The notes under the pieces: generated by a model
Database searches by the model: none
What the model was told of the DNA's origin: nothing
What the model saw: the letters and a program-made list of their open reading frames with translations, nothing else
NCBI GenBank assembly: GCA_038997165.1
Contig: JAWBAK010000001.1
Span: forward strand, 61,926 to 125,925
Length of the DNA: 64,000 bases
DNA from: Candidatus Aenigmatarchaeota archaeon
GTDB lineage: Archaea > Aenigmatarchaeota > Aenigmatarchaeia > CG10238-14 > SpSt-28
Direction of reading: 5' to 3'
Program-made: the position numbers and the translations under genes
Part shown: in pieces, positions 1 to 64,000 of the stretch
Layout: every line of letters starts with the position of its first letter
Numbering within the stretch: position 1 is the stretch's first letter

Positions 1-1
1 A

Positions 2-3000
2 CTAAATTTCCCATTATTTTTTGCTTGTGGTAATTTTTCAACTAAGTTACAAGTTTTTAATAAAGGTAATTTACCTGCTTATAACTTTAGAATAAATGAA
101 ACAAAAAGTGATATACTTAAAACTCATCCTGGAGATTTAATTTTCTACGGTTTTAATCCTTCTAATCCTTATTTAGAACAATCAAAACTAATTAGCTGGG
201 ATGGAGGAATAAATTTCATAGCTACAGGTAAAGATAATGCAATAAACTTTACTTATTCAATTTTTGTACCATATCAAACTAATGGTACTTTTAGTTTTCA
301 AGCCTTAGCACTTAATAATACCTTTAGCTTTTTCGACGAAGAATATATAATTTCAATTTCTTGTGGAGCTTCTTTAAGCATAGACCAAATTAGAATAAGA
401 AAAGGAGAATATCCAGAACCAACTATATATGTTAACGATATTTTTAACATTTCGGCAAACATTTATAATGATGGTCCAGGAAATGCAAGTAATGTAATAG
501 TTTGGATTAATTATACAAATGTAACTCAAATAAGAGGATTAGAAAATTTAAAAATTTATAATTCTAATGGAGAAGAAAGCAATATTATTTATTTAGGAAA
601 TATTTTACCAAAGGAAACAAAAATTGCCTTTAATGACTATTATTTTACAGTAAATACTTCAGGAGTTTCTCCAGGAATAATAAGATTTTGTATTAATGCA
701 AACGCTACTGAAAATTCTACAATAGTTTCTTCTTGCAGAGATATTACAATAAATGCTCCACCAGCATTAATTGAATTAGAAAATCCCATTGCTATTTCAA
801 AAGAAACAGGCTCATCTTTTGGCTCTTGGAGCTTTAATTTTACTTTTAACGTTTCTGTAAGAGTTTCGAATTCAGAAAATGATGTTCAAATATGTGCATG
901 GTTTAGCAAAACTGGAATGGAACCATTTAAACTAATTGGTTGTGATATTTATCCTGCTCCAGGAAATAATATCGGAAGTTGGAGAAATTATTCTTTTGAA
1001 TATTCTCCAAGCTGTGAAGATATTGGTAATCCTGTATTTATTAAGTTTAATGCAACAAACTTTGCAGGATCTTCTAATTCTACAACATTACCATTTACTA
1101 TCACTAAAAGTAAAATAGTATTCGATGAAATTTTAGGAAATAATACAGAAACTAGAAGAGGGAAAATGCCTACAATTCTTGGTGTTAGAGTAAAAGATAT
1201 AAATGGAACTTATATTTCTAACTTACCATTAAGATTTTACGTAAGTTTAAACGAAATTGTTTTTGATGCAGGTAATACAGTTTATACAAATGAAAGTGGT
1301 TATGCAAACTATAACTTTTTAGCAGTTTGTACTCCAAAATACTTAGTTGGATATCAAAAATGGAAAGCTGAATTAAAAGATAACGAATGTTATTTTGATA
1401 ATTCTACAGAAAATTATTTCGATTTAAGAGTTTTAGTAACTGGAGATATTTTACTATATATAGTTAGGCCAGATGGTAGTACAAACTATACTCAAGAAGA
1501 TACTATTACATTCTTAGGTTATGTAACAGATGATTGTGGAGATCCTTTAACGGCAAGCGTTATATTTTTTGCAAATCATAGCATAGAAAGCTTTGAATGT
1601 TCAGATGTAACTCAAGTAGGTTCTAATGCATATACTTGCGATTGGCATACAGAAATTACTACACCAATGGGTTGGTATAATGTTTCTATGTATGTAGAAA
1701 AAGAGTTTCATTATTCGAATTGGAGTATAAAAGCTAAAGATCCAGGACTATTCTATTTAGAACCTATTTATAAATTAGAAGATCCACAAGCATATCCAAT
1801 AAGAGAAGGATGGGGATATAAAAACTGGAATTTTAGTGTATTTGCATCTAGTGGAGATAGTGAAAATGAGTTTGACGTAAATATATATTTAGGAGATTTG
1901 TGGCCACCAGCAAAGCCTTGTGAAGAGTGTATAAATATTACTCCAAAAACATGCTTTAATTGTTATAAGCAATTGGTTGTATTTTTAAGAAATTTCACTG
2001 CATATGAAATAGGTACTTGGTACTATAGATTTTCCTTAGGACCAACATCAACTACTCAAGTTAAATATGTAATAGTTGAAAAAGATGACACAACAATGGA
2101 ATATGTTAGTGGAAATAATTCTATAGTAATAAGAAATTCTCAACCAGCATTACTTTCTGTTAGAGTTTTTGACTTAGATGCAAATACTTATGAATTAAAT
2201 CCGCCTGCATTAGTTACTTTTAAATTATACGATGAAAAATATCCAAATGGATATAAGGTTATTGGAAGTGTTTATACAAATTCTTCTGGATATGCAAATC
2301 TATTGCTAAACATAACAGAATGTACTGGTTGGCTTGAAGGAATTCAAAAATGGAGTGCAGAAATAGATGATAATGATAACTATTACAAAAAATCTTCCAT
2401 AGGAAACTTTACAATAGAAATTCAATTACCAGGATGCCAGCCGCAAGTATATATTTATTCGATAGAATTACCAAAAGAAGCATTTCAATATAAAAATTTC
2501 ACAATAGTAACATATGTTACTTCTTGGGTAGGAGATGCTGAAGGTGTTTATATAAATATTACTTTACCAGATGGTTGGTATACTGATGAGCAAACTAAAT
2601 ATTTGGGAAAAATATATGCTAACGAATTCAAAAAAATTTATTGGAATGTTTATGCTAGTACATTTGGAGAGGGAAAAGCAATTTTCTATATAAACTCAAG
2701 TAATGCTGGTTATAAAAGATTGGAAAGTAATAATATTGTCGTTTATAAATTTTCTCAATCAACAATAAACTCGATAATTAATATTAATAGTAATGATTTT
2801 GAAATTTTAGAATTTGATTGCGAAACTGGTAACTATAGAATTGCAAACTTAACAATAAAAATTTCAGAGAATTCAAATAATTCAACTCTAAAAATTGAAT
2901 CTTTTAACTCTTCTAACTGGATAAAAATTGAAAATAATTTAGAAGTTATTAGCAATAGCTTCTATTTTATTCCAATATTAGCTAATCAAATTTCAAGCAA

Positions 3001-6000
3001 TTCTGATGGAAAATGTTTAGTAAAAATAACAAATGTTGGAGATAAAAATGTAATTATAGAAAGTGCAACCCTTACTTCTTACTATAATGAAACTTTAAAA
3101 ATAGATGGTATAAAAGTTTTAGTTAATAATTTTGAAGTAGAAAGCATAGATAAAACAGAAAGTTCATTTAATATTTCTGTTAGAATAGGAAATTCCTTAG
3201 ATATAAATAAAGATGGTAATTTAACTTTAAAGATTTTGAAAGATGGAAAGGAAATTTATTCGAATTATAAAGAATTTACAATAAATGCAAATAGCTTTAC
3301 TTTTATTAATTTTACTGATATTCAAACAAGCAATTGGGAAGAAGGAATTTATGAAATAATTGCAATACTCAATTCTTCAAACGAAATTAAATTATTAAAA
3401 AGAGAAATAGTTTTTAGTGAAATAAAAATCGATATAACTTCTCCAAAATATCAATGTAATTCTTCAACAGAAAAAATTTATTTAGAAATTTATCAGCCAT
3501 TAGAAGATTATATTTCTTATAACATTTCTTTACAAATTCCAAATAATTGGGATTATAATCCTAAATACATATACTTAGAGCCAAAAGGTAAAGGATTTTA
3601 TTTTGCCGAATTTAATTTAACAGCATTTTCTGAAATTGAAGAAGATTATCAAATAATAATTGTAATTAATTACACTTACGCAAACAATACAAAAAGTTTA
3701 ATTAAACCTATAAACATAAAAGTTTCTCCAAACATTCCAATTTTAGAAATTATAAGAGAATTACCAAGTTTAGTTTCCACATCAATTGTTTTTAAGCCAA
3801 GAATAGTTATTCATAACAAAGGTTGTGGGATTGCTAATAATGTAACTATTAAAGAATATATTTCAGCCGGTTGGATAGGGGCAAACCCAAGCATTGCAAA
3901 GAACGAATATGCTAATGATCCAGAAGTTTCTGATAAAGATGTTGATTTAATTTATTCTGAAACGGACTTAATAAATAATATACTAACTTGGCAATTAAGC
4001 GATATTAAGCCAAATAAATATGCTGTACTAACATATCAAATAAAAGCTCCTCCAACATTATTTACAGCTGGTTACTTAAAGTATAATATAAGCTGGAATA
4101 ATGAATATTATATTGAAGAAAAAATACCATCAAAAGTTTATACATATAGATATCCAGAAGAATCTCATTTAGAATTTGATTTAATTGCTATTCAAACCTT
4201 AGAATATCCATGGCCAGAAGTAAGAAGCATTCAAGTTAATAGAGAATATAACTTTACTTTAAAAGTTACAAATATTGGAGATATAAATACTAATAATGAT
4301 TGGACTATTAAGCTTTATATTCCAAAAGAATGCGAAGTTATTAATGTAGAAAATGGAATATGGAATGAAAGTGAAAGAAAAATAGTTTGGAGTTTACCAA
4401 ATATTTCAACTTATCAAACATCATATTTTAACTTTACTTTGAAATGTAATGAAGAAAAACAATATGTTTTAATTGCTGAAGGAATAAGAGATACTAGAAG
4501 TAAAGTAAGCTTTGAAAATTCTACATCAATTTATTGCGAATCTTATTCAAAACCTGCATATTGTTATTCTAAATTAGATTATATCTTAGCAAAACCAACA
4601 AATGCTAGATATGAAAAATTATCCAATATAACTATTGAGTTTTTGAATAAATATTCTGGAAATAATTTAACAATTGGAAATTCTTACATAAAAATTTTTG
4701 ACGATTTGCTTAATGAGCATATAATATGGCAAGACTATTCTTTCGAAGAGAAAAATGAAATAAAAACAAAGCAGCTAATAATTTATGAAAATCAAGAAAA
4801 TTTTGTTAGTAATATAAAAACTTTTGAAATTAGCTCATATTCTGATGCAACAGAAAATACTTATACTAACATTTCAATACTTAAAATTTATTATACTTGG
4901 GATTTAGGAAAATTGTTTAATGAAACTCAAAACCTATTTATAAAATCTAAGGTTTATGATTATACACCTCTATTCAGAAACGCAAAGCTCTATATTAATG
5001 GTAACGATTCTATAAAAGTTGGAGGCTGGGGAGAAAAATTTGAATTTAGTGTAGAGGTTAGAGATAGATTTGGAAGAGATGTTATAGTTAGAATGTATCA
5101 TAGAAAAGTAGGTGGTGAGTGGAGTTTAGTAGATGAAAAAGTTTGCTATTCTTGCTTAGAATGGACTCAATTTAATTTTAGCTATGATTACGATTATACA
5201 GATATATCAAATTGGGAATTCAAATTTGAAGGAATAAATTCAGATGGTATTAGCGAATATTATGGATTTGTATATACTGTTGAAAAAGATGATGTTGAAT
5301 TAACACCAATTCAACCACAATGGAACGAAACTGTTTTAAGAGCTTATGGATATAACTTTACGATTTACGCTTTCGATATTGATAATAAAACTATTCCATA
5401 TGTTTTGGAAGATTATAAAGCTTTTGTTGCCTTAGGTCAATATGGAAATAACTTAACTTATAAAATATATACATTATCTCCATCAATTAATGAAAGTGGC
5501 TACATAATTTTAAAAGTTACTAATACAGAGTTTTGTAATCCAGCAAACAACTATTATTTAGGTCAAAACTACTGGTTTGGTGGAATTCAAGGATCTGCAT
5601 ATTATAAAGATGTTAATACAAGAATTCCACCATATAATGCATTACCATATGTATTAATAGGAAGCTTATATAATAACATAATTTATCCAATTAATGTTAA
5701 CTTTAGTTTCGAATTAGATACAATTACTTTAAGAGGAGTTGTTTACGACGATTGTGGAAATATAAGAGCTGATGAAGATATGTATGTATATTTCAATTTA
5801 ACTAATGGAGATTATAATTATCAATGCATAGCTACAAGAGTTGGAAATGAATTCCAATGTACATTTAATCCAAGAAGTTTAAATGCACCCTTAGGTTGGT
5901 ATAACATATCTATGTATTCTTCAAAGCCATTACATACAGATGGTATTTATAGTGTAAATAATGCATTCTTCTTAGCAAGCATACCAAAAATAATTAATAT

Positions 6001-9000
6001 ATCTATTAATCCTTTTGGCGGTCCTTGGGGTTTAAGTCCATTTAATTTTAGTGCATACATTATTGATGAAGATGGAAATTTTGTTAATATAACTCATTAT
6101 TTAAGAAAAGTTCCAGAACAATATTTTGTTGCTTATATTGATAATTGCACAAATTGTAATTATTATTTAACTTCTTTCCTTAGAAATTTTGTTTGTGATT
6201 ATGAAAATATTGAAGTTGGAGAATGGAGATATAAAATTGAAACTAAGGATGAAGCTGGTTTTTCAAATACATCTCAAGAAATTTCATTTACAATAGAAAA
6301 AGAACCAATTAATATATCGCTATTTGAAAGCGTTCCGTTAATTAACAGAAGTAATGTACCAAATTCGAAAGCATACAATTTATCGGTTACTATATTCGAT
6401 ACTATTTTAAATAGAAATGTAACAGAAATACCTTTTGTATATTTAAAATTAGAAGGTCCAGCAACTTTTACATATGAAATGGAAAAGGATGAAACTCAAG
6501 AAAAATATTATTATGAATTTCTTCCAGGTTGTAGTTATCCTGTAGGAGAATATAAATGGTATTCTTATGTTTTAAACGATTATTGCTATCAAAATGCAAG
6601 AAGTGAAAATTATACAATAAACATTTATGGAAGCCTTTCTGTTAACATAATTTCTCCAACAGATTATCAGATTATTCCAGAAGGACAAAGTGTAACTATA
6701 AGATCTAATATTATAGATGATTGTGGTGTTTCAATAACCAATGCTAATGTTTATTATATTTTAAGAAATGAAAGAACTCAAGAAGAATTTAGATGTCCAG
6801 AAAGTGGGTTTGCAAATTATGATGGAACTTCTTATGTTTGCAATTTTAATACTAGTGGCAAACCTGGAGGAAATTATACTATAATAGCTTACGCATCAAG
6901 AAATTATTATTGGGATTCCTTAGCTATAAAAGAAAATGCATTCTTTCTAGTAACTCCAGTAAGAATTATAAATGTTACTATGAATTATGAGCATGATGGT
7001 AGCTGGGGTGAAATTCATAATTTTACAGCTCTAATAGATCATTATAATGATGTTATTGTATGTTTATTAGAAAAACCAATAGATGCACAAGAATACCAAG
7101 TTACTGAATGTAAATATGTAGAAAATCCATCTGGAGGAAAAAAAGTAACATTTAATAGAAGATATACATGTTCAAATTTTGTTAGAAGTCAATTCTGGAA
7201 TTATAAAATTAATGCTACAGAGCCAGGAGTACCTTCTTCTTATAGCGAAAGTCAAGAATATCAACATATGCTACAAAAAAATGATTTATCGCTAATAATT
7301 TATTATAACGATTCTGAAGCAAAAAGATATGGAGATCAAAGGGCAAGATTAATAGTATATGCATATGATTTAGATCAAAAACAAGCTGCATATGTTAGTG
7401 CATATAATTCACCAAATATTAAATTTAATGTATATAATGGAAGTTCTTTTGTTTTTGTTGGTGCAAACTCAACAAATTCTTCTGGATATTCGACTCTATT
7501 TTTCAAACCTGATTGTAGCTTTGATGTAGGAATTAAGGAATGGTATGCTTATACAGAGGCTGATGCATGTTATAAAAATGTAATTTCTGATAGATCAAAT
7601 ATTACAATAGTTGGTCTGTTAAATCCATATTTAGTTTCTCCGATTAATGAAGAATATACAAGATATGCTGAACTATACATAAATCTTTCTGCAATTGTTA
7701 AAGATGAATGTAATTTAATTACATTTGAAAATGCCACTGTTACATTTATTGCAAAAAGTGTTGCTTTTGGAAGCGAATACTTATGTTCAGACGTTACTTA
7801 TTCTAATGGTTATTATAATTGTAGCTTAAATGCAACTTTAATAGAGGAAGGTTGGTATAATGTAAACGTTACAGCATCGAACGTTTTATATTATGATGAT
7901 TACTATTATCTTCAAACAAATTCCTTCAAAATAATTCATAGCTTAGTTCCTCCAGTATTAAGCAATGAGTATGCTTATCCTGAGCAAGATGGAGGTTGGG
8001 GAGAAAGATGGTATTTTAGAGTTAATGTTAGTGATTTGAATGGAGACGATGTAAATATTTATCTTTGGATTTCAAGAGATAGAAGCAATTGGGAACTAGT
8101 AAATCAAACTATTTGCTATAATTGTGGATATGAAAGAACCATAGAACTATCTTATAAAGGATTTACATGCGAAGATTATTTAAATCGGCCAATATACTTC
8201 AAATTCAATGCAACAGATGCTTATAATTCAACAGATAGAAATCCCATAGCTTTATATCTTGATAAAAATGATTTAAGAATTGAGTATTATAGTGGAAATG
8301 AAAGCAAAATAATAAGAAATGTTGGTGGAATATTACAAGCTAGAATTTATGATTTAGATTTTGGAGATTATGCAGATTCTCAAGTTGCTCTATACGTAAC
8401 TACTGATAGAAATAATTATAAGCTTGTAGCAATAAATAATTCATTAAATTCTATAGCTACATTATTCTTTAATCCAACATGCGAATTTGATGTTGGTTTG
8501 CAATATTGGAAAATAGGAAGTTATAATGATGCATGCTATAAAAATGTAAACTCAAGCGATTTCAATTTATATGTAATAGGAAATATCGATGCAAACATAA
8601 CTTATCCAAAAGGAGATAAATTCTTAAGAGGCTCTAATGTAACTTTAAATATTTCAATTTTTGATGAATGTTCAGAAAACATTCCACTAGAAAATACAAA
8701 AATAAATATAACGATGATAAGTAATAGAGATAAAAGCATAAGATATTGTACTGAAATAATTGAATTAGGAAATGGATTATACTCCTGTACATTTAATTCT
8801 TCTAACTTCACTCCAAATTATTATAACGTAACTCTAAATATTTCTAAAGAATTATATACGAATAAAACAAAAACATTTTCTAATGTATTTTGGATTGAAA
8901 CAAATCCAATACTATTTAATTTAAGAGCAATTCCAAATGTTTTAGGCTGGGGAGAAACTTTAACAATAAAAGTTAACTTTACTGATGAAGATTTAGATAC

Positions 9001-12000
9001 TCATACTATAAATGTTTATTTAATTAAAAGTGATTATTCAAGAGTAAGAACTAGAAATATTTTAAATGTTCAAGGAATAAATGTTGAAGCCTCTACACAA
9101 TTTACTTTCACATCTGCAGATATTGGAGATTGGTTTGTAATTGTTAATGTAACCGATGATTTTGGCATTGCTGAAATAAATACTTCAATTACAATTGAAA
9201 AAGACGATACTATTATTGAATATATTAGTGGAAATAATAGTATAGTTCATAGGATTCATAATACAACAACTTTTGAATTAAGAGCTATAGATATAGATAA
9301 TCCATCAAACAATATTTATTATCAGCCAGCTGGTTTTTGGGTTACTTCAGATTATGTTAATTATATTTATATTGGAACTGTATATACTGGAAATAATGGA
9401 TATTTTAATATAACTTTTGATCCTGATTGTAGATTTGAAACAGGAATTCAAAAATGGAAAGGAGGATTATTAGAAAATCCGAATTGGAAGACGTCGAATT
9501 CTTCAGAATATTTTGTTATAATAGTTTCTGATTTAAGTGGAAATATTATTCAGCCAGATGGAAACATTCTTTTAAGAGGCGTAGATTCTTTAAATATTAG
9601 AGCTACTGTTAGCGATGAATGTAAATATGTAAATGGTGCTGATGTTTACTTTGTTGTAGGAAATGAAAACATAAATATTACATGCGATAATGTTATAAAT
9701 GATAATCTAGGAAATTATACTTGTAGTTTATCTTCTAGTACACTTGAAATATTGCCATATGGTTGGAATAATATAACTATGTTTGCAAGGAAAGATTTTT
9801 ATGAAAATGAGTTAGTAATTACTAAACAAAACGCTTTCTACTTAGCAGATAAGCCAAAAATTGAAGATGTTTATGTAACTTCAGCAACTTGGAGATGGGG
9901 GACTGTTTTTGAATTCGTAGGTAAACTATATGATTTGGATCCAGATAATAAAACTGTTTATTTATGGATTAGTAGAGATGGTAGTAATTGGAGATTAATA
10001 AATCAAACAACATATTATGGCCCAACACCACCAGGAGGAGTAGATATTAAATTGAGTTTTATTCCTACTTGCAATGATGTAGGAAATTGGTACTTTAAAT
10101 TTAATGTTACCGATACTAGTGGATATTCGAGCGAAACATTTGGATATCAATTTGAAATACTCAAAAGACCAGCAGTTATAAGCGCTATAAGTGGATTAAA
10201 CAAAATAATTCAAAGAGAGGGTTCTGTTTCCACAACACTAAGAATAAAAGCTATAGATGCAATAGATGGAGCAAATATAAATAATGCAAAAATAAAATTT
10301 ATAACTATTAATAAAACTGGTCACGAAGTAACTTATGAAACTTGGACAAACCAATCTGGTATTGCATCTTACATTTTTGATCCAGATTGTTCTTACGGTG
10401 CTAATAAAACATATTGGAAAGCAATTCTATATAATAATTCATGTTATGAAGATACAGTTTCTCCAAATTTTGATATATACATTTATGGAAAATTGTATAA
10501 TAACCTTGTAGCTCCTTCACAAGGATCAACATTTCCATCTAGAACAACATTTAATATTTCTTATTATATAACTTCAGATTGTAGTGATGAAGGATTAATT
10601 GAGAACGCAAACGCAGAGATTAAAGTGTATGATCCGTTAAATCAAGAAATTATATGTACTCCAATAATTGAGGAAAACGGATATTATAATTGTACTTTTG
10701 ATACTACAGGCAAAAGAGCTGGTGTATATTCGATAACTCTAAACTCAACAAAACAATATTACTTCGGAAGTTATACTAATTATCCAAACTGGTTTAGCAT
10801 ATATAATTCTCCACCAACATATTCAAACATATCTGTCTCTCCATCTATTGCTCCATGGACATCAATACTAAACTTTAGTGTTTATGTTTCAGATGCTGAT
10901 AATGATGTAGTAAGATGTTCTCTAGAAATTAAAAAAGGTTACTCGTATATAGAAGTTGCAACTATGGAAATAAATGGAAATGGTCTTTGTAGTTTTTTGA
11001 TTAGCGATTTTAGCTGTGATGATATAGGAACTAATTACTTTAGATTCTCTTTAAGCGATGGATATAACGATATAGTCTATACAGAAGAGCAATCTTTTGA
11101 ATTAACTAAAAGTCCAGTAGTTCTTAATTTGATTAGTGGAAATGGAACAAGTGTAAGAAGAAATATAGCCTCGACAAACTTAAGAATTAGCGTTTTTGAT
11201 TTAGTTAAAAATTCATTAGTCGGAACTTCAATATTGCCAGAAGCATATGTGAAATTTAATATTACATTTGACAGCTTAAATTATATAAACTTAGATGAAG
11301 TTTCTACAACATCAGGATATGCAGAAGTTATGTTTTCTCCAGATTGTTCTTTCTCAGCCGGAACTCAATATTGGTATGCCTACATTAGTGAAAACGATGT
11401 TTGCTACGAATTCAATCAAACAAATAATTTTGAAGTATATGTAATAGGTAGTTTAAACCCATCTATCATTGAACCTACCAATTTATTTAAAGTATATAAA
11501 GGGAATAACGTAAGCATTAGAGCGAATATTCAAGATGATTGCAATGAAAATGTTAGCGTAGATTTTATACAAATTAATCCAATAAGCAGAATTACAGGTC
11601 AAATGTTTAATTGTATTGTTTCAGAAGAAAATATAGGAATCTATAACTGTAGTTTTGAAACTGTAGATAAACCAGCTGGAGCATACGATATTAGAGTAAA
11701 TGTTTCTAAACAATATCATGTCTCAGCAATATATACAGAAAGTAATGCGTTTTTCATAGAAACCTATCCTTCATTAACAAACCCATCTGTTACACCAATA
11801 GTTGAGGGTTGGGGTAAAACAAGAACATTTAGTATTACAGCAAGTGATGAAGATAGAGATGCTTTATATGTCTGCTTATATTATAGACCGAAAGGAAGTG
11901 AAGATTGGAGCTTAGCGTCTTGTAGAACGAAACCTTCTGGCATTGCTTCACAAACATTAACATTTTCTAGAACATTTAGCTGCGATAATTTATTAGGACA

Positions 12001-15000
12001 AGAAAGTATAGAATATGAATTTTTCTTTAATGTTACGGATGATGACAATAATATAGCGGAAAGTGAAATAAAAAACTTTACTCTTGAAAGAGATGATATT
12101 TCAGTCAGTTTAGCAGAGAGTTATGTAGAGTATAATAGAAGTAGTACAGAAAAGGCTTCTCTAATAATTTCAATAAGAGATTTAGATGCAAATTCCTATG
12201 CAACGAGAGCTGTTAATGCAACATTATATGTAACTAGAATTCCAGGAACAACAAACTACTTTATAGATAACGTTTACATAAATAGAAATCCTGTTCTAGG
12301 AAACATAACATTTTACTTTCCACAACAAAACAAATGTTTATATAAAGTAGGGCCACAAAAATGGTATGTAAGTATAAATTCAAGTTGCTATAAACCAGCG
12401 AATTCTCCAATAGGAACTCTTAATATCACGAGCTTGCCTCTAAATTCGACATTAATATATCCTATAGGAGAATATTTCCCACAAGGATATAATATACCAA
12501 TAACTGTAGAAGTTTATGATGATTGCGAAAAAGTTGATGGTGCATCTCTTTCAATAGAAGTTATAAATCCAAACAACGAAACTATTGAATGTTATCCTGT
12601 TTCGAATCTTGGAAATGGAGGCTATAGGTGCTCGTTTAGCGATACTTATTTATTGGGAAGCTACACAATTAAAACACAAGCAAATAAGCAATACTATCCT
12701 GAAGGGTATATTAATGAATTTCCAAACGCCTTTTTCATTACTTCAGCACCTTTCATAGATTCCACAGAAGTCTATGCAAGTAGAACATCAAGCGAAGAGG
12801 GTGGATGGGGAGACACATGGTTCTTTAAAATAAGAGTTTATGACGAAGATCAAAGTTTTATAGAGTTTGAAAAACTAAATATTAGTTTATACATAGATTT
12901 TGGTAATGGATACGAATACATATCTTCGCAAATATGTGAAGCTCCAGAATGTGCAAGTCTAAAAGAATTTGTTTTTACGCATACATTTGATTGTTCAAAG
13001 ATTGGTGATAATAAGAAATTTAAGTTTATAGTTAGAGATTTCTTCAATAATACTGTTGAATCTGCCGAAGGGTATTTTAACATATTACCAGATGAACCGC
13101 AAATAACAATTCTAAGAAAGCCAACAAGAATTAATAGAGAAGGGAATTTTGCTGATATGTTTAACATTTCTGTTATAGATGTAGATAGAGGAGTTCCAGC
13201 AAATGCTACTCTTACATTATTTATTACAACGGATTCTTCGAACTTTAATTTCTATGTTAATCTAAATTCCGTAAATGGAATTGCTACATATAGCTTTGAT
13301 CCTGATTGTAGATTTAGCGCTGGAATTCAATATTTCAAAGTAAGCACAAACGATTCTTGCTATAAGCTCAAAACTAGCGATATTGACGAATTCGAAATTA
13401 TAGGAAGTTTACAAAACTATATTATTTATCCATATAGAAATTCGGATATTTTAATAGAATTTGGAAAAATCGAAAATATAACTTTAAATGTTAAAGATGA
13501 GTGTGAAAATGATATTGAAAATGCTAATGTTAATCTAAATGCTATTTGGCCAAATAATTATATAGAAAATATTCCTGTTTATGAAGAAAATAGTGGAATT
13601 TATAATGCAACTTGGAATTTAAGTAGAAAAATTGGTGGATATTATTCTTTTGTTTTTAATTCTTCCAAGGAATATTATAATTCTAATTCAACATTATTCT
13701 TAAATTGGATTTATCTAAATAATACTCCACCAATAATTGAAAATATAAGTGTTAATCCATTAGTTGGTGGATGGGGAGAAACGTTTACATTTAGCGCAGA
13801 TGTTTTTGATATTCAAAGAGATGATGTTGTTTGTAAGCTATATGTTTATACAGGGAAAAATACTTGGTTATATAAAGGAAGTGTAACTATTAAAGATGGG
13901 GTTGGAAAGTGTATAATAAATGTTAGTGATTTTGATTGCTCAGATATTAATGTTACTTCTTTGAATATGTTTAAGTTTGAAATTTCTGATGTAAACAATG
14001 TTTTTAATACTACAGAAATTTTTGCACCAGCAATAGGTAAAAATGATGTTGAAATTTATTATGTATTTGGAAATAATAGTTTCGTTAATAGAGCGTATTA
14101 CAACACAACCTTATTATCTTTAAGGATATTTGATAAAATTAAGAATACATTTGTAGGTTCTAATGTTAGAGGTTTTGTAAAAGTTACTAAAGATGGAAGT
14201 AATTATGGAGAAGAAATTATAAACTATACCAATTCTTCTGGATATCTAAATGTTTATTTCGATCCAAGCGGAGATTATGAAGTAGGTATTCAAAAATGGC
14301 TTGGAGGAGTTTTGAACGATAATTGTTATTTAGATAAAAATAGTGAAGAGTATTATTTAACTATCTTAGGAGAAATAGCTCTTAGTTATTTTGGAATAGA
14401 TAGAGAAGATGCTCGATACCTTAAGCCAAAAGATGATATTACAATTACTATAGCGCTTCAAGATGATAGGGGCTCGTATATAAATGATGCAAACGTTAAT
14501 ATAACTTTAATAGATGAGTTTAATAATAAATATATTTGCCCTATAAGTAATCTTGGCGGTGGAACTTATCAATGTTCTATTAGCACATCTGTCTTAGCTG
14601 CTAGATGGTATAACGTTTCTATATTAGCTAAAAAAGAATATCATTTAGATCTAAATGTTACATTTTCCAACGTATTTTTCATAGAAACAGAGCCAAAAGT
14701 ATATAATATAAGTGCTATTAGCGAGGAAAACTCAAATATTGGTGGATGGGGAGAAACGTGGAAATTCGTTGCAATTTTTGAAGATGAAGATTTAGATAGA
14801 AATGAAATTTGGATTCAAATCAAGCCAGAAAACTCTGAAAATTGGTATACTGTCAATAGTACTATAATTTCTGGAATTAATAAGACAACTATTGAACTTA
14901 TAGTGAAAGATCCAGGATTACTACAACAATATTTAGGCATATGGAATGCTCAATTCTATTCAATCGATAATAGAGGATATATAAGTTATAGTGAAATTAT

Positions 15001-18000
15001 TAATTTCACTGTAGAGAAAAATGATGTAAGAATAGAATTAGTTGAAGGAAATAATTCAACTGTATGGCGAAATAATACAGAATCTGTAACTTTAAAAGTT
15101 AGAATTTACGATTTAGATCAAAAGATATATGTATCTTCTCCTTCAGCAAAAACATATTTCTTTATAACTTATGATGGAAATGTTTTTGATGAAGGAAGAG
15201 AAACTTATACAGATAATGAAGGTTATTCATACATTGATTTCGATCCAGATTGTAGATATAAGACAGGTGTTCAAAAATGGGTTGTGAAGATTATTAACGA
15301 TACTTATTATAAAGATTCTTCATCTCAAAACTTCACATTAAACATTTACTCTACTTTAATTCCGAATGTAACATTTCCAGATGGACATGCATTTTTAGTT
15401 GGGGAATTAGTACCTATAAATGTTAGCCTAAGAGATGAATGTGAATATGTAAATAAAGCAAGTGTAACAATAAGAGTTAGATATTTAGCAACTACATATA
15501 CTTGCACTCCAGTAAATAATATTGATAATGGAATTTATAACTGTGTTTGGGACTCTAGTGGAAAAGCATATGGAGGTTATGATGTAATAGCTATTGCTTC
15601 GAAATCTTTCTACGCATCTAATTCAACGACAAAACCTCTAGCATTTTATTTAGCATCAATACCACAGCTTTCTAACGCATCTGTTAATCCATTAGTTGGT
15701 GGATGGGGAGAAACGTTTACATTTAGCGTAAGATTAACTGATTTAGATAGAAATCAAAATAATGTTACCTTATGGAAAAGTTATGATAATCAAAGTTGGA
15801 TTTATGTAACAAGTAAATTAGTTACACCAACATATGCAGGATATTTAGTAAGTTTTGTTGTAACGTTTGATTGCGAAGATTTATTAAATGGTCCTCTAGT
15901 ATATTTCAAGTTTTCATCAAAAGATCAATTCGGTTATTATAATGAAAGTGGAATAATTAATGTTACATTTGAGCAAAACGATGCTTCATTAAGTATTATA
16001 GAATATAATTCAAGCGTTAGAAGGCTAGAAAACAATATATCGTATTTCTTACTTAGAGTTTACGATAGCGATAGAAAAGTTTATCCAAATAATACAGAAG
16101 TCACTTTATATATAACTGAAAATGGAAATGACTATACAATAGAAATTATTAATCAAACATATTTAGGAAATGTATCTTTCTATTACGATCCTACATGCTC
16201 TTCAAACGTAGGAATTCAAAAATGGTATGCGAAAATCACAGATGTTTGTTATAAAAATGTTAATACAACAGAAAGAGCTTTAACTGTTATTGGACAATTA
16301 TATATAGACATCTTGAATCCAAAAAACAATCAAATCTTAAACAGAAATACTACTTATTACTTTAATTCTAGCGTATATGATGAATGTAATTTAATAATCG
16401 ATAATGCAAATGTTAGCTGGTTCTTTGGAAATACAAGAATTGGTACTACGTATAACGTTACATATACCATTCCATTTAACTATAAGTTAGGATTAGAAAA
16501 TGTAAAAGCAAACACTTCTAGGATTTATTACGATCCAAATGAAAAGGTTATAAATGTTTATGTTTATGGATTTGCAGATTTAACAGAAATTTATCCACAA
16601 ACAAATTCAAAATTCTTAGCTGGAGAAATAGTAAATTTAGTTTGCAGAGTTATGGATAAAAATCTAAATGTACCAATCGAAGGATATACAGTATATTTCT
16701 ATAGAAACGATACATTAATAGGAAGCTCGCTAACAAATTCTAGTGGATATGCAACATTCAGCTGGTCAACAGTTAACGAATTAGCTGGATTTGTAGAGAT
16801 GAAATGTAGGATAACTAACGACGATATTAAATATTATAATGCATCTATTTCAGAAATTTCTTCTTTAATAAGAATTAGAAGACCTATAACAATAAGAGAG
16901 ATTTCTGTTACACCAAATGAAATTTATAGAAATGATACTTTTTCACCAAACATAGCTACTATAAAAGTGAGAACATATGATTCAATAATAGCGGCAACAA
17001 GTAATGCAATAGTTTATTTCTATAACGAAACAGATTTAATTGGAAACTGCACACCAGATTCTTTTGGCTATTGTTCGATAACATATAATCCACCCAACGA
17101 AACTAATGTTGGAATTAAATACATTTACATAAACGCAACACCAACGATAGAAGGTAGAGAAAACTCAGATACATATATCACATCTTTTATAGCAAAAGGT
17201 AAATTATATATTCAAATATTAGAACCTTCGAACTCTAGCATATTTGCAAAATCTTCAACAGTTAATATAAGAACTTATGTAACTAGTGAAAATGGCGAAA
17301 ATATTCCTGCATTATATCCAAATTCAAGAGTAAATATTACAAACTCTTCGAGCATAATTGGTTTCGCTTATCCAACAGGGGAGGCAAATATTTATGCTGG
17401 AAGCTTTAACTTATTAGATCAAAAAACTGGATGGTTAAATATATCTACTATAATAAACATTCCATATTATGATTCTGCAGTAGATTCTATATGGATATTA
17501 GTAACTGGTTTAGCTGGAGTAGAATTTACATTTCCAAGCAATAACCAAGAAATAACTTATCCTTCAACAATATATCCAACTTGCTTAGTTAAAGATTTAG
17601 ATAGTGAAATCGGAATAGAGAATTATCCTGTAGAATTCTATTATAAAACGTCAAGTAGCGATTGGATATATGTATCTACAGAAATAACGAATTCTAGTGG
17701 ATTAGCAAACATATCTTTTACAACCCCATCAAAGGGAGAGTTTTACTTTAAATGTGTTATTAGCGATAATGCAACTTTGGTATATTCTGCTATATATAAT
17801 GAAAGCATTGTTAGAATTTTAGTTAAAGATCTTACCCCACCAGAAATTTTAGAAACTTCAATAAGTCCGACATATGATATAGAGGCAAATAGAGATTTTG
17901 TAAATATTTCTGCAGTAGTATCTGATAACATAGGAATTAGTGAAGTCTGGGCAATGATTGGCTTGCCAAATGGTAGTTCAGTAAGAGTAAATATGAATAA

Positions 18001-21000
18001 AATATCTGGAAATTTAACATATGGATTTTATTCAGCCATTTATATTCCTCCAATAGGCGGAGAATATAATGTAACAGTATTTGCAAAAGATTTGCCACCA
18101 GAAGCAAATGTTAACTCATCTTTTGCAGGAATTTTCTACGTATTTGGAAAAACTAATCTTGAGCTTAACGTATTTCCAGAAAACATTATTGCAGATGGTA
18201 TTACAATATATAATGGCTATCCTTTTGAAATAATAATAAATGTTAGTAATTTAGGTCCCGCGACAGCATACGATTTAAACATAACACTATTTGATGACAG
18301 TGGAAGAATTGAATATTCAACTAATATTATTACTATTTCTAACATAAGCAGGTATATAAACATCTCGCAAATGATTATGGCAAGAGTAAAAGAAGCTACA
18401 CCAGCACAAACCATTAATATATTCGTTAACCTAAGCTGGAGAAATCCAGATTTAACATATAACTATACTGTTAAAAGAATATTCGTAATAGTTGCAGAAA
18501 ATCCAAAATTAGAAATTAAGCCAGAATATATCAATGAAGTTGTTGAACACGACACAATAAAGATTATAGGTAGTGTAAACATTACAAATATTGGAAACGT
18601 GCCAATTACCGAAATTTTACTCTCTACAGATTTAAACACTCCGTTTTATATGTATTGTTTGAATTGTTCCATATCACTATTTCCAACATATCAAGGATTC
18701 TTAGCAATGGGTCAAAGCTTTATTAGTGAAATTACTGTTAGTATTCCTGCGGGCCAAGATCCTGGAAGTTATTGGAGTAGGATATTAGTTTCTTCAAAAG
18801 AGGCAGCCACTGTTTATTCAATAATAAATATAACTGTACCTATAAATAATTCTTGGATTATTGATAAAGAGATTAGTGGAATAATTCTAGCTCCATTAGG
18901 AACTAAAAAAGAAATTGACAAAATTAACTTTTCGAATATTGGAAATGTTAATGTAACTATCTCTATATACTTAAGTGGAAGAGGTGCCGAATTAGTAAGA
19001 GTAGAAAATAGAAGTTCATTTTCTTTTGTATTACCAAAACAAAAAGAAAGATTAGTTTCATTTAGTTACGATATACCAAAAACTAAAAATGAAGGACTTT
19101 ATGATGTAAGAGTAGTAATGGTAAGTACAGATGGTTATCCGAATCTAAGAGAATTTATATTTACGTTAAATGTAACAGATATTCCACCAATAATAGAGAA
19201 TGTAACATTTTCAAAAACAGATTTTGAAATAAACGAAACTATAAATGTAACTGCAAAAATATATGATAACATTGAATTAGATAAAGCTTGGATAAACATA
19301 TCTTATCCAAACAATACTTATGAAATTAAATTGCTGAAGAAATTGCAAGACGATATATTCTACGAAAATATTTCATCTAGAATTGCTGGAGAAATTAAGA
19401 TATCAATCTGTGCAAACGATACTAAAGGTTTAACCAGTTGTACAGAAGAGTTTATAATTAGAGCTCATTCAAAAACTATTTTAGATGTTCTATCAGAAAA
19501 AATAGTTTTTGAAAACGTTACATTAAGAAATTCTCAAACAAAAACAGTTATACTAAACTTAACTAACTTAGGTTTTGCAAGAGCATTTAACGTTAGTATA
19601 AAAGGTGAAGATGAAATTTTTGATATTACTTTAACTAATGTATCATTAATTTTGGCTAGAGAAATAATTCCAGTAATTGTTAATATAACAGCATTAAATG
19701 GAACCTATAGTGGAAATTATTCTGCAAAAATAAATATAACTTGGATTAATTTAGATGGAAGCATTGAAAGTAAAATATCTTTAATTCCAATAGAAGTTTT
19801 GCCAGTTCATTTGATAGAAATAGAAAATAAAACAGAATATATTAAAAACAATGAAGAAAGAATTGTTAATATATCTTTATCTGCTGTAGGAAATGTTAAC
19901 GAAACTAATATAACATTAATTTGTTCTGCAAACTGCGAATTGTTTAAAATAGATCTAAACGAAACTATTGATAATATAGCACTTGGAGAAACCATAGAAA
20001 TTCCAATAAGAGTTTTTGTTCCTTCTGATTTAGAAAGTGGGGAATATATGGTTGAGTTAAAGGCTTATAATGAATTTACTTCAGCAACCGGATATCTAAA
20101 AATAATCGTTCCTATAAACATTTCTTGGGAAATTTATCCAATTTATGAAGAAATAGAAAGCGTACAGGGAGAAGAATTATTTAGAAATATAACAATAAGA
20201 AATACAGGAAATTTAAGATTGTTATTGAATTTGTCTTCAATAGCAATAAACGGATCTAACTTTATATATTTTGAAAATGATAAAAACTTTACTACAATAA
20301 GTTTAAGAGTTGGTGAAACAAAAATTATTCCAATAAAAATAGTTGTTCCTATAGTTTACGATTATTCCATTTTTGAAAACAGAATAGTTTCGCTTAACTT
20401 TACAACTCAATCTGGCTTAATAACTAAGAATTCTACATTTATACTTAAAATACATCCATTATTTGTAAAAATAATCGAACCTACAGAATCGAATCCACTA
20501 AAAAGAGTTGTTGCTGGTGATACTATTTATGCTAAGGTAAATGTAAGTTATGGAAATGAAACTTTAACATCTAATGTTAGTTTTCAAATATTTTTATCGA
20601 ATGAAACATATAGGCATGAAATAGAAAATTTCACAGCTCAATTCTTAGTAATTGAAAAATTATGGTTATTAACATTCATAGCTCCTAATTTAACAGAAGG
20701 AATAGGATATGATTTAATCGTTAATGCTACATATTTATTAAAAAATGTTTCAAAAATAGATGTAGAACCAAAATCAATAATTTATCTTGACACTATTCCG
20801 CCAGAAATTGAAATAATTATTCCGGCTAGAATTAGAGTTAATACATCAGCTATATTCTGGTTTAATATAACAGATTTAGGTGGAGTAGAAAGTGCTAATG
20901 CTATAATAATTAAACCAGATAGCAATATTAGTGAATATAATTTAACGTTTGTAAAAAGAATAGGAAGTACATATATATACAAATTAGAGTTTAATGAAAC

Positions 21001-23683
21001 AGATCAAATTGGAAGATATGTAATAAATGTAATTGCTTATGATAAAAGTGGTAACAAAGCTGAAAAATCTGCAATTTTTGATGTTAGGCCGCTAATTTTC
21101 TTTAGTGGTATTGCAAAAGATGAAGAAAGCATAGATTATGTTCCATTAAACGTTACTTTCGAATTATATCCAGCAGGAAGGTATGAAATGTTATACAGAA
21201 TAGTTCCTGACGAAGAAGGATATTATAATGAAACAATAGAAGCGATGTATTACGATATTGTATATAAATTCTTTAATGAAAGCTTAGTAATCTCTAATAT
21301 TGGATTGTTTGATGATGTATTTAATCCGATAGTATTAGGAATACCGAGAGAAGTTATTTTACCAAGAGAAGCAATTAAAGGTTATGTTTTAGATAGTATT
21401 CTTAAATCATCCTCTACCTTAATATTCGATATAAGCAATTTAGATGCTAGAAAGCATGATTTAAGATTATTAGGAATTTATCATTGCGCAAACTGGACAA
21501 GATATATTGGCTGCAATTCAACTTGGATTAGACTAAACTCTATAGTTTCTTTACAAAGCTTAAAAGTTTATGCAACAAACATAAGCGAAATTAAGGGTGC
21601 GTATATTTTAGCTCAATATGTTTGTGGAAATGGAATATGTGAAGATAGATTTGGTGAAAGTAATGCAATTTGTCCATTAGATTGTCCAGCTGCTGGAGCT
21701 CCAGGAATTCCAGCTCCAGGAATTGGAGCACCTGGAATAGGGGCTGGAGTAGGAATTCCTGCAGTTCCAGCTGCTCCTGGAGTAGGAATAGGAGTTGGTG
21801 CTGGTGCACCAACAATAACCATTCCACCCTATGAAATATTTACTAAGGAAATTAGTGTAACATTAAAGCCAAAAGAACATATAATTGTAAGTGTTGATAT
21901 AGGAAACAATAGAAATAAAGATATTAAAGTAAAGTTTAAGCCAGAAGGATTAATTTGGGAATTTGTTCAATTAGAAGCAAACGAAATTGAAATTAAAGCA
22001 AGTCAAAGAGGCACGATAAAAATGAAAATATTTGCTCCAGAAGAAAAAATGCCAGGAATCTATACAGGAGATTTGGTTGTTTATATTGAAAATGAAACAT
22101 ATAGAATTCCAGTAACAATTAAAATAGAGTTACCACCAGAACCTTTGCTTGACGTAATAATAAATGTATTAAGAAAAACAATAGAACCCAACGAAACTTT
22201 AAAGGTATTTGTTAGAGTAGTCAATATGGGTCAAACAGAAAAAGTAGAAGATATTGTTTTAACTTACATAATAAAAGATTTATTAACTGGAGAATTATAC
22301 AATGTTTATAAAGAAACTATAGCTGTAGAGACAGCAACTTCATTTACAAGAGAAATTACCTTACCAGAAGGAATTAAATTAGATAGAAAATATCTAATAG
22401 AGGTTAATGCAAGTTATTGGTATGGAAGAAAATATGCATATGCAGCAGATACTTTTGAAGTAGTTTCATTACCCATACCTTTAAAAATACTTAGAAGCCT
22501 ATTACTAAATCCAGTAACTTATATTGTTACTTTTGGAATTGCACCAACCGCTTATTTAGCTCAAAAAGCACTACAAGCCTATAAATTAAGAAAATTAAAA
22601 GAAAAGAGATATGCATTACCAATAGATTTTGATAAATTACCAAAAGCAGGTCCTAATAGTATTGAAGTTGGAAAAATTGCAGAAACGGATGTAAAGGCAT
22701 ATTTTGATATGAAGCAATTAATAATGCATACTATTGCAGCTGGTGGTACTGGAAGTGGTAAAACTATAAGTGCTATGGTTGTTGCAGAAGAATTATTAAA
22801 AAGAAATATTCCAGTAATAGTTTTTGATCCTACAGCACAATGGACTGGCTTCATAAAACCAAATAAAGATCCTACTATGCAAGCCTTTTATAAACAATTT
22901 GGATTAAAACCAGAAGATGCTAGAGGATTCAAAACAAATATAATTGTTGTAGAAGATGTGGATATGCCACTAGATATTAAAAAGTATATGAATCCAGGAG
23001 AAATAACTGTTTTTGTATTAAATAGATTAAAAGCAGATGAATTAGATAAATTTATTAGAAGAAGTATTGAAGCTGTTTTTGAAATGAAACCACCAGAATC
23101 GAAAGAACTCAAACTATTATTAATATACGATGAAATTCATAGAACTTTACCAAAATATGGAGGTAAAGGTGGTTATATAGCTATTGAAAGGGGAGCAAGA
23201 GAATTTAGAAAATGGGGAATTGGATTATTCTTAATATCTCAAGTATTGTTAGACTTTAAAGGAGCAATTAGAGCAAATGTTGCTACAGAAATTCAATTAA
23301 GAACAAAATATGAAGGAGATATAAATAGAGTAAAGCAAAAATATGGAACAGATTATGCAAGCAAAGTTACTAAATTGACAATTGGTACTGGAATTGTTCA
23401 AAATCCTGAATATAACAATGGTAAGCCTTGGATAATTCAATTTAGACCTATTTTACATTCAACTTTCGCATTATCAAAAGAAGAGCTAGATACTTATATG
23501 AATTTAAGAAAGAAGTTGGAAGCATTTGAAAAAGAAGTTGAAAATCTTAAGGCAAGAGGAATTGATACTTTCGATATAGAAAATGAAATAAAACTTGCTT
23601 GGGATAGATTGAAGCAAGGAATGTTTAGAATGGTTGAAACATATATTGAAAGTATTGAAACAAATCTCAAACGTTATAAATAA
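2..23683 (+). CDS. Giant surface (adhesin/S-layer-like) protein, 5'-partial because the ORF continues upstream of the window; single C-terminal TM helix and cytoplasmic HerA/FtsK-superfamily P-loop ATPase domain
   Basis: The frame containing the ATG at 917 has no stop codon from nt 2 to 917. Codons 2-916 were translated by hand and give a protein-like sequence with the CARDB-like motif NIYNDGPGNASNVIV, so the true start lies upstream of the window; the ORF track's 917 is only the first in-frame ATG. The ORF is uninterrupted for 23.7 kb in an AT-rich genome and ends at TAA 23681-23683. N-x-S/T sequons are extremely dense. Domain order is described in the sub-features. Confidence 0.85.
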   Translation, partial: LNFPLFFACGNFSTKLQVFNKGNLPAYNFRINETKSDILKTHPGDLIFYGFNPSNPYLEQSKLISWDGGINFIATGKDNAINFTYSIFVPYQTNGTFSFQALALNNTFSFFDEEYIISISCGASLSIDQIRIRKGEYPEPTIYVNDIFNISANIYNDGPGNASNVIVWINYTNVTQIRGLENLKIYNSNGEESNIIYLGNILPKETKIAFNDYYFTVNTSGVSPGIIRFCINANATENSTIVSSCRDITINAPPALIELENPIAISKETGSSFGSWSFNFTFNVSVRVSNSENDVQICAWFSKTGMEPFKLIGCDIYPAPGNNIGSWRNYSFEYSPSCEDIGNPVFIKFNATNFAGSSNSTTLPFTITKSKIVFDEILGNNTETRRGKMPTILGVRVKDINGTYISNLPLRFYVSLNEIVFDAGNTVYTNESGYANYNFLAVCTPKYLVGYQKWKAELKDNECYFDNSTENYFDLRVLVTGDILLYIVRPDGSTNYTQEDTITFLGYVTDDCGDPLTASVIFFANHSIESFECSDVTQVGSNAYTCDWHTEITTPMGWYNVSMYVEKEFHYSNWSIKAKDPGLFYLEPIYKLEDPQAYPIREGWGYKNWNFSVFASSGDSENEFDVNIYLGDLWPPAKPCEECINITPKTCFNCYKQLVVFLRNFTAYEIGTWYYRFSLGPTSTTQVKYVIVEKDDTTMEYVSGNNSIVIRNSQPALLSVRVFDLDANTYELNPPALVTFKLYDEKYPNGYKVIGSVYTNSSGYANLLLNITECTGWLEGIQKWSAEIDDNDNYYKKSSIGNFTIEIQLPGCQPQVYIYSIELPKEAFQYKNFTIVTYVTSWVGDAEGVYINITLPDGWYTDEQTKYLGKIYANEFKKIYWNVYASTFGEGKAIFYINSSNAGYKRLESNNIVVYKFSQSTINSIININSNDFEILEFDCETGNYRIANLTIKISENSNNSTLKIESFNSSNWIKIENNLEVISNSFYFIPILANQISSNSDGKCLVKITNVGDKNVIIESATLTSYYNETLKIDGIKVLVNNFEVESIDKTESSFNISVRIGNSLDINKDGNLTLKILKDGKEIYSNYKEFTINANSFTFINFTDIQTSNWEEGIYEIIAILNSSNEIKLLKREIVFSEIKIDITSPKYQCNSSTEKIYLEIYQPLEDYISYNISLQIPNNWDYNPKYIYLEPKGKGFYFAEFNLTAFSEIEEDYQIIIVINYTYANNTKSLIKPINIKVSPNIPILEIIRELPSLVSTSIVFKPRIVIHNKGCGIANNVTIKEYISAGWIGANPSIAKNEYANDPEVSDKDVDLIYSETDLINNILTWQLSDIKPNKYAVLTYQIKAPPTLFTAGYLKYNISWNNEYYIEEKIPSKVYTYRYPEESHLEFDLIAIQTLEYPWPEVRSIQVNREYNFTLKVTNIGDINTNNDWTIKLYIPKECEVINVENGIWNESERKIVWSLPNISTYQTSYFNFTLKCNEEKQYVLIAEGIRDTRSKVSFENSTSIYCESYSKPAYCYSKLDYILAKPTNARYEKLSNITIEFLNKYSGNNLTIGNSYIKIFDDLLNEHIIWQDYSFEEKNEIKTKQLIIYENQENFVSNIKTFEISSYSDATENTYTNISILKIYYTWDLGKLFNETQNLFIKSKVYDYTPLFRNAKLYINGNDSIKVGGWGEKFEFSVEVRDRFGRDVIVRMYHRKVGGEWSLVDEKVCYSCLEWTQFNFSYDYDYTDISNWEFKFEGINSDGISEYYGFVYTVEKDDVELTPIQPQWNETVLRAYGYNFTIYAFDIDNKTIPYVLEDYKAFVALGQYGNNLTYKIYTLSPSINESGYIILKVTNTEFCNPANNYYLGQNYWFGGIQGSAYYKDVNTRIPPYNALPYVLIGSLYNNIIYPINVNFSFELDTITLRGVVYDDCGNIRADEDMYVYFNLTNGDYNYQCIATRVGNEFQCTFNPRSLNAPLGWYNISMYSSKPLHTDGIYSVNNAFFLASIPKIINISINPFGGPWGLSPFNFSAYIIDEDGNFVNITHYLRKVPEQYFVAYIDNCTNCNYYLTSFLRNFVCDYENIEVGEWRYKIETKDEAGFSNTSQEISFTIEKEPINISLFESVPLINRSNVPNSKAYNLSVTIFDTILNRNVTEIPFVYLKLEGPATFTYEMEKDETQEKYYYEFLPGCSYPVGEYKWYSYVLNDYCYQNARSENYTINIYGSLSVNIISPTDYQIIPEGQSVTIRSNIIDDCGVSITNANVYYILRNERTQEEFRCPESGFANYDGTSYVCNFNTSGKPGGNYTIIAYASRNYYWDSLAIKENAFFLVTPVRIINVTMNYEHDGSWGEIHNFTALIDHYNDVIVCLLEKPIDAQEYQVTECKYVENPSGGKKVTFNRRYTCSNFVRSQFWNYKINATEPGVPSSYSESQEYQHMLQKNDLSLIIYYNDSEAKRYGDQRARLIVYAYDLDQKQAAYVSAYNSPNIKFNVYNGSSFVFVGANSTNSSGYSTLFFKPDCSFDVGIKEWYAYTEADACYKNVISDRSNITIVGLLNPYLVSPINEEYTRYAELYINLSAIVKDECNLITFENATVTFIAKSVAFGSEYLCSDVTYSNGYYNCSLNATLIEEGWYNVNVTASNVLYYDDYYYLQTNSFKIIHSLVPPVLSNEYAYPEQDGGWGERWYFRVNVSDLNGDDVNIYLWISRDRSNWELVNQTICYNCGYERTIELSYKGFTCEDYLNRPIYFKFNATDAYNSTDRNPIALYLDKNDLRIEYYSGNESKIIRNVGGILQARIYDLDFGDYADSQVALYVTTDRNNYKLVAINNSLNSIATLFFNPTCEFDVGLQYWKIGSYNDACYKNVNSSDFNLYVIGNIDANITYPKGDKFLRGSNVTLNISIFDECSENIPLENTKINITMISNRDKSIRYCTEIIELGNGLYSCTFNSSNFTPNYYNVTLNISKELYTNKTKTFSNVFWIETNPILFNLRAIPNVLGWGETLTIKVNFTDEDLDTHTINVYLIKSDYSRVRTRNILNVQGINVEASTQFTFTSADIGDWFVIVNVTDDFGIAEINTSITIEKDDTIIEYISGNNSIVHRIHNTTTFELRAIDIDNPSNNIYYQPAGFWVTSDYVNYIYIGTVYTGNNGYFNITFDPDCRFETGIQKWKGGLLENPNWKTSNSSEYFVIIVSDLSGNIIQPDGNILLRGVDSLNIRATVSDECKYVNGADVYFVVGNENINITCDNVINDNLGNYTCSLSSSTLEILPYGWNNITMFARKDFYENELVITKQNAFYLADKPKIEDVYVTSATWRWGTVFEFVGKLYDLDPDNKTVYLWISRDGSNWRLINQTTYYGPTPPGGVDIKLSFIPTCNDVGNWYFKFNVTDTSGYSSETFGYQFEILKRPAVISAISGLNKIIQREGSVSTTLRIKAIDAIDGANINNAKIKFITINKTGHEVTYETWTNQSGIASYIFDPDCSYGANKTYWKAILYNNSCYEDTVSPNFDIYIYGKLYNNLVAPSQGSTFPSRTTFNISYYITSDCSDEGLIENANAEIKVYDPLNQEIICTPIIEENGYYNCTFDTTGKRAGVYSITLNSTKQYYFGSYTNYPNWFSIYNSPPTYSNISVSPSIAPWTSILNFSVYVSDADNDVVRCSLEIKKGYSYIEVATMEINGNGLCSFLISDFSCDDIGTNYFRFSLSDGYNDIVYTEEQSFELTKSPVVLNLISGNGTSVRRNIASTNLRISVFDLVKNSLVGTSILPEAYVKFNITFDSLNYINLDEVSTTSGYAEVMFSPDCSFSAGTQYWYAYISENDVCYEFNQTNNFEVYVIGSLNPSIIEPTNLFKVYKGNNVSIRANIQDDCNENVSVDFIQINPISRITGQMFNCIVSEENIGIYNCSFETVDKPAGAYDIRVNVSKQYHVSAIYTESNAFFIETYPSLTNPSVTPIVEGWGKTRTFSITASDEDRDALYVCLYYRPKGSEDWSLASCRTKPSGIASQTLTFSRTFSCDNLLGQESIEYEFFFNVTDDDNNIAESEIKNFTLERDDISVSLAESYVEYNRSSTEKASLIISIRDLDANSYATRAVNATLYVTRIPGTTNYFIDNVYINRNPVLGNITFYFPQQNKCLYKVGPQKWYVSINSSCYKPANSPIGTLNITSLPLNSTLIYPIGEYFPQGYNIPITVEVYDDCEKVDGASLSIEVINPNNETIECYPVSNLGNGGYRCSFSDTYLLGSYTIKTQANKQYYPEGYINEFPNAFFITSAPFIDSTEVYASRTSSEEGGWGDTWFFKIRVYDEDQSFIEFEKLNISLYIDFGNGYEYISSQICEAPECASLKEFVFTHTFDCSKIGDNKKFKFIVRDFFNNTVESAEGYFNILPDEPQITILRKPTRINREGNFADMFNISVIDVDRGVPANATLTLFITTDSSNFNFYVNLNSVNGIATYSFDPDCRFSAGIQYFKVSTNDSCYKLKTSDIDEFEIIGSLQNYIIYPYRNSDILIEFGKIENITLNVKDECENDIENANVNLNAIWPNNYIENIPVYEENSGIYNATWNLSRKIGGYYSFVFNSSKEYYNSNSTLFLNWIYLNNTPPIIENISVNPLVGGWGETFTFSADVFDIQRDDVVCKLYVYTGKNTWLYKGSVTIKDGVGKCIINVSDFDCSDINVTSLNMFKFEISDVNNVFNTTEIFAPAIGKNDVEIYYVFGNNSFVNRAYYNTTLLSLRIFDKIKNTFVGSNVRGFVKVTKDGSNYGEEIINYTNSSGYLNVYFDPSGDYEVGIQKWLGGVLNDNCYLDKNSEEYYLTILGEIALSYFGIDREDARYLKPKDDITITIALQDDRGSYINDANVNITLIDEFNNKYICPISNLGGGTYQCSISTSVLAARWYNVSILAKKEYHLDLNVTFSNVFFIETEPKVYNISAISEENSNIGGWGETWKFVAIFEDEDLDRNEIWIQIKPENSENWYTVNSTIISGINKTTIELIVKDPGLLQQYLGIWNAQFYSIDNRGYISYSEIINFTVEKNDVRIELVEGNNSTVWRNNTESVTLKVRIYDLDQKIYVSSPSAKTYFFITYDGNVFDEGRETYTDNEGYSYIDFDPDCRYKTGVQKWVVKIINDTYYKDSSSQNFTLNIYSTLIPNVTFPDGHAFLVGELVPINVSLRDECEYVNKASVTIRVRYLATTYTCTPVNNIDNGIYNCVWDSSGKAYGGYDVIAIASKSFYASNSTTKPLAFYLASIPQLSNASVNPLVGGWGETFTFSVRLTDLDRNQNNVTLWKSYDNQSWIYVTSKLVTPTYAGYLVSFVVTFDCEDLLNGPLVYFKFSSKDQFGYYNESGIINVTFEQNDASLSIIEYNSSVRRLENNISYFLLRVYDSDRKVYPNNTEVTLYITENGNDYTIEIINQTYLGNVSFYYDPTCSSNVGIQKWYAKITDVCYKNVNTTERALTVIGQLYIDILNPKNNQILNRNTTYYFNSSVYDECNLIIDNANVSWFFGNTRIGTTYNVTYTIPFNYKLGLENVKANTSRIYYDPNEKVINVYVYGFADLTEIYPQTNSKFLAGEIVNLVCRVMDKNLNVPIEGYTVYFYRNDTLIGSSLTNSSGYATFSWSTVNELAGFVEMKCRITNDDIKYYNASISEISSLIRIRRPITIREISVTPNEIYRNDTFSPNIATIKVRTYDSIIAATSNAIVYFYNETDLIGNCTPDSFGYCSITYNPPNETNVGIKYIYINATPTIEGRENSDTYITSFIAKGKLYIQILEPSNSSIFAKSSTVNIRTYVTSENGENIPALYPNSRVNITNSSSIIGFAYPTGEANIYAGSFNLLDQKTGWLNISTIINIPYYDSAVDSIWILVTGLAGVEFTFPSNNQEITYPSTIYPTCLVKDLDSEIGIENYPVEFYYKTSSSDWIYVSTEITNSSGLANISFTTPSKGEFYFKCVISDNATLVYSAIYNESIVRILVKDLTPPEILETSISPTYDIEANRDFVNISAVVSDNIGISEVWAMIGLPNGSSVRVNMNKISGNLTYGFYSAIYIPPIGGEYNVTVFAKDLPPEANVNSSFAGIFYVFGKTNLELNVFPENIIADGITIYNGYPFEIIINVSNLGPATAYDLNITLFDDSGRIEYSTNIITISNISRYINISQMIMARVKEATPAQTINIFVNLSWRNPDLTYNYTVKRIFVIVAENPKLEIKPEYINEVVEHDTIKIIGSVNITNIGNVPITEILLSTDLNTPFYMYCLNCSISLFPTYQGFLAMGQSFISEITVSIPAGQDPGSYWSRILVSSKEAATVYSIINITVPINNSWIIDKEISGIILAPLGTKKEIDKINFSNIGNVNVTISIYLSGRGAELVRVENRSSFSFVLPKQKERLVSFSYDIPKTKNEGLYDVRVVMVSTDGYPNLREFIFTLNVTDIPPIIENVTFSKTDFEINETINVTAKIYDNIELDKAWINISYPNNTYEIKLLKKLQDDIFYENISSRIAGEIKISICANDTKGLTSCTEEFIIRAHSKTILDVLSEKIVFENVTLRNSQTKTVILNLTNLGFARAFNVSIKGEDEIFDITLTNVSLILAREIIPVIVNITALNGTYSGNYSAKINITWINLDGSIESKISLIPIEVLPVHLIEIENKTEYIKNNEERIVNISLSAVGNVNETNITLICSANCELFKIDLNETIDNIALGETIEIPIRVFVPSDLESGEYMVELKAYNEFTSATGYLKIIVPINISWEIYPIYEEIESVQGEELFRNITIRNTGNLRLLLNLSSIAINGSNFIYFENDKNFTTISLRVGETKIIPIKIVVPIVYDYSIFENRIVSLNFTTQSGLITKNSTFILKIHPLFVKIIEPTESNPLKRVVAGDTIYAKVNVSYGNETLTSNVSFQIFLSNETYRHEIENFTAQFLVIEKLWLLTFIAPNLTEGIGYDLIVNATYLLKNVSKIDVEPKSIIYLDTIPPEIEIIIPARIRVNTSAIFWFNITDLGGVESANAIIIKPDSNISEYNLTFVKRIGSTYIYKLEFNETDQIGRYVINVIAYDKSGNKAEKSAIFDVRPLIFFSGIAKDEESIDYVPLNVTFELYPAGRYEMLYRIVPDEEGYYNETIEAMYYDIVYKFFNESLVISNIGLFDDVFNPIVLGIPREVILPREAIKGYVLDSILKSSSTLIFDISNLDARKHDLRLLGIYHCANWTRYIGCNSTWIRLNSIVSLQSLKVYATNISEIKGAYILAQYVCGNGICEDRFGESNAICPLDCPAAGAPGIPAPGIGAPGIGAGVGIPAVPAAPGVGIGVGAGAPTITIPPYEIFTKEISVTLKPKEHIIVSVDIGNNRNKDIKVKFKPEGLIWEFVQLEANEIEIKASQRGTIKMKIFAPEEKMPGIYTGDLVVYIENETYRIPVTIKIELPPEPLLDVIINVLRKTIEPNETLKVFVRVVNMGQTEKVEDIVLTYIIKDLLTGELYNVYKETIAVETATSFTREITLPEGIKLDRKYLIEVNASYWYGRKYAYAADTFEVVSLPIPLKILRSLLLNPVTYIVTFGIAPTAYLAQKALQAYKLRKLKEKRYALPIDFDKLPKAGPNSIEVGKIAETDVKAYFDMKQLIMHTIAAGGTGSGKTISAMVVAEELLKRNIPVIVFDPTAQWTGFIKPNKDPTMQAFYKQFGLKPEDARGFKTNIIVVEDVDMPLDIKKYMNPGEITVFVLNRLKADELDKFIRRSIEAVFEMKPPESKELKLLLIYDEIHRTLPKYGGKGGYIAIERGAREFRKWGIGLFLISQVLLDFKGAIRANVATEIQLRTKYEGDINRVKQKYGTDYASKVTKLTIGTGIVQNPEYNNGKPWIIQFRPILHSTFALSKEELDTYMNLRKKLEAFEKEVENLKARGIDTFDIENEIKLAWDRLKQGMFRMVETYIESIETNLKRYK
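820..16300 (+). repeat. Tandem array of at least 14 copies of a ~320-aa (944-996 nt period) four-part module inside the giant CDS; a ~2.2 kb insertion of different N-rich/CARDB-like domains (about 2700-4950) splits copy 1 from copy 2
   Basis: The G-W-G-E/Y core recurs at nt ~820 (GSWSF variant), 1808, 5021, 6017, 6998, 7991, 8945, 9889, 10850, 11804, 12800, 13766, 14741 and 15698. Each module carries in order: (a) xGGWGE(T/K)(F/W)xF...D(E/L)D; (b) SGNNSIVxRN...(R/K)(I/V)(Y/F)DLD; (c) GYAxxxFDPDC(R/S)FxxG(I/T)QKWxA...CYK; (d) DDCG/DEC...NxGxYxC(S/T)F...GxY. Confidence 0.7.
16300..21600 (+). other. Stalk region of giant protein: about 3-4 bacterial-Ig-like (Big/invasin-like) domains (about 16550-17800), then about 8-10 CARDB-like beta-sandwich domains with NxGxxxA/T motifs
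   Basis: Ig-like examples: YTVYFYRNDTLIGSSLTNSSGYATFSWS and VEFYYKTSSSDWIYVSTEITNSSGLANISFT. CARDB-type motifs: VSNLGPATAYDLNITL, ITNIGNVPITEI, FSNIGNVNVTISIY, LTNLGFARAFNVSI, SAVGNVNETNIT, RNTGNLRLLLNL. Motif-level assignment only. Confidence 0.45.
21623..21685 (+). other. Small 4-Cys module CGNGICEDRFGESNAICPLDC inside giant protein
   Basis: Read directly: C-G-N-G-x-C-E ... C-P-x-D-C with four Cys in 21 residues, immediately before the Gly/Pro linker. It is the only Cys cluster in this part of the protein. Confidence 0.5.
21686..21808 (+). repeat. Elastin-like Gly/Pro/Ala/Val/Ile low-complexity linker (41 aa); local GC island inside the giant CDS
   Basis: Translates to PAAGAPGIPAPGIGAPGIGAGVGIPAVPAAPGVGIGVGAGAP. 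The nucleotides are GC-rich (cca gga / gct cca repeats) in an otherwise AT-rich gene. Both minus-strand frames stay open here by composition, which explains the spurious ORFs at 21591-21827. Confidence 0.85.
22499..22561 (+). other. Single transmembrane helix of giant protein (LLLNPVTYIVTFGIAPTAYLA) followed by a K/R-rich stretch
   Basis: A 21-residue hydrophobic segment followed by QKALQAYKLRKLKEKR (positive-inside rule), which gives an N-out/C-in type I topology. About 7,400 aa are extracellular and about 370 aa cytoplasmic. Confidence 0.7.
22650..23440 (+). other. Cytoplasmic HerA/VirB4/FtsK-superfamily P-loop ATPase domain (DUF87-like) at C-terminus of giant protein
   Basis: Walker A IAAGGTGSGKT (22736-22765). 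Walker B LLLIYDEIH (23114-23140), a DEAH-like DEIH. The downstream block EFRKWGIGLFLISQVLLDF...ANVATEIQLRT matches the HerA pattern (EGRKFGVGLxLxTQRPS...vlsqcnt.i.lRl). It ends in a short coiled coil. No NurA-like partner lies nearby. Confidence 0.75.
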
Positions 23684-23685
23684 TT

Positions 23686-24918
23686 ATGAAAGAAGAATTA
23701 TTAAAACAAAAAAAAGAGATTGAAGATTTATTAAATGAAATTGAAAATAGTTATAGAAAAGGTGAAATAAGTGAAGAATCCTACAAAGAAATTATTGAAG
23801 AAAATAAGAAAAAATTGGAAGAAATAGAAAAGAAATTAAAAGAAATAGGAGAAAAAAGAGAGGAGAAAAAAGAGAAAAAAAGTAGAATAGAAGAAATTAT
23901 TGAAAGAGTCTTTAAAGTAGAGAAAGAAGTTTCTTCAAAAGAAATTAAAAAGGTTCAAGAAGATTTATCAAAAGTTAGTGTAGAATTAGAAAAAACAAAA
24001 GCATTGATCGATACACTTAAAGAAATGAAACAAACAACAGATGAAAAAATTATAAGAATTACAGAAAATATTGGTGAGTTGAGATCTATGTTAGTTGCGA
24101 GAGAATCTAAGGTTAGAGAGTTAGAAGCTAATGTTGAAAGAATGAAAGAAGTTATAAAGGAAATTGAGCCTGAAAAGTATATGAAAGAATTGAATAAAAT
24201 AAGAAAAGAAATTGAGTTATTTAGAGCTAAGGTTGAAAAAGTTGAATATTTAAGTGGAGAAGCTGCGAAAGCTGTTAAAGAATTGCAAATGCAATTAAAG
24301 ATAATAGGAAATGTTGAAAATTTAGCAAAATTAAACAAAGAATTGCAAGATAAATTAAAAGAAATTCAACTGATCTCACAAAAAATCGAAAATATGTCGG
24401 CTAAAATCGAATCTATATTTGTTGAGCTTAACAAAAAAATGAGAGATATAGAAATTTTAAAGGATAAAGTCGACGTACTATTTCAAAATTACAATGAGCT
24501 TAGTAGAAATGTTAACGATGCAATTAATAAATTAGAGAATTTTGTTACAAAAAACGAATTTAATAGCTTTAGAGATTATGTAGGTAATTTAGAAAAGCAA
24601 ATAGTTGAAGCTGAAAAGAAAAAAGAGAAAAAAATAGAAGAGGAAGCAACAAAAAGAATTAAAGAAATTGAGGAAGAAATTGAGGGAATTAACTTATTAA
24701 TTCAAAGTTTAGAAGAAATGTTAAATGAAGGAAAAATTTCTAAAGAAGAATATGAAAGCTTAAAAAATACGCATATTCAAAAAATTAGAAAACTAGAAGA
24801 GGAAAAGGAAAAAATATTGAATGATAGAAAAATGAGCAAAATTGAAATGAAATTAAGAGAACTATATGAAAGAGGAATAATAAGTGAGGAGCTTTATAAA
24901 AAACTTACTAAAAAATGA
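23686..24918 (+). CDS. 410-aa K/E-rich coiled-coil protein with three SHOCT-like motifs
   Basis: ATG lies 2 nt after the giant gene's stop. Heptad-rich throughout, no TM. GxISxExY motifs: RKGEISEESYKEIIEENKKKL at the N-terminus, NEGKISKEEYESLKNTHIQKI in the middle, ERGIISEELYKKLTKK at the C-terminus. Its TGA stop overlaps the next start (ATGA at 24915). Confidence 0.8.
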   Translation: MKEELLKQKKEIEDLLNEIENSYRKGEISEESYKEIIEENKKKLEEIEKKLKEIGEKREEKKEKKSRIEEIIERVFKVEKEVSSKEIKKVQEDLSKVSVELEKTKALIDTLKEMKQTTDEKIIRITENIGELRSMLVARESKVRELEANVERMKEVIKEIEPEKYMKELNKIRKEIELFRAKVEKVEYLSGEAAKAVKELQMQLKIIGNVENLAKLNKELQDKLKEIQLISQKIENMSAKIESIFVELNKKMRDIEILKDKVDVLFQNYNELSRNVNDAINKLENFVTKNEFNSFRDYVGNLEKQIVEAEKKKEKKIEEEATKRIKEIEEEIEGINLLIQSLEEMLNEGKISKEEYESLKNTHIQKIRKLEEEKEKILNDRKMSKIEMKLRELYERGIISEELYKKLTKK

Positions 24919-27900
24919 AAAAAATATTAATAATAGCTATATTTTTGTTTTTTGGTTTATTAATATCCTTTTTTATTTCAAATTTCACAGGATTTTTTGT
25001 TTATAGATATGTAGAAGATAAATGGTGGAATTCTAGTTATAATTTTAGAATTAAAATAGAAATTGATAGTAGTGATTATGTTAGAACTAATTGGCCAATA
25101 GAGATTTTTATAAATTTTACCAAAAAGTTAGAAGAATTAAATATAAGCGGAAACTTAGATTTAAATTCTTTAAGATTAGTTGAATATGATAACAACGGCA
25201 ATCCAATAGGAATTATTCCATTTCAATTCGATATAGAAGAAAATTTTAACAAATCAAATAATGCAGTTGGAGAGCTAGTTTTCATTTTAAACGGAACAAA
25301 CAATGCAAAAAGAAAATTTTATTTATATTTTGACATAGAAGAAAATGGCTTAAAAGAAAGAGTAGAATTTCCAACAAATCTTTCTTATTCCATAGAAAAC
25401 AATTTAATTAAAATTAACACAACCGGATTTATTTTTACATTAGCAAATACATCTAATAAATTTGGTTTTGTAAATATTGAAAGAAAAGAAGAGTTTGGCG
25501 GCTTATATATATTTTATCCATCCGATATCCCTTTTGAATATTCAACAACATATAATCAATCCCATCAGTTTTTCTATATTCCATATGATTTAGAAATTAT
25601 TGAAGGTCCAATAAGATTGGGGATAAAAGTAAAAATGGTTGAAATAGATAATTTTGGAAATATAACTGGAATAAACTATACGAAGACATATTACTTCTAT
25701 AATTATGCTGGCCCCGGAAGTTTAGAAGATGTAGCTGCTAATTTAGTTAAGATTAAGCAAAAGTTCTTAGGTAATGCTATAAGGTTTTCAAACTATTCTT
25801 TTGGATTCGAAGTATCTAATTTATATGGAGATCCTCAAGTAAATATTGGATTTGATGTAAATCTAAACAATCCATACTCATATGCTTATGCATTTAGAGG
25901 TTCTTTTAGCGCCATGATAATTAACCTAAATTATTCTAATATAGAATTTTTTGCAAATAGCGATAGCGAAAGTTTTATAGGTTTTTACTTTAATGAAAAT
26001 GAAATAAATAATGCTGAGCATATTGGCTTAGCTTTTTTTGGTATATTATCTACACCAGAAGAACAAGAATATCCATATAAAATCTTAAATGGATTTTCAA
26101 ATCCAATAAGTATCAATATTTATAGTACTGAAAATAGAGAAGTTATATTTGGAGTTCATACTGAATTTGATATATATAATAGAGGGGAAAATGTAAAAAT
26201 TGTTGCATATAACATTTCAGATCCATACAATCTTGTATCTTATGTAATTGCAAGAATTGATAGAGGAACAGAAAATGAAAACGATGATATAATTTTAGAA
26301 TTATTCGATGATGGGCAACATAACGATAATTTACCAAATGATAAAATCTTTGGAAACAACTTTACTATTTTACCTATTGATGAAATTGGAATTTGGAAAA
26401 TAAAAATTTATGTTTTCGATTCTAATAATGTATTGCTAGCAACTAATGAAACTTATTTTAATGTTACAAATATTTTGCGCGTAGAAACCAATATAATTAA
26501 TAAACATGGAGATGTTAATAGAATTTTACAAGCTTTAGTTAATGTAAAGAATTTTAGAGAAGATGAAAACATAACAAATGCAGAAATAAAATGTTTTGAT
26601 AATGGAATTGAAAAAGAAATAGATGTATTAAATTTTAATAACGGAACTTATTTAATTTCTATTAATTCCTCTAGTAATCCAGGATATAATATTTTAAACT
26701 GTTCGGCATCATATTTAAATAATAGCGGATATGATTTCGATATATATGATTCCACAGATGTTATAACTTATCTTTCTATAGAAGCTATTCCAAATTCGTA
26801 TTTTGCTGAAAACATTACATTTTATTCTAGTGAAAGCTTCAAAGTAATTATAAATGTTACTAATTTACACATAGGTTACGCTTATGATGTTAACATAACA
26901 TTTAATACTTCAAATTCCATTGAAGTAATCCCAGAAATAGAATATTGTGATAATATTTACATCGAAGAATATTGTACAAAAGAATTTATAGTAATAATAA
27001 AAAATGCAACTTTACCTAACGTATATAATATAACTGCTATAGTAAATTGGAGAAATCATGACGAAAGCTATAGCTCTAACACAACAAATATAACTATTGA
27101 AGTAAAGAGTAATAAAATTTTAGAAATTTATCCAGATGAAATTTTTAGTGTGAATCCTCCTGGAAAGGAAACATACTTAGGCAAAATAATTCTTAATTCT
27201 ACTGGAAATGATTTTGTTTATAACATTTCTTTTTCTTCTAATATTACTGATTTAGAGTTTATATTTAATCCAAATATAAGTTATATAGAGCCTGGAAAAA
27301 TAGTTGAAATAAATGTTAATGTTAGTATTCCATTAGGATATCCTGCTGGAACTTATTATGGAATTATAAATGTTAGTAGTGAAATTGGATATAAAGAAAT
27401 TAATTTAACTTTAAAGGTTAGCGGAACAAATGCAACAATAGAAATTTATCCAAATTATTATTTTGCCGAAAATATTACAACTTTAACATCGGAAAGCTTT
27501 GAAGTTATAATAAATGTTACTAATATAGGAAATGTAGATGCCTTCTTTTCAAACATTTCTATAGAATTGCCAAATGACAATTTTTCTTCTAACATAACTT
27601 TTTTTGATTGTGGAAATCTATCTGCAAAAGAAAGTTGTATTATATTTGTAAAAATAAATATAAAGGAATTAACATTACCAAACATATATGAAATAATTTA
27701 TTTCTTCAATTGGACTGATATAGGTTTAGAAAGTAGAAGCATAAGTAATAAAACTATTGTTGAAGTAAAGAGTAATAAATTTTTAGAAATTTATCCAGAT
27801 GAATTTATAGTAAGTGCTAATCATAACGAAACTAAAAATATAGGCAAAATAATTCTTAATTCTACTGGAAATGATTTTGTTTATAACATTTCTTTTTCTT

Positions 27901-30641
27901 CTAATATTACTGATTTAGAGTTTATATTTAATCCAAATATAAGTTATATAGAGCCTGGAAAAATAGTTGAAATAAATGTTAATGTTAGTATTCCATTAGG
28001 ATATCCTGCTGGAACTTATTATGGAATTATAAATGTTAGTAGTGAAATTGGATATAAGGAAATATTGCTTAACATAACTATTTTGAGAGATGGGTTTTGG
28101 ATTATAGATAAGGATTATTGTGAAGCTACGTTTTATCCACCTATTGGAATAGTTTGTGAAATAAATATAGAAAATTTGGGAAATATACCATTAAACTTTA
28201 ATATTACACCAAAAGAAGTAAATTATACCTGGATTAATGTAACTGATTTTACTATTTATCCACAAACAAACTATAGTTTTGAAATTTATTATGATGTTAG
28301 AAATGCTCCATTAGAGTTTATTTATGCTACATATAATATAAGCGCTATAGAAGTGGATGCAATACCTAAGTTTAGATTAATAAACATAAGCTTAAGACCA
28401 TTTATTGGTGCAATAGCAAACCTAACTATTTTTCCAAATATAACTTCGCAATCCTCTAACATAACAATTAATGCTTCTGTATTCGATAGAAGTGGAATTG
28501 GTATGGATTATGTAATTGCAATAATACAAAAACCAGATGGTTTAACAGAGAATATAACATTAACTAAAATCTCGGAAATCAATAGAACTTCTGTTTGGAT
28601 AGGAAATTTTAGTAATACTACACTAAGCGGAAAATATTTTGTAATTTTGGAGATGAAGGATAATGCAAACATAACTACTTATGCCTATGGTAATTTTTCT
28701 GTATATAAAATTCTGTTTCCAAACATATACATTAATAAAGATGAATATGAAAGAGGGGAAAGCATTTCTATATATTTTAATTTAGTTGATTATGCCAATA
28801 TTGGTATTGATAATGCAAGCGTAAGATTAAGAGTATTTAATCCAAGCGGATACAAAATATTCGATGAAATATATGTAACTGAAAATGGGAAAATTCCTAT
28901 AGCAGTTATTAATATACCGACAGATGCAGAATTAGGTAGCTATTCTATTATTGCTAACATAAGCTATTACGACGAAATCAAAGAAGATTTTTCTTATTCG
29001 AGTGATTTAAAAAGTTTCTTAGTTGTTGAAAAACCAAAAATTTCTCTTTTTGCAGATTTAGAAACGAGTGTAGTATGGTATCCAGAAAATGTAATAAAAT
29101 TTGCAATGACTTTCTATGATAATAGAGGAAATCTTTTTGATCCAGATTATGCAGAGCTAAACGTTTTTGATCCCGCAGAAAACTTATATTTTTCAAAAAA
29201 TATAAGCGAATTTAAAAAAGAAAGCTTAGGTTTCTATACTTTAAAGTATGCAATGCATCCCTATACTGCTACAGGTGCATACTTAGCTATTTTGAATTTT
29301 AGTAAAATGAATATTTCTTCAATAAAAACAAAAATGTTTAGGGTAAGTGCTGGTGGACCTTTTGACTTAAAAGTTAATCTTCTAAAAAAAGAGGTAGAAA
29401 GAGGAGATTTGCTACCTTTTGAAATTACAATAATTAACATGGGTGAAGTTAGTATGGATGTTTTTATTGAATATTATGTAAGTGATAAAGATGGTGAAGT
29501 TTATTATTATTCTAGTGAATGGATTTATTCGCCAGCAGCATCAAATAAAACAATTTTAAGAAATGTTTATATATTTTCTAATCAGCCGCTAGGCTTACAT
29601 TATTTAAATGTTATTATGACTTATGATACTATAAAACCTCCACTAAAAGTTAATGAAAGTTTTATTGTAATTGAGAAAATTGAAAAACCTGCACCAATAC
29701 ATAAACCGGTTCAACCAACGATACCAATTGTTGAAATTGCTCCAATAACTCCAAATATAACTAAAAATTATAGTATCGAATTTTTATATATACCTAAAGA
29801 GGTAAGAGTTGCTGCTGGTGAAGAAAAAAGTTTTTTAGTTGTAATAAAAAATGATGGAAATCAACCATTAACTAATGTTGAAGTCAAATTATTAGGAATT
29901 GATACTAGCTGGTATAAAATAAAAAATGAATCATTAAAGTTTTTTGATGTAAATCAGACTATTATTTTTGAAATAATTTTACTAATTCCAAAAAATATAA
30001 AGCAACAAGAAATTAACGTTGTGTTTTATTTTAAATCTTTTGAATTTTTTACATCTAAAGAATTTATATTAAAAATATTTCCATCTTTAGAAGAAATGTT
30101 ACTAGATGAATTAAAAGAATTAAAATCAAAATTAATAGATTTAAAAATTAAAACTTATGAAGCAAAAATACAAAATAAAAATGTTAGTGAAGTAGAAAAA
30201 ATAATAACTAAATGCGAAGAATTAATTAAATTAATAGAAGATTTAATCAAATCTAAAGAATATACAGAAGCTAGTATAAAACTATATGAATTAAGAAGTT
30301 TAATAGATAAAGGTTATTATTTGCTAGAAATTGCTACATTTATAATAAAATTTGAATGGGAAAAATTTTTGTTCATCATTACTTTAATAACTATTATTTC
30401 TGGAATAATCTCAATAATTATACTCTATGTATTAAATACTAGAAAACTACAAAAAATAACTTATAAAGCTGTCGAAAGTACAATTCAAGAACTTAAAAAG
30501 ATAAAATTCGAAAATAAAAAAGAGGAAATAGAAAAAACTAAAAAAATTTTAGATATTCTAGAAAAAGAATATAAAGAAGGAATTATTTCAAAAGAAACTT
30601 ACGAAGAATTAAAAAAGAAATATGAAGAAAAATTGAAATAA
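24915..30641 (+). CDS. 1908-aa surface protein: N-terminal signal/anchor, CARDB-like beta-sandwich repeats, Pro-rich linker, C-terminal TM helix and a cytoplasmic coiled-coil tail ending in a SHOCT-like motif
   Basis: Starts MKKILIIAIFLFFGLLISFFISNF. Many NxS/T sequons. Motifs include VTNLHIGYAYDVNITF and VTNIGNVDAFFSNISI. Linker KPAPIHKPVQPTIPIVEIAPITP (about 29686-29755). TM FIITLITIISGIISIIILYVL (about 30366-30440). The tail ends ...KEYKEGIISKETYEELKKKYEEKLK. ATGA-coupled to the upstream gene. Confidence 0.85.
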   Translation: MKKILIIAIFLFFGLLISFFISNFTGFFVYRYVEDKWWNSSYNFRIKIEIDSSDYVRTNWPIEIFINFTKKLEELNISGNLDLNSLRLVEYDNNGNPIGIIPFQFDIEENFNKSNNAVGELVFILNGTNNAKRKFYLYFDIEENGLKERVEFPTNLSYSIENNLIKINTTGFIFTLANTSNKFGFVNIERKEEFGGLYIFYPSDIPFEYSTTYNQSHQFFYIPYDLEIIEGPIRLGIKVKMVEIDNFGNITGINYTKTYYFYNYAGPGSLEDVAANLVKIKQKFLGNAIRFSNYSFGFEVSNLYGDPQVNIGFDVNLNNPYSYAYAFRGSFSAMIINLNYSNIEFFANSDSESFIGFYFNENEINNAEHIGLAFFGILSTPEEQEYPYKILNGFSNPISINIYSTENREVIFGVHTEFDIYNRGENVKIVAYNISDPYNLVSYVIARIDRGTENENDDIILELFDDGQHNDNLPNDKIFGNNFTILPIDEIGIWKIKIYVFDSNNVLLATNETYFNVTNILRVETNIINKHGDVNRILQALVNVKNFREDENITNAEIKCFDNGIEKEIDVLNFNNGTYLISINSSSNPGYNILNCSASYLNNSGYDFDIYDSTDVITYLSIEAIPNSYFAENITFYSSESFKVIINVTNLHIGYAYDVNITFNTSNSIEVIPEIEYCDNIYIEEYCTKEFIVIIKNATLPNVYNITAIVNWRNHDESYSSNTTNITIEVKSNKILEIYPDEIFSVNPPGKETYLGKIILNSTGNDFVYNISFSSNITDLEFIFNPNISYIEPGKIVEINVNVSIPLGYPAGTYYGIINVSSEIGYKEINLTLKVSGTNATIEIYPNYYFAENITTLTSESFEVIINVTNIGNVDAFFSNISIELPNDNFSSNITFFDCGNLSAKESCIIFVKINIKELTLPNIYEIIYFFNWTDIGLESRSISNKTIVEVKSNKFLEIYPDEFIVSANHNETKNIGKIILNSTGNDFVYNISFSSNITDLEFIFNPNISYIEPGKIVEINVNVSIPLGYPAGTYYGIINVSSEIGYKEILLNITILRDGFWIIDKDYCEATFYPPIGIVCEINIENLGNIPLNFNITPKEVNYTWINVTDFTIYPQTNYSFEIYYDVRNAPLEFIYATYNISAIEVDAIPKFRLINISLRPFIGAIANLTIFPNITSQSSNITINASVFDRSGIGMDYVIAIIQKPDGLTENITLTKISEINRTSVWIGNFSNTTLSGKYFVILEMKDNANITTYAYGNFSVYKILFPNIYINKDEYERGESISIYFNLVDYANIGIDNASVRLRVFNPSGYKIFDEIYVTENGKIPIAVINIPTDAELGSYSIIANISYYDEIKEDFSYSSDLKSFLVVEKPKISLFADLETSVVWYPENVIKFAMTFYDNRGNLFDPDYAELNVFDPAENLYFSKNISEFKKESLGFYTLKYAMHPYTATGAYLAILNFSKMNISSIKTKMFRVSAGGPFDLKVNLLKKEVERGDLLPFEITIINMGEVSMDVFIEYYVSDKDGEVYYYSSEWIYSPAASNKTILRNVYIFSNQPLGLHYLNVIMTYDTIKPPLKVNESFIVIEKIEKPAPIHKPVQPTIPIVEIAPITPNITKNYSIEFLYIPKEVRVAAGEEKSFLVVIKNDGNQPLTNVEVKLLGIDTSWYKIKNESLKFFDVNQTIIFEIILLIPKNIKQQEINVVFYFKSFEFFTSKEFILKIFPSLEEMLLDELKELKSKLIDLKIKTYEAKIQNKNVSEVEKIITKCEELIKLIEDLIKSKEYTEASIKLYELRSLIDKGYYLLEIATFIIKFEWEKFLFIITLITIISGIISIIILYVLNTRKLQKITYKAVESTIQELKKIKFENKKEEIEKTKKILDILEKEYKEGIISKETYEELKKKYEEKLK
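27099..28063 (+). repeat. Internal tandem duplication (period 663 nt) in the 1908-aa gene: a two-domain unit repeated twice, with the second sub-domain nucleotide-identical between copies
   Basis: Block 27180-27395 equals 27843-28058 (216 nt identical, encoding GKIILNSTGNDFVYNISFSSNITDLEFIFNPNISYIEPGKIVEINVNVSIPLGYPAGTYYGIINVSSEIGYK). The 5' part of each unit (KSNK(I/F)LEIYPDE...) is near-identical for ~42 nt and then diverges. Confidence 0.9.
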
Positions 30642-30674
30642 ACCATATTTGTTATTTATAGTGATAAATTATTT

Positions 30675-31442
30675 ATGGCAGAAATTATAGCCTTTTTATC
30701 TGGAAAAGGTGGTGTTGGTAAGACTACTATTGCAATTAACATAGCAAACGTTTTGTCGACATATTTTAGAAGAAAAGTATTAATTGTCGATACAAATTTT
30801 ACAACCTCTCATTTGGGTTTAAGTTTAGGAATTTTTTATCCAGAAGGAAATTTAAATAAAGTATTAAGAGGAGAAATGAATGTTGAAGATGCTATACATA
30901 ATTATTCTTTAGGTCTTGACTTATTGCCGCTATCTTTATCTATTAGAGATTTAGAAGGGATTGATATATTAAAATTTCCAAGAGTTTTAGAAAGTGTTAA
31001 TTACCGATATGATTATATAATTTTAGATGCAGCTCCAGGACTCGGAAGAGAAGCTATTTTATCTATTAAAAATGCTAATAAAATAGTTTATATTGCTCTG
31101 CCTATAATGCAAAGTGTTGTAGATATAGTTAGAACTCAAGAAGTTGTAAGAGAGTTTGAAAAAAAAGAATTAGGAATTATATTAAACATGGTTAGAAACA
31201 AACCTTATGAAATGAGAGATAACGATATTGAAGGATTAACAAATTTAAAAATAATTGGAAAAATTCCATATGATGAAAGATTTTTAATTTCAAATGCACA
31301 TAAATTGCCCTATACAACCCTTTATCAAAATAACAAAACTTATGAAGAATTTCTAAAGATTTGTAGTATTTTAACAAATCAAAAAATAGAAATTAAAAAA
31401 AGTTTGTTTGGAAGAATATTAGAATTTTTATTTAAAAAATAA
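30675..31442 (+). CDS. MinD/ParA-family (SIMIBI) ATPase, 255 aa
   Basis: Deviant Walker A FLSGKGGVGKTTIAINIA. Blocks VDTNFTTSHLGLSL and IILDAAPG (Walker B-like). Size typical of MinD/ParA/Mrp. Confidence 0.85.
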   Translation: MAEIIAFLSGKGGVGKTTIAINIANVLSTYFRRKVLIVDTNFTTSHLGLSLGIFYPEGNLNKVLRGEMNVEDAIHNYSLGLDLLPLSLSIRDLEGIDILKFPRVLESVNYRYDYIILDAAPGLGREAILSIKNANKIVYIALPIMQSVVDIVRTQEVVREFEKKELGIILNMVRNKPYEMRDNDIEGLTNLKIIGKIPYDERFLISNAHKLPYTTLYQNNKTYEEFLKICSILTNQKIEIKKSLFGRILEFLFKK

Positions 31443-31454
31443 TATATATTAATT

Positions 31455-31682
31455 ATGGTTTACAATATAAGTTTAACATTAATATTAGCTATATTACTAA
31501 TTAGTATCTCTTTTTTATTTTTATTAATATATAAAAAAAGAAAGAAGAGTATAGATGAATTAATACAAGAAATTGAAAATAATCTATTAGATATTAAAAA
31601 AAATCTAGAAAATATTCGTTTAATTTTAAAAAAAGAGCAAAAAGAAATAAAGAGAAAACATGCCAGAAAGAGGAGCATTTGA
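31455..31682 (+). CDS. 75-aa single-TM protein with a basic/coiled-coil tail
   Basis: MVYNISLTLILAILLISISFLFLLIYKKRKK... The hydrophobic N-terminus is followed by KKRKK. It overlaps the next ORF start by 23 nt. Short, so the call is uncertain. Confidence 0.45.
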   Translation: MVYNISLTLILAILLISISFLFLLIYKKRKKSIDELIQEIENNLLDIKKNLENIRLILKKEQKEIKRKHARKRSI

Positions 31683-33561
31683 AGAATTATTAATAGAAGT
31701 TGCTACTAAAATAGCTGAATTAGAAAAAAAAATAAAGAGTGGAAGTTCTGAAGAAATAAAAAGAGTTGAAGAAAATCTTCAAAATCAAATAAATGAGCTA
31801 TCAAAAGTATTAAACGAAATTGCAAACGAAGTTAAGAAAAAAAGAAGAGAAAAAGATCAAACAATAGATTTAATTAGGTCAAATATTGAAGAAAAATTGA
31901 AATTATTCGAGGAAAAACTAAAAAATTTAGAAAGAATTGATTCTATAGAAAGCGAATTAAGAAAATTAAGAGAAGAAAGAGAAAAAAAAGATGATTTTTT
32001 TGGAGATTTGATTAGTGCTTATGAAAAAGAAAAACAATTAAAAATAAGTGATAAAATTGAAGAAATAGATAATAGATTAAAAAATTTAGAAGATGTAATA
32101 AAATTCGTTAAAGATGAAATCCATAAAATTAGAGAATTGGAAGAAATAAAAAAATCTAATTTAGAACATGAAAGAAGAATTTCATATTTAGAAAATTTTC
32201 TTAAACCAGATAAAATTATAAAATTTGAACAAATAGATAACTTTTTCAACAAGGAACTTCCAAAAAGATTAGATAAAGAATTTCAAATAAGAGCTGAAGT
32301 GCTAATAAAAGATATAAAAAATCTAGAAAACGAAATAAATAAATTAAAAAGTTTTTTATTGAGCAAGTCTGGAGAAATTGGATTTCTACTAAAAGAGGTT
32401 AAAAAAATTTCTGATATAGAAAATAAAATAGAAGAAATTTCAAAAAATACTTATAAACTAAATAATATATTAAAAGAATTAGAAAACGTAAATCTTATAA
32501 ATAAAAATGAAGTTGAAATATTAAAATTAAAAATTAATGAAATAGATAAATATGTAAATGAAAATTTAAAAATTTTTGAAAAAATTAAAAATAACATACA
32601 TCTATTTCAAAAGATTTTAGATGAACATGAAGATATAAAGAAAAATATTGAAAAAGTAAATGAAAAAATTATTGAATATGCAAACGAAATAAAAATATTT
32701 GAGGAAAAAATAGAAGAAATTAAAAAAAATCTAAAGAATTTAGTCAGTGAAGATTTATTAAAAGTTGAAATTGAAAAAAATGAAAACAATTTTAATGAAA
32801 TAAATAAAAATTTTGAAAAGCTCAAATTAGATTTAAGTTTGATTAAAAAAGAAATTGATAATTTAAAAACATTTTTTGAAATTAATAAAATACAAAACAT
32901 TGTAAATAATTTTAATGGAATTTTAAGAAATTTATCTTTAATAAATCAAAGAATTGCAAAACTCGAAAATATTATTAATTTAGAAAAAATAGAAGAAAAT
33001 GAAAAAAATTATAAAAAACTAGATAATAGAATTATAAATTGCGAATTAGAAATAGAAAATATTAAAGAAGCTTTTCTAAATATTGAGAAATATTATAAAG
33101 AAAATATATCTTTTTTAGAGAATGTTAATATAAATTTAAATGCTTTGAAAAAAATATTAGCTGAAACAACCGAAAAAATAAGAAACTTTGAAAATTTTGT
33201 AAATACTAATAATCAAAAATCCAACCAAATTTTAAGTGAATCAGTAAAAATTTTAAAGATTATAAAATCTATTGAAAAAGAAATAAATGAAAAATTGTTT
33301 GAAATAACGAGTATAGAAAATAAAATTAAATCGCTTGAAAATTTAAAAAGAGATGTTGAAGAAATGAAAAAAGTTTATAGCAATTTTGATGCCAAAAAAA
33401 TTGAGGAAAAAATATCTAGTATTATCGAAAAAATTAGATATATACAAGAGTTTGATAAAAACGAAATTGAAAGAATAAAATTAGATGTAATAAATTTAGA
33501 AAAAGAAATAAAAGCACTAGAAAAAAAATATTTAGAAATTATTCAATTTCTTAAAGAATGA
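31660..33561 (+). CDS. 633-aa K/E/I/N-rich coiled-coil protein, no nucleotide-binding motifs
   Basis: Continuous heptad-like sequence (ELEKKIKS..., LKNLENEINKLK...). No Walker A/B or SMC signature, no TM. ATGA-coupled to the next gene at 33558. Confidence 0.75.
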   Translation: MPERGAFEELLIEVATKIAELEKKIKSGSSEEIKRVEENLQNQINELSKVLNEIANEVKKKRREKDQTIDLIRSNIEEKLKLFEEKLKNLERIDSIESELRKLREEREKKDDFFGDLISAYEKEKQLKISDKIEEIDNRLKNLEDVIKFVKDEIHKIRELEEIKKSNLEHERRISYLENFLKPDKIIKFEQIDNFFNKELPKRLDKEFQIRAEVLIKDIKNLENEINKLKSFLLSKSGEIGFLLKEVKKISDIENKIEEISKNTYKLNNILKELENVNLINKNEVEILKLKINEIDKYVNENLKIFEKIKNNIHLFQKILDEHEDIKKNIEKVNEKIIEYANEIKIFEEKIEEIKKNLKNLVSEDLLKVEIEKNENNFNEINKNFEKLKLDLSLIKKEIDNLKTFFEINKIQNIVNNFNGILRNLSLINQRIAKLENIINLEKIEENEKNYKKLDNRIINCELEIENIKEAFLNIEKYYKENISFLENVNINLNALKKILAETTEKIRNFENFVNTNNQKSNQILSESVKILKIIKSIEKEINEKLFEITSIENKIKSLENLKRDVEEMKKVYSNFDAKKIEEKISSIIEKIRYIQEFDKNEIERIKLDVINLEKEIKALEKKYLEIIQFLKE

Positions 33562-34214
33562 GTGAAATTCTCGAAATATTGAAAAAGAAAAAAGAATATG
33601 AAAAAATTAGAGAAGAAATTAAGAATGTATCAAACAAATTAAGTCAATTAGAAAATAATTTTATTTATTTAAATAGAGAATTTAATAATCTAAAAGAGGA
33701 ATTTAATAAACTTAAAGAATTAGATCCTATACTTTCAAAATTATTAGAAACTATAAAAAAAATTGAGGAATTTGAAACAAATATAAAAGAAATTAAAGAT
33801 TTAAAAGAGAAATTGAAAATAGATTTAGAGAAAAAAACAAAAAAGAAAATAATTAAACTAATAGAAAAATTAAACTTAAAAGAAAATATTAAAAAAGATA
33901 TAGAAAAAGAAATGAATAAAATTTTAAATGAAAAAATTAATGAAATTGAGAAAAAATATTGGAAGGATTTATCTGAAATAAAGGAATTGAGAAAAAACAT
34001 TGAAAATTTAAAAATTGAAAAGAATAGATTGAATGAAAAAATTTTTGAGTTTGGAAAAATTGAAAATTATTTAAATGAAAAGATTAGAAGAATCGAAAAT
34101 GAAATTGAAAGAATTAAAGGAAAGGTAGAGGAATATGTTAATGAAGTTATAAAAGAAGTAGAGGAATATGTTAATAATTCAATTAAAAAAATTGTTAAGA
34201 ATAGGGGGGTTTAA
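33558..34214 (+). CDS. 218-aa coiled-coil protein
   Basis: K/E/I-rich heptads. Ends ...KNRGV with a G6 tract in the last codons (34204-34209). Confidence 0.7.
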   Translation: MSEILEILKKKKEYEKIREEIKNVSNKLSQLENNFIYLNREFNNLKEEFNKLKELDPILSKLLETIKKIEEFETNIKEIKDLKEKLKIDLEKKTKKKIIKLIEKLNLKENIKKDIEKEMNKILNEKINEIEKKYWKDLSEIKELRKNIENLKIEKNRLNEKIFEFGKIENYLNEKIRRIENEIERIKGKVEEYVNEVIKEVEEYVNNSIKKIVKNRGV

Positions 34215-34340
34215 TATTTTAAAGTTAAAAATATTAATATTAAACTAAGTAATATTACTATGGTACAATTATTTTACTCTTTTTTCATTTTAAAAAACAT
34301 GAAAGAAAATGATACAGCTACTCTCGATGGGAAGGGGGGG
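34204..34340. repeat. Two G homopolymer tracts (G6 at 34204-34209, G7 at 34334-34340) each immediately followed by TAA, flanking a 130-nt AT-rich spacer that holds a 14-codon uORF (34300-34344, MKENDTATLDGKGG)
   Basis: Seen directly: ...aagaataggggggtttaa... and ...gatgggaagggggggtaaaaATG. The G7 sits 5 nt upstream of the ATG at 34346, in Shine-Dalgarno position. G runs of 6 or more are otherwise almost absent from this window. Confidence 0.6.
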
Positions 34341-34345
34341 TAAAA

Positions 34346-34957
34346 ATGAAAGAATTACTAAAATCAAAAGTTTTTTGGTTCATATGGTTAAATTGTGCTT
34401 CAAAAGAGATTAGTTTATTCGAAATTCAAAAAAGATGGAAAATAACCTCTAACTTTTTATATCATAAACATAAAACACTAAAAAAAACCTTTTTGGAATT
34501 AATGTTAGAAGGAAATTATATAGAAAAAATTAATAAAAAAGTTAAGGCAAAATTTGAATGGATAGAAGAGTATATAAAGGAATATTATAAGGGTACAATA
34601 TTAGAAAGGTATAGTAATGTAATATCTAAGTTCTGTATAAAATATAACGAAATTTTCTTTGATTTTAACAATTTAAAAATTCTTTTTAGAGATGAAGAAA
34701 ATTGGAAAATTTTTGGAAATGAAATATTTAGATTTATATTTTTTACTCTTATATATAAAGATATCGAAAGATTTCTAAAGGAGCATAGAGCAGAAAATGT
34801 TAAGATGTTAATTGATATTATTAGTTATATTTCTACTCCATTAAATATTTTGGACTACTCAAAAAGAGTTTCTGAAAAAATTATTGAACACGCCAATATA
34901 ATTTCTACGAAAAAAGATGTTGAAGAATTTTTCAATTTGTTAAATCTGAATAAATAA
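34346..34957 (+). CDS. 203-aa hypothetical cytoplasmic protein, possibly a wHTH-like N-terminus
   Basis: ORF with the G-rich element just upstream. No TM, no obvious catalytic motif. The N-terminal ~60 aa (ISLFEIQKRWKITSNFLYHKHKTLKKTFLELMLEG) is weakly wHTH-like. Confidence 0.6.
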   Translation: MKELLKSKVFWFIWLNCASKEISLFEIQKRWKITSNFLYHKHKTLKKTFLELMLEGNYIEKINKKVKAKFEWIEEYIKEYYKGTILERYSNVISKFCIKYNEIFFDFNNLKILFRDEENWKIFGNEIFRFIFFTLIYKDIERFLKEHRAENVKMLIDIISYISTPLNILDYSKRVSEKIIEHANIISTKKDVEEFFNLLNLNK

Positions 34958-34962
34958 TTATT

Positions 34963-37900
34963 ATGCAAGAAAATAGAGTTGATATTGAAAGTTTAAAAAC
35001 TAAAGTTGATGTACTTACAAAATTAATAACTAGAATAAGGGAAGATATTGAGAAAGATTTTAGCTCTTTAAAAGAAGAAGCAAAAAAAGAGCTAACTTCT
35101 ATGATAGAGAATAAAGTAAAAGAATTTGATAAAGAGTTTGAAGAAGTTATTAAAAAATTTGAAGAAATTTATAAAAGTGATGTAGAAAAATTAAAATCAA
35201 AAATTCAGGATTTAGAAGCATATTCAAAGATATCATTAAATACCAAACTAGACAAAATTGATATAGAAATTAAAAAAGTAGAAGACCTATATAATTCTTT
35301 AGAAAGTGAAATAAAAAAGATAAAAAATTTTATAATTTCTTTAGAAGAGGAAAAAACAAAATTTGAAAATAAATTTAATATTATTAATTCTTTGAAAATT
35401 CAAGTTTCTAGTTTAATAGAAAAGATATCCTCACTAGATAATTTATTATCAAAAATTTCTGTTCTTACTTCTGAAATAAAAACTTTAGAAAGTGAAGTAA
35501 AAATATTGAAAGATTTTCAAAACTTAGAAGTTGCAAAATCTAAAGAAAACATTATTAGAATTCTTAAAGAATTAGAAAAATTTGAAGAATTTATTAGGAA
35601 TTTAAAAAATGAAAATGCGTCTTTAAAACTTTTTGCTGATCAATTAAATAGTATTATTGAAAATAATATTGAAAATTTTGAAAAATATAAAATAGAAATT
35701 AATGAAAAATTTGAAAATATAAAAAACTTTTTTGATTCTCAAATAAAAAGTATAAAAGAAGAAAATTTTTTAACTATAAATAATTTAGTAAAAAAAATCG
35801 AGGAAATCGAAAATAAAATAATAGAATTTGAAAAGGAAAAAACTAATGAAATTAATACAAAAGTAAATGAAGCCTTTGAAAAATTAAATTCAATAAATAA
35901 TTATTTTGAAAATTCAATTAAGGAAATCTATAAAAATATAGATTCTCTTAAAAATGAAGCCCAAAATAAACTAAATGTTTTAGAAAATAAACTAAAAGAA
36001 ATTAATGAAAAATTAGAAGAATTTAAGACAAAAGAAGTTGAAGAAAAAATAAAAACTATTAGAAACGAGTTAGAAGAAGTTAAAATAAATATAGAAAATC
36101 AAAAAAAATTTATAAATGAATTATTAAAAGAAAATTTACAGTTATTCGAAAATAAATTAAAAGAGTTTGAAGAAAAGAAAATAAATGAGAAAATTAACTT
36201 AATAAACATTAGTTTAGAAAATAAAATTAGAAATTTTGAAGAGAAATTACAAAAAATTGATAATAATTTAATACAAATTAAAAGTAATTTAGAAAATAGA
36301 TTGATAGAATTAGAAGAAAAAGAAAAAATCAATAACATAGAAAAAGGAAAAGAAATAAGTAAATTAAAAAAATTAATCGAAAATATTATTTTGAAAATGA
36401 ATAGTTTTGAAGAAGAAACCAAAAATAGTATAAATATATTAAAAAATGAATTAGAAGAAACAAAATTAAAAAATAAAGAAATTAGAGATAATTTTTTACA
36501 AAACGTTGAAAATGTAAATAAAATGTTTAGAAATATTTCTGAAAAGGTAGAAAAAATTCAGAAATTTTTTACTGAATACGATAAAATAATAAAAGATTTT
36601 TATTCGAAAATAGAAATTCTTAATAAAAAAATAGAAGAAAACAAAATTTTTGCTAAAAATATAGAGGAATTTAAAAATGAAATGAATCTTATAAAAGAAA
36701 ATTTATCTAATGTCTATGAAAATTTAAATAATAAATTTTTAGAAGTTGAAAATAAAATAAACGAAAATGAAAATAAACTCAAAACTTTTAATAAAAATAT
36801 TGAAAGAATATGGTTGGAAATTGAAAATATTAAAAAAAATTTAAACAAATTTTCTATTTTTGAAAACGAAATAAAAAGAAAAATTAACGATAATTTACAA
36901 AATATTATTAATCAATTAAAAAATGAAGTAAAAGAACTTGAAGAGAAAAAAACCTTAGAAATTGATGAAAAAATTAAAAGAATTGAAAACAACCTTTCTT
37001 TAATAATTAATAATACGCAAAACATGATTGAAAAACTTAGTGAAACATACGAAAATAAAATAAAAAAATTAGAAGAAAATCTAAAAATAATTGAAATAAA
37101 TATTGAAAATAAACTATCAAATATTAATAATCTTTCTGATAACATAAAGAACGAATTTAATGAAAAGATAAAAAATTTAAAATCTGAATTAGATCTTATT
37201 AATAACGCTATTAATAATATAAAAGCGGAAATTAATAAAACTATCTCTGAAAACTTAAATTTCCTTAGAGAAGAAGTAAATAATAAGCTGAAAGAAGTTG
37301 AAGAAAAAGAAATCATGGAAACTAAAATTAAACTTGAAGAACTCTCTAAACTCTTTTCTTTAACTCAAGAAAATCTTAATAAAACTAAGGAGAATTTAAA
37401 TAATATAAAAAATGAAATTGATCAAAAAATAAATGAGCATTTTGAAAAATTAAATTCAATAAATAATTATTTTGAAAATTCAATTAAGGAAATCTATAAA
37501 AATATAGATTCTCTTAAAAATGAAGCCCAAAATAAACTAAATGTTTTAGAAAATAAACTAAAAGAAATTAATGAAAAATTAGAAGAATTTAAGACAAAAG
37601 AAGTTGAAGAAAAAGTAATTACTATAGAAAATGAAATAAAAAATATTATTAAAAATTTTGAACTTTTAAAAAATATAAGTGATGAAAATACAAAAAAAAT
37701 AGAAGATTTAAAAAATAAATTTGAGGATAATATAAAAAAGGAAGCAAACATGATTAAAAGTGATATAGAAGAGAAAATTAACAAAATATCGAATAATTTA
37801 GAAAAAAAGATAGAAAATATTGAATCTCTTATTTCATTTTTATCCGAAAAAACTAATAATATAGATAACGAACTCAAAACATTTAATAAAAAAGAATTTG

Positions 37901-38100
37901 TAGAAAAATACGAATTAGAAAATCTTAAAAATGAAATAAAAATTATAAAAGAAAAAATTGAAAATCAAGAAAAATTAATTAAGAATTTGGAAGAAAAAAT
38001 TACATTAATAAAAGAGGGACTACCAAAAGAGATAAAGGATATAGAGGATATAATAATTTCTTTTAAAAATCTTGAAAATGAGTTTAGAATTATAGAATAA
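34963..38100 (+). CDS. 1045-aa K/E/N/I-rich coiled-coil protein with an internal nucleotide-identical repeat
   Basis: Heptad periodicity across the whole length. No P-loop, no TM. Repeats at 35875-36048 and 37441-37614. TAA at 38098-38100 directly abuts the stop of the convergent gene. Confidence 0.8.
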   Translation: MQENRVDIESLKTKVDVLTKLITRIREDIEKDFSSLKEEAKKELTSMIENKVKEFDKEFEEVIKKFEEIYKSDVEKLKSKIQDLEAYSKISLNTKLDKIDIEIKKVEDLYNSLESEIKKIKNFIISLEEEKTKFENKFNIINSLKIQVSSLIEKISSLDNLLSKISVLTSEIKTLESEVKILKDFQNLEVAKSKENIIRILKELEKFEEFIRNLKNENASLKLFADQLNSIIENNIENFEKYKIEINEKFENIKNFFDSQIKSIKEENFLTINNLVKKIEEIENKIIEFEKEKTNEINTKVNEAFEKLNSINNYFENSIKEIYKNIDSLKNEAQNKLNVLENKLKEINEKLEEFKTKEVEEKIKTIRNELEEVKINIENQKKFINELLKENLQLFENKLKEFEEKKINEKINLINISLENKIRNFEEKLQKIDNNLIQIKSNLENRLIELEEKEKINNIEKGKEISKLKKLIENIILKMNSFEEETKNSINILKNELEETKLKNKEIRDNFLQNVENVNKMFRNISEKVEKIQKFFTEYDKIIKDFYSKIEILNKKIEENKIFAKNIEEFKNEMNLIKENLSNVYENLNNKFLEVENKINENENKLKTFNKNIERIWLEIENIKKNLNKFSIFENEIKRKINDNLQNIINQLKNEVKELEEKKTLEIDEKIKRIENNLSLIINNTQNMIEKLSETYENKIKKLEENLKIIEINIENKLSNINNLSDNIKNEFNEKIKNLKSELDLINNAINNIKAEINKTISENLNFLREEVNNKLKEVEEKEIMETKIKLEELSKLFSLTQENLNKTKENLNNIKNEIDQKINEHFEKLNSINNYFENSIKEIYKNIDSLKNEAQNKLNVLENKLKEINEKLEEFKTKEVEEKVITIENEIKNIIKNFELLKNISDENTKKIEDLKNKFEDNIKKEANMIKSDIEEKINKISNNLEKKIENIESLISFLSEKTNNIDNELKTFNKKEFVEKYELENLKNEIKIIKEKIENQEKLIKNLEEKITLIKEGLPKEIKDIEDIIISFKNLENEFRIIE
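35875..36048 (+). repeat. Copy 1 of a 174-nt exact repeat inside the 1045-aa gene (partner 37441-37614)
   Basis: Encodes FEKLNSINNYFENSIKEIYKNIDSLKNEAQNKLNVLENKLKEINEKLEEFKTKEVEEK. Nucleotide-identical to the partner, offset 1566 nt. Confidence 0.9.
37441..37614 (+). repeat. Copy 2 of the 174-nt exact repeat inside the 1045-aa gene
   Basis: Identical to 35875-36048. Confidence 0.9.
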
Positions 38101-38484
38101 TTAACCTGGTATAAAATAATATTTCTTTTTACCTTCTCTTACACTTCTTACTTCACCACTTTCTTCCATTTCAACCAAATATTCAGAGCATCTCGTTCTT
38201 GATAAGTTTAATAAATTTGCCAAATCTTGAGCAGTTAGTTTTCCATGTTTTTTTAGTAAAATTTTTATTAGTTCTTTTGTTTTTCTTGTTAAAGGAGTTC
38301 CAACGTCTTCAATTTTCATATTTCTTTTTATTATTGATATTTCTGCTTCTAAGCTCTTTATTTTTTCTTCTAATTCCAAAATTTTGTCATAAACTTTAGT
38401 TAAAAAATTATATAAATTATCAAGTTTCTGATTAATTATTCCAACAATCAATTGATTTTCATCTTTTTTTTGCTTAAAAATCAT
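38101..38484 (-). CDS. 127-aa transcription regulator: N-terminal coiled coil plus C-terminal winged helix-turn-helix (TrmB/MarR/ArsR-like)
   Basis: C-terminus ELIKILLKKHGKLTAQDLANLLNLSRTRCSEYLVEMEESGEVRSVREGKKKYYF has a wHTH pattern (helix, turn, recognition helix, wing). Confidence 0.7.
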   Translation of the reverse strand: MIFKQKKDENQLIVGIINQKLDNLYNFLTKVYDKILELEEKIKSLEAEISIIKRNMKIEDVGTPLTRKTKELIKILLKKHGKLTAQDLANLLNLSRTRCSEYLVEMEESGEVRSVREGKKKYYFIPG

Positions 38485-38501
38485 AAATAAATTATCGAAG
38501 T

Positions 38502-38684
38502 TTATTTTAATTTCTTTAACATTGGTACACCATTTTTTGCCTCTATAACTATATATCCTGGAGGTATTGCTTCTAAAGCATCTATAGGATCTTTACTAAA
38601 ATAAAAAATTAGATTTTTTCCTCTACCTATTTTCATATGTAAATACCAAATTTCCCCTTTTTTGTTTTTATATTTATATGGCAT
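38502..38684 (-). CDS. 60-aa basic hypothetical protein
   Basis: MPYKYKNKKGEIWYLHMKIGRGKNLIFYFSKDPIDALEAIPPGYIVIEAKNGVPMLKKLK. Not low-complexity. Packed tightly between operon neighbours with 3 nt and 17 nt gaps. Confidence 0.5.
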   Translation of the reverse strand: MPYKYKNKKGEIWYLHMKIGRGKNLIFYFSKDPIDALEAIPPGYIVIEAKNGVPMLKKLK

Positions 38685-38686
38685 AA

Positions 38687-40807
38687 TTAGCTAAACTTTC
38701 TTTTTATAAAAGTTTTACCTATAACTTTTTCGTTATTTTTTCTTTTTCTTGAAATGAATATAGATAATGTTATTATAATGATAGATACTAAAATGGATAT
38801 ATAAGTATTGTTATCTAATATTAATACAAATTTTCCTGTTAGATAGTTATTTGATTTTAACTCTTTTTGATTAGTTATATAAAAAACAGGTATATCAAAA
38901 TAAAATTCACTAATATTGTTTTTTAGCTTTAACTTTATAATTTCTGGATTAGATTTTCTAGTAAAATTAAAAAGTTTTATTTTTATAGATTCTCCAACCA
39001 TAATTCTATCGATTTTTATTGTATCTACTTCGCAACCTTCAGAAAATAAATATATGTTTTCTAAATCTTTTTGACCAGAATTTTTTATTTCTATAATTTT
39101 TTCATTTTCAAAATCAGAAAGTTCTATTGATGTATTTAATAAAGTTAATTCTATTTTTGCTTCTGTAACTATATTAATAGCTTCTCTAAAATTTACAAAA
39201 AAATCGCTTTCTGAAAAAAGTAATAAAGTATAGTTTCCTTCGATAGATGGTGAAGATAAAATTAATTCAAATCTACCATTTTGAGTTTGTATAGTATAAA
39301 CTCTTCCATTAAATGAAGCTTTAAAATTTATATCTTGAGGTTTACCTGTGCTATCTATAACTATTCCTCTTAATAGTATTTGCTCGTTTAAATAATATTT
39401 TGGTTTATTAAGTGAATATTGAATTTTTAAGCTTAATTTTTCAAAAATTCCAAAGTAACTTTTATCAAATATTTCAAATTCTATATAATTTGCTATTGTA
39501 TTTTTAGTAAACAATCTAACTTCAAATTTTTTACAAGATTTATCTTTTAAAGAAATTTCTTTACAAAAAATTGGATAAACCATTTCTTCGGAATCAATTT
39601 TTCTTTCATCGTAATATATCCTTGTAATTATTTTTTCAAATTCTAAATCTGTTTCGAAAACAAAAAAATCTAAAATTTTTAAATTTTTTTCGTTAAGAGT
39701 TATAGGATAAAATCTTATTGAGTTATCAAAATATTTTAAATTAACGTTAATCATTCTTATTTCTGCGTTTTTATATTTTATAGTTATATTTCTTTTTCCG
39801 GGTAAAAATAAAAATGTTTGATTTCCAGATAAAGAATATTGAAGATCATCTATTTTTAATGTTATAGTTATTGGATTATTATCATAATCAAAAAAATTAC
39901 AAACTCCAAGCTTTCCTATATTTACTGTTTTTTTAACATCTATCCAATGCATATTATATCTTACTCTAAATTTTATTGTTGAAGCCTCTGCAGGCAAAGT
40001 TATATTAATACATATTCTATTATTACAATCAAAAAAGTTGTTTAACTTAGCATTTTCAACTTCAATACTTATGTTATTTGAACTTAATTTATTTCCCTTA
40101 AATGAAACATCCATAGCAGCAACTACAGAACTTTCTGGATAATAAATTTTATCTTCTAAATCTACATTAGCTTGAAGAGGATTATTAATAACTAAATTTA
40201 AATTCTTAGAAAAAGTTCTAGAAAAATTTCTTAAAAAAATTGAAATCGTTTCTATTTTGTTTATCTCTTTCGATGGAACAAACTTCAAATAATAATAGTA
40301 TCCAATTCTATCCAATTTAAAATTATCTGTAAAAGAGAATTTTATATCAAATTCTGAAGGATCCATAACTCTCGGCTTATTACTCCAACTCTCTTTTAAA
40401 TTAAGAATAAACTTTATTGAAGTCTCTTCGTTTAAATAATTATTTGAAATTTCCAGTATATCAAAATTTAGTACATGCAAGCTTATTCTTATGGTTTTTG
40501 ATATATTAATATTTTGAATTTCATTAAAACAAATAGCTGTTACATTAAAATCTTGAGATAAATAATCTTCATATTTTAATGTTAATTGATTCTTAGGATT
40601 TATAAAAATTCTTTGCAAACCATTATCTATAGATATTACTATTTTATCTAAAATATAATCAGTAGGACAACTAACACTTATGTTAATATTATCACCTAAA
40701 AAAGCATCGGTAGGAAAAAAATCTATGTTTATAGATTCTTGAGAAAAAGTAAGCAATAAAAATAAAATTGAGATTAAAAAACTTTTTGTTATATAAAACT
40801 TAGCCAT
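38687..40807 (-). CDS. 706-aa secreted surface protein with C-terminal TM anchor and K/R tail
   Basis: N-terminal signal MAKFYITKSFLISILFLLLTFSQ. NxS/T-rich beta-sandwich-like body. C-terminus ISILVSIIIITLSIFISRKRKNNEK. The start overlaps the upstream MinD stop by 19 nt. Confidence 0.8.
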   Translation of the reverse strand: MAKFYITKSFLISILFLLLTFSQESINIDFFPTDAFLGDNINISVSCPTDYILDKIVISIDNGLQRIFINPKNQLTLKYEDYLSQDFNVTAICFNEIQNINISKTIRISLHVLNFDILEISNNYLNEETSIKFILNLKESWSNKPRVMDPSEFDIKFSFTDNFKLDRIGYYYYLKFVPSKEINKIETISIFLRNFSRTFSKNLNLVINNPLQANVDLEDKIYYPESSVVAAMDVSFKGNKLSSNNISIEVENAKLNNFFDCNNRICINITLPAEASTIKFRVRYNMHWIDVKKTVNIGKLGVCNFFDYDNNPITITLKIDDLQYSLSGNQTFLFLPGKRNITIKYKNAEIRMINVNLKYFDNSIRFYPITLNEKNLKILDFFVFETDLEFEKIITRIYYDERKIDSEEMVYPIFCKEISLKDKSCKKFEVRLFTKNTIANYIEFEIFDKSYFGIFEKLSLKIQYSLNKPKYYLNEQILLRGIVIDSTGKPQDINFKASFNGRVYTIQTQNGRFELILSSPSIEGNYTLLLFSESDFFVNFREAINIVTEAKIELTLLNTSIELSDFENEKIIEIKNSGQKDLENIYLFSEGCEVDTIKIDRIMVGESIKIKLFNFTRKSNPEIIKLKLKNNISEFYFDIPVFYITNQKELKSNNYLTGKFVLILDNNTYISILVSIIIITLSIFISRKRKNNEKVIGKTFIKRKFS

Positions 40808-41514
40808 TTTTTTAGAAATAAGAAGCTTGGTTTTTTATAAGGAATACCTAAAAAATTGCTAGCAAAACTTTTAATTTCTATTGTAAATGAAGAATAAGGA
40901 TTATAAAACACATAGGGTATTCCTTTGTTTAAACTCTCCTTTATTTTTGTATCTTCTGGTAAAACAGCTAAAATAGGTATTCCTGAAATATCAAAAATTT
41001 CGTTTGGACTAATTGATTTTTTTGTATATCTATTAACTATTATTCCAGTAATTTTTATATTTTCCTTTTCAAACTCTTTTATTATTCTCATTAAGGCATA
41101 TATCGAAGTTGTTTCTGGTAAAGTTAGTAAAAATATTTCGTCACATATTTTCGCTATTTCCAAATTTTTTTCAGATATTCCTGGTTCTGTATCTATAACT
41201 AAAAAATCAAAACTCCCTTCTAAATCATTTAATATGTTTATGTTCTTATAGTTTAGATTAGAATCTCCGGTTGGTAAAACTCTTAACCCAAAAGGGGTTA
41301 AATATATTGCATTATTTATCGGTATTTCAAAATTTAAAGCTCGCGAAAGATTTAAATTATAGTTTATTAGACCTAAGGAAATAGATAAAGAATTGTTAAG
41401 ATCTGTATCTATTAATAATGGATTTTTTTCAAAACATAATAAAGAGCTTGCAAAATTTATTGCAAATGTTGTTTTTCCTACACCACCCTTAGCTGAAAAA
41501 ATCCCTATTTTCAT
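40789..41514 (-). CDS. MinD/ParA-family ATPase paralog, 241 aa
   Basis: MKIGIFSAKGGVGKTTFAINFASSL (deviant Walker A). LIDTDLNNSLSISLGL. LVIDTEPGIS (Walker B-like). Confidence 0.8.
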   Translation of the reverse strand: MKIGIFSAKGGVGKTTFAINFASSLLCFEKNPLLIDTDLNNSLSISLGLINYNLNLSRALNFEIPINNAIYLTPFGLRVLPTGDSNLNYKNINILNDLEGSFDFLVIDTEPGISEKNLEIAKICDEIFLLTLPETTSIYALMRIIKEFEKENIKITGIIVNRYTKKSISPNEIFDISGIPILAVLPEDTKIKESLNKGIPYVFYNPYSSFTIEIKSFASNFLGIPYKKPSFLFLKKWLSFI

Positions 41515-41543
41515 AAAAAAATAAAATAAAGGAAAAAATATTA

Positions 41544-42461
41544 TTATACTGAAGCCACTATGAAGAGCTTTCCGCTTACTGTGCCCATTGGAACTCCATA
41601 TGGAATTCTTACTTGAACTCTAAAATTCACAAACTCTGCTGGATTTAACTGAGTTGATCTTAAATAATTTGTTGGAAGATTTACTTTATCAGTAATATTA
41701 TAATCCCAATATCCAAAATATGCTTCTGTTCCATCGGAATTTATGACAAAATATCCTTCTAACATATTATTATTTCCTATTGTATGAGCTACATAACCAT
41801 ATTCGTTAACTGCTGTTAAAGATTTTTCGTCATATTGGCTTGCGTCAGAAAAGCTTAAAATACCTGAAGAAGTTGCTGTTTTTGGAGATTTGGCAAATCT
41901 TACTTTAACATCTGATGTATTGAATTTTTTATTACTATCAGAAATTGCTAGAATAAACCAATCCTCTCCTTCATTTGTCACAACTTTTGCTGTTCTAAAT
42001 AAGAAAAGTTTACATTTTGTGGAATCAAAATTATCGTTATTCATACATTCTGCTGGAAATGTCATGTATTTTGGTGGGTTATCTATTGAGAATAATCTCT
42101 GAGCTACATATTTAATATTTGATGATTCATCCTCTACCAAAACGAATTCTCCGCTTTTATGTAAGTTTGGATTGTTACTTCCCCATGGGTTTTGTGATGG
42201 CAACTCAACACTGATTTTTATGTTACTTATTGGTACGCTACCTAAGTTATAAATTGTTATGTAAGCAGAATTTGGATTTGCTATATCTCCTGGCATACCC
42301 GAGAAACTTATTGCATCTGGAGTTACATCTATTATTACGGCTTGCTGTACTGTAACATCTACAATTACCTCGCTAGGATAGTCTTCAGAAAAAGAAACAT
42401 AAAAACCTATTACTATAAAAGCTACTAGTATTGCTAGTATTACATTGCTTTTTTCTTTCAT
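41544..42461 (-). CDS. 305-aa secreted/anchored protein, less Asn-biased than its neighbours
   Basis: N-terminal hydrophobic anchor MKEKSNVILAILVAFIVIGFYV. Contains NLGSVPISNI (CARDB-like). First gene of the minus-strand operon. Confidence 0.7.
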   Translation of the reverse strand: MKEKSNVILAILVAFIVIGFYVSFSEDYPSEVIVDVTVQQAVIIDVTPDAISFSGMPGDIANPNSAYITIYNLGSVPISNIKISVELPSQNPWGSNNPNLHKSGEFVLVEDESSNIKYVAQRLFSIDNPPKYMTFPAECMNNDNFDSTKCKLFLFRTAKVVTNEGEDWFILAISDSNKKFNTSDVKVRFAKSPKTATSSGILSFSDASQYDEKSLTAVNEYGYVAHTIGNNNMLEGYFVINSDGTEAYFGYWDYNITDKVNLPTNYLRSTQLNPAEFVNFRVQVRIPYGVPMGTVSGKLFIVASV

Positions 42462-42520
42462 AATAAATATTAATGTTAAAAATTGATATATATACTTTTC
42501 GCTTGCCCTTCCTATAAATT
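42462..42520. promoter_or_regulatory. 59-nt divergent intergenic region (probable bidirectional promoter)
   Basis: Divergent start codons at 42461 (minus) and 42521 (plus). AT-rich with several TATA-like runs. No specific element can be pinned down in this composition. Confidence 0.3.
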
Positions 42521-43393
42521 TTGATAGTTTTGAAATTTATTATGAAGTCTTATATAGCTATGCTATTGACTCTATTTTTTGCCATTTTTTATATTTCTTT
42601 CTCTCAAGTTGGTATAATGTTGTCGAGTGGAAACATAACATTAACAAATTATGAAACTTTTAGTAGCTTGAGAATCTATGGAAGTAATAAAAGTTATATT
42701 GAAATAACACATAGAGAGGCCAATATACTTGATGTCTTATCAAACTTTAAAGGAATTATACAAAATTTCTCTGAACAAAAAGATTGCATTAAAATAGAGT
42801 TATATAATAATTTTGTTAAAATAGAAAGTTCAAATGATAAAATTTCGTTTATAGATATTCCATTTGTTATAAAAAGATGTAAAGAAGCAGAGCCTGGATA
42901 TAGAATTTTTTATATAAGTGCTAGAGAAATAAAAGATATAAAAGGAGAAAAAGATTATTCTGTAGCGATAATACCATCTGTAGAAATACCTATATTAATG
43001 TTAGTTGAAGGTAATGCAATAAGAAAGATTAGTATATTAGATTTGAATGTGATATATGAAGAAAAACCTAAAATAAGCGTGTTGGTTAGAAATGACGGAA
43101 CTGTAACTACTTCATTTAAAACTACTCTTAATATCTCTAATTATTCCTTTAGCTCGTTTGGTATATTAAAACCAAAAGAGGTTTCTATTATAAAATTTCC
43201 AATAAGTCTTGTTGGAAAATATAATGTTACTGCTAAAGTCGATTATTATAGCGATTTTTCCTTAGAAGAAAAGGAATTAGAAATTAAAGAGTTTTATATT
43301 AGTTTTGAAGAGATTTTTGTTAACGTCTTGCCATATGTAATAGTTATTGCATCTGTTATAATTGCTATTATTTTAGTTTTAAAAAGGGTATGA
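42521..43393 (+). CDS. 290-aa membrane-anchored surface protein (N-terminal and C-terminal hydrophobic segments)
   Basis: N-terminus SYIAMLLTLFFAIFYISF. CARDB-like VRNDGTVTTSF. C-terminal TM VLPYVIVIASVIIAIILVLKRV. Confidence 0.7.
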   Translation: MIVLKFIMKSYIAMLLTLFFAIFYISFSQVGIMLSSGNITLTNYETFSSLRIYGSNKSYIEITHREANILDVLSNFKGIIQNFSEQKDCIKIELYNNFVKIESSNDKISFIDIPFVIKRCKEAEPGYRIFYISAREIKDIKGEKDYSVAIIPSVEIPILMLVEGNAIRKISILDLNVIYEEKPKISVLVRNDGTVTTSFKTTLNISNYSFSSFGILKPKEVSIIKFPISLVGKYNVTAKVDYYSDFSLEEKELEIKEFYISFEEIFVNVLPYVIVIASVIIAIILVLKRV

Positions 43394-43908
43394 AAAAAAT
43401 TGTTTTAGCAATAATACTCTTTTTTATTGTTTTGTTTTTTTCTATTTATTTAACAAATCTTAAAATTAGTAGATTCACTTCAGAAAAAGAGTATGAAATA
43501 ATAGATTCCTTAATGTATATTTTGGAAATAAAAAAAATAAAAACAAATGTGACATATATTGAAAAAACAAATGAGAGCTATTTTTTAGGGATTGAAGTAC
43601 ATAAAGATAATTTACTTACCTTTGGAATTATTCCTATAAACTCTCCTATAGAAAGGGTTAGAAGAATTATTACTTTAAATAATTTAGAGAATTCCGTAGT
43701 TGGAGTAAAAATTTTCTGCGATGGAAATATTTGCGACTTTATAAATATTTCAAAACCTTATTTTATTTTAAAACCAAAAGAAAATAGAGAAATAGAAATA
43801 GCTGTCGAAAACAAAAATATTACTGGATATTATGAGGGATACATATATATTAACGTTTTAAAGCCAAAAAACAAAATATGGGAAGTTATTTTATACTTTT
43901 TGTATTAA
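43390..43908 (+). CDS. 172-aa secreted/anchored hypothetical protein
   Basis: ATGA-coupled start. N-terminus MKKIVLAIILFFIVLFFSIYL. Confidence 0.6.
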   Translation: MKKIVLAIILFFIVLFFSIYLTNLKISRFTSEKEYEIIDSLMYILEIKKIKTNVTYIEKTNESYFLGIEVHKDNLLTFGIIPINSPIERVRRIITLNNLENSVVGVKIFCDGNICDFINISKPYFILKPKENREIEIAVENKNITGYYEGYIYINVLKPKNKIWEVILYFLY

Positions 43909-44546
43909 TAAGTCTATTTTTTCTAAATTTAGCTTTATCTCAAAAAATAGTGGTTAATGTTTTAGAAAGCTTAAATTTTTCGATAGTTAACTATACTAAG
44001 TTAGAAAATAAAAATTTTTTTAGTTACAATGCATATGTTTATAATACTGGTTCCAAAAGTTTTAAAGCTAAATTATTTTTAGAAAGTGACTGCTGCAAAA
44101 TATATTCCGAAGAAAATATATTAAATCCATCTGAAGAAAAGTTTTTTTCAATATATTATTTGTCGTTAAGGAATGAAAGTATTAACATCTCTTTAATTGT
44201 TGATGATTTAAATATTCCTATAGGAAGGTTTTTGTTTAATTTTTCAGAGATTCTAAATGTTACTGAAAAAAATTTAGATTATATATTTGAAAACGGTAAA
44301 TTAAAAATCTTAGGAAACTTAGACAATTATCATTTTTTTATACTAAATCATTCTACAACGCAAAAAAAATTAAATAAAAACTATAATGAAATTGAAATAA
44401 AAAATTTTCAATTAGAGAAAATAGATGTTTTGTTTTTTAATGAAACTGAATTCTTTATCAAAAGTTTTGAATTAAAAAATCCAAATATATTTAAAAAAGT
44501 TTTATTTGAAATTAAGAAGATCTTAACTTTAGCCTTTTCAATTTAA
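43878..44546 (+). CDS. 222-aa secreted hypothetical protein
   Basis: Signal-like N-terminus FILFVLISLFFLNLALS. Overlaps the previous ORF by 31 nt. Confidence 0.6.
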   Translation: MGSYFILFVLISLFFLNLALSQKIVVNVLESLNFSIVNYTKLENKNFFSYNAYVYNTGSKSFKAKLFLESDCCKIYSEENILNPSEEKFFSIYYLSLRNESINISLIVDDLNIPIGRFLFNFSEILNVTEKNLDYIFENGKLKILGNLDNYHFFILNHSTTQKKLNKNYNEIEIKNFQLEKIDVLFFNETEFFIKSFELKNPNIFKKVLFEIKKILTLAFSI

Positions 44547-45738
44547 AGGAGTATAAGCTTCTGTATTTGATATAATCTCTGATTTTTTTGACTAGTATAA
44601 ATATTAAAAATACTGTAAATGCTATTAATAAGATGTAAATAATTAAGTTTATTGGTATTGCATAATAAACTTTTCTTTCTGTTATCGGTATTGTTTCTAA
44701 GTAAAGTTTTGAAATTTCTATTATAGTTAAATTAATATACCTTCTTACATTCTCTAATTCTTTTAAACTTTCTTCAAAAAGTTTGAATCTAAAGAAATTT
44801 TTTGAAAATAATAAATGAGAAGACGCATTTTCTAAATAATTTTTTGCTAAATGAATATTTTTTCCTTGAAGTTCTAAATTAGTTATTTCCATGTTTAAAT
44901 CCCTTATGAGTTTTTCGTAAAAATCTATTAACTTTTCTAATTTTTCTATAATTTCTGCTTTACTTACGTTTATTTCTATATCGAAACATTTTTCAATTTC
45001 CTTTGAAATTAAACAAAACGATGCTAAATAATTTTTTGGTGTAATTTCATAACTAACGTTAAGCTCTACTAAAAAAACTGCTGTTTCGTTAAAAAATAGC
45101 TTAGTTATTAATAATGGGTATTTTATTTTAAGGTTTAGCTCTGAAGAAATATTAAGTTTTAAATCATTCAATGTATCTCCCTTGTTTATAACTTTAATAA
45201 AAAAGTTTATTACATCTCCTTGAGAAATGTTAATAACTTTTGGATAAAAAATTTCAAGCTCATATTTCTTTTGGAGTTCTGGAGGTAATGTTGGTATTGA
45301 AGGTATTGTTATTGAAGGTACTATTTGTAATGGTTTAGGATTAACTTCGATATAACCTTGGCTTTCTTTATATTTTGTTTGAGAAAAACATTTTATAGAA
45401 ACGTTATAAATCCCTTTTGGTAAAGAAACCTTTGTTGAGAATTCTAAATACTGAGATGGTTCTAGAAAATATATGTTTGAAATAATTCTTCTCAAAAAAT
45501 TATTGTTGTATATAAGTATTTCGGCATAGTACTCTGAACTAATACTTCCGCAATTCTCACATCTGACAAGCATATCAAAAATTTCGTTTTCATAAACTAC
45601 CGTTGGATAAAAAGCATTAATACAAATTATTTCTTTCTGATTTATTTGAAGTGATAATTGAAAAAATGCTGTATAGGAGAAAAAAAATAAAAGCAGTATT
45701 AGAAAAATCAAAAGTGTAATGTAAAATTTTATTCCCAT
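44512..45738 (-). CDS. 408-aa surface protein: signal, CARDB-like domain, coiled coil, C-terminal TM and basic tail
   Basis: MGIKFYITLLIFLILLLFFFS. CARDB-like VINKGDTLNDLKLNISS. TM YILLIAFTVFLIFILVKKIRDY. Confidence 0.7.
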   Translation of the reverse strand: MGIKFYITLLIFLILLLFFFSYTAFFQLSLQINQKEIICINAFYPTVVYENEIFDMLVRCENCGSISSEYYAEILIYNNNFLRRIISNIYFLEPSQYLEFSTKVSLPKGIYNVSIKCFSQTKYKESQGYIEVNPKPLQIVPSITIPSIPTLPPELQKKYELEIFYPKVINISQGDVINFFIKVINKGDTLNDLKLNISSELNLKIKYPLLITKLFFNETAVFLVELNVSYEITPKNYLASFCLISKEIEKCFDIEINVSKAEIIEKLEKLIDFYEKLIRDLNMEITNLELQGKNIHLAKNYLENASSHLLFSKNFFRFKLFEESLKELENVRRYINLTIIEISKLYLETIPITERKVYYAIPINLIIYILLIAFTVFLIFILVKKIRDYIKYRSLYSFKLKRLKLRSS

Positions 45739-45800
45739 TATAAAATATCTCGTTTAAAAAAGAAATAATTAAATATAATATTAAACAATAATATTTAATA
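45739..45800. promoter_or_regulatory. 62-nt divergent intergenic region (probable bidirectional promoter)
   Basis: Lies between the minus-strand start at 45738 and the plus-strand start at 45801. Confidence 0.3.
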
Positions 45801-48800
45801 ATGGAGTTAAAAGAAATTGTTTTGGTTTTTTTGGTATTTCTAACATTTTTTAGCTTTTTTTCTTTTTCCCAAATTGAAACTCAAAGATTTAATCAATCGG
45901 AAAGTTCTGTAATAATAGGAAGTGCATCTACATTAAATCAAGCTGTTATAGATTCTCTTCTTAATATAGATTCTGATGGATTGACTTGGAATATAGCAAA
46001 ATCTCAAGTACCGCATAGGAAAATTAAAACTGTTGAATACTTCATTTATCAAGATATGACACAAATGGCAGCAAATACTGAAAAATCTGGAAGCTTTACT
46101 GTTTACATTCCAGAAAAAAATCCAATAATAAGAAGCGCTATAATAGAAATAAGAAACTTAATATACAATGCTCAAATAACAGCGGGTCAAACTGTTATTT
46201 TATCCAATGGAACTACAAACATAACACTATTAATCACTCAAGCAGGTCCAGCAGCTACTGGAGAAAATATGTATTATACATTTTTAATTAATGCAACAGA
46301 TGCCTTAAGAAATTTTATTTCTGGAAGTGGTACTTATACTTTTACTTTATACGTTAAATTAAATGCTATTAGACAAGGAGAAAATGCAAAATTAATTTTG
46401 ACGTATGAATATGATAGCGATTCTCCTAGAGAAATTAAAACAATTAGATTTTTTGTTGGTCAAATAAATTCAACCTTAGCTGTAGGTTCATCTACTAATT
46501 TTACAATTCCACCATTAAATCTACCAGAAAAAAATGTAATTATAAGGGATGCTTTTTTTGAAACATATATTCACTTACAGCCAGGAGGTACTGTAGATCA
46601 AGGTATATCAATAGATTTAGATGGTGTAAACGCAATTTCTGGAACACCTATAGATAATGCTGGTGTAACCACAATAGATTATGTTTTTTTATATAGAAAC
46701 ATTTTTGATACATCAACATCGCATACTTTCAATTTTAAACCAACTGCTGGTTATGCTTTACATGCAGTTGGTACTGAATTAGTATTAACTTACGAATATG
46801 ATAGCGATTCTGAATTGCAATTAAAAACTGTAAGGTATTTAATTGGTCAAGATGGTGGATTATACACTACACCACACACAGCAACATTTTCAAGAACTAT
46901 TATTATTCCAGAAGATGTTAAAAGTATTATAAGCGCTTATAATAGAGTAACTTTTTCCATAGCTTATGGTACAGGAGCCGGAACAACAACATATACAACA
47001 ACAATTGGTGTAAATTCATCTGTTTCTGGAGAATCTCAACCTAGAGTTGATTATATATTGGGTTTAAGAGATGAGCAAGTAAGTCATTCAATGATTTTAT
47101 ATAATGCAACTGGTTTATACAGTATAACAAATGGTACAACTATAGTCTGCTCTGTTTATAGCTCAGCAGCTTCCACAAGCTATTATACTGGAAGTAAAGG
47201 TTGCGAATTAATATTAACTTATGTTTATAATGCCTCTAATTCAACTTCATTTGTAAATAGCGTAGAATATTTTGTAGGTAGTAGTTATCATTTAGCTTTA
47301 GCATCTTCAATTAACTTTCCTTTTAGTTTTGTAATATCTGAACCAAATTATTTAATTAGAGATGCCTATTTAAATGTATATGGATTTACTGGATCTTCTA
47401 CAGCAGCTACAAATACCTTAGTTTCTTATGTTGACGTTCCAGGATATGTTTCTCAAACATGTAATTTCAGAAATACTGGAGAAGCGAGGTCTGATTTCTG
47501 TTGGGATTACGTTGGAGATAATATAACTGTTGCAAACAGTTATACTGTAGTTTTATCTTCTAGTGTAACAAGATGGTTTGCATCAAAACTAATAGTAACT
47601 TATTCTTATATGCCATTTTATAAAGTTGAAGTTGAACATAATGCATCGATATTTTTTGAAGGTCTTCTAAGAAATATTAGCATAATGATTAACTTCACTT
47701 CTTCTACTCAAAGCACTTTTTCTATGCATATATATGATTTCAAAAACAATCAATGGAATAGTACTATTTGTCAGAATTTATTAGCAAACCCAAACCAATT
47801 CTATGTTTATTGGTGTAATATAAGCAATTCAGAAGTTAATAATTTTGTTTCTAATGATAATAAAGTTAGGGTTAGATTTTTTTCTAACGAAGATTTTAAT
47901 CAAGGAGTTTTAATGGAAGAATATGTACAGTTTTTCGTTACTTATGAATTCATTAACTATGCACCAATTTTGTTTGATAACATCGAAATTCCTAACTCAC
48001 CAACTACATATTTAAAAAATAGAGCATATATTTTTAAAGTTAAAGTAACTGATCTTAATGGAGAAAATGATATAGATAGTGTTATATTTGAGTTTAATGG
48101 AATTAATCAAACTGTAAATAATTACGTTACAATAAATTCTACTACTAGAGAATATTCTATAGAAATTTATGATTTGGCTGCAAATCCATATGGATATATT
48201 TTTAGATGGTACGCTAAGGATAAAAGAAATTCTTGGTCAAATGTTGTTGAAGGAATGTATGTAATTAACAAAGCTATTCCAGAAATAAACTTAGAATTAT
48301 CTAATAGTATAGTAGATTATCCTAACGAAACAAATGCTACTTGCTATTTAATTTTAGGCGACGAAGAAAATAACCTAAAACTCTATAGAAATAATACTCT
48401 TGTTAATAGCAATAAAGATAGAGTTTCAGAAATTGCTATATTAGGCGCTGGAGTTTATGAATATTCATGTTATTATGAAGAAACTCAGAACTTTACTTCA
48501 TATTTAGTTGAAAATTTTATATTAACTATAAATAAGGGCATTCCAAAAGTATTCTTAGAAATTAATGGAATGCAAGATGATTACATAACTTATTATCCAG
48601 AAGAGATAAACATTACAGCTTGGATGGAAAACTTATATGAAGAGGGAGAAATAAAATTATATAAAAATGGGAACTTAATCTTTTCTGGAAAAAGATTTTC
48701 TGAAGTTTCTGTTTTAGCAGCTGGAGAATATTATTTTGATTTAATTTTTGAAGAAACACAAAACTATACTTATTATGAAATTAGAAACAAATATCTAAGA

Positions 48801-51800
48801 ATAAATAAAGGAATTTCTTCAGCTCAGCTAATTATATATCCAGAGTCTCCAATAACATATGGAACAGAAACTACTGCAATATGTATAGCTACAAATCCAG
48901 AAGCTGAAGCAAAATTATGGAGAAATGGAACAGATGTTACTAGTGAAAACGGAACAGCTATAATATTGCCGGCAGGAATTTGGTATTATGAATGTAATGT
49001 TACAGAAACACAAAATTACACAAGTGCCTCTGATTCTAAAATATATATAGTTAATAAAGCGTTTGTTGAAGTGAAACTGTTTTTAAATGGAACAGAAGAA
49101 GATAGAGTTTATACTTATGGAGATTTTGCAAACATAACTGCAACTATTAATGTTTCTGATAAAGTTATTTATATAGAGGCTAATTTTAGCGGATATCCGG
49201 AAATTATAGCATATGGAAAAGATGTTGTTACTATAATAACTAATAATTTTGGTGCTGGTATCTATAATATAACTGCTTATTTTTCTGGGGATCAAAATTA
49301 TACAAGTAGTTTTAAGAGTTTATTGATGATAGTGAATAAAAAACCAACAAACATATATCTGTGGATAAATGGAACAAGAGAAAATAAGGTTTATTATGAT
49401 AATGCAACAATTAATTTTACTGTTGAATTGCTAGAAAATAACGATATAGTTCGGTTATTAAGTAACTATAGCGATGGTAATTATAAAATTATTTCAAGTG
49501 GAGTTTCTCCGTTAATAACTATTCTTAACTTAGATGTTGGGGGTATATTTAATTTTACAGGTTATTATCCTGGAAACCTTAACTATACTGAAAGTTCTGA
49601 AAGTTGGATAGTAACCATAGGAAAAATGAATGTAAATGTAGAGATTTTACCAGCACAAAAAATAGGAATAAACGATGTTTTTAATATAAAGGGAGTTTGT
49701 AGTTGTATGTATGTGAATTGTAGTAATGTTAATGTTGAGTTGTTAGTAGACAATGAAAGAATTTCAAACGAATCATTATCTTTACAATTAGTAGATGGGG
49801 ATAATCCATATTATTTGGAAGGAAGTTTTGATTACATAGAAGTTTTTTGGAATGTTTCAGCAAATATAATAGGGAATTATTCTATAAAGGTTAAGTGTAA
49901 CTCCTCTGAATTTTATGATAAGTTTTCTGAAGAAAAAACTATAGAAATTATAGATAATAAAGCACCTAAGTGGTTTTTAAACAGAAGCTTTCCTGAGATA
50001 GCTTATTATTCTCCGAATGCTAATTATAGATTTAGCATTGTTTGGATAGATGAAAGCGAAATAGAAGAAGTTTTAATAGAGCATAACTTTACTTCCATAG
50101 TTAAAAACGATAGTATGATAAAAAATGGTAATGAATTCTATTTTGAAATATATGATTTGCCAGCGGGAACTTATTATTGGAAAAGCTATGCTAAGGATAT
50201 ATATGGAAATTGGAATGTTAGCCACGATTTTATTTACGTTGTAAATAAAGCGCCTGTTGAAATAAAAATATATTTTAATGGAAGTGAAGAGCAAAATGTT
50301 TTTGATGTTTATGATATAATAAACGTTACAGCTATAATAAATGTAAGCAATAAAATAATTTATTTGAATTCGAATCTTCCAAATTGGGATATAGTTGAAA
50401 ATAATACAATAATAGATATTTTAGTTAACCTTAATAAAAAAGGTAAGTTTATATTTAGCTCATATTTCTTGGGAGATCAAAATTATTCCTCGTATTATAT
50501 CGAAAAAGAAATTGAAGTAGTTGATAGAATTCCGCCAAAAATTGTTTTTATTGGACAAAATAGAAGTTGGATTGGAGTAGGAGAAAGTTTGCTTATTTTT
50601 GGTAAATGGGATGACAACTATGATTTAGATTACGCTTGGTTGGAAACTAATGAAAATGGTTCTTGGGAAAATGTCTCTTATGTTAAATTGAATTTAGAAG
50701 ATAATTTAATTTGGTCCAATTTTACTTGGAGAAATCCAGAAGTAATCGCTGGTAGTTGGATTAGTTGGAGAATATGTGCTAATGATACATCTAATAATAT
50801 AAAGTGTTCTCAAATATATAGTTTTTTTGTTAATGCGAGTAAGCTATGGAACATTACTTTGAATGAAAGAATTTTTTCTTCTCCTTCAATAGGAGATGTT
50901 AATGGAGATGGAGAAATTAATGTTGTTATTGCAAGTTTTAATGGAACATTATACGCTATAAGAGCTGTTAATGGAGAAATTCTTTGGATAATCAACTTAC
51001 CTGGAAGAATTGTTGGAAGTCCCTCTCTTTCGCAGCTAGAAAATGAAAATTATTTGAGAATTTTCATTGGTAGTTATGATTATAATTTATATGCTATAAA
51101 TGGTAGTGATGGAAGTAAAATATGGAATTTTTCTGCTAGTGGAAGAATTGTCTCTTCAGCAGCTATAGGAGATGTTAATGGAGATAATGTTATAGATATA
51201 GTTTTTGGTTCGGAAGATGGAAAGGTCTATTGCATAGATATTCTTAATGGAAATTTAATATGGAGTTTTCAAACTAATGGAAGAATAGTTTCTTCGCCAT
51301 CAATAAAGAAAATTGGAGATGAAACATATGTTTTCATTGGCAGTTATGATTATAATTTATATGCTATAAATGGTAGTGATGGAAGTAAAATATGGAATTT
51401 TTCTGCTAAGGATAAAATTGAAAGTACTCCATTAATAGATGATTTCGATAATGACGGAAAATATGAAGTTGTTTTTGGATCTTATGATAGAAATGTTTAT
51501 GTTTTAGATGCTCAAACAGGAAATTTGCTATGGAACTATACAACCAATAATTGGATAACTTCTTCTCCAATAACTTTAAGAGTTGGAAATGATAAAAAAA
51601 TTATAATTACGTCACATGATTCGAAGGTTTACTCTTTTAATCCAGATGGCACAATTAACTGGACTTTTACAATTCCTACAGGTGGAAGGGTTCCATATTT
51701 ACCTTCTGCTTTCGATGCAAATAAAGACGGTATTCAAGATGTTATAGTTGGTGCTACAGACGGAAGAATTTATGTAATTAATGGATTAAATGGAACTCTA

Positions 51801-53429
51801 ATTTGGTTTTATAATATTGGAAACTACATTTATACTTCTCCCGCAATTGCAGATCTAAATAGAGATGGAAAATTAGATGTTTCTTTTGGAGGCTTAGATA
51901 GAAATGTATATGCACTAGATCCTCCATCTTGGAATATGTTTGGTGGAAACGAAAGAAGTACAAGAATTTATGATATCGTTCCGCCAAAGCTTATTCATTA
52001 TGAAAAAGAAATAGATGGTTGTAATATTAATATTGTTTCTAAATGGAAAGATTTATCTAATCTTGAATTTGCAGAAGTATTTATAGAGAGTGAAAATTTA
52101 AAAGAAAAGTACAAAATTAAATTATTTGGCCCAGAAGATTGGGTTAATATTACATTTAAATCTTGCAATAATTCTATTGTAAATATAAAAGTCTTGGATG
52201 AATATGGAAATGTAGAAAAGCTAGAAGATTATATAGAGATTAAAGTTTACGATAATAAACCAAAAATAATAGAAGTTAAAACTATTCCAAACACAAGTTT
52301 TTATAACAAAAATCAAGTTTATGAGATATTGGCAAAAATAGAAGATGATTATGAAATTTCGAATGTTTTGATTGAAAATGATTTTAAAGGTTATTTATCT
52401 AACGAAAGTATGTATTTAGAAAACAATTATTTTGTTTATCACATTTCTAGCTTGGAAGCCAATACTTATAAATTTAGGATACATGCATGTGATTTATCAA
52501 ATAATTGCGAAAGTTCTGAATGGAATGAAATAATAATTCTTAAAGCTCCTCAAAATGTTACGCTTAAATTAGATAAAGAAACTTACAAATATGGAGAGTT
52601 TATTAAAATTAATTGCACAGCCGCTAAAGACGAAATTTCAAAAATAAAAATACTTATAAACGACAGTTTAATAAAAGAAGAAATAAGTAATGAAATAAAC
52701 ATCTCATTAAAGTTGCAGAGTGGTTATTGGAAAATTAAATGCATTGCAGAAGAATCTAAAAATTATTTAGAAGGTTTTGATGAAAAAACAATTGTAGTTG
52801 AAAAAAGAATTCCAAAAACTAAGCTAAAAATTAATTATAATGAAAGTGATGTAGTATTAGAATGTCCGGCTAAAATAAGAATTGATGCATATTCTTTAGA
52901 AGAAGATGAGGATGTCGAATATTATTTATTCCTATCTTCAGAAGAATACAATGAATTTTTAGGTTATGGAAAAAATATAAGCTTAGAATTAATTTTTGAA
53001 AATGCGAGAAACTTTAAAGTTATATATAACAATAGCGGGGGAAAAAATATTTTTTCACATCAAATAGTTAGAAATGTTTTTATTATCGATAATAAAAGTC
53101 CTAAAAATATATTTTATAAAAAAAGCCTTAATAGAGATGATTTAATTATTACTTCTAAATGGATGGATAATTGTAGTGAGATAGTAAGAGCTATAATTAC
53201 TGAAAATAGCAATGGAAATAAAGAAATTGTAGTAAAACCTGTTAATGGTTGGGTTAACTATACAATATCTAGAACAGATTTATTCTCTACATATGGATGT
53301 AAATGGATATTAGGAAGAATATGCATAAAGGAAGTAAGTTTTGAAATAAAGGTTTTTGATTCTTTCAATAATTTCGCTATTAAAAAAGATAAAGTTAAAC
53401 TAATTTTTTTAAGTTCTAGAAAAATATAG
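45801..53429 (+). CDS. 2542-aa secreted giant surface protein: four ~135-aa N-terminal repeats, Ig-like repeats, internal beta-propeller, further beta-sandwich domains
   Basis: Signal VLVFLVFLTFFSFFSFSQ. Four repeats end in (L/I)(I/V)LTYEYDSDS, LVLTYEYDSDS, LILTYVYNASNS and LIVTYSYMP (about 46000-47620). Three or more Ig-like repeats of the form KLYRNNTLVNS...ETQNFTSY...INKG lie at about 48250-49350. No TM at the C-terminus. Confidence 0.85.
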   Translation: MELKEIVLVFLVFLTFFSFFSFSQIETQRFNQSESSVIIGSASTLNQAVIDSLLNIDSDGLTWNIAKSQVPHRKIKTVEYFIYQDMTQMAANTEKSGSFTVYIPEKNPIIRSAIIEIRNLIYNAQITAGQTVILSNGTTNITLLITQAGPAATGENMYYTFLINATDALRNFISGSGTYTFTLYVKLNAIRQGENAKLILTYEYDSDSPREIKTIRFFVGQINSTLAVGSSTNFTIPPLNLPEKNVIIRDAFFETYIHLQPGGTVDQGISIDLDGVNAISGTPIDNAGVTTIDYVFLYRNIFDTSTSHTFNFKPTAGYALHAVGTELVLTYEYDSDSELQLKTVRYLIGQDGGLYTTPHTATFSRTIIIPEDVKSIISAYNRVTFSIAYGTGAGTTTYTTTIGVNSSVSGESQPRVDYILGLRDEQVSHSMILYNATGLYSITNGTTIVCSVYSSAASTSYYTGSKGCELILTYVYNASNSTSFVNSVEYFVGSSYHLALASSINFPFSFVISEPNYLIRDAYLNVYGFTGSSTAATNTLVSYVDVPGYVSQTCNFRNTGEARSDFCWDYVGDNITVANSYTVVLSSSVTRWFASKLIVTYSYMPFYKVEVEHNASIFFEGLLRNISIMINFTSSTQSTFSMHIYDFKNNQWNSTICQNLLANPNQFYVYWCNISNSEVNNFVSNDNKVRVRFFSNEDFNQGVLMEEYVQFFVTYEFINYAPILFDNIEIPNSPTTYLKNRAYIFKVKVTDLNGENDIDSVIFEFNGINQTVNNYVTINSTTREYSIEIYDLAANPYGYIFRWYAKDKRNSWSNVVEGMYVINKAIPEINLELSNSIVDYPNETNATCYLILGDEENNLKLYRNNTLVNSNKDRVSEIAILGAGVYEYSCYYEETQNFTSYLVENFILTINKGIPKVFLEINGMQDDYITYYPEEINITAWMENLYEEGEIKLYKNGNLIFSGKRFSEVSVLAAGEYYFDLIFEETQNYTYYEIRNKYLRINKGISSAQLIIYPESPITYGTETTAICIATNPEAEAKLWRNGTDVTSENGTAIILPAGIWYYECNVTETQNYTSASDSKIYIVNKAFVEVKLFLNGTEEDRVYTYGDFANITATINVSDKVIYIEANFSGYPEIIAYGKDVVTIITNNFGAGIYNITAYFSGDQNYTSSFKSLLMIVNKKPTNIYLWINGTRENKVYYDNATINFTVELLENNDIVRLLSNYSDGNYKIISSGVSPLITILNLDVGGIFNFTGYYPGNLNYTESSESWIVTIGKMNVNVEILPAQKIGINDVFNIKGVCSCMYVNCSNVNVELLVDNERISNESLSLQLVDGDNPYYLEGSFDYIEVFWNVSANIIGNYSIKVKCNSSEFYDKFSEEKTIEIIDNKAPKWFLNRSFPEIAYYSPNANYRFSIVWIDESEIEEVLIEHNFTSIVKNDSMIKNGNEFYFEIYDLPAGTYYWKSYAKDIYGNWNVSHDFIYVVNKAPVEIKIYFNGSEEQNVFDVYDIINVTAIINVSNKIIYLNSNLPNWDIVENNTIIDILVNLNKKGKFIFSSYFLGDQNYSSYYIEKEIEVVDRIPPKIVFIGQNRSWIGVGESLLIFGKWDDNYDLDYAWLETNENGSWENVSYVKLNLEDNLIWSNFTWRNPEVIAGSWISWRICANDTSNNIKCSQIYSFFVNASKLWNITLNERIFSSPSIGDVNGDGEINVVIASFNGTLYAIRAVNGEILWIINLPGRIVGSPSLSQLENENYLRIFIGSYDYNLYAINGSDGSKIWNFSASGRIVSSAAIGDVNGDNVIDIVFGSEDGKVYCIDILNGNLIWSFQTNGRIVSSPSIKKIGDETYVFIGSYDYNLYAINGSDGSKIWNFSAKDKIESTPLIDDFDNDGKYEVVFGSYDRNVYVLDAQTGNLLWNYTTNNWITSSPITLRVGNDKKIIITSHDSKVYSFNPDGTINWTFTIPTGGRVPYLPSAFDANKDGIQDVIVGATDGRIYVINGLNGTLIWFYNIGNYIYTSPAIADLNRDGKLDVSFGGLDRNVYALDPPSWNMFGGNERSTRIYDIVPPKLIHYEKEIDGCNINIVSKWKDLSNLEFAEVFIESENLKEKYKIKLFGPEDWVNITFKSCNNSIVNIKVLDEYGNVEKLEDYIEIKVYDNKPKIIEVKTIPNTSFYNKNQVYEILAKIEDDYEISNVLIENDFKGYLSNESMYLENNYFVYHISSLEANTYKFRIHACDLSNNCESSEWNEIIILKAPQNVTLKLDKETYKYGEFIKINCTAAKDEISKIKILINDSLIKEEISNEINISLKLQSGYWKIKCIAEESKNYLEGFDEKTIVVEKRIPKTKLKINYNESDVVLECPAKIRIDAYSLEEDEDVEYYLFLSSEEYNEFLGYGKNISLELIFENARNFKVIYNNSGGKNIFSHQIVRNVFIIDNKSPKNIFYKKSLNRDDLIITSKWMDNCSEIVRAIITENSNGNKEIVVKPVNGWVNYTISRTDLFSTYGCKWILGRICIKEVSFEIKVFDSFNNFAIKKDKVKLIFLSSRKI
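51061..51138 (+). repeat. 78-nt near-exact repeat, copy 1 (partner 51331-51408), two propeller blades apart
   Basis: Both copies read ttttcattgg[t/c]agttatgattataatttatatgctataaatggtagtgatggaagtaaaatatggaatttttctgcta, with 1 mismatch. Encodes FIGSYDYNLYAINGSDGSKIWNFSA. Confidence 0.9.
51331..51408 (+). repeat. 78-nt near-exact repeat, copy 2
   Basis: Matches 51061-51138 with 1 mismatch. Confidence 0.9.
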
Positions 53430-53432
53430 GTT

Positions 53433-53954
53433 ATGAAAAAGAGTTATTTAGTAGCACTAATTATTTTAATTTTCTTTATCTTTTTATTTTTTAACTTTTT
53501 TATTATAGAAGAAGAAATAATATTATTTCCAAAATTTGGTAAAGATAGTGATGGTAGTTTAAGCGATGAAATAGTTGAAAATATTAAAAAAGGTTATGAA
53601 AGAGTAATTCTAAAATTTTATCCATATGGTTTTTTAGAGGTTTGGGGTTGGGAAAATCAGTTTTTTGTTAAAAAAATTTTTGCAGTAGTAGAATGGAGAG
53701 CCGATGAAGATTTAGGAGCTGGAAATATATTTATTGGTTATTCGTTAGATGGAAAAAATTACTATGAAATTGGCCCATTCAATGCATCTAATAATTATAC
53801 GAAAACAATAATAGAAATTCCTATTAAAACATTCTCTAACATAGAAAATATAAAGATTAGGTTTAGAGGAGAGGATTTGGATTATGCAATAGATGCATAT
53901 GCAGAAGTTAAAATTTATCTAAAAGTTATAAGGTATAAATTTAGATTATATTAA
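53433..53954 (+). CDS. 173-aa secreted protein that is a single copy of a new ~140-aa domain
   Basis: N-terminal TM/signal LVALIILIFFIFLFFNFFI. Domain landmarks FYPYGFLEVWGW...EDLGAGNIFIGYSLDGKNYYEIGPF...IRFRGEDLDYAIDAYAEVKIY are shared with both domains of the next gene. Confidence 0.7.
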   Translation: MKKSYLVALIILIFFIFLFFNFFIIEEEIILFPKFGKDSDGSLSDEIVENIKKGYERVILKFYPYGFLEVWGWENQFFVKKIFAVVEWRADEDLGAGNIFIGYSLDGKNYYEIGPFNASNNYTKTIIEIPIKTFSNIENIKIRFRGEDLDYAIDAYAEVKIYLKVIRYKFRLY

Positions 53955-56023
53955 TGAGAAAGTTATATAATTCGCTTTTTTTCTTTTTTATCGTAGTTAT
54001 TATAGCAAATATTATACACTCTCCATTATCTGAATTCTTTCCTATGAATTGTATTGATAGTGATGGAGATTGTAATGCAGAAAGAATAAAGTATTTAGAT
54101 AATGAATATGAAACGATTGATTTATTGTATTATCCTTTTGGATATTTAATTGCTAGGGATTTTGAAATAGAAATACCAGACGAAAACGAAATAGATTATG
54201 TAAATATTAGTGTTTTCTGGTATACTGATGTAGGTGAAGGTGCTGGAAATATCTATATAGAATATTCTTTTGATGGAACAAATTGGTATTATTGTTCTGG
54301 ACCATATAGTGAAAGTTCTGAAATAGTTCATTCTTATTGTAGCTTAAGCTCAATATCTAAGGAACAATTGCAAAATCTAATGGTTAGGTTTAGAGGAGAG
54401 GATTTAGATGGATTTCCAATGGCATTTGCTTATATAGATCAAATAAGCCTATATGTACATCATTCTTCTGCTCCAAAATTAAGAAATCAAACTACAAATA
54501 CTACAAATGATTTTATTTACTTTGATCAAGCAATTGAGCTATCTATAGAAGTATTTAGCGATAATGGAATTTCTTGTGTATGGTTATCTACGAACGAGAG
54601 CGGTAATTGGATTAATTATACCGACGGAACATATAATTCTCCAATATGTTTAGATGGTATTTCAAATACTTGGGTAAAGGTTAACTTTACTTGGAAAAAT
54701 TCCTCTGCGATAGGATATGTTGGATGGAAAATTTATGTAAATGACACACTTGGAAAAATAAACGTAAGTGATGAAAAAACTTTTTTTGTTCAATATAGAG
54801 TTTTTCCTATGAATTGTATTGATAGTGATGGAGATTGTAATGTAGAAAGAATAAAGTATTTAGATAATGAATATGAAATGATTGATTTATTGTATTATCC
54901 TTTTGGATATTTAATTGCTAGGGATTTTGAAATAAATTTAAAGGGAAACATTCTTATAAGAGATGCTAGTATTCATGTTTTCTGGTATACTGATGTAGGT
55001 GAAGGTGCTGGAAATATTTATATAGAATATTCTTTTGATGGAACAAATTGGTATTATTGTTCTGGACCATATAGTGAAAGTTCTGAAATAGTTCATTCTT
55101 ATTGTAGCTTAAGCTCAATATCTAAGGAACAATTGCAAAATCTAATGGTTAGGTTTAGAGGAGAGGATTTAGATGGATTTCCGATGGCATTTGCTTATAT
55201 AGATCAAATTTTTGTATCATTTAATTTTTCATACGTTTATTCTTATCTAGAAGTTATTTTAACTTCTCCAAAAACAAACGTAATAAATAATATATTCCAA
55301 AACTCTACATTTTTTGTTAATGTTTCGATTTTTTGTAGAAATGGAAATTGTACTGATGTAAAAGCTGTTATAAGATATAATGAATCGTCTCCATATCCAA
55401 ATACTCCAATTAATGAAACGTATGGAGCAAAGCCGTTTTTCATAGATGAAGAAAATCCTAATTCAATTAAATATTGTGGCAATATGAGTATGGATGAAAA
55501 ATGCGATTTATATTGGATAATAAATGCTAGCGGAAACGTAAAAAGCATTTGGAAAATAGGTGTTTTAGTTTTTTCTTCCGATGGAATTTATAATCATACT
55601 GAAAACGCGACAATAAAAATTATAGGTTGCGTAATAGATGTTACTCTAACTTTTGATAAAATAAGTTTTGGTGATGTTTTACCTAACGTTATTGGAAATC
55701 CTGCCGAAGGGAATAATAATGAAGAGTATAAAATAATAGTAAATCCAGGAAGTTGCTCAATAGATGCATATATTAAAGGTTATGATTTGTACAATGATAC
55801 ATACAATTCTAAAATTCCTGTACAAAATATAAAAGTTAGTAATCAAAGCAATGATTACAGCAGTTCATTTAGTTTGGATTATGAGTTTAAATTATTAATA
55901 AAAAGTTTAGCTCAAAATTCGATTAAGCCAATATTTTTTTGGTTAGATGTACCACCAGTTTTTGCTGGAATTTACTATGGAACCATTACAATAAAAATAG
56001 TTGAAGAAGATGAATTGCCTTAA
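53954..56023 (+). CDS. 689-aa secreted protein: two tandem copies of the same new domain plus a C-terminal Cys-containing beta-rich region
   Basis: Start overlaps the previous stop (taATGa). Domain copies at aa ~30-165 and ~285-420 share (Y/F)YPFGYLIARDFEI...WYTDVGEGAGNIYIEYSFDGTNWYYCSGPY...MVRFRGEDLDGFPMAFAYIDQI. Confidence 0.8.
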   Translation: MRKLYNSLFFFFIVVIIANIIHSPLSEFFPMNCIDSDGDCNAERIKYLDNEYETIDLLYYPFGYLIARDFEIEIPDENEIDYVNISVFWYTDVGEGAGNIYIEYSFDGTNWYYCSGPYSESSEIVHSYCSLSSISKEQLQNLMVRFRGEDLDGFPMAFAYIDQISLYVHHSSAPKLRNQTTNTTNDFIYFDQAIELSIEVFSDNGISCVWLSTNESGNWINYTDGTYNSPICLDGISNTWVKVNFTWKNSSAIGYVGWKIYVNDTLGKINVSDEKTFFVQYRVFPMNCIDSDGDCNVERIKYLDNEYEMIDLLYYPFGYLIARDFEINLKGNILIRDASIHVFWYTDVGEGAGNIYIEYSFDGTNWYYCSGPYSESSEIVHSYCSLSSISKEQLQNLMVRFRGEDLDGFPMAFAYIDQIFVSFNFSYVYSYLEVILTSPKTNVINNIFQNSTFFVNVSIFCRNGNCTDVKAVIRYNESSPYPNTPINETYGAKPFFIDEENPNSIKYCGNMSMDEKCDLYWIINASGNVKSIWKIGVLVFSSDGIYNHTENATIKIIGCVIDVTLTFDKISFGDVLPNVIGNPAEGNNNEEYKIIVNPGSCSIDAYIKGYDLYNDTYNSKIPVQNIKVSNQSNDYSSSFSLDYEFKLLIKSLAQNSIKPIFFWLDVPPVFAGIYYGTITIKIVEEDELP
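54038..54444 (+). repeat. About 407-nt repeat, copy 1 (partner 54803-55209): two near-identical blocks around a ~45-nt divergent core
   Basis: The two copies align nucleotide-for-nucleotide with about 4 mismatches, except for a replaced ~45-nt segment (about 54168-54213 versus 54933-54978). Confidence 0.9.
54803..55209 (+). repeat. About 407-nt repeat, copy 2
   Basis: See copy 1. The offset is 765 nt. Confidence 0.9.
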
Positions 56024-56624
56024 TAAAAAATTGTTTTTTATAATATTTTCTATAATACTGGAGTTTAATATTATATTTTCTCAAATTAATTTCGGAAGTT
56101 ATCAATATGAAAAAATATTAGAAGTTAAAAACGAAACTCTATTAACTTCAAAAATTTTGATTTGGAATTCTGGTAAAAATGATATTGAAGTTGTTTTTGA
56201 AATAATTGAAAAACCGAAAAATGTTGAAGTGTATTTAGATAAAAAAGAGATTATATTAAGCTCTGAGCTAAAAAACGATTACGAAATTTTAATAATAAAT
56301 AATAGAGAGATAAAAGTGCTTCCAGTAAATGTATATTTTTACATTTTAAGTAAAGATGCTAGTGGATATGTTAAAATAAGAGCTTACGCAAAAAGTTTAG
56401 AAAATGCAGAAATACCTATAAGACAAGAAAGAGAATTCCTATTTATAATAAATAAGGTTGAAGATAGTAAAAAAGAAAAAGTAGAAACCAAACTTACTGA
56501 AAAAATAATAGAAAGTGTATCGAATTCTATAAGGGAAAATCCTACAAATATTTTGCCAGTAATAATAATAGTAATTTCTGTTTTAGCTTCGTTAATAATA
56601 CTTAAAAGAAAAAATTCTGAATGA
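56001..56624 (+). CDS. 207-aa secreted protein with C-terminal TM anchor
   Basis: Signal LFFIIFSIILEFNIIFSQ. C-terminus ILPVIIIVISVLASLIILKRKNSE. The start overlaps the upstream gene; an alternative ATG at 56010 is possible. Confidence 0.65.
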   Translation: MKKMNCLNKKLFFIIFSIILEFNIIFSQINFGSYQYEKILEVKNETLLTSKILIWNSGKNDIEVVFEIIEKPKNVEVYLDKKEIILSSELKNDYEILIINNREIKVLPVNVYFYILSKDASGYVKIRAYAKSLENAEIPIRQEREFLFIINKVEDSKKEKVETKLTEKIIESVSNSIRENPTNILPVIIIVISVLASLIILKRKNSE

Positions 56625-56645
56625 TTTACTTAAGTAAATAAATTT

Positions 56646-59315
56646 ATGATAGAAATAATTAAAGCAAAAGATATAAAGAATGATAAAGAAATTCTAAATT
56701 TACTTACTCCTTATTTTAAAAAATGGTTCGAAAAAAAGTTTAAAGGAAAATTAACGTTGCCACAAAAATATTCAATACCATTAATAAAAGAAGGAAAAAA
56801 TGTTCTAATTACTTCTCCAACAGGAAGTGGAAAAACATTAGCATGTTTTGCATCTATATTAGATTATTTATTTAGATTGGCCGAAAAAAATGAATTAGAA
56901 GATAAAGTTTATTGTATTTATGTTTCTCCTTTAAGAGCTTTAGATAATGATATAAAAAAAAATTTAGAAATTCCTTTAAAAGAAGTAAGAGAAATTGCGG
57001 AAAAAGAATTTGGAATAAATTTACAAGAAATAAGAATTTCGATTAGAACTGGAGATACAAAAGCTAGCGAAAAACAAAAGCAATTAAAATATCCGCCACA
57101 TATTCTAATAACTACTCCAGAAACACTAGCAATAATTTTAAACTCTTTAAAATTTAAAGAAAAGCTTAAAGATGTAAAATTTGTAATAGTTGATGAAATT
57201 CACGAATTAGCAAATAATAAGAGAGGTGTTCATTTATCAATAAGCTTAGAAAGATTAGAAAATTTTGTAGGAAAGAAAATTCAGAGAATTGGAATTGGAG
57301 CTACGTTAGAGCCATTAGAAGAGGCAGCGAAATTCTTAGTTGGAAATAATAGAGAATGTATTGTAATAGATGCAAGATTCGTTAAAAATAGCGACATTAA
57401 AGTTTTAATTCCTTCTAAAAATTTAATTTTCGAAAATGCGGAAGAAATAAATAAAAAAATGTATAAATTAATAGATGAATTAGTTGAAAAGCATAGAACT
57501 ACTTTAATATTTACAAATACAAGAAGTGGAGCAGAAAGAGTTCACTTTCATTTAAAACAATTATTTCCATCTAAATATTTAGATGAAATTACTGGAGTAC
57601 ATCATTCTAGTATAAGCAGAGATATAAGATTTGAAGTTGAAGAAAAATTAAAAAATGGAAAATTAAAAGTAGTGGTTTCTAGTACTAGCTTAGAATTGGG
57701 AATTGATATTGGATATATCGATTTAGTAATTCAAATAGGAAGTGCTAAAAGTGTTTCAAGATTAATGCAAAGAATAGGAAGAGCTGGTCATAGCTTGCAT
57801 GCAATTTCAAAAGGAAGAGTTATATGTTTAGATAGAGATGATTTAGTCGAAAATGTTGTAATGGTTGCAATGAGTAAAAAATATTGGTTAGATAAGTTTC
57901 ATATGCCAAAAAATTGTTTAGATGTTTTAGCTCAGCATTTAGTTGGAATGGCTTGCGAAAAAAAGTGGAATATAAACGAAGCATATGAATTAATAAAGAA
58001 AGCATATCCTTTTAAAGATTTAAGTTTTGAAGACTTTATAAATACTTTGAAATATTTAGCTGGTTATTATCATACTTTAGAAGATTATAAAGTTTATGGA
58101 AAAATTTGGCTAGATTTAAATGAAAATAAATTTGGAAGAAAAAAAGCTGCAAGAGTTATATATACATTAAATATAGGAACTATTCCAGAGGAAGTAAAAA
58201 TAAAAGTTAAAACTTTAGATGGAAAATTTTGTGGATATATTGAAGAAGGATTTTTAGAAAGATTAAATGTTGGAGATATATTTGTTTTAGGTGGAAAAAC
58301 TTACGAATTTATTAAAGCTATTAGAGATGTTGCATATGTAAAAGAAGTAAAAGAAAAGAAACCAACAATTCCTAGTTGGTTTAGCGAACAATTACCACTA
58401 AATTTTGATTTAGCAATAGAAATTGGAAAGTTCAGAGAAAAAATGTTTAAAATGTTAGATAAAAAAATTAGTAAGAAAAAAATAATTGAATTCTTAAAAA
58501 AAGAATATTTTTGTGAAGAAGATGTTGCAAATGAAATTTATGATTATTTTGAGTTAGAATATAAATTTCTTAAAAAACATGGAGTAAAAAACTTTCCTTC
58601 ACACAAAGTTATTCTTGTAGAAAGTTTTTTTGATGAAAAAGGTCAAAATATAGTATTTCATACATTGTATGGAAGAAGAGTAAACGATGCACTAAGTAGA
58701 GCATATGCGTATGCACTCTCAAAATATTTAAATAAAAGTATTAAAGTATCTATAAGCGATAATGGATTTATATTAACTATACCTTTTGAAAAATTAGAAA
58801 ATAAATGGTATAAATTATTTGAAATTAAAAAAATTAGAAATGAAAAAGTTAGTTTTGAAGAAATTATTAATTTGGTAAATTCTAAAAATTTAGAAAAATT
58901 AGTAAAAGATTCTTTAAAAAATACTGAATTAATAAAAAGAAAATTTAGGCATGTAGCTTCTAGAAGTTTTATGATTTTAAGAAATTATAAAGGATATGAA
59001 ATTAGCTTAGAAAAACAACAAATGAGTGCAGAAAGATTAATTAAGATTGTACACGAATTAGGTAATGAATTTCCAGTATTAAAAGAAACTTATAGAGAAA
59101 TATTAGAGGATTATATGGATTTACCAAAAGCAAAAGAAATTTTAGAAAAAATAGAAAGTGGAGAAATAGAATTTGAATTTATAGAAAGCGAAGTTCCATC
59201 ACCTTTTGCTCATAATTTAATTGCAATAAGTGAAAGCGATGTAGTTTTGATGGAAGATAGAAGAAAATTAATATTAAAATTATATAAAAAAGTTTTAGAG
59301 AGAATTGGAAGTTAA
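56646..59315 (+). CDS. lhr: Lhr-type (Lhr-core) superfamily-2 DEAH-box helicase, 889 aa
   Basis: Motif I TSPTGSGKTLACF. Motif II VIVDEIHEL (DEIH). FTNTRSGAERV. Motif VI QRIGRAGHS. About 400-aa C-terminal extension with winged-helix-like segments, as in Lhr-core proteins. Non-biased composition compared with its neighbours. Confidence 0.85.
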   Translation: MIEIIKAKDIKNDKEILNLLTPYFKKWFEKKFKGKLTLPQKYSIPLIKEGKNVLITSPTGSGKTLACFASILDYLFRLAEKNELEDKVYCIYVSPLRALDNDIKKNLEIPLKEVREIAEKEFGINLQEIRISIRTGDTKASEKQKQLKYPPHILITTPETLAIILNSLKFKEKLKDVKFVIVDEIHELANNKRGVHLSISLERLENFVGKKIQRIGIGATLEPLEEAAKFLVGNNRECIVIDARFVKNSDIKVLIPSKNLIFENAEEINKKMYKLIDELVEKHRTTLIFTNTRSGAERVHFHLKQLFPSKYLDEITGVHHSSISRDIRFEVEEKLKNGKLKVVVSSTSLELGIDIGYIDLVIQIGSAKSVSRLMQRIGRAGHSLHAISKGRVICLDRDDLVENVVMVAMSKKYWLDKFHMPKNCLDVLAQHLVGMACEKKWNINEAYELIKKAYPFKDLSFEDFINTLKYLAGYYHTLEDYKVYGKIWLDLNENKFGRKKAARVIYTLNIGTIPEEVKIKVKTLDGKFCGYIEEGFLERLNVGDIFVLGGKTYEFIKAIRDVAYVKEVKEKKPTIPSWFSEQLPLNFDLAIEIGKFREKMFKMLDKKISKKKIIEFLKKEYFCEEDVANEIYDYFELEYKFLKKHGVKNFPSHKVILVESFFDEKGQNIVFHTLYGRRVNDALSRAYAYALSKYLNKSIKVSISDNGFILTIPFEKLENKWYKLFEIKKIRNEKVSFEEIINLVNSKNLEKLVKDSLKNTELIKRKFRHVASRSFMILRNYKGYEISLEKQQMSAERLIKIVHELGNEFPVLKETYREILEDYMDLPKAKEILEKIESGEIEFEFIESEVPSPFAHNLIAISESDVVLMEDRRKLILKLYKKVLERIGS

Positions 59316-59344
59316 AAATAAATAAATTTTTTTGAATTTAGTTT

Positions 59345-60502
59345 ATGAAAGGAAAAAAATTGAGTATAATAGTAACTATTCTACTAATTTTTTTAGTATT
59401 TTCAGTAGTTTTAATAACTAATGCTGAAGAGAGAGAAAGAATAAGAAAAATAATAGAAATAAAGGAAATTAAAGAAATTGCTAAAGAAATAAGAAAGGAA
59501 TGTAAAATAGATGCTGATTGTATTGATATATTTTGTCCACAAGCAATAGGAATAGATACACCAAGATGTATAGAAAATAGATGTATTTGTGGTCCAAATC
59601 CAGCTTTGAACTTAACAAAAATAAATGAAACAACAATAAGTTTATGCATTAAATTAAGATTAGAACTAAGAGAAAAAATAAAGGAAATAATTGAAAAAAT
59701 AAAATCTAATAATCTTACTAAAGAGGAAATTGAAAATTTAAATGAAGAAGTAAATAAAATAAGAGAAAGATATAAAGAATGCTTACCTCAACCAATGCCA
59801 ATAAAAGAAGAAGTAATTGGAGCTAAAGTTAGACAAATTGTTCAAAAATATTCTCAAGAAAAAAGAAATTTAACAGAAAGTTTTGTTGAGTCAATTAAAA
59901 ATTTAAATGAAATAAAAATTGATTTAATTTTAAGTGGAAATCTTAGTGGAAAAGAATTAGCAGAAAAAATTAAAGAAATCAATGAAGAAAGAAAAAAAAT
60001 AGTAAAAGATTATGTTGAAAAATTACACGAATTAAATTTAGCTAGAAAAGAAGAATTAAAAGAAGTTATTAAACAAGTTAAAGTTGAAAAAAATGTTAAA
60101 GTTGAAAACGAAATAATAAATGTTAGTAGAGTTATTGTTAAAGTAAACAATAAAGAAATTGAAATTAGACCTGGAGATAACGTTACTATAATTGTAGAAG
60201 GAGTAATAGTAAAATCTAAAGTTCCAATAAGATATGAAAATGAAAGCATTAAAGATGATGAAACAAACAAAACAATAAATGTTACTCCAGAAAAAATTAG
60301 AGAAAAAGTAAGAGAGAGAATAAGAGAAATGCTATTAGAAAGAAAAGGAAATTTAATAATATATAATGTTAATGCAGAAAAAAGTGGAAGAATTTTAGGA
60401 ATATTTCCAGTAAATTTCGAAGTTAGATATGAAATATCAGCAGAAGATGGAAGAGAGATTTCTATAAAAAAGCCTTGGTGGAGCTTTCTAGTAATTGGAT
60501 AA
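59345..60502 (+). CDS. 385-aa membrane-anchored protein: N-terminal TM, small Cys-rich knot, long coiled coil, C-terminal beta-rich domain
   Basis: LSIIVTILLIFLVFSVVLI. The Cys module CKIDADCIDIFCPQAIGIDTPRCIENRCICGP has 7 Cys in 31 aa. K/E-rich heptads at aa ~90-260. Confidence 0.7.
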   Translation: MKGKKLSIIVTILLIFLVFSVVLITNAEERERIRKIIEIKEIKEIAKEIRKECKIDADCIDIFCPQAIGIDTPRCIENRCICGPNPALNLTKINETTISLCIKLRLELREKIKEIIEKIKSNNLTKEEIENLNEEVNKIRERYKECLPQPMPIKEEVIGAKVRQIVQKYSQEKRNLTESFVESIKNLNEIKIDLILSGNLSGKELAEKIKEINEERKKIVKDYVEKLHELNLARKEELKEVIKQVKVEKNVKVENEIINVSRVIVKVNNKEIEIRPGDNVTIIVEGVIVKSKVPIRYENESIKDDETNKTINVTPEKIREKVRERIREMLLERKGNLIIYNVNAEKSGRILGIFPVNFEVRYEISAEDGREISIKKPWWSFLVIG

Positions 60503-60527
60503 ATTTCTTTCAATTTTTTATTTTTTT
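60503..60527 (+). terminator. Oligo-T tracts (T6 and T7) after the stop of the 385-aa gene, archaeal-type intrinsic terminator candidate
   Basis: The sequence aaatttctttcaattttttatttttttATG has two T runs within 25 nt. In this AT-rich genome such runs also occur by chance. Confidence 0.2.
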
Positions 60528-60584
60528 ATGAAAAGTTCATTGCAAAAAATTTTTTTTATCAATTCTACTTTTTGGACTAATTAG
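60528..60584 (+). other. Short frame-0 ORF MKSSLQKIFFINSTFWTN that looks like the true N-terminus of the downstream MFS transporter, cut off by a frameshift in the A6T8 tract at 60544-60557
   Basis: Removing one T from the T8 run (60550-60557) joins MKSSLQKIFF to LSILLFGLISLFGDLIYESARSINGQYLLLLGATASIIGFFIGLGEFLSNF..., which is a proper TM1-TM2 MFS start. The main frame has no ATG, GTG or TTG between the stop at 60529 and the TTG at 60685. Confidence 0.45.
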
Positions 60585-60684
60585 CTTATTTGGAGATTTA
60601 ATATATGAAAGTGCAAGAAGTATTAATGGCCAATATCTTTTACTCTTAGGTGCAACAGCCTCTATAATAGGTTTTTTTATTGGT

Positions 60685-61722
60685 TTGGGAGAATTTTTAA
60701 GCAACTTTCTTAGATTTGTTTTTGGGTTTTTAGCAGATAGAATTAAAAATTATTGGCTCTTTATTTTTATAGGTTATTTTTTCTTAATTTTTGTTCCACT
60801 AATGTTTTTTGCTAATAGTTGGCAAATAGCAATTTTATTTATAATATTTGAAAGAATAGGAAAAGCTATTAGAAATCCTGCAAGAGATACTATTGTATCT
60901 ATAATTTCGGAAAGAACAAAAAGTATTGGCTTTAATTTCGGAATTATTGAATTTCTCGATCAAATAGGAGCATTAATAGGTCCTATAATTATTGCTATAT
61001 TTTTTCTTTTATATGTAGAAAATGTTATTGATAAATATAAAATAGTATATTTATTTTTGTTTATTCCATTTTTAGTTTTAATTTTTTTACTTTTAGTTAC
61101 ATATTCAAAAACAAAAAATTTAAAAATTAATATTAAAAAATTGAAAGACAAAAATATTCCAAAAATTTTTTGGTATTATAATTTATTTATATTTTTAACT
61201 TCATTGGGATTTATACATTTTGCAATTTTAGGATATCATTTTAAATCAAAAAATATAGCTGAAGATCATCTTATTGTTTTTCTTTATTCTATAGCAATGA
61301 TATTTGATGCAATAATTTCTCCAATTATTGGAAAAATTTATGATAAAATGAAGGAAAAGAAAAAATCTTTTTTTGACTTATTTTTTATTATTCCAATACT
61401 TAGCATTTCTATACCTTTTTTAGTTTTTATTAATAAAATTGAAACAATAGTTCTTAGCATGATATTTTATGGTTTTGTTTTAGGAATGCAAGAAACTATA
61501 ATGAGAGCTGCAATTGCAGATATTACTTCGATTTCAAAAAGAGGCTCTGCATATGGAATTTTTTCATTTGTTCTTGGTATTTCAGCATTTTTTGGTTCGA
61601 CAATAATAGGAATTCTTTATGAAATATCTCTTTTATATCTGTTTATTTTTATTATAACTTCTCAAGTTTTAGCCTTAATGATGCTAATAGCAATTAGAAA
61701 TAGGTTTAAGAATTATTTTTAA
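60685..61722 (+). CDS. MFS-type transporter (intact C-terminal part; annotated start is TTG, N-terminus probably frameshifted)
   Basis: MFS motif A GFLADRIKNYW lies after TM2. About 10 further hydrophobic helices follow. As annotated, the protein would begin inside TM2. Confidence 0.7.
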   Translation: MGEFLSNFLRFVFGFLADRIKNYWLFIFIGYFFLIFVPLMFFANSWQIAILFIIFERIGKAIRNPARDTIVSIISERTKSIGFNFGIIEFLDQIGALIGPIIIAIFFLLYVENVIDKYKIVYLFLFIPFLVLIFLLLVTYSKTKNLKINIKKLKDKNIPKIFWYYNLFIFLTSLGFIHFAILGYHFKSKNIAEDHLIVFLYSIAMIFDAIISPIIGKIYDKMKEKKKSFFDLFFIIPILSISIPFLVFINKIETIVLSMIFYGFVLGMQETIMRAAIADITSISKRGSAYGIFSFVLGISAFFGSTIIGILYEISLLYLFIFIITSQVLALMMLIAIRNRFKNYF

Positions 61723-64000
61723 TATTTTCAAGAAAATTTTTTAAATCATTTTTAACTTTATATAATTTTTCTTTAAGTTTTTCACAATTTCCTTCAAAGA
61801 ATTCATAATAATTTCCATCTTTTATTTTTATCTCTAAATATCCATAAGGTGTTTTCAATTTTTCTATTTCTTCTGAAAAACTATTTATTTTTTGATATTC
61901 AAAATCTATCCCTCTAAAATAAATATTTGAATTTTCAATTTTTAATTCAAATATTGGTGTTTCTAAGGAATAAATTTTAATAGAAGAATTTATAAATTCT
62001 TTTTCTTTTTTGAAATAATTTTCAAATATTTTTAAAATAAAGTTTGAAGAAGAAATTATTCTTTGAATAATAGGAATTTCAAAAATAAATTTTGGTTTAG
62101 TAATATTTATTTCTTTTTCATATTCAATTTCAAAATATTTAATTTTAACTAAATAATTACCTTCTTCTAATTTATAAGAAATTCTTGAAAAACCAAAAAC
62201 CTCTTTTACATCTTTTAATACAGTAAAATTATTTTTTAAGATTTCTATAGAAACATTTCTTGGAAAATCCGAAAAAATTTCTATGTATAAATTAGTATTT
62301 TGAGAATATAAATTTCTTATTTCAAAAGAATTGTCATATTTAATTTCAATTTCAAAATCCTTTAGTAAAATTGTTTTATTATTAATAAATCTTGCCGGAT
62401 ATAAGTTTATATAAATATCTTGAATATCATTAGAATTATTAACTAAAACAATATCATAAAATTTGGAAATGTTTGTTAAAGGAAAATATTCATTAATTTC
62501 TATAATTGAATAATTTATAGAATAATTTTTTAAAGATTTGAATTGAGGTAAGTTAATTTTTTCTTGTAATATATAAAGTAAAGAAATATTATTGTACATA
62601 TTTAAAGTATAAACATCTGTATAGTTACAAACAAAAGTTGTATAATTTGTATTATTAATTTTTAAATTTACTATTGAACATATATCTTTGAAAACTAATT
62701 TAATTTTTGGATTTGAATGAATTAAGTAATTATAATATTCTTTCTTTGACTTATTAATTATTTGAAATGTTTCTCCAATAAAAATTATTGAATTTAACCA
62801 GTCTTCACTATATTTTTTATACTCTTCAGAAAAAATATAAATTAAATGTGCTGGAGTTATTCCAAAAAATTCCGAAATTTTTGAATTCCTTGCTTCTTTT
62901 AGAGATTTTGAAAGAGTAAAATTATAATCTAAAATTTTAGAAAAAATATCTAATGCGTGAGCTGAAGAAATTAAATTTGTATGATTTTTATATCCTAATT
63001 TAGTAAAAGCTTTTAAATATGGTAAAGAGTTTTCAAAATTGTTTAGACTTGCATCAAAAACTATTTCTATAAATTGCAAGTTTGAAATATTAACCTCTTC
63101 TCTATAAGTTTTATTAGTAGGTAATATGTATTTTTCTTTTTCTGTTAAAGTAATAATAAAAAGAATAGAAGTATTATCTAAATATTTTAAAAAATTTGAT
63201 AAATTTAATATTTCTAATACTCTTATTGGATTTGTCTCTATTTCAAAAAGAAGTCTTGATATTAAATTTGAAAATTGAAATAAATTTTTTAAAAATTTTA
63301 TAGCTTCAGAAAAACTTATTTCTTCGTTGGTAGAAATAATTTCCTTAAATATTTCTATTAATTCTTGAATATTTTCATTAGTAAGTCTTTTTTCAGTTAG
63401 TCTTTCTACATTGTATTTATTATACTTTAATTTATCTCTTATTTCTGCTATAAATGGCATAAAGCCTCCCTTAAAGAAAAATTCCTTTATATCACTTTCG
63501 TTTATTATATCTAAATATGTTTGAACAATTAATGCGTTTTTTGTCAAGTTAGCAAGTTTTTTTGCTTCTATTTGTAAACTTATTTCTTCTAATGAGCAGC
63601 AAAGTCTTCTTATAGGAAGATCTTGAAATTTATCATCGTTTAAATCTGCATAAGGATAATCGCTATAAATAATAAGATCTTCTGTAATTTTTATTGGATA
63701 AGAAGGAACTTTAGAAAAATCTCCAACAATTACAATTTCCGGTTCTAATGTTGATAAAAGATTGAGAGATCTTAATTTATCATAAGTTTGTTTAATAATT
63801 GTTTTAATTTCAAATGGGTTCGATGTATTAAGAAATATTGGAAAACAATTATATCTAGAAGAATATGTAATTATCTTTTTCTCTATGTTTGTTTTATCAT
63901 TAAAATTCTTTTCTGATATCAACATACAATCATAGAAATTACGAACATTTGTCTTTACAGTTGTATTTAATATTACTAGATTTCCACCTCTTCCGACATA
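61706..64000 (-). CDS. 739+-aa protein, 5'-partial (minus-strand frame open to the window edge); N-terminal region has a gingipain (peptidase C25)-like motif; no signal peptide seen
   Basis: The ORF track's Met is at 63925, but codons 63926-64000 on the minus strand have no stop (YVGRGGNLVILNTTVKTNVRNFYDC-MLISEK...). Motif PEIVIVGDFSKVPSYPIKITEDLIIYSDYPYADLNDDKFQDLPIRRL resembles the C25 strand-loop, GD...P...SD..Y..D.D...P.GR(l). Catalytic His/Cys could not be placed with confidence. Confidence 0.6.
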   Translation of the reverse strand, partial: YVGRGGNLVILNTTVKTNVRNFYDCMLISEKNFNDKTNIEKKIITYSSRYNCFPIFLNTSNPFEIKTIIKQTYDKLRSLNLLSTLEPEIVIVGDFSKVPSYPIKITEDLIIYSDYPYADLNDDKFQDLPIRRLCCSLEEISLQIEAKKLANLTKNALIVQTYLDIINESDIKEFFFKGGFMPFIAEIRDKLKYNKYNVERLTEKRLTNENIQELIEIFKEIISTNEEISFSEAIKFLKNLFQFSNLISRLLFEIETNPIRVLEILNLSNFLKYLDNTSILFIITLTEKEKYILPTNKTYREEVNISNLQFIEIVFDASLNNFENSLPYLKAFTKLGYKNHTNLISSAHALDIFSKILDYNFTLSKSLKEARNSKISEFFGITPAHLIYIFSEEYKKYSEDWLNSIIFIGETFQIINKSKKEYYNYLIHSNPKIKLVFKDICSIVNLKINNTNYTTFVCNYTDVYTLNMYNNISLLYILQEKINLPQFKSLKNYSINYSIIEINEYFPLTNISKFYDIVLVNNSNDIQDIYINLYPARFINNKTILLKDFEIEIKYDNSFEIRNLYSQNTNLYIEIFSDFPRNVSIEILKNNFTVLKDVKEVFGFSRISYKLEEGNYLVKIKYFEIEYEKEINITKPKFIFEIPIIQRIISSSNFILKIFENYFKKEKEFINSSIKIYSLETPIFELKIENSNIYFRGIDFEYQKINSFSEEIEKLKTPYGYLEIKIKDGNYYEFFEGNCEKLKEKLYKVKNDLKNFLENIKNNS

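Follow-up and report, generated by a model that had tools for sequence, protein, structure and literature searches.

The window, the whole 64,000-nucleotide stretch analysed here (Candidatus Aenigmatarchaeota archaeon, JAWBAK010000001.1:61926–125925), is densely packed with cell-surface genes and comes from a lineage that is probably episymbiotic; about 75–78% of its bases code for secreted or membrane-anchored proteins. The Lhr helicase and the ATPase of gene A identify the source as Aenigmatarchaeota, within the DPANN. Thirteen ORFs have a hydrophobic signal or anchor at the N-terminus, a transmembrane (TM) helix towards the C-terminus, or both (the giant ORF 2–23683, 24915–30641, 38687–40807, 41544–42461, 42521–43393, 43390–43908, 43878–44546, 44512–45738, 45801–53429, 53433–53954, 53954–56023, 56001–56624 and 59345–60502). 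Further surface or membrane genes are an MFS transporter and a sequon-rich ORF (61706–64000, minus strand) that runs off the window edge. The preliminary description of this DNA had counted at least 14 of 26 genes as secreted or anchored, linked by overlaps, in a cell-surface locus perhaps of an episymbiont, and it agrees well with these ORFs, with the overlapping start/stop junctions present, and with the surface-gene density and DPANN placement. A surface-gene density near 75% cannot extend over the whole genome; 22 kb of housekeeping sequence from a related genome, serving as a proxy only, hold no comparable content. The GC content of the window (25–29%) is like that of related genomes (26% in genome L084) and so gives no hint of foreign origin. 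The features are as follows.

2–23683 (+), gene A, giant protein of at least 7,893 aa; frame open from base 2, 5′ end beyond the window
1328–2281 (+), 14th full ~320-aa unit of gene A (aa 443–760)
5534–17926 (+), tandem array of 13 diverged ~320-aa units of gene A (aa 1845–5975), from HMM iteration and alignment
17927–21688 (+), membrane-proximal ectodomain of gene A (aa 5976–7229), CARDB/DUF11/NPCBM_assoc-like β-sandwiches rich in φ-x-φ-x-N-x-G
21689–21814 (+), Gly/Ala/Pro-rich low-complexity linker (AAGAPGIPAPGIGAPGIG...), from the sequence
22499–22561 (+), single TM helix of gene A (aa 7500–7520)
22562–23683 (+), HerA/FtsK-superfamily P-loop ATPase and C-terminal helical tail (Pfam DUF87/HerA_C)
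22736–22765 and 23114–23140 (+), Walker A and Walker B motifs
23686–24918 (+), gene B, cytoplasmic coiled-coil protein, 410 aa; SMC/Rad50-type coiled-coil matches only
24915–30641 (+), gene C, sequon-rich surface protein, 1,908 aa, with N-terminal signal/anchor
30369–30425 (+), TM helix of gene C, followed by a 70-aa cytoplasmic helical tail
30675–31442 (+), MinD-type ATPase 1 (NCBIfam minD_arch, 1.8e-44)
31660–34214 (+), pair of long coiled-coil proteins, 633 and 218 aa, with GC near 17–20%, 48% and 31% identical to sister-species orthologs
34346–34957 (+), p203, conserved 203-aa cytoplasmic protein, usually beside MinD; sister-species copy 73% identical
34963–38100 (+), coiled-coil protein of 1,045 aa whose gene contains a 300-nt internal duplication
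38101–38684 (−), winged-helix regulator of TrmB/ArsR-like type (127 aa), with a conserved 60-aa ORF at 38502–38684
38687–42461 (−), second module: 706-aa anchored protein, MinD-type ATPase 2 (40789–41514) and 305-aa secreted protein
42521–45738, four small proteins, each with a signal or an anchor: 290, 172 and 222 aa (+) and 408 aa (−)
45801–56624 (+), variable block: 2,542-aa secreted protein, then 173-, 689- and 207-aa proteins
59345–60502 (+), N-anchored sequon-rich protein, 385 aa (10 sequons, 1.9 expected)
61706–64000 (−), sequon-rich ORF of at least 764 aa, running past the window end; no family match

Gene A is described from its in-window part (7,893 open codons at 25% GC); a signal peptide and N-terminal propeller/laminin-G region would lie outside the window. 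It encodes a type-I membrane protein whose ectodomain of at least 7,500 aa is followed by a linker and a single TM helix, beyond which lie the cytoplasmic ATPase and a helical tail. An ortholog (L004) is 70% identical across 3,750 aa. Pfam searches of gene A gave weak Ig-like matches, with DUF87/HerA at the C-terminus. Each ~320-aa unit consists of three Ig/macroglobulin-like β-sandwiches (AF2 model, pLDDT 91), and Foldseek matched the unit to the MG domains of complement C5/C3/α2-macroglobulin (E 3e-8); the ectodomain holds roughly 70 Ig/MG-like β-sandwich domains. Closer to the membrane, weak NPCBM_assoc, DUF11 and CARDB matches were obtained, and aa 5976–7490 contain seven φ-x-φ-x-N-x-G motifs against 1.2 expected. 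The linker includes a period-15 repeat (21694–21738, TRF). The TM helix has a KD score of 1.48, with homologs at 2.0–2.7 in the equivalent position, and AF2 modelled this region as a long helix. All 283 sequons (N-x-S/T) of gene A lie N-terminal of the TM helix, with none in the cytoplasmic part, against 109 expected from composition-matched shuffles (z 18; all sequon expectations were derived in this way), and the ectodomain is presumably N-glycosylated.

By comparison with published descriptions, this architecture is the SPEARE layout of the Nanohaloarchaeota. The SPEARE giant proteins were reported by Hamm et al. (2019; PMC6642349); their cytoplasmic part has relatives among the Aenigmarchaeota, Woesearchaeota and Micrarchaeota, and proteomics showed expression in Ca. 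Nanohaloarchaeum antarcticus. Reva et al. (2023; PMC10266531) re-described the layout as signal peptide, propellers, ~75 Ig-like domains, TM, ATPase and coiled coil. Gene A shares the size class (5,998–9,409 aa), the mostly extracytoplasmic tandem Ig-like domains, the occurrence in DPANN, the single TM helix near the C-terminus, the conserved cytoplasmic P-loop ATPase and the coiled-coil tip. It differs in that its ATPase is nearest to HerA rather than VirB4/TraG, and the gene downstream encodes a coiled-coil protein, whereas in cultured nanohaloarchaea that gene was reported as a further VirB4/TraG-like ATPase (PMC10266531), so the partner set may differ there. Unlike in SPEARE, the PQQ-type β-propeller lies on the separate 2,542-aa protein, with none seen on the in-window part of gene A; that part also showed no laminin-G, protease or toxin-like domain, and the proteins are low-GC and not acidic/halophilic. 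The likeness is one of described architecture rather than of direct alignment to NAR1_1133, AOV94740.1 or SVXNc_0300, and none of the ten matches whose accessions we checked has one that the papers name.

Within the FtsK-HerA superfamily the ATPase belongs to the HerA branch, and it is catalytically intact in sequence; the Walker A Lys, the Walker B Asp-Glu and the arginines are invariant in the family alignment. A profile search of the PDB found HerA (4d2i) at 5e-12 and no VirB4, VirD4 or TrwB at E ≤ 0.01, while Foldseek with the AF2 model placed HerA at ranks 1–16 (3e-10) and VirB4 at rank 29. NCBIfam returned CedD, HerA, TraD and CedB, every score below cutoff. HerA translocases (Sulfolobus 4d2i, Thermococcus HerA-NurA 9x1l, SIR2-HerA and DUF4297-HerA) are the best match in both sequence and structure and share the Walker A, Walker B and arginine residues, but they are soluble, with a HAS-barrel N-domain and nuclease partners, whereas the gene A ATPase is TM-tethered to a giant ectodomain, has no NurA/SIR2 partner and scores far under the family cutoffs. 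The membrane-anchored FtsK/VirD4/EssC-type coupling ATPases of secretion and conjugation systems share the topology, a TM segment followed by a cytoplasmic ATPase of this superfamily, and presumably the ring-translocase form (Foldseek matches to TcpA, FtsK and VirB4); compared with them, the gene A locus has no channel or relaxase components, and its extracellular part consists of thousands of residues of Ig-like domains.

These comparisons make it unlikely that the locus encodes a ‘straw’ resembling a type IV secretion system (T4SS), the published reading of the SPEARE architecture (Reva et al. 2023; PMC10266531), in which a VirB4/TraG-type ATPase pumps effectors through or along the giant into the host. 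Foldseek lists VirB4 (4ag6), FtsK and the TcpA coupling protein as structural relatives (E about 1e-6 to 1e-7), and weak NCBIfam TraD, TraB, TraC, CedB and CedD matches cover the Walker A region. Against this stand the closer relationship to HerA, the lack of any other T4SS component family in the window by Pfam and NCBIfam, and a string of Ig-like domains that offers no obvious conduit.

ATPases of the gene A type occur in at least 586 species genomes, and we counted neighbourhoods in the best 80 loci, some of which are cut by contig ends. In 41 of them the ATPase ORF reads on without a break through all 10 kb of upstream flank, and just 8 of the 80 show an upstream stop. A gene B homolog lies directly downstream in 78, gene C homologs of conserved length (~1,950–2,100 aa) are found in 67, MinD is present in 27 (many of these loci being cut by contig ends), and p203 homologs, which have no family match in Pfam and NCBIfam profile searches, adjoin MinD in 11 (E 1e-23 to 1e-32). 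Short forms of gene A, of 727 aa, exist, and three short-form loci (L002, L003 and L083) retain the A-B-C-MinD order. This order is conserved across many DPANN phyla, and, going by how the best 80 loci are labelled, the ATPase family is seemingly confined to host-dependent DPANN lineages. The conserved partner set (B, C, MinD and the small protein) appears to be undescribed. Genes B and C of this window have a SHOCT-like motif in common that is not broadly conserved. The cytoplasmic HerA-like ATPase that ends gene A and its ParA/MinD and coiled-coil partners were absent from the preliminary description.

Added to the cluster in this window are further coiled-coil proteins, the TrmB-like regulator, another MinD together with small anchored proteins, and the variable secreted block. 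Positions 1 to ~44.5 kb are collinear with a sister species (reference contig JAWAZZ010000003.1), which also has the pair formed by the regulator (86% identical) and the 60-aa ORF, the second module (40%, 75% and 40% identity for the 706-aa protein, MinD 2 and the 305-aa protein) and orthologs of the four small surface proteins (44–60%), of which the 290- and 408-aa proteins contain one φ-x-φ-x-N-x-G domain apiece. Conserved proteins include the ATPase (89%), both MinD proteins (81% and 75%) and TrmB (86%), against 51–76% for ectodomains, 38–60% for small surface proteins and 31–68% for coiled coils; surface and coiled-coil genes evolve faster (38–68% identical) than cytoplasmic enzymes (73–89%). 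A strain is 98.6% identical in nucleotides across 40429–43574.

The block at 45801–56530 varies between close relatives. In a relative that is 95.7% identical in nucleotides over Lhr, similarity is gone to the left of ~56531, and the sister species has a single 1,236-aa protein where the window has the 2,542-, 173- and 689-aa proteins, the first of which contains a PQQ/FG-GAP β-propeller (nt 50838–51920; Pfam Beta-prop_ACSF4, 3.7e-66). Recent intragenic duplications at three sites (27178–27400 = 27841–28063, 100% identical; 54038–54444 and 54803–55209, 97–98%; 35812–36111 and 37378–37677, 84%) are real, in line with an earlier suggestion of intragenic recombination. The accompanying suggestion of a hypervariable locus applies to the 45.8–56.5 kb block, with its replaced content and its synteny break at ~56531, and to the faster surface genes, but not to the collinear stretch from 1 to ~44.5 kb, where the core order is DPANN-wide. 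Since the cluster is conserved across DPANN, a conserved apparatus locus occupies the window's left half, which is not a strain-specific island.

The large secreted proteins are enriched 2–3.4-fold in sequons, as in gene C (83 against 25 expected; z 14) and ORFs 45801–53429 (84 against 37), 53954–56023 (21 against 8) and 61706–64000 (25 against 9.9), with no enrichment in the cytoplasmic proteins of the window. Both the very dense sequons noted previously and the TM helix with a K/R-rich tail lacking a PGF motif (38687–40807, 42521–43393, 44512–45738 and 56001–56624) are real features of the surface proteins. The claim that one expanded CARDB-like NxGxxxA family builds the window fared worse. 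Strict NxGxxx[AT] was found in only four proteins (8, 2, 1 and 1 copies), and the eight copies in gene A are near chance (4.8 expected), although NxGxxxA alone numbers six against 1.9. The relaxed φ-x-φ-x-N-x-G motif occurs 30 times in the secreted set (12.7 expected) and not in cytoplasmic proteins, mostly in gene A aa 5976–7490 and gene C, with single copies in five small anchored proteins. CARDB (PF07705), DUF11 (PF01345) and NPCBM_assoc (PF10633) belong to one E-set-type clan, and some domains here resemble them in this strand-turn motif and in weak profile matches. Whole window proteins gave no Pfam CARDB match at E ≤ 0.01, and 18 motif-centred segments gave three DUF11 (best 4.9e-6), two NPCBM_assoc and two CARDB matches, the latter counted at E ≤ 1 (best 1.3e-3).

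We therefore consider it improbable that the locus is a hypervariable, strain-specific surface island grown from one such family. The many sequon-enriched surface genes, the relaxed motif in nine surface proteins, the weak DUF11, CARDB and NPCBM_assoc matches, the mosaic duplications and the variable block would suit it. However, the majority repeat is the MG/Ig-like 320-aa unit, found in gene A and no other window gene, and cross-protein similarity is restricted to gene A/gene C, 45801–53429/53954–56023 and 53433–53954/53954–56023. The collinearity, the core order kept across phyla and the near-identical strain also argue against it.

Taken together, the window is probably the chromosomal locus of a SPEARE-type cell-surface apparatus of an Aenigmatarchaeota archaeon, for which we infer the oligomeric state, the substrate and the host contact. 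By analogy with HerA/FtsK relatives, the gene A ATPase would form a ring, probably a hexamer, under the membrane, and the ring would hold several giant ectodomains together as one fibre, hundreds of nanometres in length, that binds a host cell. Where the cells touch, ATP hydrolysis might then drive a polymer, either DNA or protein, or else it might remodel the fibre. Gene B, the gene C tail and the other coiled-coil proteins may form a cytoplasmic scaffold, with MinD positioning the surface assembly. Duplication, gene conversion and replacement would create diversity in the distal ectodomain repeats and accessory surface genes, with conservation of the motor and its partner genes.

It is quite unlikely that this is instead a housekeeping envelope or cytoskeleton locus, with genes A and C wall- or S-layer-like and no host role, although MinD and its coiled-coil neighbours could act in cell division or shape. 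The very wide DPANN conservation, the conserved length of gene C, the MinD_arch assignment and the Crescentin/SMC-like coiled-coil signals would fit, but there is no structural reason to fuse a cytoplasmic translocase-type ATPase to a wall protein, and the fast-evolving ectodomain, varying repeat number, 727-aa short forms and apparent restriction to host-dependent DPANN (best 80 loci) point elsewhere. An integrated mobile or conjugative element, using the FtsK/HerA-like and ParA-like ATPases and the wHTH regulator for DNA transfer and partition, is very improbable: the gene-family mix recalls archaeal conjugative plasmids and the Ced DNA-import system (weak CedD, CedB and TraB matches), but the window has no integrase, relaxase, replication gene, tRNA target or flanking repeats, its GC is typical of the lineage, chromosomal synteny is kept across phyla, and the ParA-like proteins score as archaeal MinD.

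Beyond the archaea, the SPEARE-type apparatus resembles giant bacterial Ig-repeat adhesins (Embp, and Giant1–5 of Apilactobacillus; PMC9302970, PMC12863079) in its long arrays of diverged β-sandwiches, clustered giant genes and varying repeat number; unlike gene A, these adhesins are wall-anchored or secreted and have no cytoplasmic motor domain.

The giant ORF of the window (protein A) is open from base 2 to 23683; the gene therefore begins upstream of the window, and the protein is at least 7,893 residues long. At 25% GC, so long an open frame cannot have a chance origin, judging from stop-codon frequency. The features discussed here are as follows.

2-23683, + strand: giant ORF, protein A
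21689-21814, + strand: Gly/Ala/Pro-rich linker, after the N-x-G domain region of A
23686-24918: coiled-coil gene, protein B
24915-30641: anchored surface protein, protein C
30675-31442 and 40789-41514: MinD-type ATPases, MinD1 and MinD2
34346-34957: small conserved protein, p203
38502-38684, - strand: 60-residue ORF, between the gene for a 706-residue anchored protein and a TrmB-like gene
61706-64000, - strand: sequon-rich ORF that extends past the window end; no family match, N-terminal signal not in the window

Chunked BLAST and HMM iteration recovered the internal repeats of A, comprising 14 complete, diverged copies of a ~320-residue unit (22-38% identical) and further partial copies. Thirteen copies are in tandem at residues 1845-5975 and one lies at residues 443-760, with the unit present in no other protein of the window. 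One unit modelled with AlphaFold2 (AF2; pLDDT 91) is predicted to be all-β with three sandwich domains, and its best PDB matches are the macroglobulin (MG) domains of complement C5/C3 and alpha-2-macroglobulin, along with strings of Ig/FN3 domains. Weak Pfam matches in A to MG2, Big_7 and Big_1 agree with an MG/Ig-type fold for the unit. On the 3' side of the array are ~14 more β-sandwich domains with the N-x-G motif, and an elastin-like, low-complexity linker (21689-21814) separates the Ig-domain string from the last two ectodomains. A single hydrophobic transmembrane helix (residues 7500-7520), also present in homologs, leads into a cytoplasmic region of 373 residues. All 283 sequons (N-x-S/T) of A precede this helix and none follows it.

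In the cytoplasmic region, which matches DUF87/HerA_C in Pfam, both Walker motifs are intact (A, GGTGSGKT; B, LLLIYDE), and K108, D231/E232 and R254/R257 are invariant across 16 homologs. NCBIfam matches to CedD, HerA, TraD and CedB are all far below their cutoffs, and with 21-44 bits against cutoffs of 600-970 the protein does not belong to HerA, CedD or CedB at the equivalog level; family searches found no NurA-like gene in the window. A sequence-profile search of the PDB matched the ATPase to HerA (4d2i) at 5e-12 and marginally to FtsK, with no match to VirB4/VirD4 at E ≤ 0.01. In the AF2 model of the cytoplasmic region (pLDDT 82), the last ~65 residues of A are predicted to be helical (H347-413), and a Foldseek search with the ATPase model returned HerA at ranks 1-16, followed by the coupling protein TcpA (17), FtsK (24) and VirB4 (29). 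By profile and by predicted fold, the motor of A is nearer to HerA than to VirB4. The negative profile search and low structural rank of VirB4 led us to reject an identity as a type IV secretion system (T4SS) VirB4/VirD4 (TraG) ATPase, and no other T4SS families were found by family searches of the window. PADLOC returned only generic weak HerA matches in the window, and the locus is therefore not a defence system.

This arrangement recalls the SPEARE proteins of Nanohaloarchaeota, which are up to 8,553 residues long and mostly extracytoplasmic; their cytoplasmic part is conserved, and their transmembrane helix is close to the C-terminus (PMC6642349). Hamm et al. 2019 observed a SPEARE protein by proteomics, and reported similar cytoplasmic sequences in Woesearchaeota, Aenigmarchaeota, Micrarchaeota and Altiarchaeales (PMC6642349). 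In the layout given by Reva et al. 2023, a signal peptide, an Ig domain, two PQQ-like propellers and ~75 Ig-like domains make up the N-terminal part, and a transmembrane helix, a ‘VirB4/TraG-like’ ATPase and a coiled-coil tip the C-terminal part (PMC10266531). Protein A resembles these proteins in its length and its ectodomain of 14 three-domain Ig/MG-like units, more β-sandwiches and abundant sequons, in its topology, with a single transmembrane helix near the C-terminus and a cytoplasmic C-terminal region, and in the DUF87 P-loop ATPase of that region, with intact Walker motifs and C-terminal helices after it. SPEARE giants are described with a Sec signal peptide at the N-terminus, together with β-propellers and/or a laminin-G domain in that region. 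No laminin-G match was found in the part of A inside the window, the N-terminus lying outside it, and a PQQ-type propeller is on a separate window protein (45801-53429). Identity to the cytoplasmic part of A is 61% in L026, a MAG locus with a Nanohalarchaeota label, and none of ten homologs looked up by accession matches the accessions cited for SPEARE (NAR1_1133, AOV94740.1 and SVXNc_0300) or their relatives. In layout, protein A agrees with SPEARE over all of its length inside the window. On this architecture, the locus is assigned to the known SPEARE kind as a new representative from Aenigmatarchaeota.

Homologs of the ATPase are mostly annotated ‘DUF87 domain-containing protein, partial’ and are found in DPANN MAGs. 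In a scan of one genome per GTDB species, at least 586 genomes encode relatives of the ATPase. The best 80 loci are labelled, by their submitters' names, Aenigmatarchaeota, Micrarchaeota, Nanoarchaeota, Woesearchaeota, Parvarchaeota, Nanohalarchaeota and Altiarchaeota; one ‘Heimdallarchaeota’ label among the loci is probably a binning error. In 41 of these best 80 loci no stop interrupts the ATPase ORF anywhere in the 10 kb of upstream flank (at least 3,700 residues), and in 31 it is cut by the contig end. An upstream stop limits the ORF in only eight loci, to 439-2,757 residues, and some of these ORFs directly follow another large ORF with the same repeats.

We searched the window proteins against stop-to-stop ORFs of the same best 80 loci. 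A homolog of B lies downstream of the ATPase in 78, and a homolog of C, with a conserved length of ~1,950-2,100 residues, is present in 67; MinD was found in 27 and p203 in 11, many loci ending before these genes. Short forms (L002, L003 and L083) have the same order, with an A of 727-733 residues, B, a C of 345 residues and MinD, where the 345-residue C matches only the last domain, transmembrane helix and tail of its counterpart in the window. We found no description of the A-B-C-MinD set in literature on DPANN with DUF87, HerA, MinD or coiled-coil, and Makarova 2014 mentions only generic HerA-like arCOGs (PMC4158269). On this evidence, what is added is a fusion of giant and motor and an A-B-C-MinD partner set that are conserved across DPANN, with a HerA-like motor. 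A SHOCT-like motif was considered as a general B-C interaction module and rejected, since just 9 of 72 homologs of B and 2 of 35 of C carry it. For a 305-residue secreted protein of the window, a word-indexed search detected only three homologs. In locus L001 (JGI contig Ga0527077_0545, 6081-9860), five small ORFs between an 8,615-residue giant ORF and the ATPase align in order to a single window ORF; either frameshifts or assembly errors account for this, or the gene is truly split.

SPEARE proteins, studied only in Nanohaloarchaeota, are the leading candidates for the means by which DPANN archaea attach to hosts and obtain host material. The comparative scan makes the fusion of a giant ectodomain to a HerA-like ATPase the rule in hundreds of DPANN species, travelling with fixed partners (a coiled-coil protein, an anchored protein of ~1,950 residues, MinD and a small conserved protein), and this conserved set gives structural and genetic studies a defined group of genes to aim at. 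In light of these results, the labels now in use, ‘restriction endonuclease’ or ‘T4SS’, call for caution.

Domain architecture, topology, intact motor residues and conserved gene order are shown here. It is possible, if on balance doubtful, that A, B, C and MinD form one pan-DPANN, ATP-driven envelope machine that serves as a general organelle for host attachment and material transfer. Such a machine would combine a HerA-like motor ring, a giant glycosylated Ig-fibre on each motor, a coiled-coil scaffold and positioning by MinD, and would be separate from both type IV pili and the secretion systems of bacteria. Because ATPases of the HerA/FtsK superfamily work as ring translocases, the cytoplasmic domains of A, by analogy, probably oligomerise under the membrane, so that several of the giant glycosylated Ig-fibres would be bundled as one long structure for adhesion, and ATP hydrolysis would move a polymer at the contact site or remodel the fibre. 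The scaffold would be built from B, the other coiled-coil proteins and the tail that C has in the cytoplasm. MinD/ParA-type ATPases position other large membrane assemblies, and MinD probably does the same for this complex. Reva et al. 2023 proposed a secretion ‘straw’ for SPEARE (PMC10266531), and reading the giant protein in this way, as a T4SS, is weakened by the HerA affinity of the motor and by family searches of the window, which found no further T4SS component. A role that is structural alone, in the envelope or in division, does not account for the fused translocase motor.

The window has ~25 genes and a GC content of 17-31%, with no tRNA (tRNA scan) and no Rfam family (Rfam scan). The preliminary description of a dense surface-protein locus, glycosylated as judged from its sequons and belonging to a likely episymbiont, was correct. 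In 13 ORFs the N-terminus has a hydrophobic signal or anchor, the C-terminus has a transmembrane helix, or both; together with an MFS transporter and the sequon-rich ORF running off the 3' end, these ORFs occupy about three quarters of the bases. Against composition-matched shuffles of each protein, the large surface proteins are strongly enriched in sequons: 283 observed with 109 expected in the giant ORF (z 18), 83 with 25 in C, 84 with 37 in 45801-53429, 21 with 8 in 53954-56023, 10 with 1.9 in 59345-60502 and 25 with 9.9 in 61706-64000. The same test showed no enrichment in the cytoplasmic proteins of the window. The C-terminal transmembrane helices with K/R tails and the overlapping gene junctions are as first described, and reading each C-terminus of the window directly showed no PGF before the helix, as PGF-CTERM/archaeosortase sorting would have. 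The Lhr-type helicase (56646-59315) is most similar to proteins from Candidatus Aenigmatarchaeota MAGs, at 97%, 78% and then 76-70% identity, which places the organism among the DPANN archaea. This helicase has 889 residues and no intein; several Aenigmatarchaeota homologs (e.g. P0027-P0029, P0037, P0057 and P0060) have ~1,400 residues with intein/LAGLIDADG domains (PF14890, PF14528). Beside the Lhr of the 70% relative is a signal-bearing protein of 2,693 residues (L085, 3-8084) with 49 sequons where 48 are expected, in contrast with the large surface proteins of the window.

The domain basis of the locus had been mis-assigned to one expanded CARDB-like family with an NxGxxxA motif, and its defining feature, the fusion of giant and motor, had been missed. 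Strict NxGxxx[AT] motifs occur in only four proteins, near chance, and do not carry the one-family claim; the giant has 8 (4.8 expected), including 6 of NxGxxxA (1.9 expected). The relaxed strand-turn motif φ-x-φ-x-N-x-G is enriched in the secreted set (30 versus 12.7) and absent from cytoplasmic proteins, with sites in the membrane-proximal giant, in C and, as one copy each, in five small anchored proteins. Pfam CARDB (PF07705) matches no whole protein at E ≤ 0.01, and among 18 motif-centred segments DUF11 matches three, CARDB two (best 1.3e-3) and NPCBM_assoc two. Since no whole protein and few segments match, ‘CARDB-like’ is, as far as sequence profiles tell, a loose label for a minority of domains and not the founding family of the window.

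Island status was judged by proxies: a housekeeping region (L084), the contig of a sister species (JAWAZZ010000003.1; L004 and L087) and strain fragments (L086 and L089). From the giant gene through 43878-44546, window and sister are collinear. Among cytoplasmic enzyme-type proteins, identity to the sister is 89% for the ATPase, 86% for the TrmB-like protein, 81% for MinD1, 75% for MinD2 and 73% for p203; large surface proteins are at 51-76% (giant ectodomain, lowest in the distal part) and 67% (C), small surface proteins at 38-60%, and the coiled-coil proteins are at 68% (B), 48%, 31% and 32%. Past 44.5 kb, the sister has a single protein of 1,236 residues where the window has proteins of 2,542, 173 and 689 residues, and then PilC/PilB-like genes in place of Lhr. 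A strain fragment is 98.6% identical over 40429-43574, and L086 (JAWBIC010000037.1) is 95.7% identical in nucleotides over 56531-59846 with unrelated secreted-protein genes to the left, which makes ~56531 a sharp synteny breakpoint inside the C-terminal anchor of 56001-56624. In the relative with 78% identity in Lhr, this gene is among housekeeping genes with no sequon enrichment and 26% GC.

Measured against these proxy regions of relatives, surface genes are indeed concentrated, and the concentration is local. Of the whole window, described before as hypervariable, 45.8-56.5 kb alone acts like a variable island, being replaced in relatives; 1-44.5 kb is syntenic in the sister species and holds a conserved apparatus whose ectodomains evolve fast. 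Conserved chromosomal synteny contradicts an origin as a mobile element, as do family searches of the window, which found no mobility genes; the GC of the window is typical of a related genome, and nothing suggests a foreign origin. In the sister, a T2SSE/PilB-like gene and two T2SSF/PilC-like genes adjoin the surface-gene block (L087, 1-2302), and a T2SSE/PilB-like gene lies near Lhr in L084 (1-1978), unlike the window, which has no type IV pilus-like genes.

Intragenic recombination, also described previously, is seen in two repeat pairs that are nearly identical save for one short patch each, fully exchanged over 34-41 nt (12-15 residues). In 53954-56023, the copies at 54038-54444 and 54803-55209 differ mainly in 54170-54210 (EIPDENEIDYVNISV versus NLKGNILIRDASIHV), and in C those at 27097-27400 and 27760-28063 differ mainly in 27144-27177 (IFSVNPPGKETYLG versus FIVSANHNETKNIG). 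Recent duplication or gene conversion around a variable loop would account for this pattern, the loop lying in domains that look recently homogenised. A diversity-generating retroelement target was rejected, because the mismatches have no specificity for adenine and family searches of the window gave no reverse transcriptase. The 173-residue protein (53433-53954) is a single copy of a domain, 34% identical to one in the adjacent 689-residue protein, where that domain is duplicated at 72% identity. Three long coiled-coil genes at 31660-38100 have an extremely low GC of 17-20% and diverge very fast (31-48% identity to the sister); the 1,045-residue coiled-coil protein has an internal duplication of 300 nt (35812-36111 and 37378-37677, 84% identical). 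The 60-residue gene at 38502-38684 occupies the same position in the sister species (L087 and L088). MinD1 and MinD2 share only 31% identity; the sister species retains both, and each adjoins a different set of surface-protein genes.

Follow-up and report, generated by a model that had tools for sequence, protein, structure and literature searches.

The first 23.7 kb of the window (the whole stretch of 64,000 nucleotides analysed here) are occupied by a single reading frame that runs off the 5' edge, which raises the questions of whether a gene of this size is genuine, where it starts and what its product may do. In the frame scan, the first stop of forward frame 2 is the TAA at 23,681-23,683 and the frame is stop-free back to nt 2, while the remaining two forward frames contain 2,251 and 1,582 stops. 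The frame scan, ORF list, translation and dN/dS ratios together delimit a giant ORF of 7,893 codons plus TAA (2..23683; all features described below are likewise on the forward strand), the 5' end of which is cut by the window edge. With a GC content of 25.5% the stop probability in the window is 0.097 per codon, and an uninterrupted run of 7,893 codons has a probability of ~10^-349. The overall dN/dS ratio relative to L002, a contig with 98.3% identity, is 0.14, in agreement with the initial annotation, which had considered the unbroken frame a real gene. The ORF list gives ATG 917 as the start and 23,683 as the end of this gene. The stretch 5' of this ATG is, however, under purifying selection and coding, as had been proposed: there are no in-frame stops in nt 2-916, nt 2-1,501 give a dN/dS of 0.17, and the segment shares 92-97% amino acid identity with two more distant relatives (L003 and L004; 83% DNA identity to the window gene) and with the protein fragment P0121.

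The true start was sought in these relatives. [quoted passage not shown] An in-frame stop and a GGTGA motif occur ahead of this ATG, and the encoded N-terminus, MAKKIGQAEVFSALILALIGILGILVF, is a hydrophobic signal or anchor. A candidate class III (pilin-type) signal peptide, KKIG/QAEV, can be discerned in L003 and L004, and no pilin N-terminal family in Pfam matches their N-terminus. Because two relatives start this much further upstream, the complete protein probably comprises ~9,120 aa (~9,100 codons). The proposal that the gene exceeds 23.7 kb and that its signal peptide and N-terminal domains lie upstream is thus supported by homologues, not by the window's own contig. In L002 the additional 169 nt are open to the contig end, and no stop occurs immediately 5' of the window in this relative. 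A scan of a genome collection for upstream DNA yielded only this 98.3% relative, ending 169 nt upstream, and the two 83% relatives. A metagenome scan gave no match to the window's own upstream DNA, exact-protein look-ups returned nothing beyond one 7.2-kb Logan contig, and the full-length giant protein is absent from the protein collection searched.

A 2.3-kb hypervariable cassette, ending ~50 nt before the window start, is found in the relatives. At least four alleles occur, with protein identities of 14-50% and DNA identities of 34-66% with indels, between flanks that are 90-100% identical. Assemblies probably break at the window start because of this cassette. Diversity-generating retroelements are marked by a short adenine-specific variable region, and such an element was rejected as the source of the cassette, given that the divergence extends over 2.3 kb with indels. 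The hypervariable distal cassette provides a handle on host specificity.

A giant ORF built from repeats might also be an assembly artefact, in which repeats have been collapsed or mis-joined, or in which an adhesin gene and a ~725-aa ATPase gene have been fused by error. The gene family is usually fragmented in short-read assemblies, where most matches are partial and contigs measure 2-7 kb, and stand-alone ~725-aa ATPase genes do exist, one of them directly 3' of a giant gene in Nanohalovita. Independent assemblies cover window positions 1-12,536 and 18,085-25,304, leaving nt 12,537-18,084 to the window assembly. An artefact is nevertheless extremely improbable. The L002 contig (12,536 nt) is collinear with window positions 1-12,536 with zero indels, and L003 is collinear across ~4,170 aa with a constant offset. 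The Logan contig L001 is 100% identical to window 18,085-25,304, and P0001, an NCBI fragment of 1,097 aa beginning near window aa 6,797, is 99% identical across the last 693 aa queried, so that the junction between ectodomain and ATPase is read through in frame by three independent assemblies (the window, L001 and P0001). The repeat copies share 22-31% protein identity and no exact DNA repeat exceeds 47 nt; they are too diverged for collapse, making the collapse that the initial annotation had sought to exclude unlikely. Furthermore, dN/dS relative to L002 lies between 0.08 and 0.22 in all tested 1.5-kb blocks, and in dozens of other family members the C-terminal module is likewise joined to an ectodomain several thousand residues long.

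The greater part of the protein is predicted to lie outside the cell. The segment before the first super-repeat (2..805) is beta-rich, has a dN/dS of 0.17 and is without a Pfam match. It includes NIYNDGPGNASNVIV (aa 153-167, nt 458-502), which had been called CARDB-like. The beta-sandwich part of that reading stands, with Pfam returning only Ig-like and MG-like families across the protein and the modelled repeat unit forming three beta-sandwiches, while the CARDB assignment reflected a visual resemblance, no CARDB match being obtained for this region at E<=0.1. Chunked BLAST and phmmer, with the unit at aa 4,570-4,895 searched against the protein itself, revealed a three-domain super-repeat of ~320 aa. 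The first copy (aa 269-571, nt 806-1,714) coincides with the module of the tandem family noted earlier at nt ~820, and together with a partial second copy (aa 683-799) spans 806..2398. A non-repeated stretch with weak Ig-like Pfam matches follows (2399..5014), with a DUF11 match at aa 1,409-1,493 (nt 4,226-4,480), and then 12 contiguous super-repeats (aa 1,672-5,470; 5015..16411). The contiguous copies share Cys pairs and the motifs GGWGE, TNSSGYA..F.PDC..G.QKW, DDC, G.YNC and GWYN. The AF2 model of the repeat unit (pLDDT 91.2) resembles, according to Foldseek, the MG domains of C3/C5/alpha-2-macroglobulin and the adhesin extender regions 4p99 and 6xi3. The remaining Ig-like ectodomain (aa 5,471-7,200; 16412..21601) has Pfam matches to Big_1, Big_7, MG2, NPCBM_assoc and Big_3-type families, and aa 6,051-6,754 are distantly similar to a neighbouring 1,908-aa protein. 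Altogether, the sequence predicts an ectodomain of more than 7,490 residues outside the cell with ~70 beta-sandwich domains, including 12-14 three-domain super-repeats, that would be glycosylated and disulfide-containing. The ectodomain contains 283 N-x-S/T sequons, where composition-matched shuffles give 108 +/- 9, and the 367 cytoplasmic residues contain none; similarly, 120 Cys residues lie outside and none in the last 367 aa. The pI of the 7,893-aa part is 4.7. No LamG, peptidase, toxin or other enzymatic domain was detected by Pfam (E<=0.01-0.1) in the 7,893 aa, and a sequence-based search found no LamG, peptidase or toxin families in the N-terminal 1,230 aa of L003. LamG-like modules can be recognised by eye in other giants of the family (P0226 and P0182).

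A family-wide C-terminal module starts with a Cys-rich knot, CGNGICEDRFGESNAICPLDC (21623..21685). Its C..C....C....G.....C...C pattern is conserved in the consensus of 64 family members and the motif is also present in P0013, P0045, P0226 and P0182. It is followed by a flexible linker rich in Gly, Ala and Pro (21686..21811), which contains a 15-nt tandem repeat (21,694-21,738); relatives have a G/P-rich linker in the equivalent position. In the AF2 model of this C-terminal region (pLDDT 92.5), two beta-sandwiches lead into a long helix, which is followed by a RecA-like core and a tail of helices. The two membrane-proximal beta-sandwiches (aa 7,277-7,375 and 7,383-7,487; 21830..22462) have WxLIP and RbmA as structural neighbours. 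The long helix (model residues 223-265, aa 7,492-7,534) contains the putative transmembrane core SLLLNPVTYIVTFGIAPTAYLA (22496..22561), followed by the positive-inside stretch KLRKLKEKR. The hydropathy of this segment, 1.48, is moderate and weaker than in the relatives, and clear transmembrane segments occur at the equivalent place in P0052, P0116 and BNXNv_0298. A single transmembrane helix near the C-terminus with a cytoplasmic region behind it is predicted mainly from homology and the model.

The cytoplasmic region comprises a P-loop ATPase (22658..23443) with Walker A AGGTGSGKT (22,739-22,765), a DPTAQW motif (22,820-22,852), Walker B LLLIYDEIHR (23,114-23,143), an AREFRKWG motif (23,195-23,224) and an SQ sensor (23,228-23,242). 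The Walker A, DPTxQW, Walker B, R-E-F-R-K-W-G and SQ motifs are invariant across 64 relatives. The RecA-like core, the Walker A and B motifs, the arginine-bearing motif and the fold place the domain in the FtsK-HerA superfamily, and the enzyme is predicted to be catalytically intact. A helical/coiled-coil tail (23477..23677; model helices 557-582, 588-602 and 606-623) is conserved in the family and in BNXNv_0298. The predicted topology is type-I-like, with the giant chain outside, one transmembrane anchor, and the ATPase and coiled coil in the cytoplasm. Membership of CedD was rejected, as the weak NCBIfam match (41 bits against a cut-off of 600) is restricted to the P-loop region.

DPANN archaea are tiny and mostly depend on a host. 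The giant gene is the first of a tightly packed run that is conserved in other members of this group, with successive spacings of a 2-nt gap, a 4-nt overlap and a 33-nt gap. A 410-aa cytoplasmic coiled-coil protein with SHOCT-like (G.IS.EEY) motifs is encoded 2 nt after the giant gene's stop (23686..24918), and homologues of it occur directly 3' of the ATPase gene in L005, L006 and L007. Overlapping the stop of this gene by 4 nt is the start of the gene for the 1,908-aa surface protein (24915..30641), which comprises an N-terminal signal/anchor, an MG2/NPCBM_assoc ectodomain, a transmembrane helix at aa 1,819 and a cytoplasmic SHOCT-like tail, and which has a full-length homologue in L007 and a C-terminal one in L005. 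The fourth gene codes for a MinD/ParA-type ATPase of 255 aa with an amphipathic C-terminus (30675..31442; Pfam AAA_31, CbiA and ParA) and is kept in the corresponding clusters of L005 and L007. No second ATPase gene of the giant's family is present: tblastn with the ATPase as query against the whole window returns the giant gene alone. Across the window as a whole, genes for coiled-coil proteins and for surface proteins with membrane anchors form an island; no tRNA or Rfam matches were found in it, and a scan for bacterial-type promoters and terminators was uninformative (65.6 sites expected, 61 found). Candidatus Aenigmatarchaeota is the label of the matching genome records, which are hot-spring genomes from metagenomes, and the 7,893-codon part amounts to 4.3% of the 549-kb contig that bears the window's helicase gene. 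The initial annotation had overlooked the C-terminal transmembrane helix and HerA-like ATPase, which identify the family, as well as the DPANN origin, the conserved downstream operon and the SPEARE literature.

The ATPase module defines a large family, with 1,150 representatives matching at E<=1e-3, of which 368 pass E<=1e-30, and the ATPase is situated at or near the C-terminus among the matches listed. Among the best 150 matches, 66 are at least 2,000 aa and 19 at least 4,000 aa in length, and DPANN ectodomains in the family range from ~300 to >7,600 aa. The closest giants (P0149, P0152 and P0153) share the three-domain super-repeat. In BLASTP, the C-terminal ~600 aa align with BNXNv_0298 of Ca. 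Nanohalovita to the last residues (34% identity, 601 columns, E 4e-113). The latter belongs to the SPEARE proteins, which consist of an Ig-like array, a transmembrane segment, an ATPase and a coiled coil (PMC10266531, PMC6642349) and comprise 5,998 aa in NAR1_1133, 8,553 aa in Ca. Nanopetramus SG9, 9,409 aa in SVXNc_0300 and 8,880 aa in BNXNv_0298 (PMC6642349, PMC10266531, PMC8470020). The 9,409-aa protein is that of a cultivated nanohaloarchaeon, and a SPEARE-like giant of 12,127 aa is encoded in an EX4484-52 metagenome-assembled genome; at an inferred ~9,100 aa, the present protein would rank among the largest archaeal proteins. Hamm et al. described the cytoplasmic region as 'type III restriction-like', and Reva et al. 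as a VirB4/TraG-like ATPase. Hamm et al. (2019) also reported at least one laminin-G domain and serine-protease and toxin-like regions, the protease and nuclease parts being disputed by Reva et al. (2023), and had drawn attention to Aenigmarchaeota homologues of the cytoplasmic region. The window ORF is of this SPEARE-type design, previously described in nanohaloarchaea.

Taken as a whole, the locus is likely best explained as encoding a SPEARE-type giant DPANN surface protein with a cytoplasmic FtsK-HerA-superfamily motor. By analogy with every solved structural neighbour, the ATPase domains may form a ring, which would bundle several giant chains and their transmembrane helices at one membrane site. 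The Ig-like stalk, ~250-300 nm if straight, would reach and bind a host cell, the role in adhesion being inferred from the domain type and the lifestyle of cultivated DPANN archaea, and the choice of host may be set by the membrane-distal N-terminal part. The motor could spend ATP on moving a macromolecule (DNA, or protein as in VirB4, VirD4 and EccC) across the symbiont membrane at the contact, or alternatively might power the assembly or remodelling of the host contact, while the MinD-type ATPase and coiled-coil proteins would position and scaffold the complex. The nature of the motor's cargo is a central question for understanding how DPANN archaea with reduced genomes acquire host material, and the conserved operon and the ~725-aa relatives offer a compact system in which to test it.

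The protein could instead form an envelope or S-layer-like coat or tether, with the ATPase serving only the export, insertion or turnover of its own chain and without any host-directed transport. An ectodomain composed solely of generic beta-sandwich domains and dense in glycosylation sequons is compatible with this, as is the surrounding island of surface and coiled-coil proteins, and the ~725-aa members, with two beta-sandwiches outside, can hardly reach another cell yet keep the ATPase. The structural neighbours of the ATPase, however, all move DNA or protein substrates, and a membrane-distal cassette swapped within DNA that is otherwise 97-100% identical in relatives is seen more typically in partner recognition than in coat proteins. 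Nanohaloarchaeal SPEARE has also been proposed by its describers to be involved in host interaction (PMC6642349, PMC10266531). A coat without host-directed transport is accordingly considered improbable. Speculative, and less likely than not, is an extension of the SPEARE-type reading, according to which a membrane-anchored HerA/VirB4-like ATPase, a coiled-coil protein, an MG2/NPCBM-type surface protein and MinD might constitute the module of an undescribed DPANN-wide trans-envelope contact/translocation machine. SPEARE would represent its giant-ectodomain variants, and cassette swaps would retarget the host range of the thermophile.

Several known systems share parts of this SPEARE-type architecture. 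The stand-alone ~725-aa DPANN ATPases annotated as 'DUF87 domain-containing protein' (P0052, P0038 and P0062) have the whole C-terminal module in common with the window protein at 44-48% identity, comprising the Cys-rich segment, Gly/Pro linker, two beta-sandwiches, transmembrane helix, ATPase and coiled coil, and have the same downstream neighbours (coiled-coil protein, surface-protein domain and MinD). Ahead of the module they have a Sec signal peptide and nothing else, where the window protein has >7,200 residues. HerA (S. solfataricus 4d2i, HerA-NurA and Sir2-HerA) is a soluble enzyme that carries a HAS barrel at its N-terminus and acts with nucleases on DNA ends, whereas in the window protein a transmembrane helix and giant ectodomain replace the N-terminal barrel. 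A HerA repair helicase was rejected, with NCBIfam HerA scores of 23-29 bits against cut-offs of 800-970 and only the ATPase core fold in common; NurA, Mre11 and Rad50 were not found among the window neighbours scanned. VirB4, TrwB/VirD4, TcpA, EccC and FtsK/SpoIIIE are membrane-anchored members of the same superfamily, none of them fused to an extracellular adhesin. A type IV secretion system was likewise rejected: the 22 neighbouring window ORFs scanned include no other type IV/VII secretion components (VirB6/B8/B9/B10-like proteins, pilins or relaxase), and the protein has no match to Pfam VirB4 (PF03135) or TraG/VirD4 (PF02534) at E<=0.01. Some relatives bear weak precomputed PF02534 and PF10412 labels. 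The 'novel secretion system' of arCOG01314 with Ig-like membrane proteins (PMC5898192), which is MoxR/vWA-based and lacks an FtsK-HerA ATPase, was also rejected. Bacterial Ig-like adhesins, such as the Marinomonas ice-binding protein (4p99) and a 'large adhesion protein' (6xi3), similarly project a distal binding region on a tandem beta-sandwich stalk. Unlike the window protein, they use type I secretion, are held in the outer membrane, have no cytoplasmic motor and consist of near-identical repeats, compared with 22-31% identity here.

The closest counterpart is SPEARE itself, with which the protein shares the order of its parts, from a signal or anchor through ~70-75 Ig-like domains and a single C-terminal transmembrane helix to a homologous FtsK-HerA-type ATPase and a terminal coiled coil. 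A homologue of the 410-aa coiled-coil protein is located downstream in Nanohalovita as well. The nanohaloarchaeal SPEARE proteins are those of halophiles, whereas the window lineage is thermophilic, has 25% GC and is labelled Aenigmatarchaeota, and the pI of the window protein part is 4.7 compared with 4.0-4.1 in the halophilic proteins. The nanohaloarchaeal loci have a second ATPase gene immediately downstream, which the window locus lacks, and the three-domain super-repeat that makes up the window ectodomain differs from theirs. Across the 7,893 aa, Pfam gives no match to LamG, beta-propeller, protease or toxin-like domains. The SPEARE design thus extends beyond halophiles to DPANN archaea of hot springs, where it is composed of other repeats.

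Scanning of the forward-strand frames shows the giant ORF to be open from nt 2 to its first stop, a TAA at nt 23,681, while the other two forward frames contain 2,251 and 1,582 stops. At the window's G+C content of 25.5% the stop probability per random codon is 0.097, and a run of 7,893 stop-free codons has P ~10^-349, excluding a chance origin as the initial annotation had argued. The mechanical ORF list starts the gene at ATG 917. The 305 codons ahead of this ATG were held to be coding as well, and both dN/dS and the amino acid identity of relatives bear this out. The contig L002, which carries an orthologue of the giant gene, is 98.3% identical to it over window 1-12,536 with zero indels, and the differences are mainly synonymous (dN/dS 0.17 for nt 2-1,501 and 0.14 overall). 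More distant relatives share 92-97% amino acid identity with the stretch ahead of ATG 917. The motif NIYNDGPGNASNVIV, read as CARDB-like, is present at nt 458-502; Pfam makes no CARDB call there, so the likeness is a visual one. The tandem module placed at nt ~820 corresponds to the first super-repeat copy (nt 806-1,714), the super-repeat being a three-domain unit of ~320 aa.

The gene continues 5' of the window: on the 397-kb L002 contig, which extends 169 nt beyond the window start, the frame is still open at the contig end. The database sequence P0121 matches window aa 1-104 at 94% identity and has 1,042 further residues on the N-terminal side. Two further contigs with orthologues, L003 and L004, show 83% DNA identity to the start of the window. 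Their ORF starts at an ATG 1,229-1,231 codons ahead of the position equivalent to window nt 2, and this ATG follows an in-frame stop and a GGTGA motif. The L003 and L004 proteins begin with MAKKIGQAEVFSALILALIGILGILVF, a hydrophobic signal or anchor, in keeping with the signal peptide anticipated upstream. By homology, the full protein would comprise ~9,120 aa and its gene ~27.4 kb.

In relatives, the upstream region includes a 2.3-kb hypervariable cassette with sharp edges in the N-terminal part of the gene (L003:7640-9950; L004:5796-8110). L003 and L004 are 97-100% identical at the DNA level over the 2 kb ahead of the gene and its initial ~1,310 nt, fall abruptly to 34-66% at gene nt ~1,330-3,640 (aa ~445-1,215), and return to 94-100% over the remaining 4.3 kb compared. 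A third version is found in P0121 and a fourth in the 56 residues of L002 upstream of the window. This pattern is likely to reflect allelic cassette replacement near the membrane-distal end. On its 3' side the cassette ends ~50 nt ahead of the window start, the L002 contig ends ~120 nt inside it, and all database homologues of the region are short fragments. Assemblies would break at the cassette because of population heterogeneity, which may explain why the ORF is cut by the window edge.

Within the giant gene, the longest exact DNA repeat is 47 nt, Tandem Repeats Finder returns only three trivial arrays, and 13 aligned super-repeat copies share 22-31% protein identity. This divergence indicates that the internal repeats are old, and collapse in assembly is therefore not expected. 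The only long exact repeat, encoding VNPLVGGWGETFTFS (window 13750-13796 and 15682-15728), is shared by two super-repeat copies that are elsewhere ~30% identical and may be a small gene-conversion tract. The independent assemblies compared at the DNA level cover window 1-12,536 (L002) and 18,085-25,304 (L001, a Logan contig). The latter is 100% identical to the window, spans the ATPase junction and reaches the next two genes. In addition, the NCBI fragment P0001 (1,097 aa, from approximately window aa 6,797 to the protein end) shows 99% identity over the last 693 aa queried, and the L003 orthologue is collinear with the giant protein over ~4,170 aa at a constant offset of 1,225-1,229 residues.

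The ectodomain covers aa 1 to ~7,490, and in it Pfam recognises solely Ig-like/MG-like beta-sandwich families (Big_7, Big_1, DUF11, MG2, NPCBM_assoc and Big_3). The super-repeat occurs at aa 269-571, partially at aa 683-799, and in twelve contiguous copies at aa 1,672-5,470. Modelled by AF2 (pLDDT 91.2), the unit contains three beta-sandwich domains, with structural neighbours among the MG domains of complement C3/C5 and alpha-2-macroglobulin, Ig/FN3 arrays and the extender regions of giant bacterial adhesins. The ectodomain holds 120 cysteines and 283 N-x-S/T sequons (108 +/- 9 in shuffles), while the last 367 residues of the protein hold neither. Such a composition would be expected of an extracellular, N-glycosylated and disulfide-bonded chain whose tail is cytoplasmic.

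The C-terminal module (aa 7,208-7,893, forward strand; AF2 pLDDT 92.5) comprises a Cys-rich knot (CGNGICEDRFGESNAICPLDC), a 42-residue Gly/Ala/Pro linker, two beta-sandwich domains, a long helix with the hydrophobic core SLLLNPVTYIVTFGIAPTAYLA followed by KLRKLKEKR, a RecA-like ATPase with intact motifs, and a helical tail. The last 693 aa retrieve a large family labelled Aenigmatarchaeota, Woesearchaeota, Altiarchaeota, Nanohaloarchaeota and others. Many complete members are ~725 aa long and consist of a Sec signal peptide, Cys-rich segment, Pro/Gly linker, two beta-sandwiches, TM, ATPase and coiled coil. The giant protein is therefore the module with over 7,200 residues added in front. Searched exhaustively, aa 7,490-7,893 yielded 1,150 representatives at E<=1e-3 (368 at E<=1e-30). 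Among the best 150, the ATPase is C-terminal or nearly so, 66 are at least 2,000 aa and 19 at least 4,000 aa long, and the longest has 7,665 aa. The closest giants (P0149, P0152 and P0153) contain the same three-domain super-repeat; the more distant P0226 and P0182 carry beta-helix and LamG-like modules, the latter judged by eye.

Public taxon labels conflict for near-identical sequences: P0001 is assigned to Nanopusillaceae (Nanobdellota), while L002, from a hot-spring metagenome-assembled genome, and MEM5820118.1, encoded on a 549-kb contig and identical to the window's Lhr helicase, are labelled Candidatus Aenigmatarchaeota. No rRNA, tRNA or ribosomal protein genes occur in the 64-kb window. 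P0145 is a 1,143-aa fragment with 61% identity to window aa 1-900; it comes from a 3.4-kb contig and carries the label of a crenarchaeon, Ignisphaera sp., probably through erroneous binning, although the label might hint at a co-occurring host.

The giant gene heads a conserved forward-strand operon. A 410-aa coiled-coil protein with SHOCT-like motifs begins 2 nt after its stop and overlaps by 4 nt the gene for a 1,908-aa surface protein (N-terminal anchor, MG2/NPCBM_assoc domains, TM at aa 1,819 and SHOCT-like cytoplasmic tail), followed after a 33-nt gap by a MinD/ParA ATPase with an amphipathic C-terminus (30675-31442). L005, an Aenigmarchaeota contig, and L007, a metagenome contig from JGI, carry homologues of all three genes beside the ATPase gene, and in Nanohalovita (L006) the homologue of the coiled-coil protein has this position. 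A second MinD/ParA-type ATPase is encoded within 10 kb (40789-41514, reverse strand), and the amphipathic, basic C-termini of both (KKSLFGRILEFLFKK; KKPSFLFLKKWLSFI) resemble MinD membrane-targeting helices. After MinD, window 31660-38100 (forward) encodes cytoplasmic coiled-coil proteins of 633, 218 and 1,045 aa, with matches limited to SMC/Rad50-like coiled coil, and a 203-aa protein without matches; this run may serve the surface apparatus as a scaffold. Another very large surface protein, of 2,542 aa, is encoded at 45801-53429 (forward) and combines an N-terminal signal with beta-propellers of the PQQ/FG-GAP type at aa ~1,680-2,040. The stretches 38687-45738 and 53433-56624 of the window contain many ORFs of small to medium size that match no family, bear a hydrophobic segment at the N-terminus and often a TM at the C-terminus as well, and look like an island of membrane-anchored surface proteins.

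The finding made in the initial annotation is real and its inference supported. The giant protein is probably a membrane-anchored giant surface protein of the SPEARE type, already described in Nanohaloarchaeota, with a motor predicted to be active. By analogy with all its structural neighbours, the motor domains may assemble as a ring, which would bring several giant chains together at a single site in the membrane. With ~70 domains, the stalk could span roughly 250-300 nm (our own estimate at ~4 nm per domain) and would reach and bind a host cell. At the contact, the motor may move DNA or protein across the symbiont membrane or power contact assembly, with MinD and the coiled-coil proteins positioning and scaffolding the apparatus. 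Any particular cargo is proposed with much lower confidence than the SPEARE-type reading. The conserved operon and hypervariable cassette merit follow-up.

By structure comparison the motor is close to both HerA and VirB4, and slightly nearer HerA. Curated-model scores and gene neighbourhood led to rejection of a HerA repair helicase as the identity of the giant protein. Membership of a type IV secretion system was likewise rejected, with no recognisable system among the neighbouring window genes. In SPEARE proteins the greater part is extracytoplasmic and the TM is C-terminal; their conserved cytoplasmic region was found in Woese-, Aenigm- and Micrarchaeota and Altiarchaeales, "but not in Nanoarchaeota", and their production was shown by proteomics (Hamm et al. 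2019, PMC6642349). Their order was given as signal peptide, ~75 Ig-like domains, TM, VirB4/TraG-like ATPase and coiled coil, and a secretion "straw" was proposed (Reva et al. 2023, PMC10266531). A 12,127-aa example has been published from an EX4484-52 metagenome-assembled genome. The C-terminus of the SPEARE BNXNv_0298 of Ca. Nanohalovita haloferacivicina aligns with the last 600 aa of the giant protein (34% identity, E 4e-113) across the beta-sandwiches, TM, ATPase and tail, and the family member P0116 directly follows this 8,880-aa gene. In architecture and homology alike, the giant protein agrees with SPEARE. It differs in that Pfam finds no LamG, protease or toxin regions in its sequence and tblastn of the ATPase across the whole window finds no second downstream ATPase gene. 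The propellers reported within nanohaloarchaeal SPEARE are here encoded in the separate 2,542-aa gene. Its kind has already been described, and the giant protein represents a very large member from a different lineage and with a different repeat make-up.

Follow-up and report, generated by a model that had tools for sequence, protein, structure and literature searches.

The closest described systems are the SPEARE or giant proteins of Nanohaloarchaeota (NAR1_1133, SVXNc_0300, and BNXNv_0298), which were compared with the proteins of the present locus by published description. According to two reports (Hamm et al. 2019, PMC6642349; Reva et al. 2023, PMC10266531), the nanohaloarchaeal giants are 6,000–9,400 aa long and carry a signal peptide and a huge ectodomain consisting mostly of tandem ~100-aa Ig-like domains, followed by one transmembrane (TM) helix near the C-terminus, a conserved cytoplasmic P-loop ATPase, and a terminal coiled coil. 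The ATPase is described there as ResIII-like by Hamm et al. (PMC6642349) and as VirB4/TraG-like by Reva et al. (PMC10266531), and similar cytoplasmic domains are reported from Aenigmarchaeota, Micrarchaeota, Woesearchaeota, and Altiarchaeales (PMC6642349; PMC10266531). The relatives identified in our analysis fall in the same taxa.

The window analyzed here, a stretch of 64,000 nt from an Aenigmatarchaeota archaeon with a GC content of 26–30%, resembles these systems in its DPANN origin and in a single multi-thousand-residue open reading frame (ORF) with an Ig-rich ectodomain, a predicted C-terminal TM helix, a P-loop ATPase of similar domain type, and a terminal coiled coil. The repeat region at nt 806–16621 is held by a single frame (frame 2), which is broken by a stop only once in 7,894 codons, whereas the other five frames have 416–1,009 stops each. 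The frame of the giant protein spans nt 2–23683 on the forward strand, at least 7,893 codons, with the gene cut by the left window edge; counted from the first ATG, the in-window ORF is 917–23683. Because frame 2 is already open at nt 2, the start of the gene lies upstream of the window. The nearest relative (P0104, 74% identical) extends 1,231 residues further at the N-terminus, with a signal peptide or an N-terminal TM segment among them, and its head contains only β-sandwich domains with MG2 and NPCBM_assoc matches; the whole giant protein of the present genome is probably ~9,000–9,100 aa in length. The part of the ORF 5′ of the array (nt 2–805, forward strand) is a β-sandwich region of the ectodomain that runs past the left edge. 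In our judgment, the repeat region is probably the central stalk of a giant Aenigmatarchaeota cell-surface protein with a SPEARE-like overall design, in which a rigid rod stands on an ATPase anchor.

A module profile resolves the array, all on the forward strand, into 14 copies of a ~320-aa module, of which 13 are complete and one is truncated. Module 1 (nt 806–1756) is complete, with domains A, B, and D, and scores 158.9 bits (E 8e-51) against an HMM built without it and 183.7 bits in the leave-one-out comparison. Module 2 (nt 1772–2425) contains A and B only (HMM positions 4–215, 88.9 bits; leave-one-out 106 bits), and the start of an interrupting block stands where its third domain would be. 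Modules 3–14 are twelve back-to-back complete copies at nt 4985–16621 (310–361 bits over HMM positions 2–321; leave-one-out 156–250 bits), which start at nt 4985, 5981, 6956, 7949, 8903, 9851, 10811, 11765, 12761, 13727, 14690, and 15659 with a period of 315–331 aa. They are followed at nt 16622–17740 (forward strand) by 3–4 additional domains of the third type (Big_7-like), detected as partial HMM matches (positions ~210–311) and by Pfam Big_7. In leave-one-out scoring, with the profile built from the remaining 13 copies, every copy gives 106–250 bits (E 1e-35 to 1e-78), whereas the shuffled and reversed protein falls below 0 bits against the module profile, so the recurrence is positional rather than compositional. 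Identity between modules is 17–34% with a median of 25%, and no DNA-level tandem repeat was found in the array. The large, heterotypic super-repeat whose motifs keep one order, as the earlier note had proposed, is borne out. The motifs GGWGE, SGNNS..R, D.D, F.P.C...G.QKW...CYK, and DDC...C...G.Y.C occupy conserved columns, and their conservation holds over 397 modules from 150 related proteins (W16 in 95%, D133 in 96%, W189 in 98%, and C244 in 94%). The array and its 14 segments described in that note are real, but the array ends at nt 16621 instead of 16300, and it comprises 13 complete copies plus a truncated one rather than at least 14 copies.

A ~2.2-kb segment at nt 2700–4950, regarded earlier as an insert, does split the array, but its true bounds are nt 2426–4984 (forward strand; 2.56 kb), and it is a conserved block rather than an insertion in this genome. 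The block, ~800–850 aa long, contains other β-sandwich domains (Pfam DUF11 at aa 1409–1493 and weak NPCBM_assoc-like matches). An array gap of 770–850 aa is found at the same place in P0003, P0065, P0096, P0060, and P0043, and twice in P0005, and the block is kept at the equivalent site in relatives down to 38% identity.

Structure prediction of one module, which had been suggested as a check, gave an AlphaFold2 model (nt 13727–14686, 14 sequences; pLDDT 91.7, pTM 0.78) with three β-sandwiches of about 105, 113, and 100 aa for A, B, and D, respectively. The four-domain division given in the earlier note therefore has to be revised, its second and third domains being one: the SGNNS...DLD and FDPDC...QKW...CYK motifs share a single domain in the model, and the domain A profile aligns over the whole SGNNS-to-CYK region (hhalign, 80 columns, E 1.4e-5). 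The pTM of the model suggests that the domains hold a fixed relative orientation. The fold matches to the module are Ig-like and macroglobulin-like and include two Ca2+-stiffened adhesin rods (6xi3 and 4p99). The contrast with standard Ig domains that had been supposed does not hold for the single domains, each of which has a generic Ig-like or macroglobulin-like fold, and only the three-domain combination is unusual, not the folds. The third domain passes the cut-off of Pfam Big_7 (44.3 bits versus 24.1 in one module), and six of the 14 modules match this family individually at E ≤ 1; the Big_1 and MG2 matches lie under the Pfam cut-offs, and no Pfam family was found for domains A and B. No match to a cadherin or CARDB family was obtained for any of the 14 modules even at E ≤ 1, and the cadherin/CARDB-related profiles that do match (NPCBM_assoc and DUF11) do so only in the interrupting block and in the membrane-proximal C-terminal ectodomain. 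The conserved Asp columns (28, 32, 74, 86, 104, 133, 135, 242, and 243) are located in loops at strand ends. The view of the array as a long multi-domain rod is supported.

The conserved cysteines, judged from their sequence pattern, very probably form disulfides, in agreement with the earlier assignment, although there are up to eight of them (four pairs) per module and not two or three. The Cys count is even in 380 of the 397 modules. With modules rather than independent evolutionary events as the unit counted, columns 72 and 198 (A–B) are both Cys in 238 modules, only one of them is in 4, and neither is in 155 (phi 0.98); columns 180 and 244 (B–D) are both Cys in 351 (phi 0.62), and columns 267 and 280 give a phi of 0.94. 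Of the strictly co-occurring pairs, A and D each have an internal one (in A, either of two alternatives), and the other two connect A with B and B with D; the paired residues sit in loops at strand ends. Because two of the pairs join neighbouring domains, disulfide staples are implied, and we infer from co-occurrence and loop topology that the A–B and B–D pairs act as inter-domain staples. In the accessible text of the SPEARE papers (PMC6642349; PMC10266531), where the stalk is presented as generic tandem Ig-like domains, the three-domain super-repeat, the paired cysteines, and positional orthology are unmentioned, and we found no earlier description there of the super-repeat or of its Cys pairing.

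The ectodomain continues on the forward strand beyond the array. A membrane-proximal region at nt 17741–21616 contains more β-sandwiches with weak Pfam matches (NPCBM_assoc, Big_1, and Big_3_2-like) and is collinear with P0022 and P0016 at 34–37% identity. In the translation it is followed at nt 21617–21841 by a Cys-rich knot (YVCGNGICEDRFGESNAICPLDCP) and a Gly/Pro/Ala-rich linker, a segment that includes a 15-nt tandem repeat at nt 21694–21738, and at nt 21842–22495 by the final two β-sandwich domains before the membrane, with weak WxLIP_PGBD and NPCBM-type matches. A TM helix followed by the basic KLRKLKEKR is predicted at nt 22496–22570 from hydrophobicity and the positive-inside pattern, and corresponds to a long helix at residues 4–33 of the C-terminal model. 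Before this helix there are 283 N-x-S/T sequons (shuffled ectodomain sequences give 108 ± 9) and 1.6% Cys, whereas after it there are no sequons and no Cys. Accordingly, most of the giant protein is predicted to be extracytoplasmic, and a single TM helix close to the C-terminus to separate it from a cytoplasmic tail.

The tail (nt 22571–23683, forward strand, to the stop codon) consists of a P-loop ATPase of the HerA/FtsK superfamily and a C-terminal coiled coil, as identified by Pfam DUF87, PDB, and Foldseek comparisons. Walker A (GGTGSGKT) lies at about nt 22733–22762, and D210-E211 of the Walker B-like motif is invariant in alignment A2. The domain scores 38.2 bits against Pfam DUF87, over the cut-off, with weak ResIII matches, and sequence comparison with the PDB gives matches to HerA (E 5e-7). 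In the AlphaFold2 model of the C-terminal part (pLDDT 87.3), Foldseek places HerA 4d2i first (E 6e-13), with TcpA and FtsK next, and helices at residues 326–351, 357–371, and 375–392 form the terminal coiled coil. By description, a DUF87/HerA type with weak ResIII similarity corresponds to the families behind the published calls for the SPEARE ATPases. Walker A, the Walker B-like motif, DUF87, and the RecA-like core are shared with HerA (4d2i), FtsK (2ius), TcpA (6o1w), and crenarchaeal CedB/CedD, but the present domain begins right after the TM helix and lacks the N-terminal barrel of HerA, and, unlike HerA/FtsK translocases, it carries a fused ectodomain of >7,000 aa. The partial NCBIfam matches (CedD, HerA, TraD, CedB, and TraB) are all below cut-off, and orthology to HerA, CedB/CedD, VirB4, or TraD was not found, the equivalogs scoring 14–44 bits against cut-offs of 366–970 (for CedD, 43.8 against 600).

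Directly downstream, nt 23686–24918 (forward strand) encode a 410-aa coiled-coil partner, predicted to be cytoplasmic, with SHOCT-like end motifs (weak Pfam SHOCT and DUF948) and no P-loop. In 85 of 86 related loci, a homologue of this gene comes directly after the ATPase on its 3′ side, and only L006 shows a second DUF87 ATPase gene after the giant gene. The nanohaloarchaeal arrangement differs in that a second VirB4/TraG-type ATPase gene is described downstream by Reva et al. (PMC10266531), where a coiled-coil gene stands here. The next gene (nt 24915–30641, forward strand) encodes a second large Ig-rich membrane protein of 1,908 aa with an N-terminal signal or TM segment, a C-terminal TM helix, and a SHOCT-like tail. 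Along its entire length it shares 32% identity with the product of a 1,955-aa gene that neighbours the giant gene in L001, and it has a 1,649-aa counterpart in L005; it probably belongs to the apparatus of the giant protein. Within the window, neither a laminin-G domain nor a toxin-like or protease domain was found.

An exhaustive module-profile search, of the kind that the earlier note had suggested, found 1,531 representatives, 333 of them at E ≤ 1e-30, and the best 150 of the 1,531 contain 383 full-length modules with a spacing of mostly 310–350 aa. Every organism-named match is from DPANN, mainly Aenigmatarchaeota. The closest relatives are likewise proteins of Aenigmatarchaeota MAGs (74% identity for P0104 and 90% for the ATPase in L007), and an ATPase copy with 61% identity occurs in a MAG labelled Nanohalarchaeota (L032). 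Among 43 loci, which are species representatives with a full 10-kb upstream flank, the modules end about 6 kb before the ATPase in 41, as in the window. The family keeps one layout, in which the array precedes ~2,000 aa of further β-sandwich domains, the TM helix, the cytoplasmic ATPase of HerA/FtsK type, and the conserved coiled-coil partner gene. In P0017, which is complete, the tip has a subtilisin (Peptidase_S8) and an RCC1-type propeller. Modules are nearer to their positional counterparts in other species (35–80% identity) than to their own neighbours (24–33%), and they are old paralogues.

Two further designs resemble the array. Giant bacterial adhesins (MpIBP region II, 4p99; the tetra-tandem repeat of a large adhesion protein, 6xi3; SiiE and BAP) also have long tandem rods of ~100-aa β-sandwiches that project a binding head, with acidic residues at the domain junctions, and 4p99 and 6xi3 are the best rod-like structural matches (TM-scores of 0.50 and 0.33). 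However, they repeat one domain type, often in near-identical copies, whereas three types are used here in ancient copies that are ~25% identical; they undergo type I secretion and are held in the outer membrane, whereas the present protein has a TM helix fused to an ATPase; and the rigidity proposed here would derive from inter-domain disulfides, unlike that of Ca2+-stiffened adhesin arrays. The 7- and 11-domain Ig/FN3 super-repeats of the titin A-band are similar in that a fixed order of differing β-sandwich types is duplicated as a unit, and in both proteins positional homologues are closer than neighbouring domains. Titin is eukaryotic, intracellular, and without disulfides or sequence kinship, and the likeness is one of design only.

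The low GC content (26–30%) and the modest module identity (17–34%) could raise the suspicion that an Asn/Ser/Thr-rich protein of an AT-rich genome merely repeats its composition, or that the ORF is an unexpressed relic with structurally meaningless modules. This is refuted by the shuffled/reversed and frame controls (below 0 bits versus 106–250 bits in leave-one-out; one stop in 7,894 codons versus 416–1,009 in other frames), and the pLDDT of 91.7 reached from 14 sequences and the hundreds of collinear homologues also speak against it, so that practically no weight is left to it. A structural envelope role, in which the repeats of an S-layer or sheath anchor supply only bulk and glycan display without any host-contact organelle, is improbable. 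It would fit the glycosylated, Ig-like-rich character and frequent C-terminal TM anchor of archaeal S-layer proteins, and S-layer candidates of this kind have been described in DPANN. However, S-layer proteins are ~10 times shorter and lack a cytoplasmic ATPase, almost all loci conserve both the partner gene and the fusion to an ATPase of HerA/FtsK type, and the tip of P0017 speaks more for an effector or adhesin than for a lattice.

Somewhat less improbable, but still unlikely, is a straw-like channel belonging to a transfer system that resembles type IV secretion or Ced, with six copies on a hexameric ATPase ring and their stalks bundled as a conduit for effectors or DNA between symbiont and host, as Reva et al. 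proposed for the nanohaloarchaeal giants (PMC10266531). The ATPase fold is indeed closest to the hexameric translocases HerA, FtsK, and the conjugative coupling protein TcpA, the partial NCBIfam matches include CedD, CedB, TraD, and TraB, and L006 has its second ATPase gene. Nevertheless, each chain has one TM helix and no channel-forming domain was detected, Ig-like rods are not known as conduits, and the curated ATPase family cut-offs are all missed by a wide margin. Moreover, other type IV secretion or Ced components were not found in 40 kb of the window, and the downstream gene, in the window and mostly in the 86 related loci, encodes a coiled-coil protein and not another ATPase. If the straw were true, the super-repeat would be the wall of a tube and no passive spacer.

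Collectively, giant proteins built on this repeat unit form a family so far found only in DPANN, and the array would most likely serve as the rigid, glycosylated stalk of a host-contact apparatus. In such a stalk, the staples would cross the A/B and B/D junctions, where putative Ca2+-binding Asp clusters lie in the loops, and each stapled three-domain unit would be a rigid link. The array as a whole would then form a stiff rod that withstands heat and proteases and measures on the order of 100–150 nm if extended. Its single C-terminal TM helix would tie the rod to the HerA/FtsK-type ATPase, which, by analogy with its superfamily, may form a ring and either move a polymer (DNA or protein) at the expense of ATP or assemble or actuate a structure, and the cytoplasmic coiled-coil partner, given its strict co-occurrence, may take part. 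The archaeon is a tiny symbiont of the DPANN group, and the rod would keep the N-terminal head away from its own cell and towards a host cell.

The tandem super-repeat forms the stalk of an Aenigmatarchaeota giant protein that is SPEARE-like in kind, SPEARE being the published giant membrane-anchored surface proteins of Nanohaloarchaeota. It is encoded in frame 2, where only one stop codon, the terminal one (nt 23681-23683), occurs in 7,894 codons, compared to 416-1,009 stops in each of the other five frames. The giant gene starts upstream of the window because the frame is already open at nt 2; the first ATG of the window ORF is found at nt 917, and GC content is 26-30% along the length of the gene. 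Motif anchors are spaced 315-331 aa apart in the array. A profile built from 12 contiguous full-length module copies (nt 4985-16621) also matched two copies outside the building set, one at nt 806-1756 (158.9 bits) and one at nt 1772-2425 (88.9 bits), the latter comprising the first two-thirds of a module only. Leave-one-out profiles gave 106-250 bits per copy (E 1e-35 to 1e-78), and all scores of the reversed and shuffled window protein against the module profile were below 0 bits. The profile matches and leave-one-out scores therefore indicate 13 complete copies and one truncated copy. The observation in the earlier note, a super-repeat with a recurring motif order, is thus confirmed; its interpretation was right in part. 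The profile places the end of the array at 16621 rather than 16300, and the interruption assigned to 2700-4950 actually spans nt 2426-4984.

The earlier note had read four domains into each module. An AlphaFold2 model of the module at 13727-14686, for which the remaining 13 copies served as alignment, is all-beta (pLDDT 91.7, pTM 0.78) and shows three strand groups. Domain A (module residues ~1-105) carries the GGWGE motif, domain B (~106-218) carries both the SGNNS..R..D.D and the F.P.C..G.QKW..CYK motifs, and domain D (~219-320) carries the DDC...C..G.Y.C motif. The domain A profile aligns across the entire B region (80 columns, E 1.4e-5), as expected if B is a single domain. The four-domain reading was accordingly rejected on the model, the fold matches and this profile alignment. 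In Foldseek searches, the matches of the module model were of generic multi-Ig and macroglobulin type; among those resembling rods, the adhesin extender regions 6xi3 and 4p99 ranked best. Among Pfam families, the third domain alone was recognised above cut-off, as Big_7, with Big_1 and MG2 matching weakly. The suggested cadherin or CARDB relationship does not stand, since no such Pfam family matches the modules; NCBIfam had nothing for the module, and a PDB sequence search with its profile returned nothing significant.

Cysteine occupancy and column conservation were scored over 397 modules, with co-occurrence expressed as phi. The motif columns are strongly conserved, and the number of cysteines is even in 380 of the 397 modules. 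Columns 72 and 198, in domains A and B, are both occupied in 238 modules, singly in only 4 and not at all in 155 (phi 0.98). The corresponding figures are 351, 25 and 21 for columns 180 and 244, in domains B and D (phi 0.62), and 304, 8 and 85 for columns 267 and 280, within D (phi 0.94). Within A, columns 55/58 and 36/63 are mutually exclusive alternatives (phi 0.78 and 0.85, respectively). The paired cysteines and conserved aspartates sit in loops at strand ends, which is consistent with end-to-end domain junctions. From this covariation we infer two inter-domain disulfide staples per module, A-B and B-D. Stapling of two of the three junctions would offer a testable explanation for a duplication unit of three domains.

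An exhaustive search of 1.84 billion cluster representatives with the 317-position module profile identified 1,531 proteins at E ≤ 1e-3, including 333 at E ≤ 1e-30. The best 150 of the 1,531 together carry 383 full-length modules, mostly at a spacing of 310-350 aa, so that throughout the family it is the three-domain unit that repeats. A word-indexed homologue search with the module alignment gave no match, and its index is apparently limited for giant proteins: with the ATPase as query, it returned nothing longer than ~700 aa although relatives of 4,000-5,000 aa exist, so that a negative result for giants does not equal absence. All module-profile hits with an organism name are DPANN (Aenigmat-, Micr-, Nano- or Parvarchaeota-related), the named relatives being Aenigmatarchaeota, Micrarchaeia/Anstonellales, Nanoarchaeota/Nanoarchaeia and Ca. 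Haiyanarchaeum; their annotations read hypothetical, Ig-like or DUF87/HerA domain-containing. The closest are the Aenigmatarchaeota protein P0104 (74% identity) and the ATPase of locus L007 (90%). Related loci, gathered by an ATPase alignment motif scan of GTDB species representatives, number at least 584. In 41 of the 43 loci with a complete 10-kb upstream flank, full modules stop ~6 kb short of the ATPase, which is also the case in the window. The setting of the module array is always the same: it is followed by a conserved base of ~2,000 aa, then by a TM helix and a HerA/FtsK-type ATPase, and lastly by the gene of a coiled-coil partner.

That the repeats stem from recent duplication or from an assembly artefact was rejected because Tandem Repeats Finder found no DNA-level tandem array of modules; pairwise identity among copies is 17-34% (median 25%). 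Window modules show 35-80% identity to counterparts in other proteins, versus 24-33% to paralogues in their own protein, and on such sequence comparisons the array is old. The relative from Ca. Haiyanarchaeum, P0003, is collinear with the window protein over ~4,500 aa at 38% identity. The block of ~800 aa behind the truncated second module might be taken for a mobile or recent insertion. Its position is kept in distant relatives, on which ground that account was rejected: it lies in the same place in P0003, P0065, P0096, P0060 and P0043, and occurs twice in P0005. Judged by this recurrence, the block is a conserved design element rather than an insertion in the source genome. P0104 supplies 1,231 N-terminal residues before the window start, signal peptide included, and the full window protein is therefore probably ~9,100 aa long; for the relative at locus L005, the gene call gives 8,615 aa plus fragments. 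The complete relative P0017 (locus L002, 10001-25528; 5,175 aa) comprises a signal peptide, Peptidase_S8, an RCC1-type propeller, six modules and the ATPase. Its composition indicates that head domains vary by lineage, with stalk and anchor conserved.

Behind the array, extra Big_7-like domains continue to ~nt 17740 and give way to beta-sandwich domains of other types over ~1,300 aa. Next, at nt 21617-21841, come a Cys-rich knot (YVCGNGICEDRFGESNAICPLDCP) and a Gly/Pro/Ala-rich low-complexity linker, with a 15-nt tandem repeat inside the linker at 21694-21738. They lie immediately ahead of the TM helix and the two domains that close the ectodomain, and may serve as a hinge or processing site. 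The predicted TM segment (nt 22496-22570) is a hydrophobic helix followed by KLRKLKEKR, after which comes a cytoplasmic domain of ~370 aa. The part before the helix contains 283 N-x-S/T sequons (108 ± 9 in shuffles) and 1.6% Cys and the tail contains neither, as would suit an ectodomain outside and a tail inside the cell. The tail belongs to the HerA/FtsK superfamily of ATPases: it matches Pfam DUF87 above cut-off and HerA among PDB sequences (E 5e-7), and its NCBIfam matches to CedD, HerA, TraD, CedB and TraB are partial and all far below cut-offs. Its AlphaFold2 model (pLDDT 87.3) has the TM helix leading and a coiled coil at the end, and Foldseek ranked HerA 4d2i best (E 6e-13), then TcpA and FtsK.

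As described by Hamm et al. 2019 (PMC6642349), SPEARE proteins reach 8,553 aa, are mostly extracytoplasmic, and have a TM segment at the C-terminal end and a cytoplasmic domain that is conserved; similar cytoplasmic domains were also reported from Aenigm-, Micr- and Woesearchaeota and from Altiarchaeales. This domain was reread as a VirB4/TraG-like ATPase by Reva et al. 2023 (PMC10266531), who describe the nanohaloarchaeal giants as having ~75 Ig-like domains in tandem and a coiled coil at the end, and who propose a secretion 'straw'. The window protein has this architecture in common with them, the comparison being by published description rather than by sequence. The second ATPase gene reported immediately downstream in nanohaloarchaea (PMC10266531) is absent at the window locus. 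An arrangement resembling the published one occurs at locus L006 (1-11659), where a giant DUF87-bearing gene is directly followed by a separate 552-aa DUF87/ResIII-like ATPase gene; no module matches lie within 10 kb upstream there. The available portions of PMC6642349 and PMC10266531 make no mention of a three-domain super-repeat, cysteine pairing or positional orthology, and literature searches on DPANN DUF87/HerA extracellular proteins, together with checks of papers on Haiyanarchaeum, the YN1 attachment organelle and ARM-1 cryo-ET, found no account of the family. The three-domain unit of the stalk is undescribed in this literature and is probably disulfide-stapled.

Directly downstream of the giant gene lies the 410-aa coiled-coil partner (23686-24918), which has SHOCT-like ends. 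A homologue is present in 85 of 86 related loci, immediately after the ATPase in those with positions listed. A ~1,650-1,950-aa Ig-rich TM protein, MinD/ParA ATPases, long coiled-coil proteins and a TrmB-like regulator also recur nearby. The partner carries SHOCT-like G(I/K)IS.EEY..L motifs at either end, and the 1,908-aa TM protein (24915-30641) has one at its cytoplasmic C-terminus, which hints at a common docking or oligomerisation motif. The region 30675-41514 has an extremely low GC content (17-22%) and encodes long coiled-coil proteins of 633, 218 and 1,045 aa, MinD/ParA ATPases (30675-31442 and 40789-41514) and a TrmB-like HTH protein (38101-38484); the P0017 gene likewise has a long coiled-coil protein, a MinD/ParA ATPase and a TrmB-like HTH protein as neighbours. 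A second very large gene (45801-53429; 2,542 aa) encodes a PQQ/FG-GAP-type beta-propeller at aa ~1680-2040, and in P0017 as in the nanohaloarchaeal giants the head is made of beta-propellers. Only two genes of the window are clearly of a housekeeping type, one for an Lhr-type large helicase (56646-59315; DEAD, Helicase_C, WH_Lhr and DEAD_assoc domains) and one for an MFS transporter (60685-61722); the window contains no tRNA genes.

DPANN archaea need physical contact with host cells, and to our knowledge the molecules making this contact are largely unknown. By architecture and analogy, the stalk would act as a projecting, rigid rod of an apparatus for host contact or transfer. It is conceivable, but improbable, that the stapled super-repeat is the building block of an unrecognised DPANN-wide organelle, in which hexameric HerA/FtsK-type ATPase rings would bundle six glycoprotein rods of >100 nm into a DNA/protein conduit or harpoon. 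On the cytoplasmic side, the conserved coiled-coil partner and MinD/ParA ATPases would organise such a single-polypeptide structure, which the symbiont would use to import or deliver DNA or protein through two archaeal envelopes. If true, this would be an archaeal counterpart of conjugative/Ced-type machinery on a wholly different plan. Apart from the conduit, the giant-protein stalk is now tied to a searchable structural unit with a 317-position profile and four covarying Cys pairs. The profile can be used as an annotation marker for genes currently called 'hypothetical' or 'Ig-like domain-containing', and a single ~35-kDa module is a rational construct for structure determination and disulfide mapping. 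If the family is continuous with the nanohaloarchaeal SPEARE proteins, host-contact machinery would be unified across much of DPANN.
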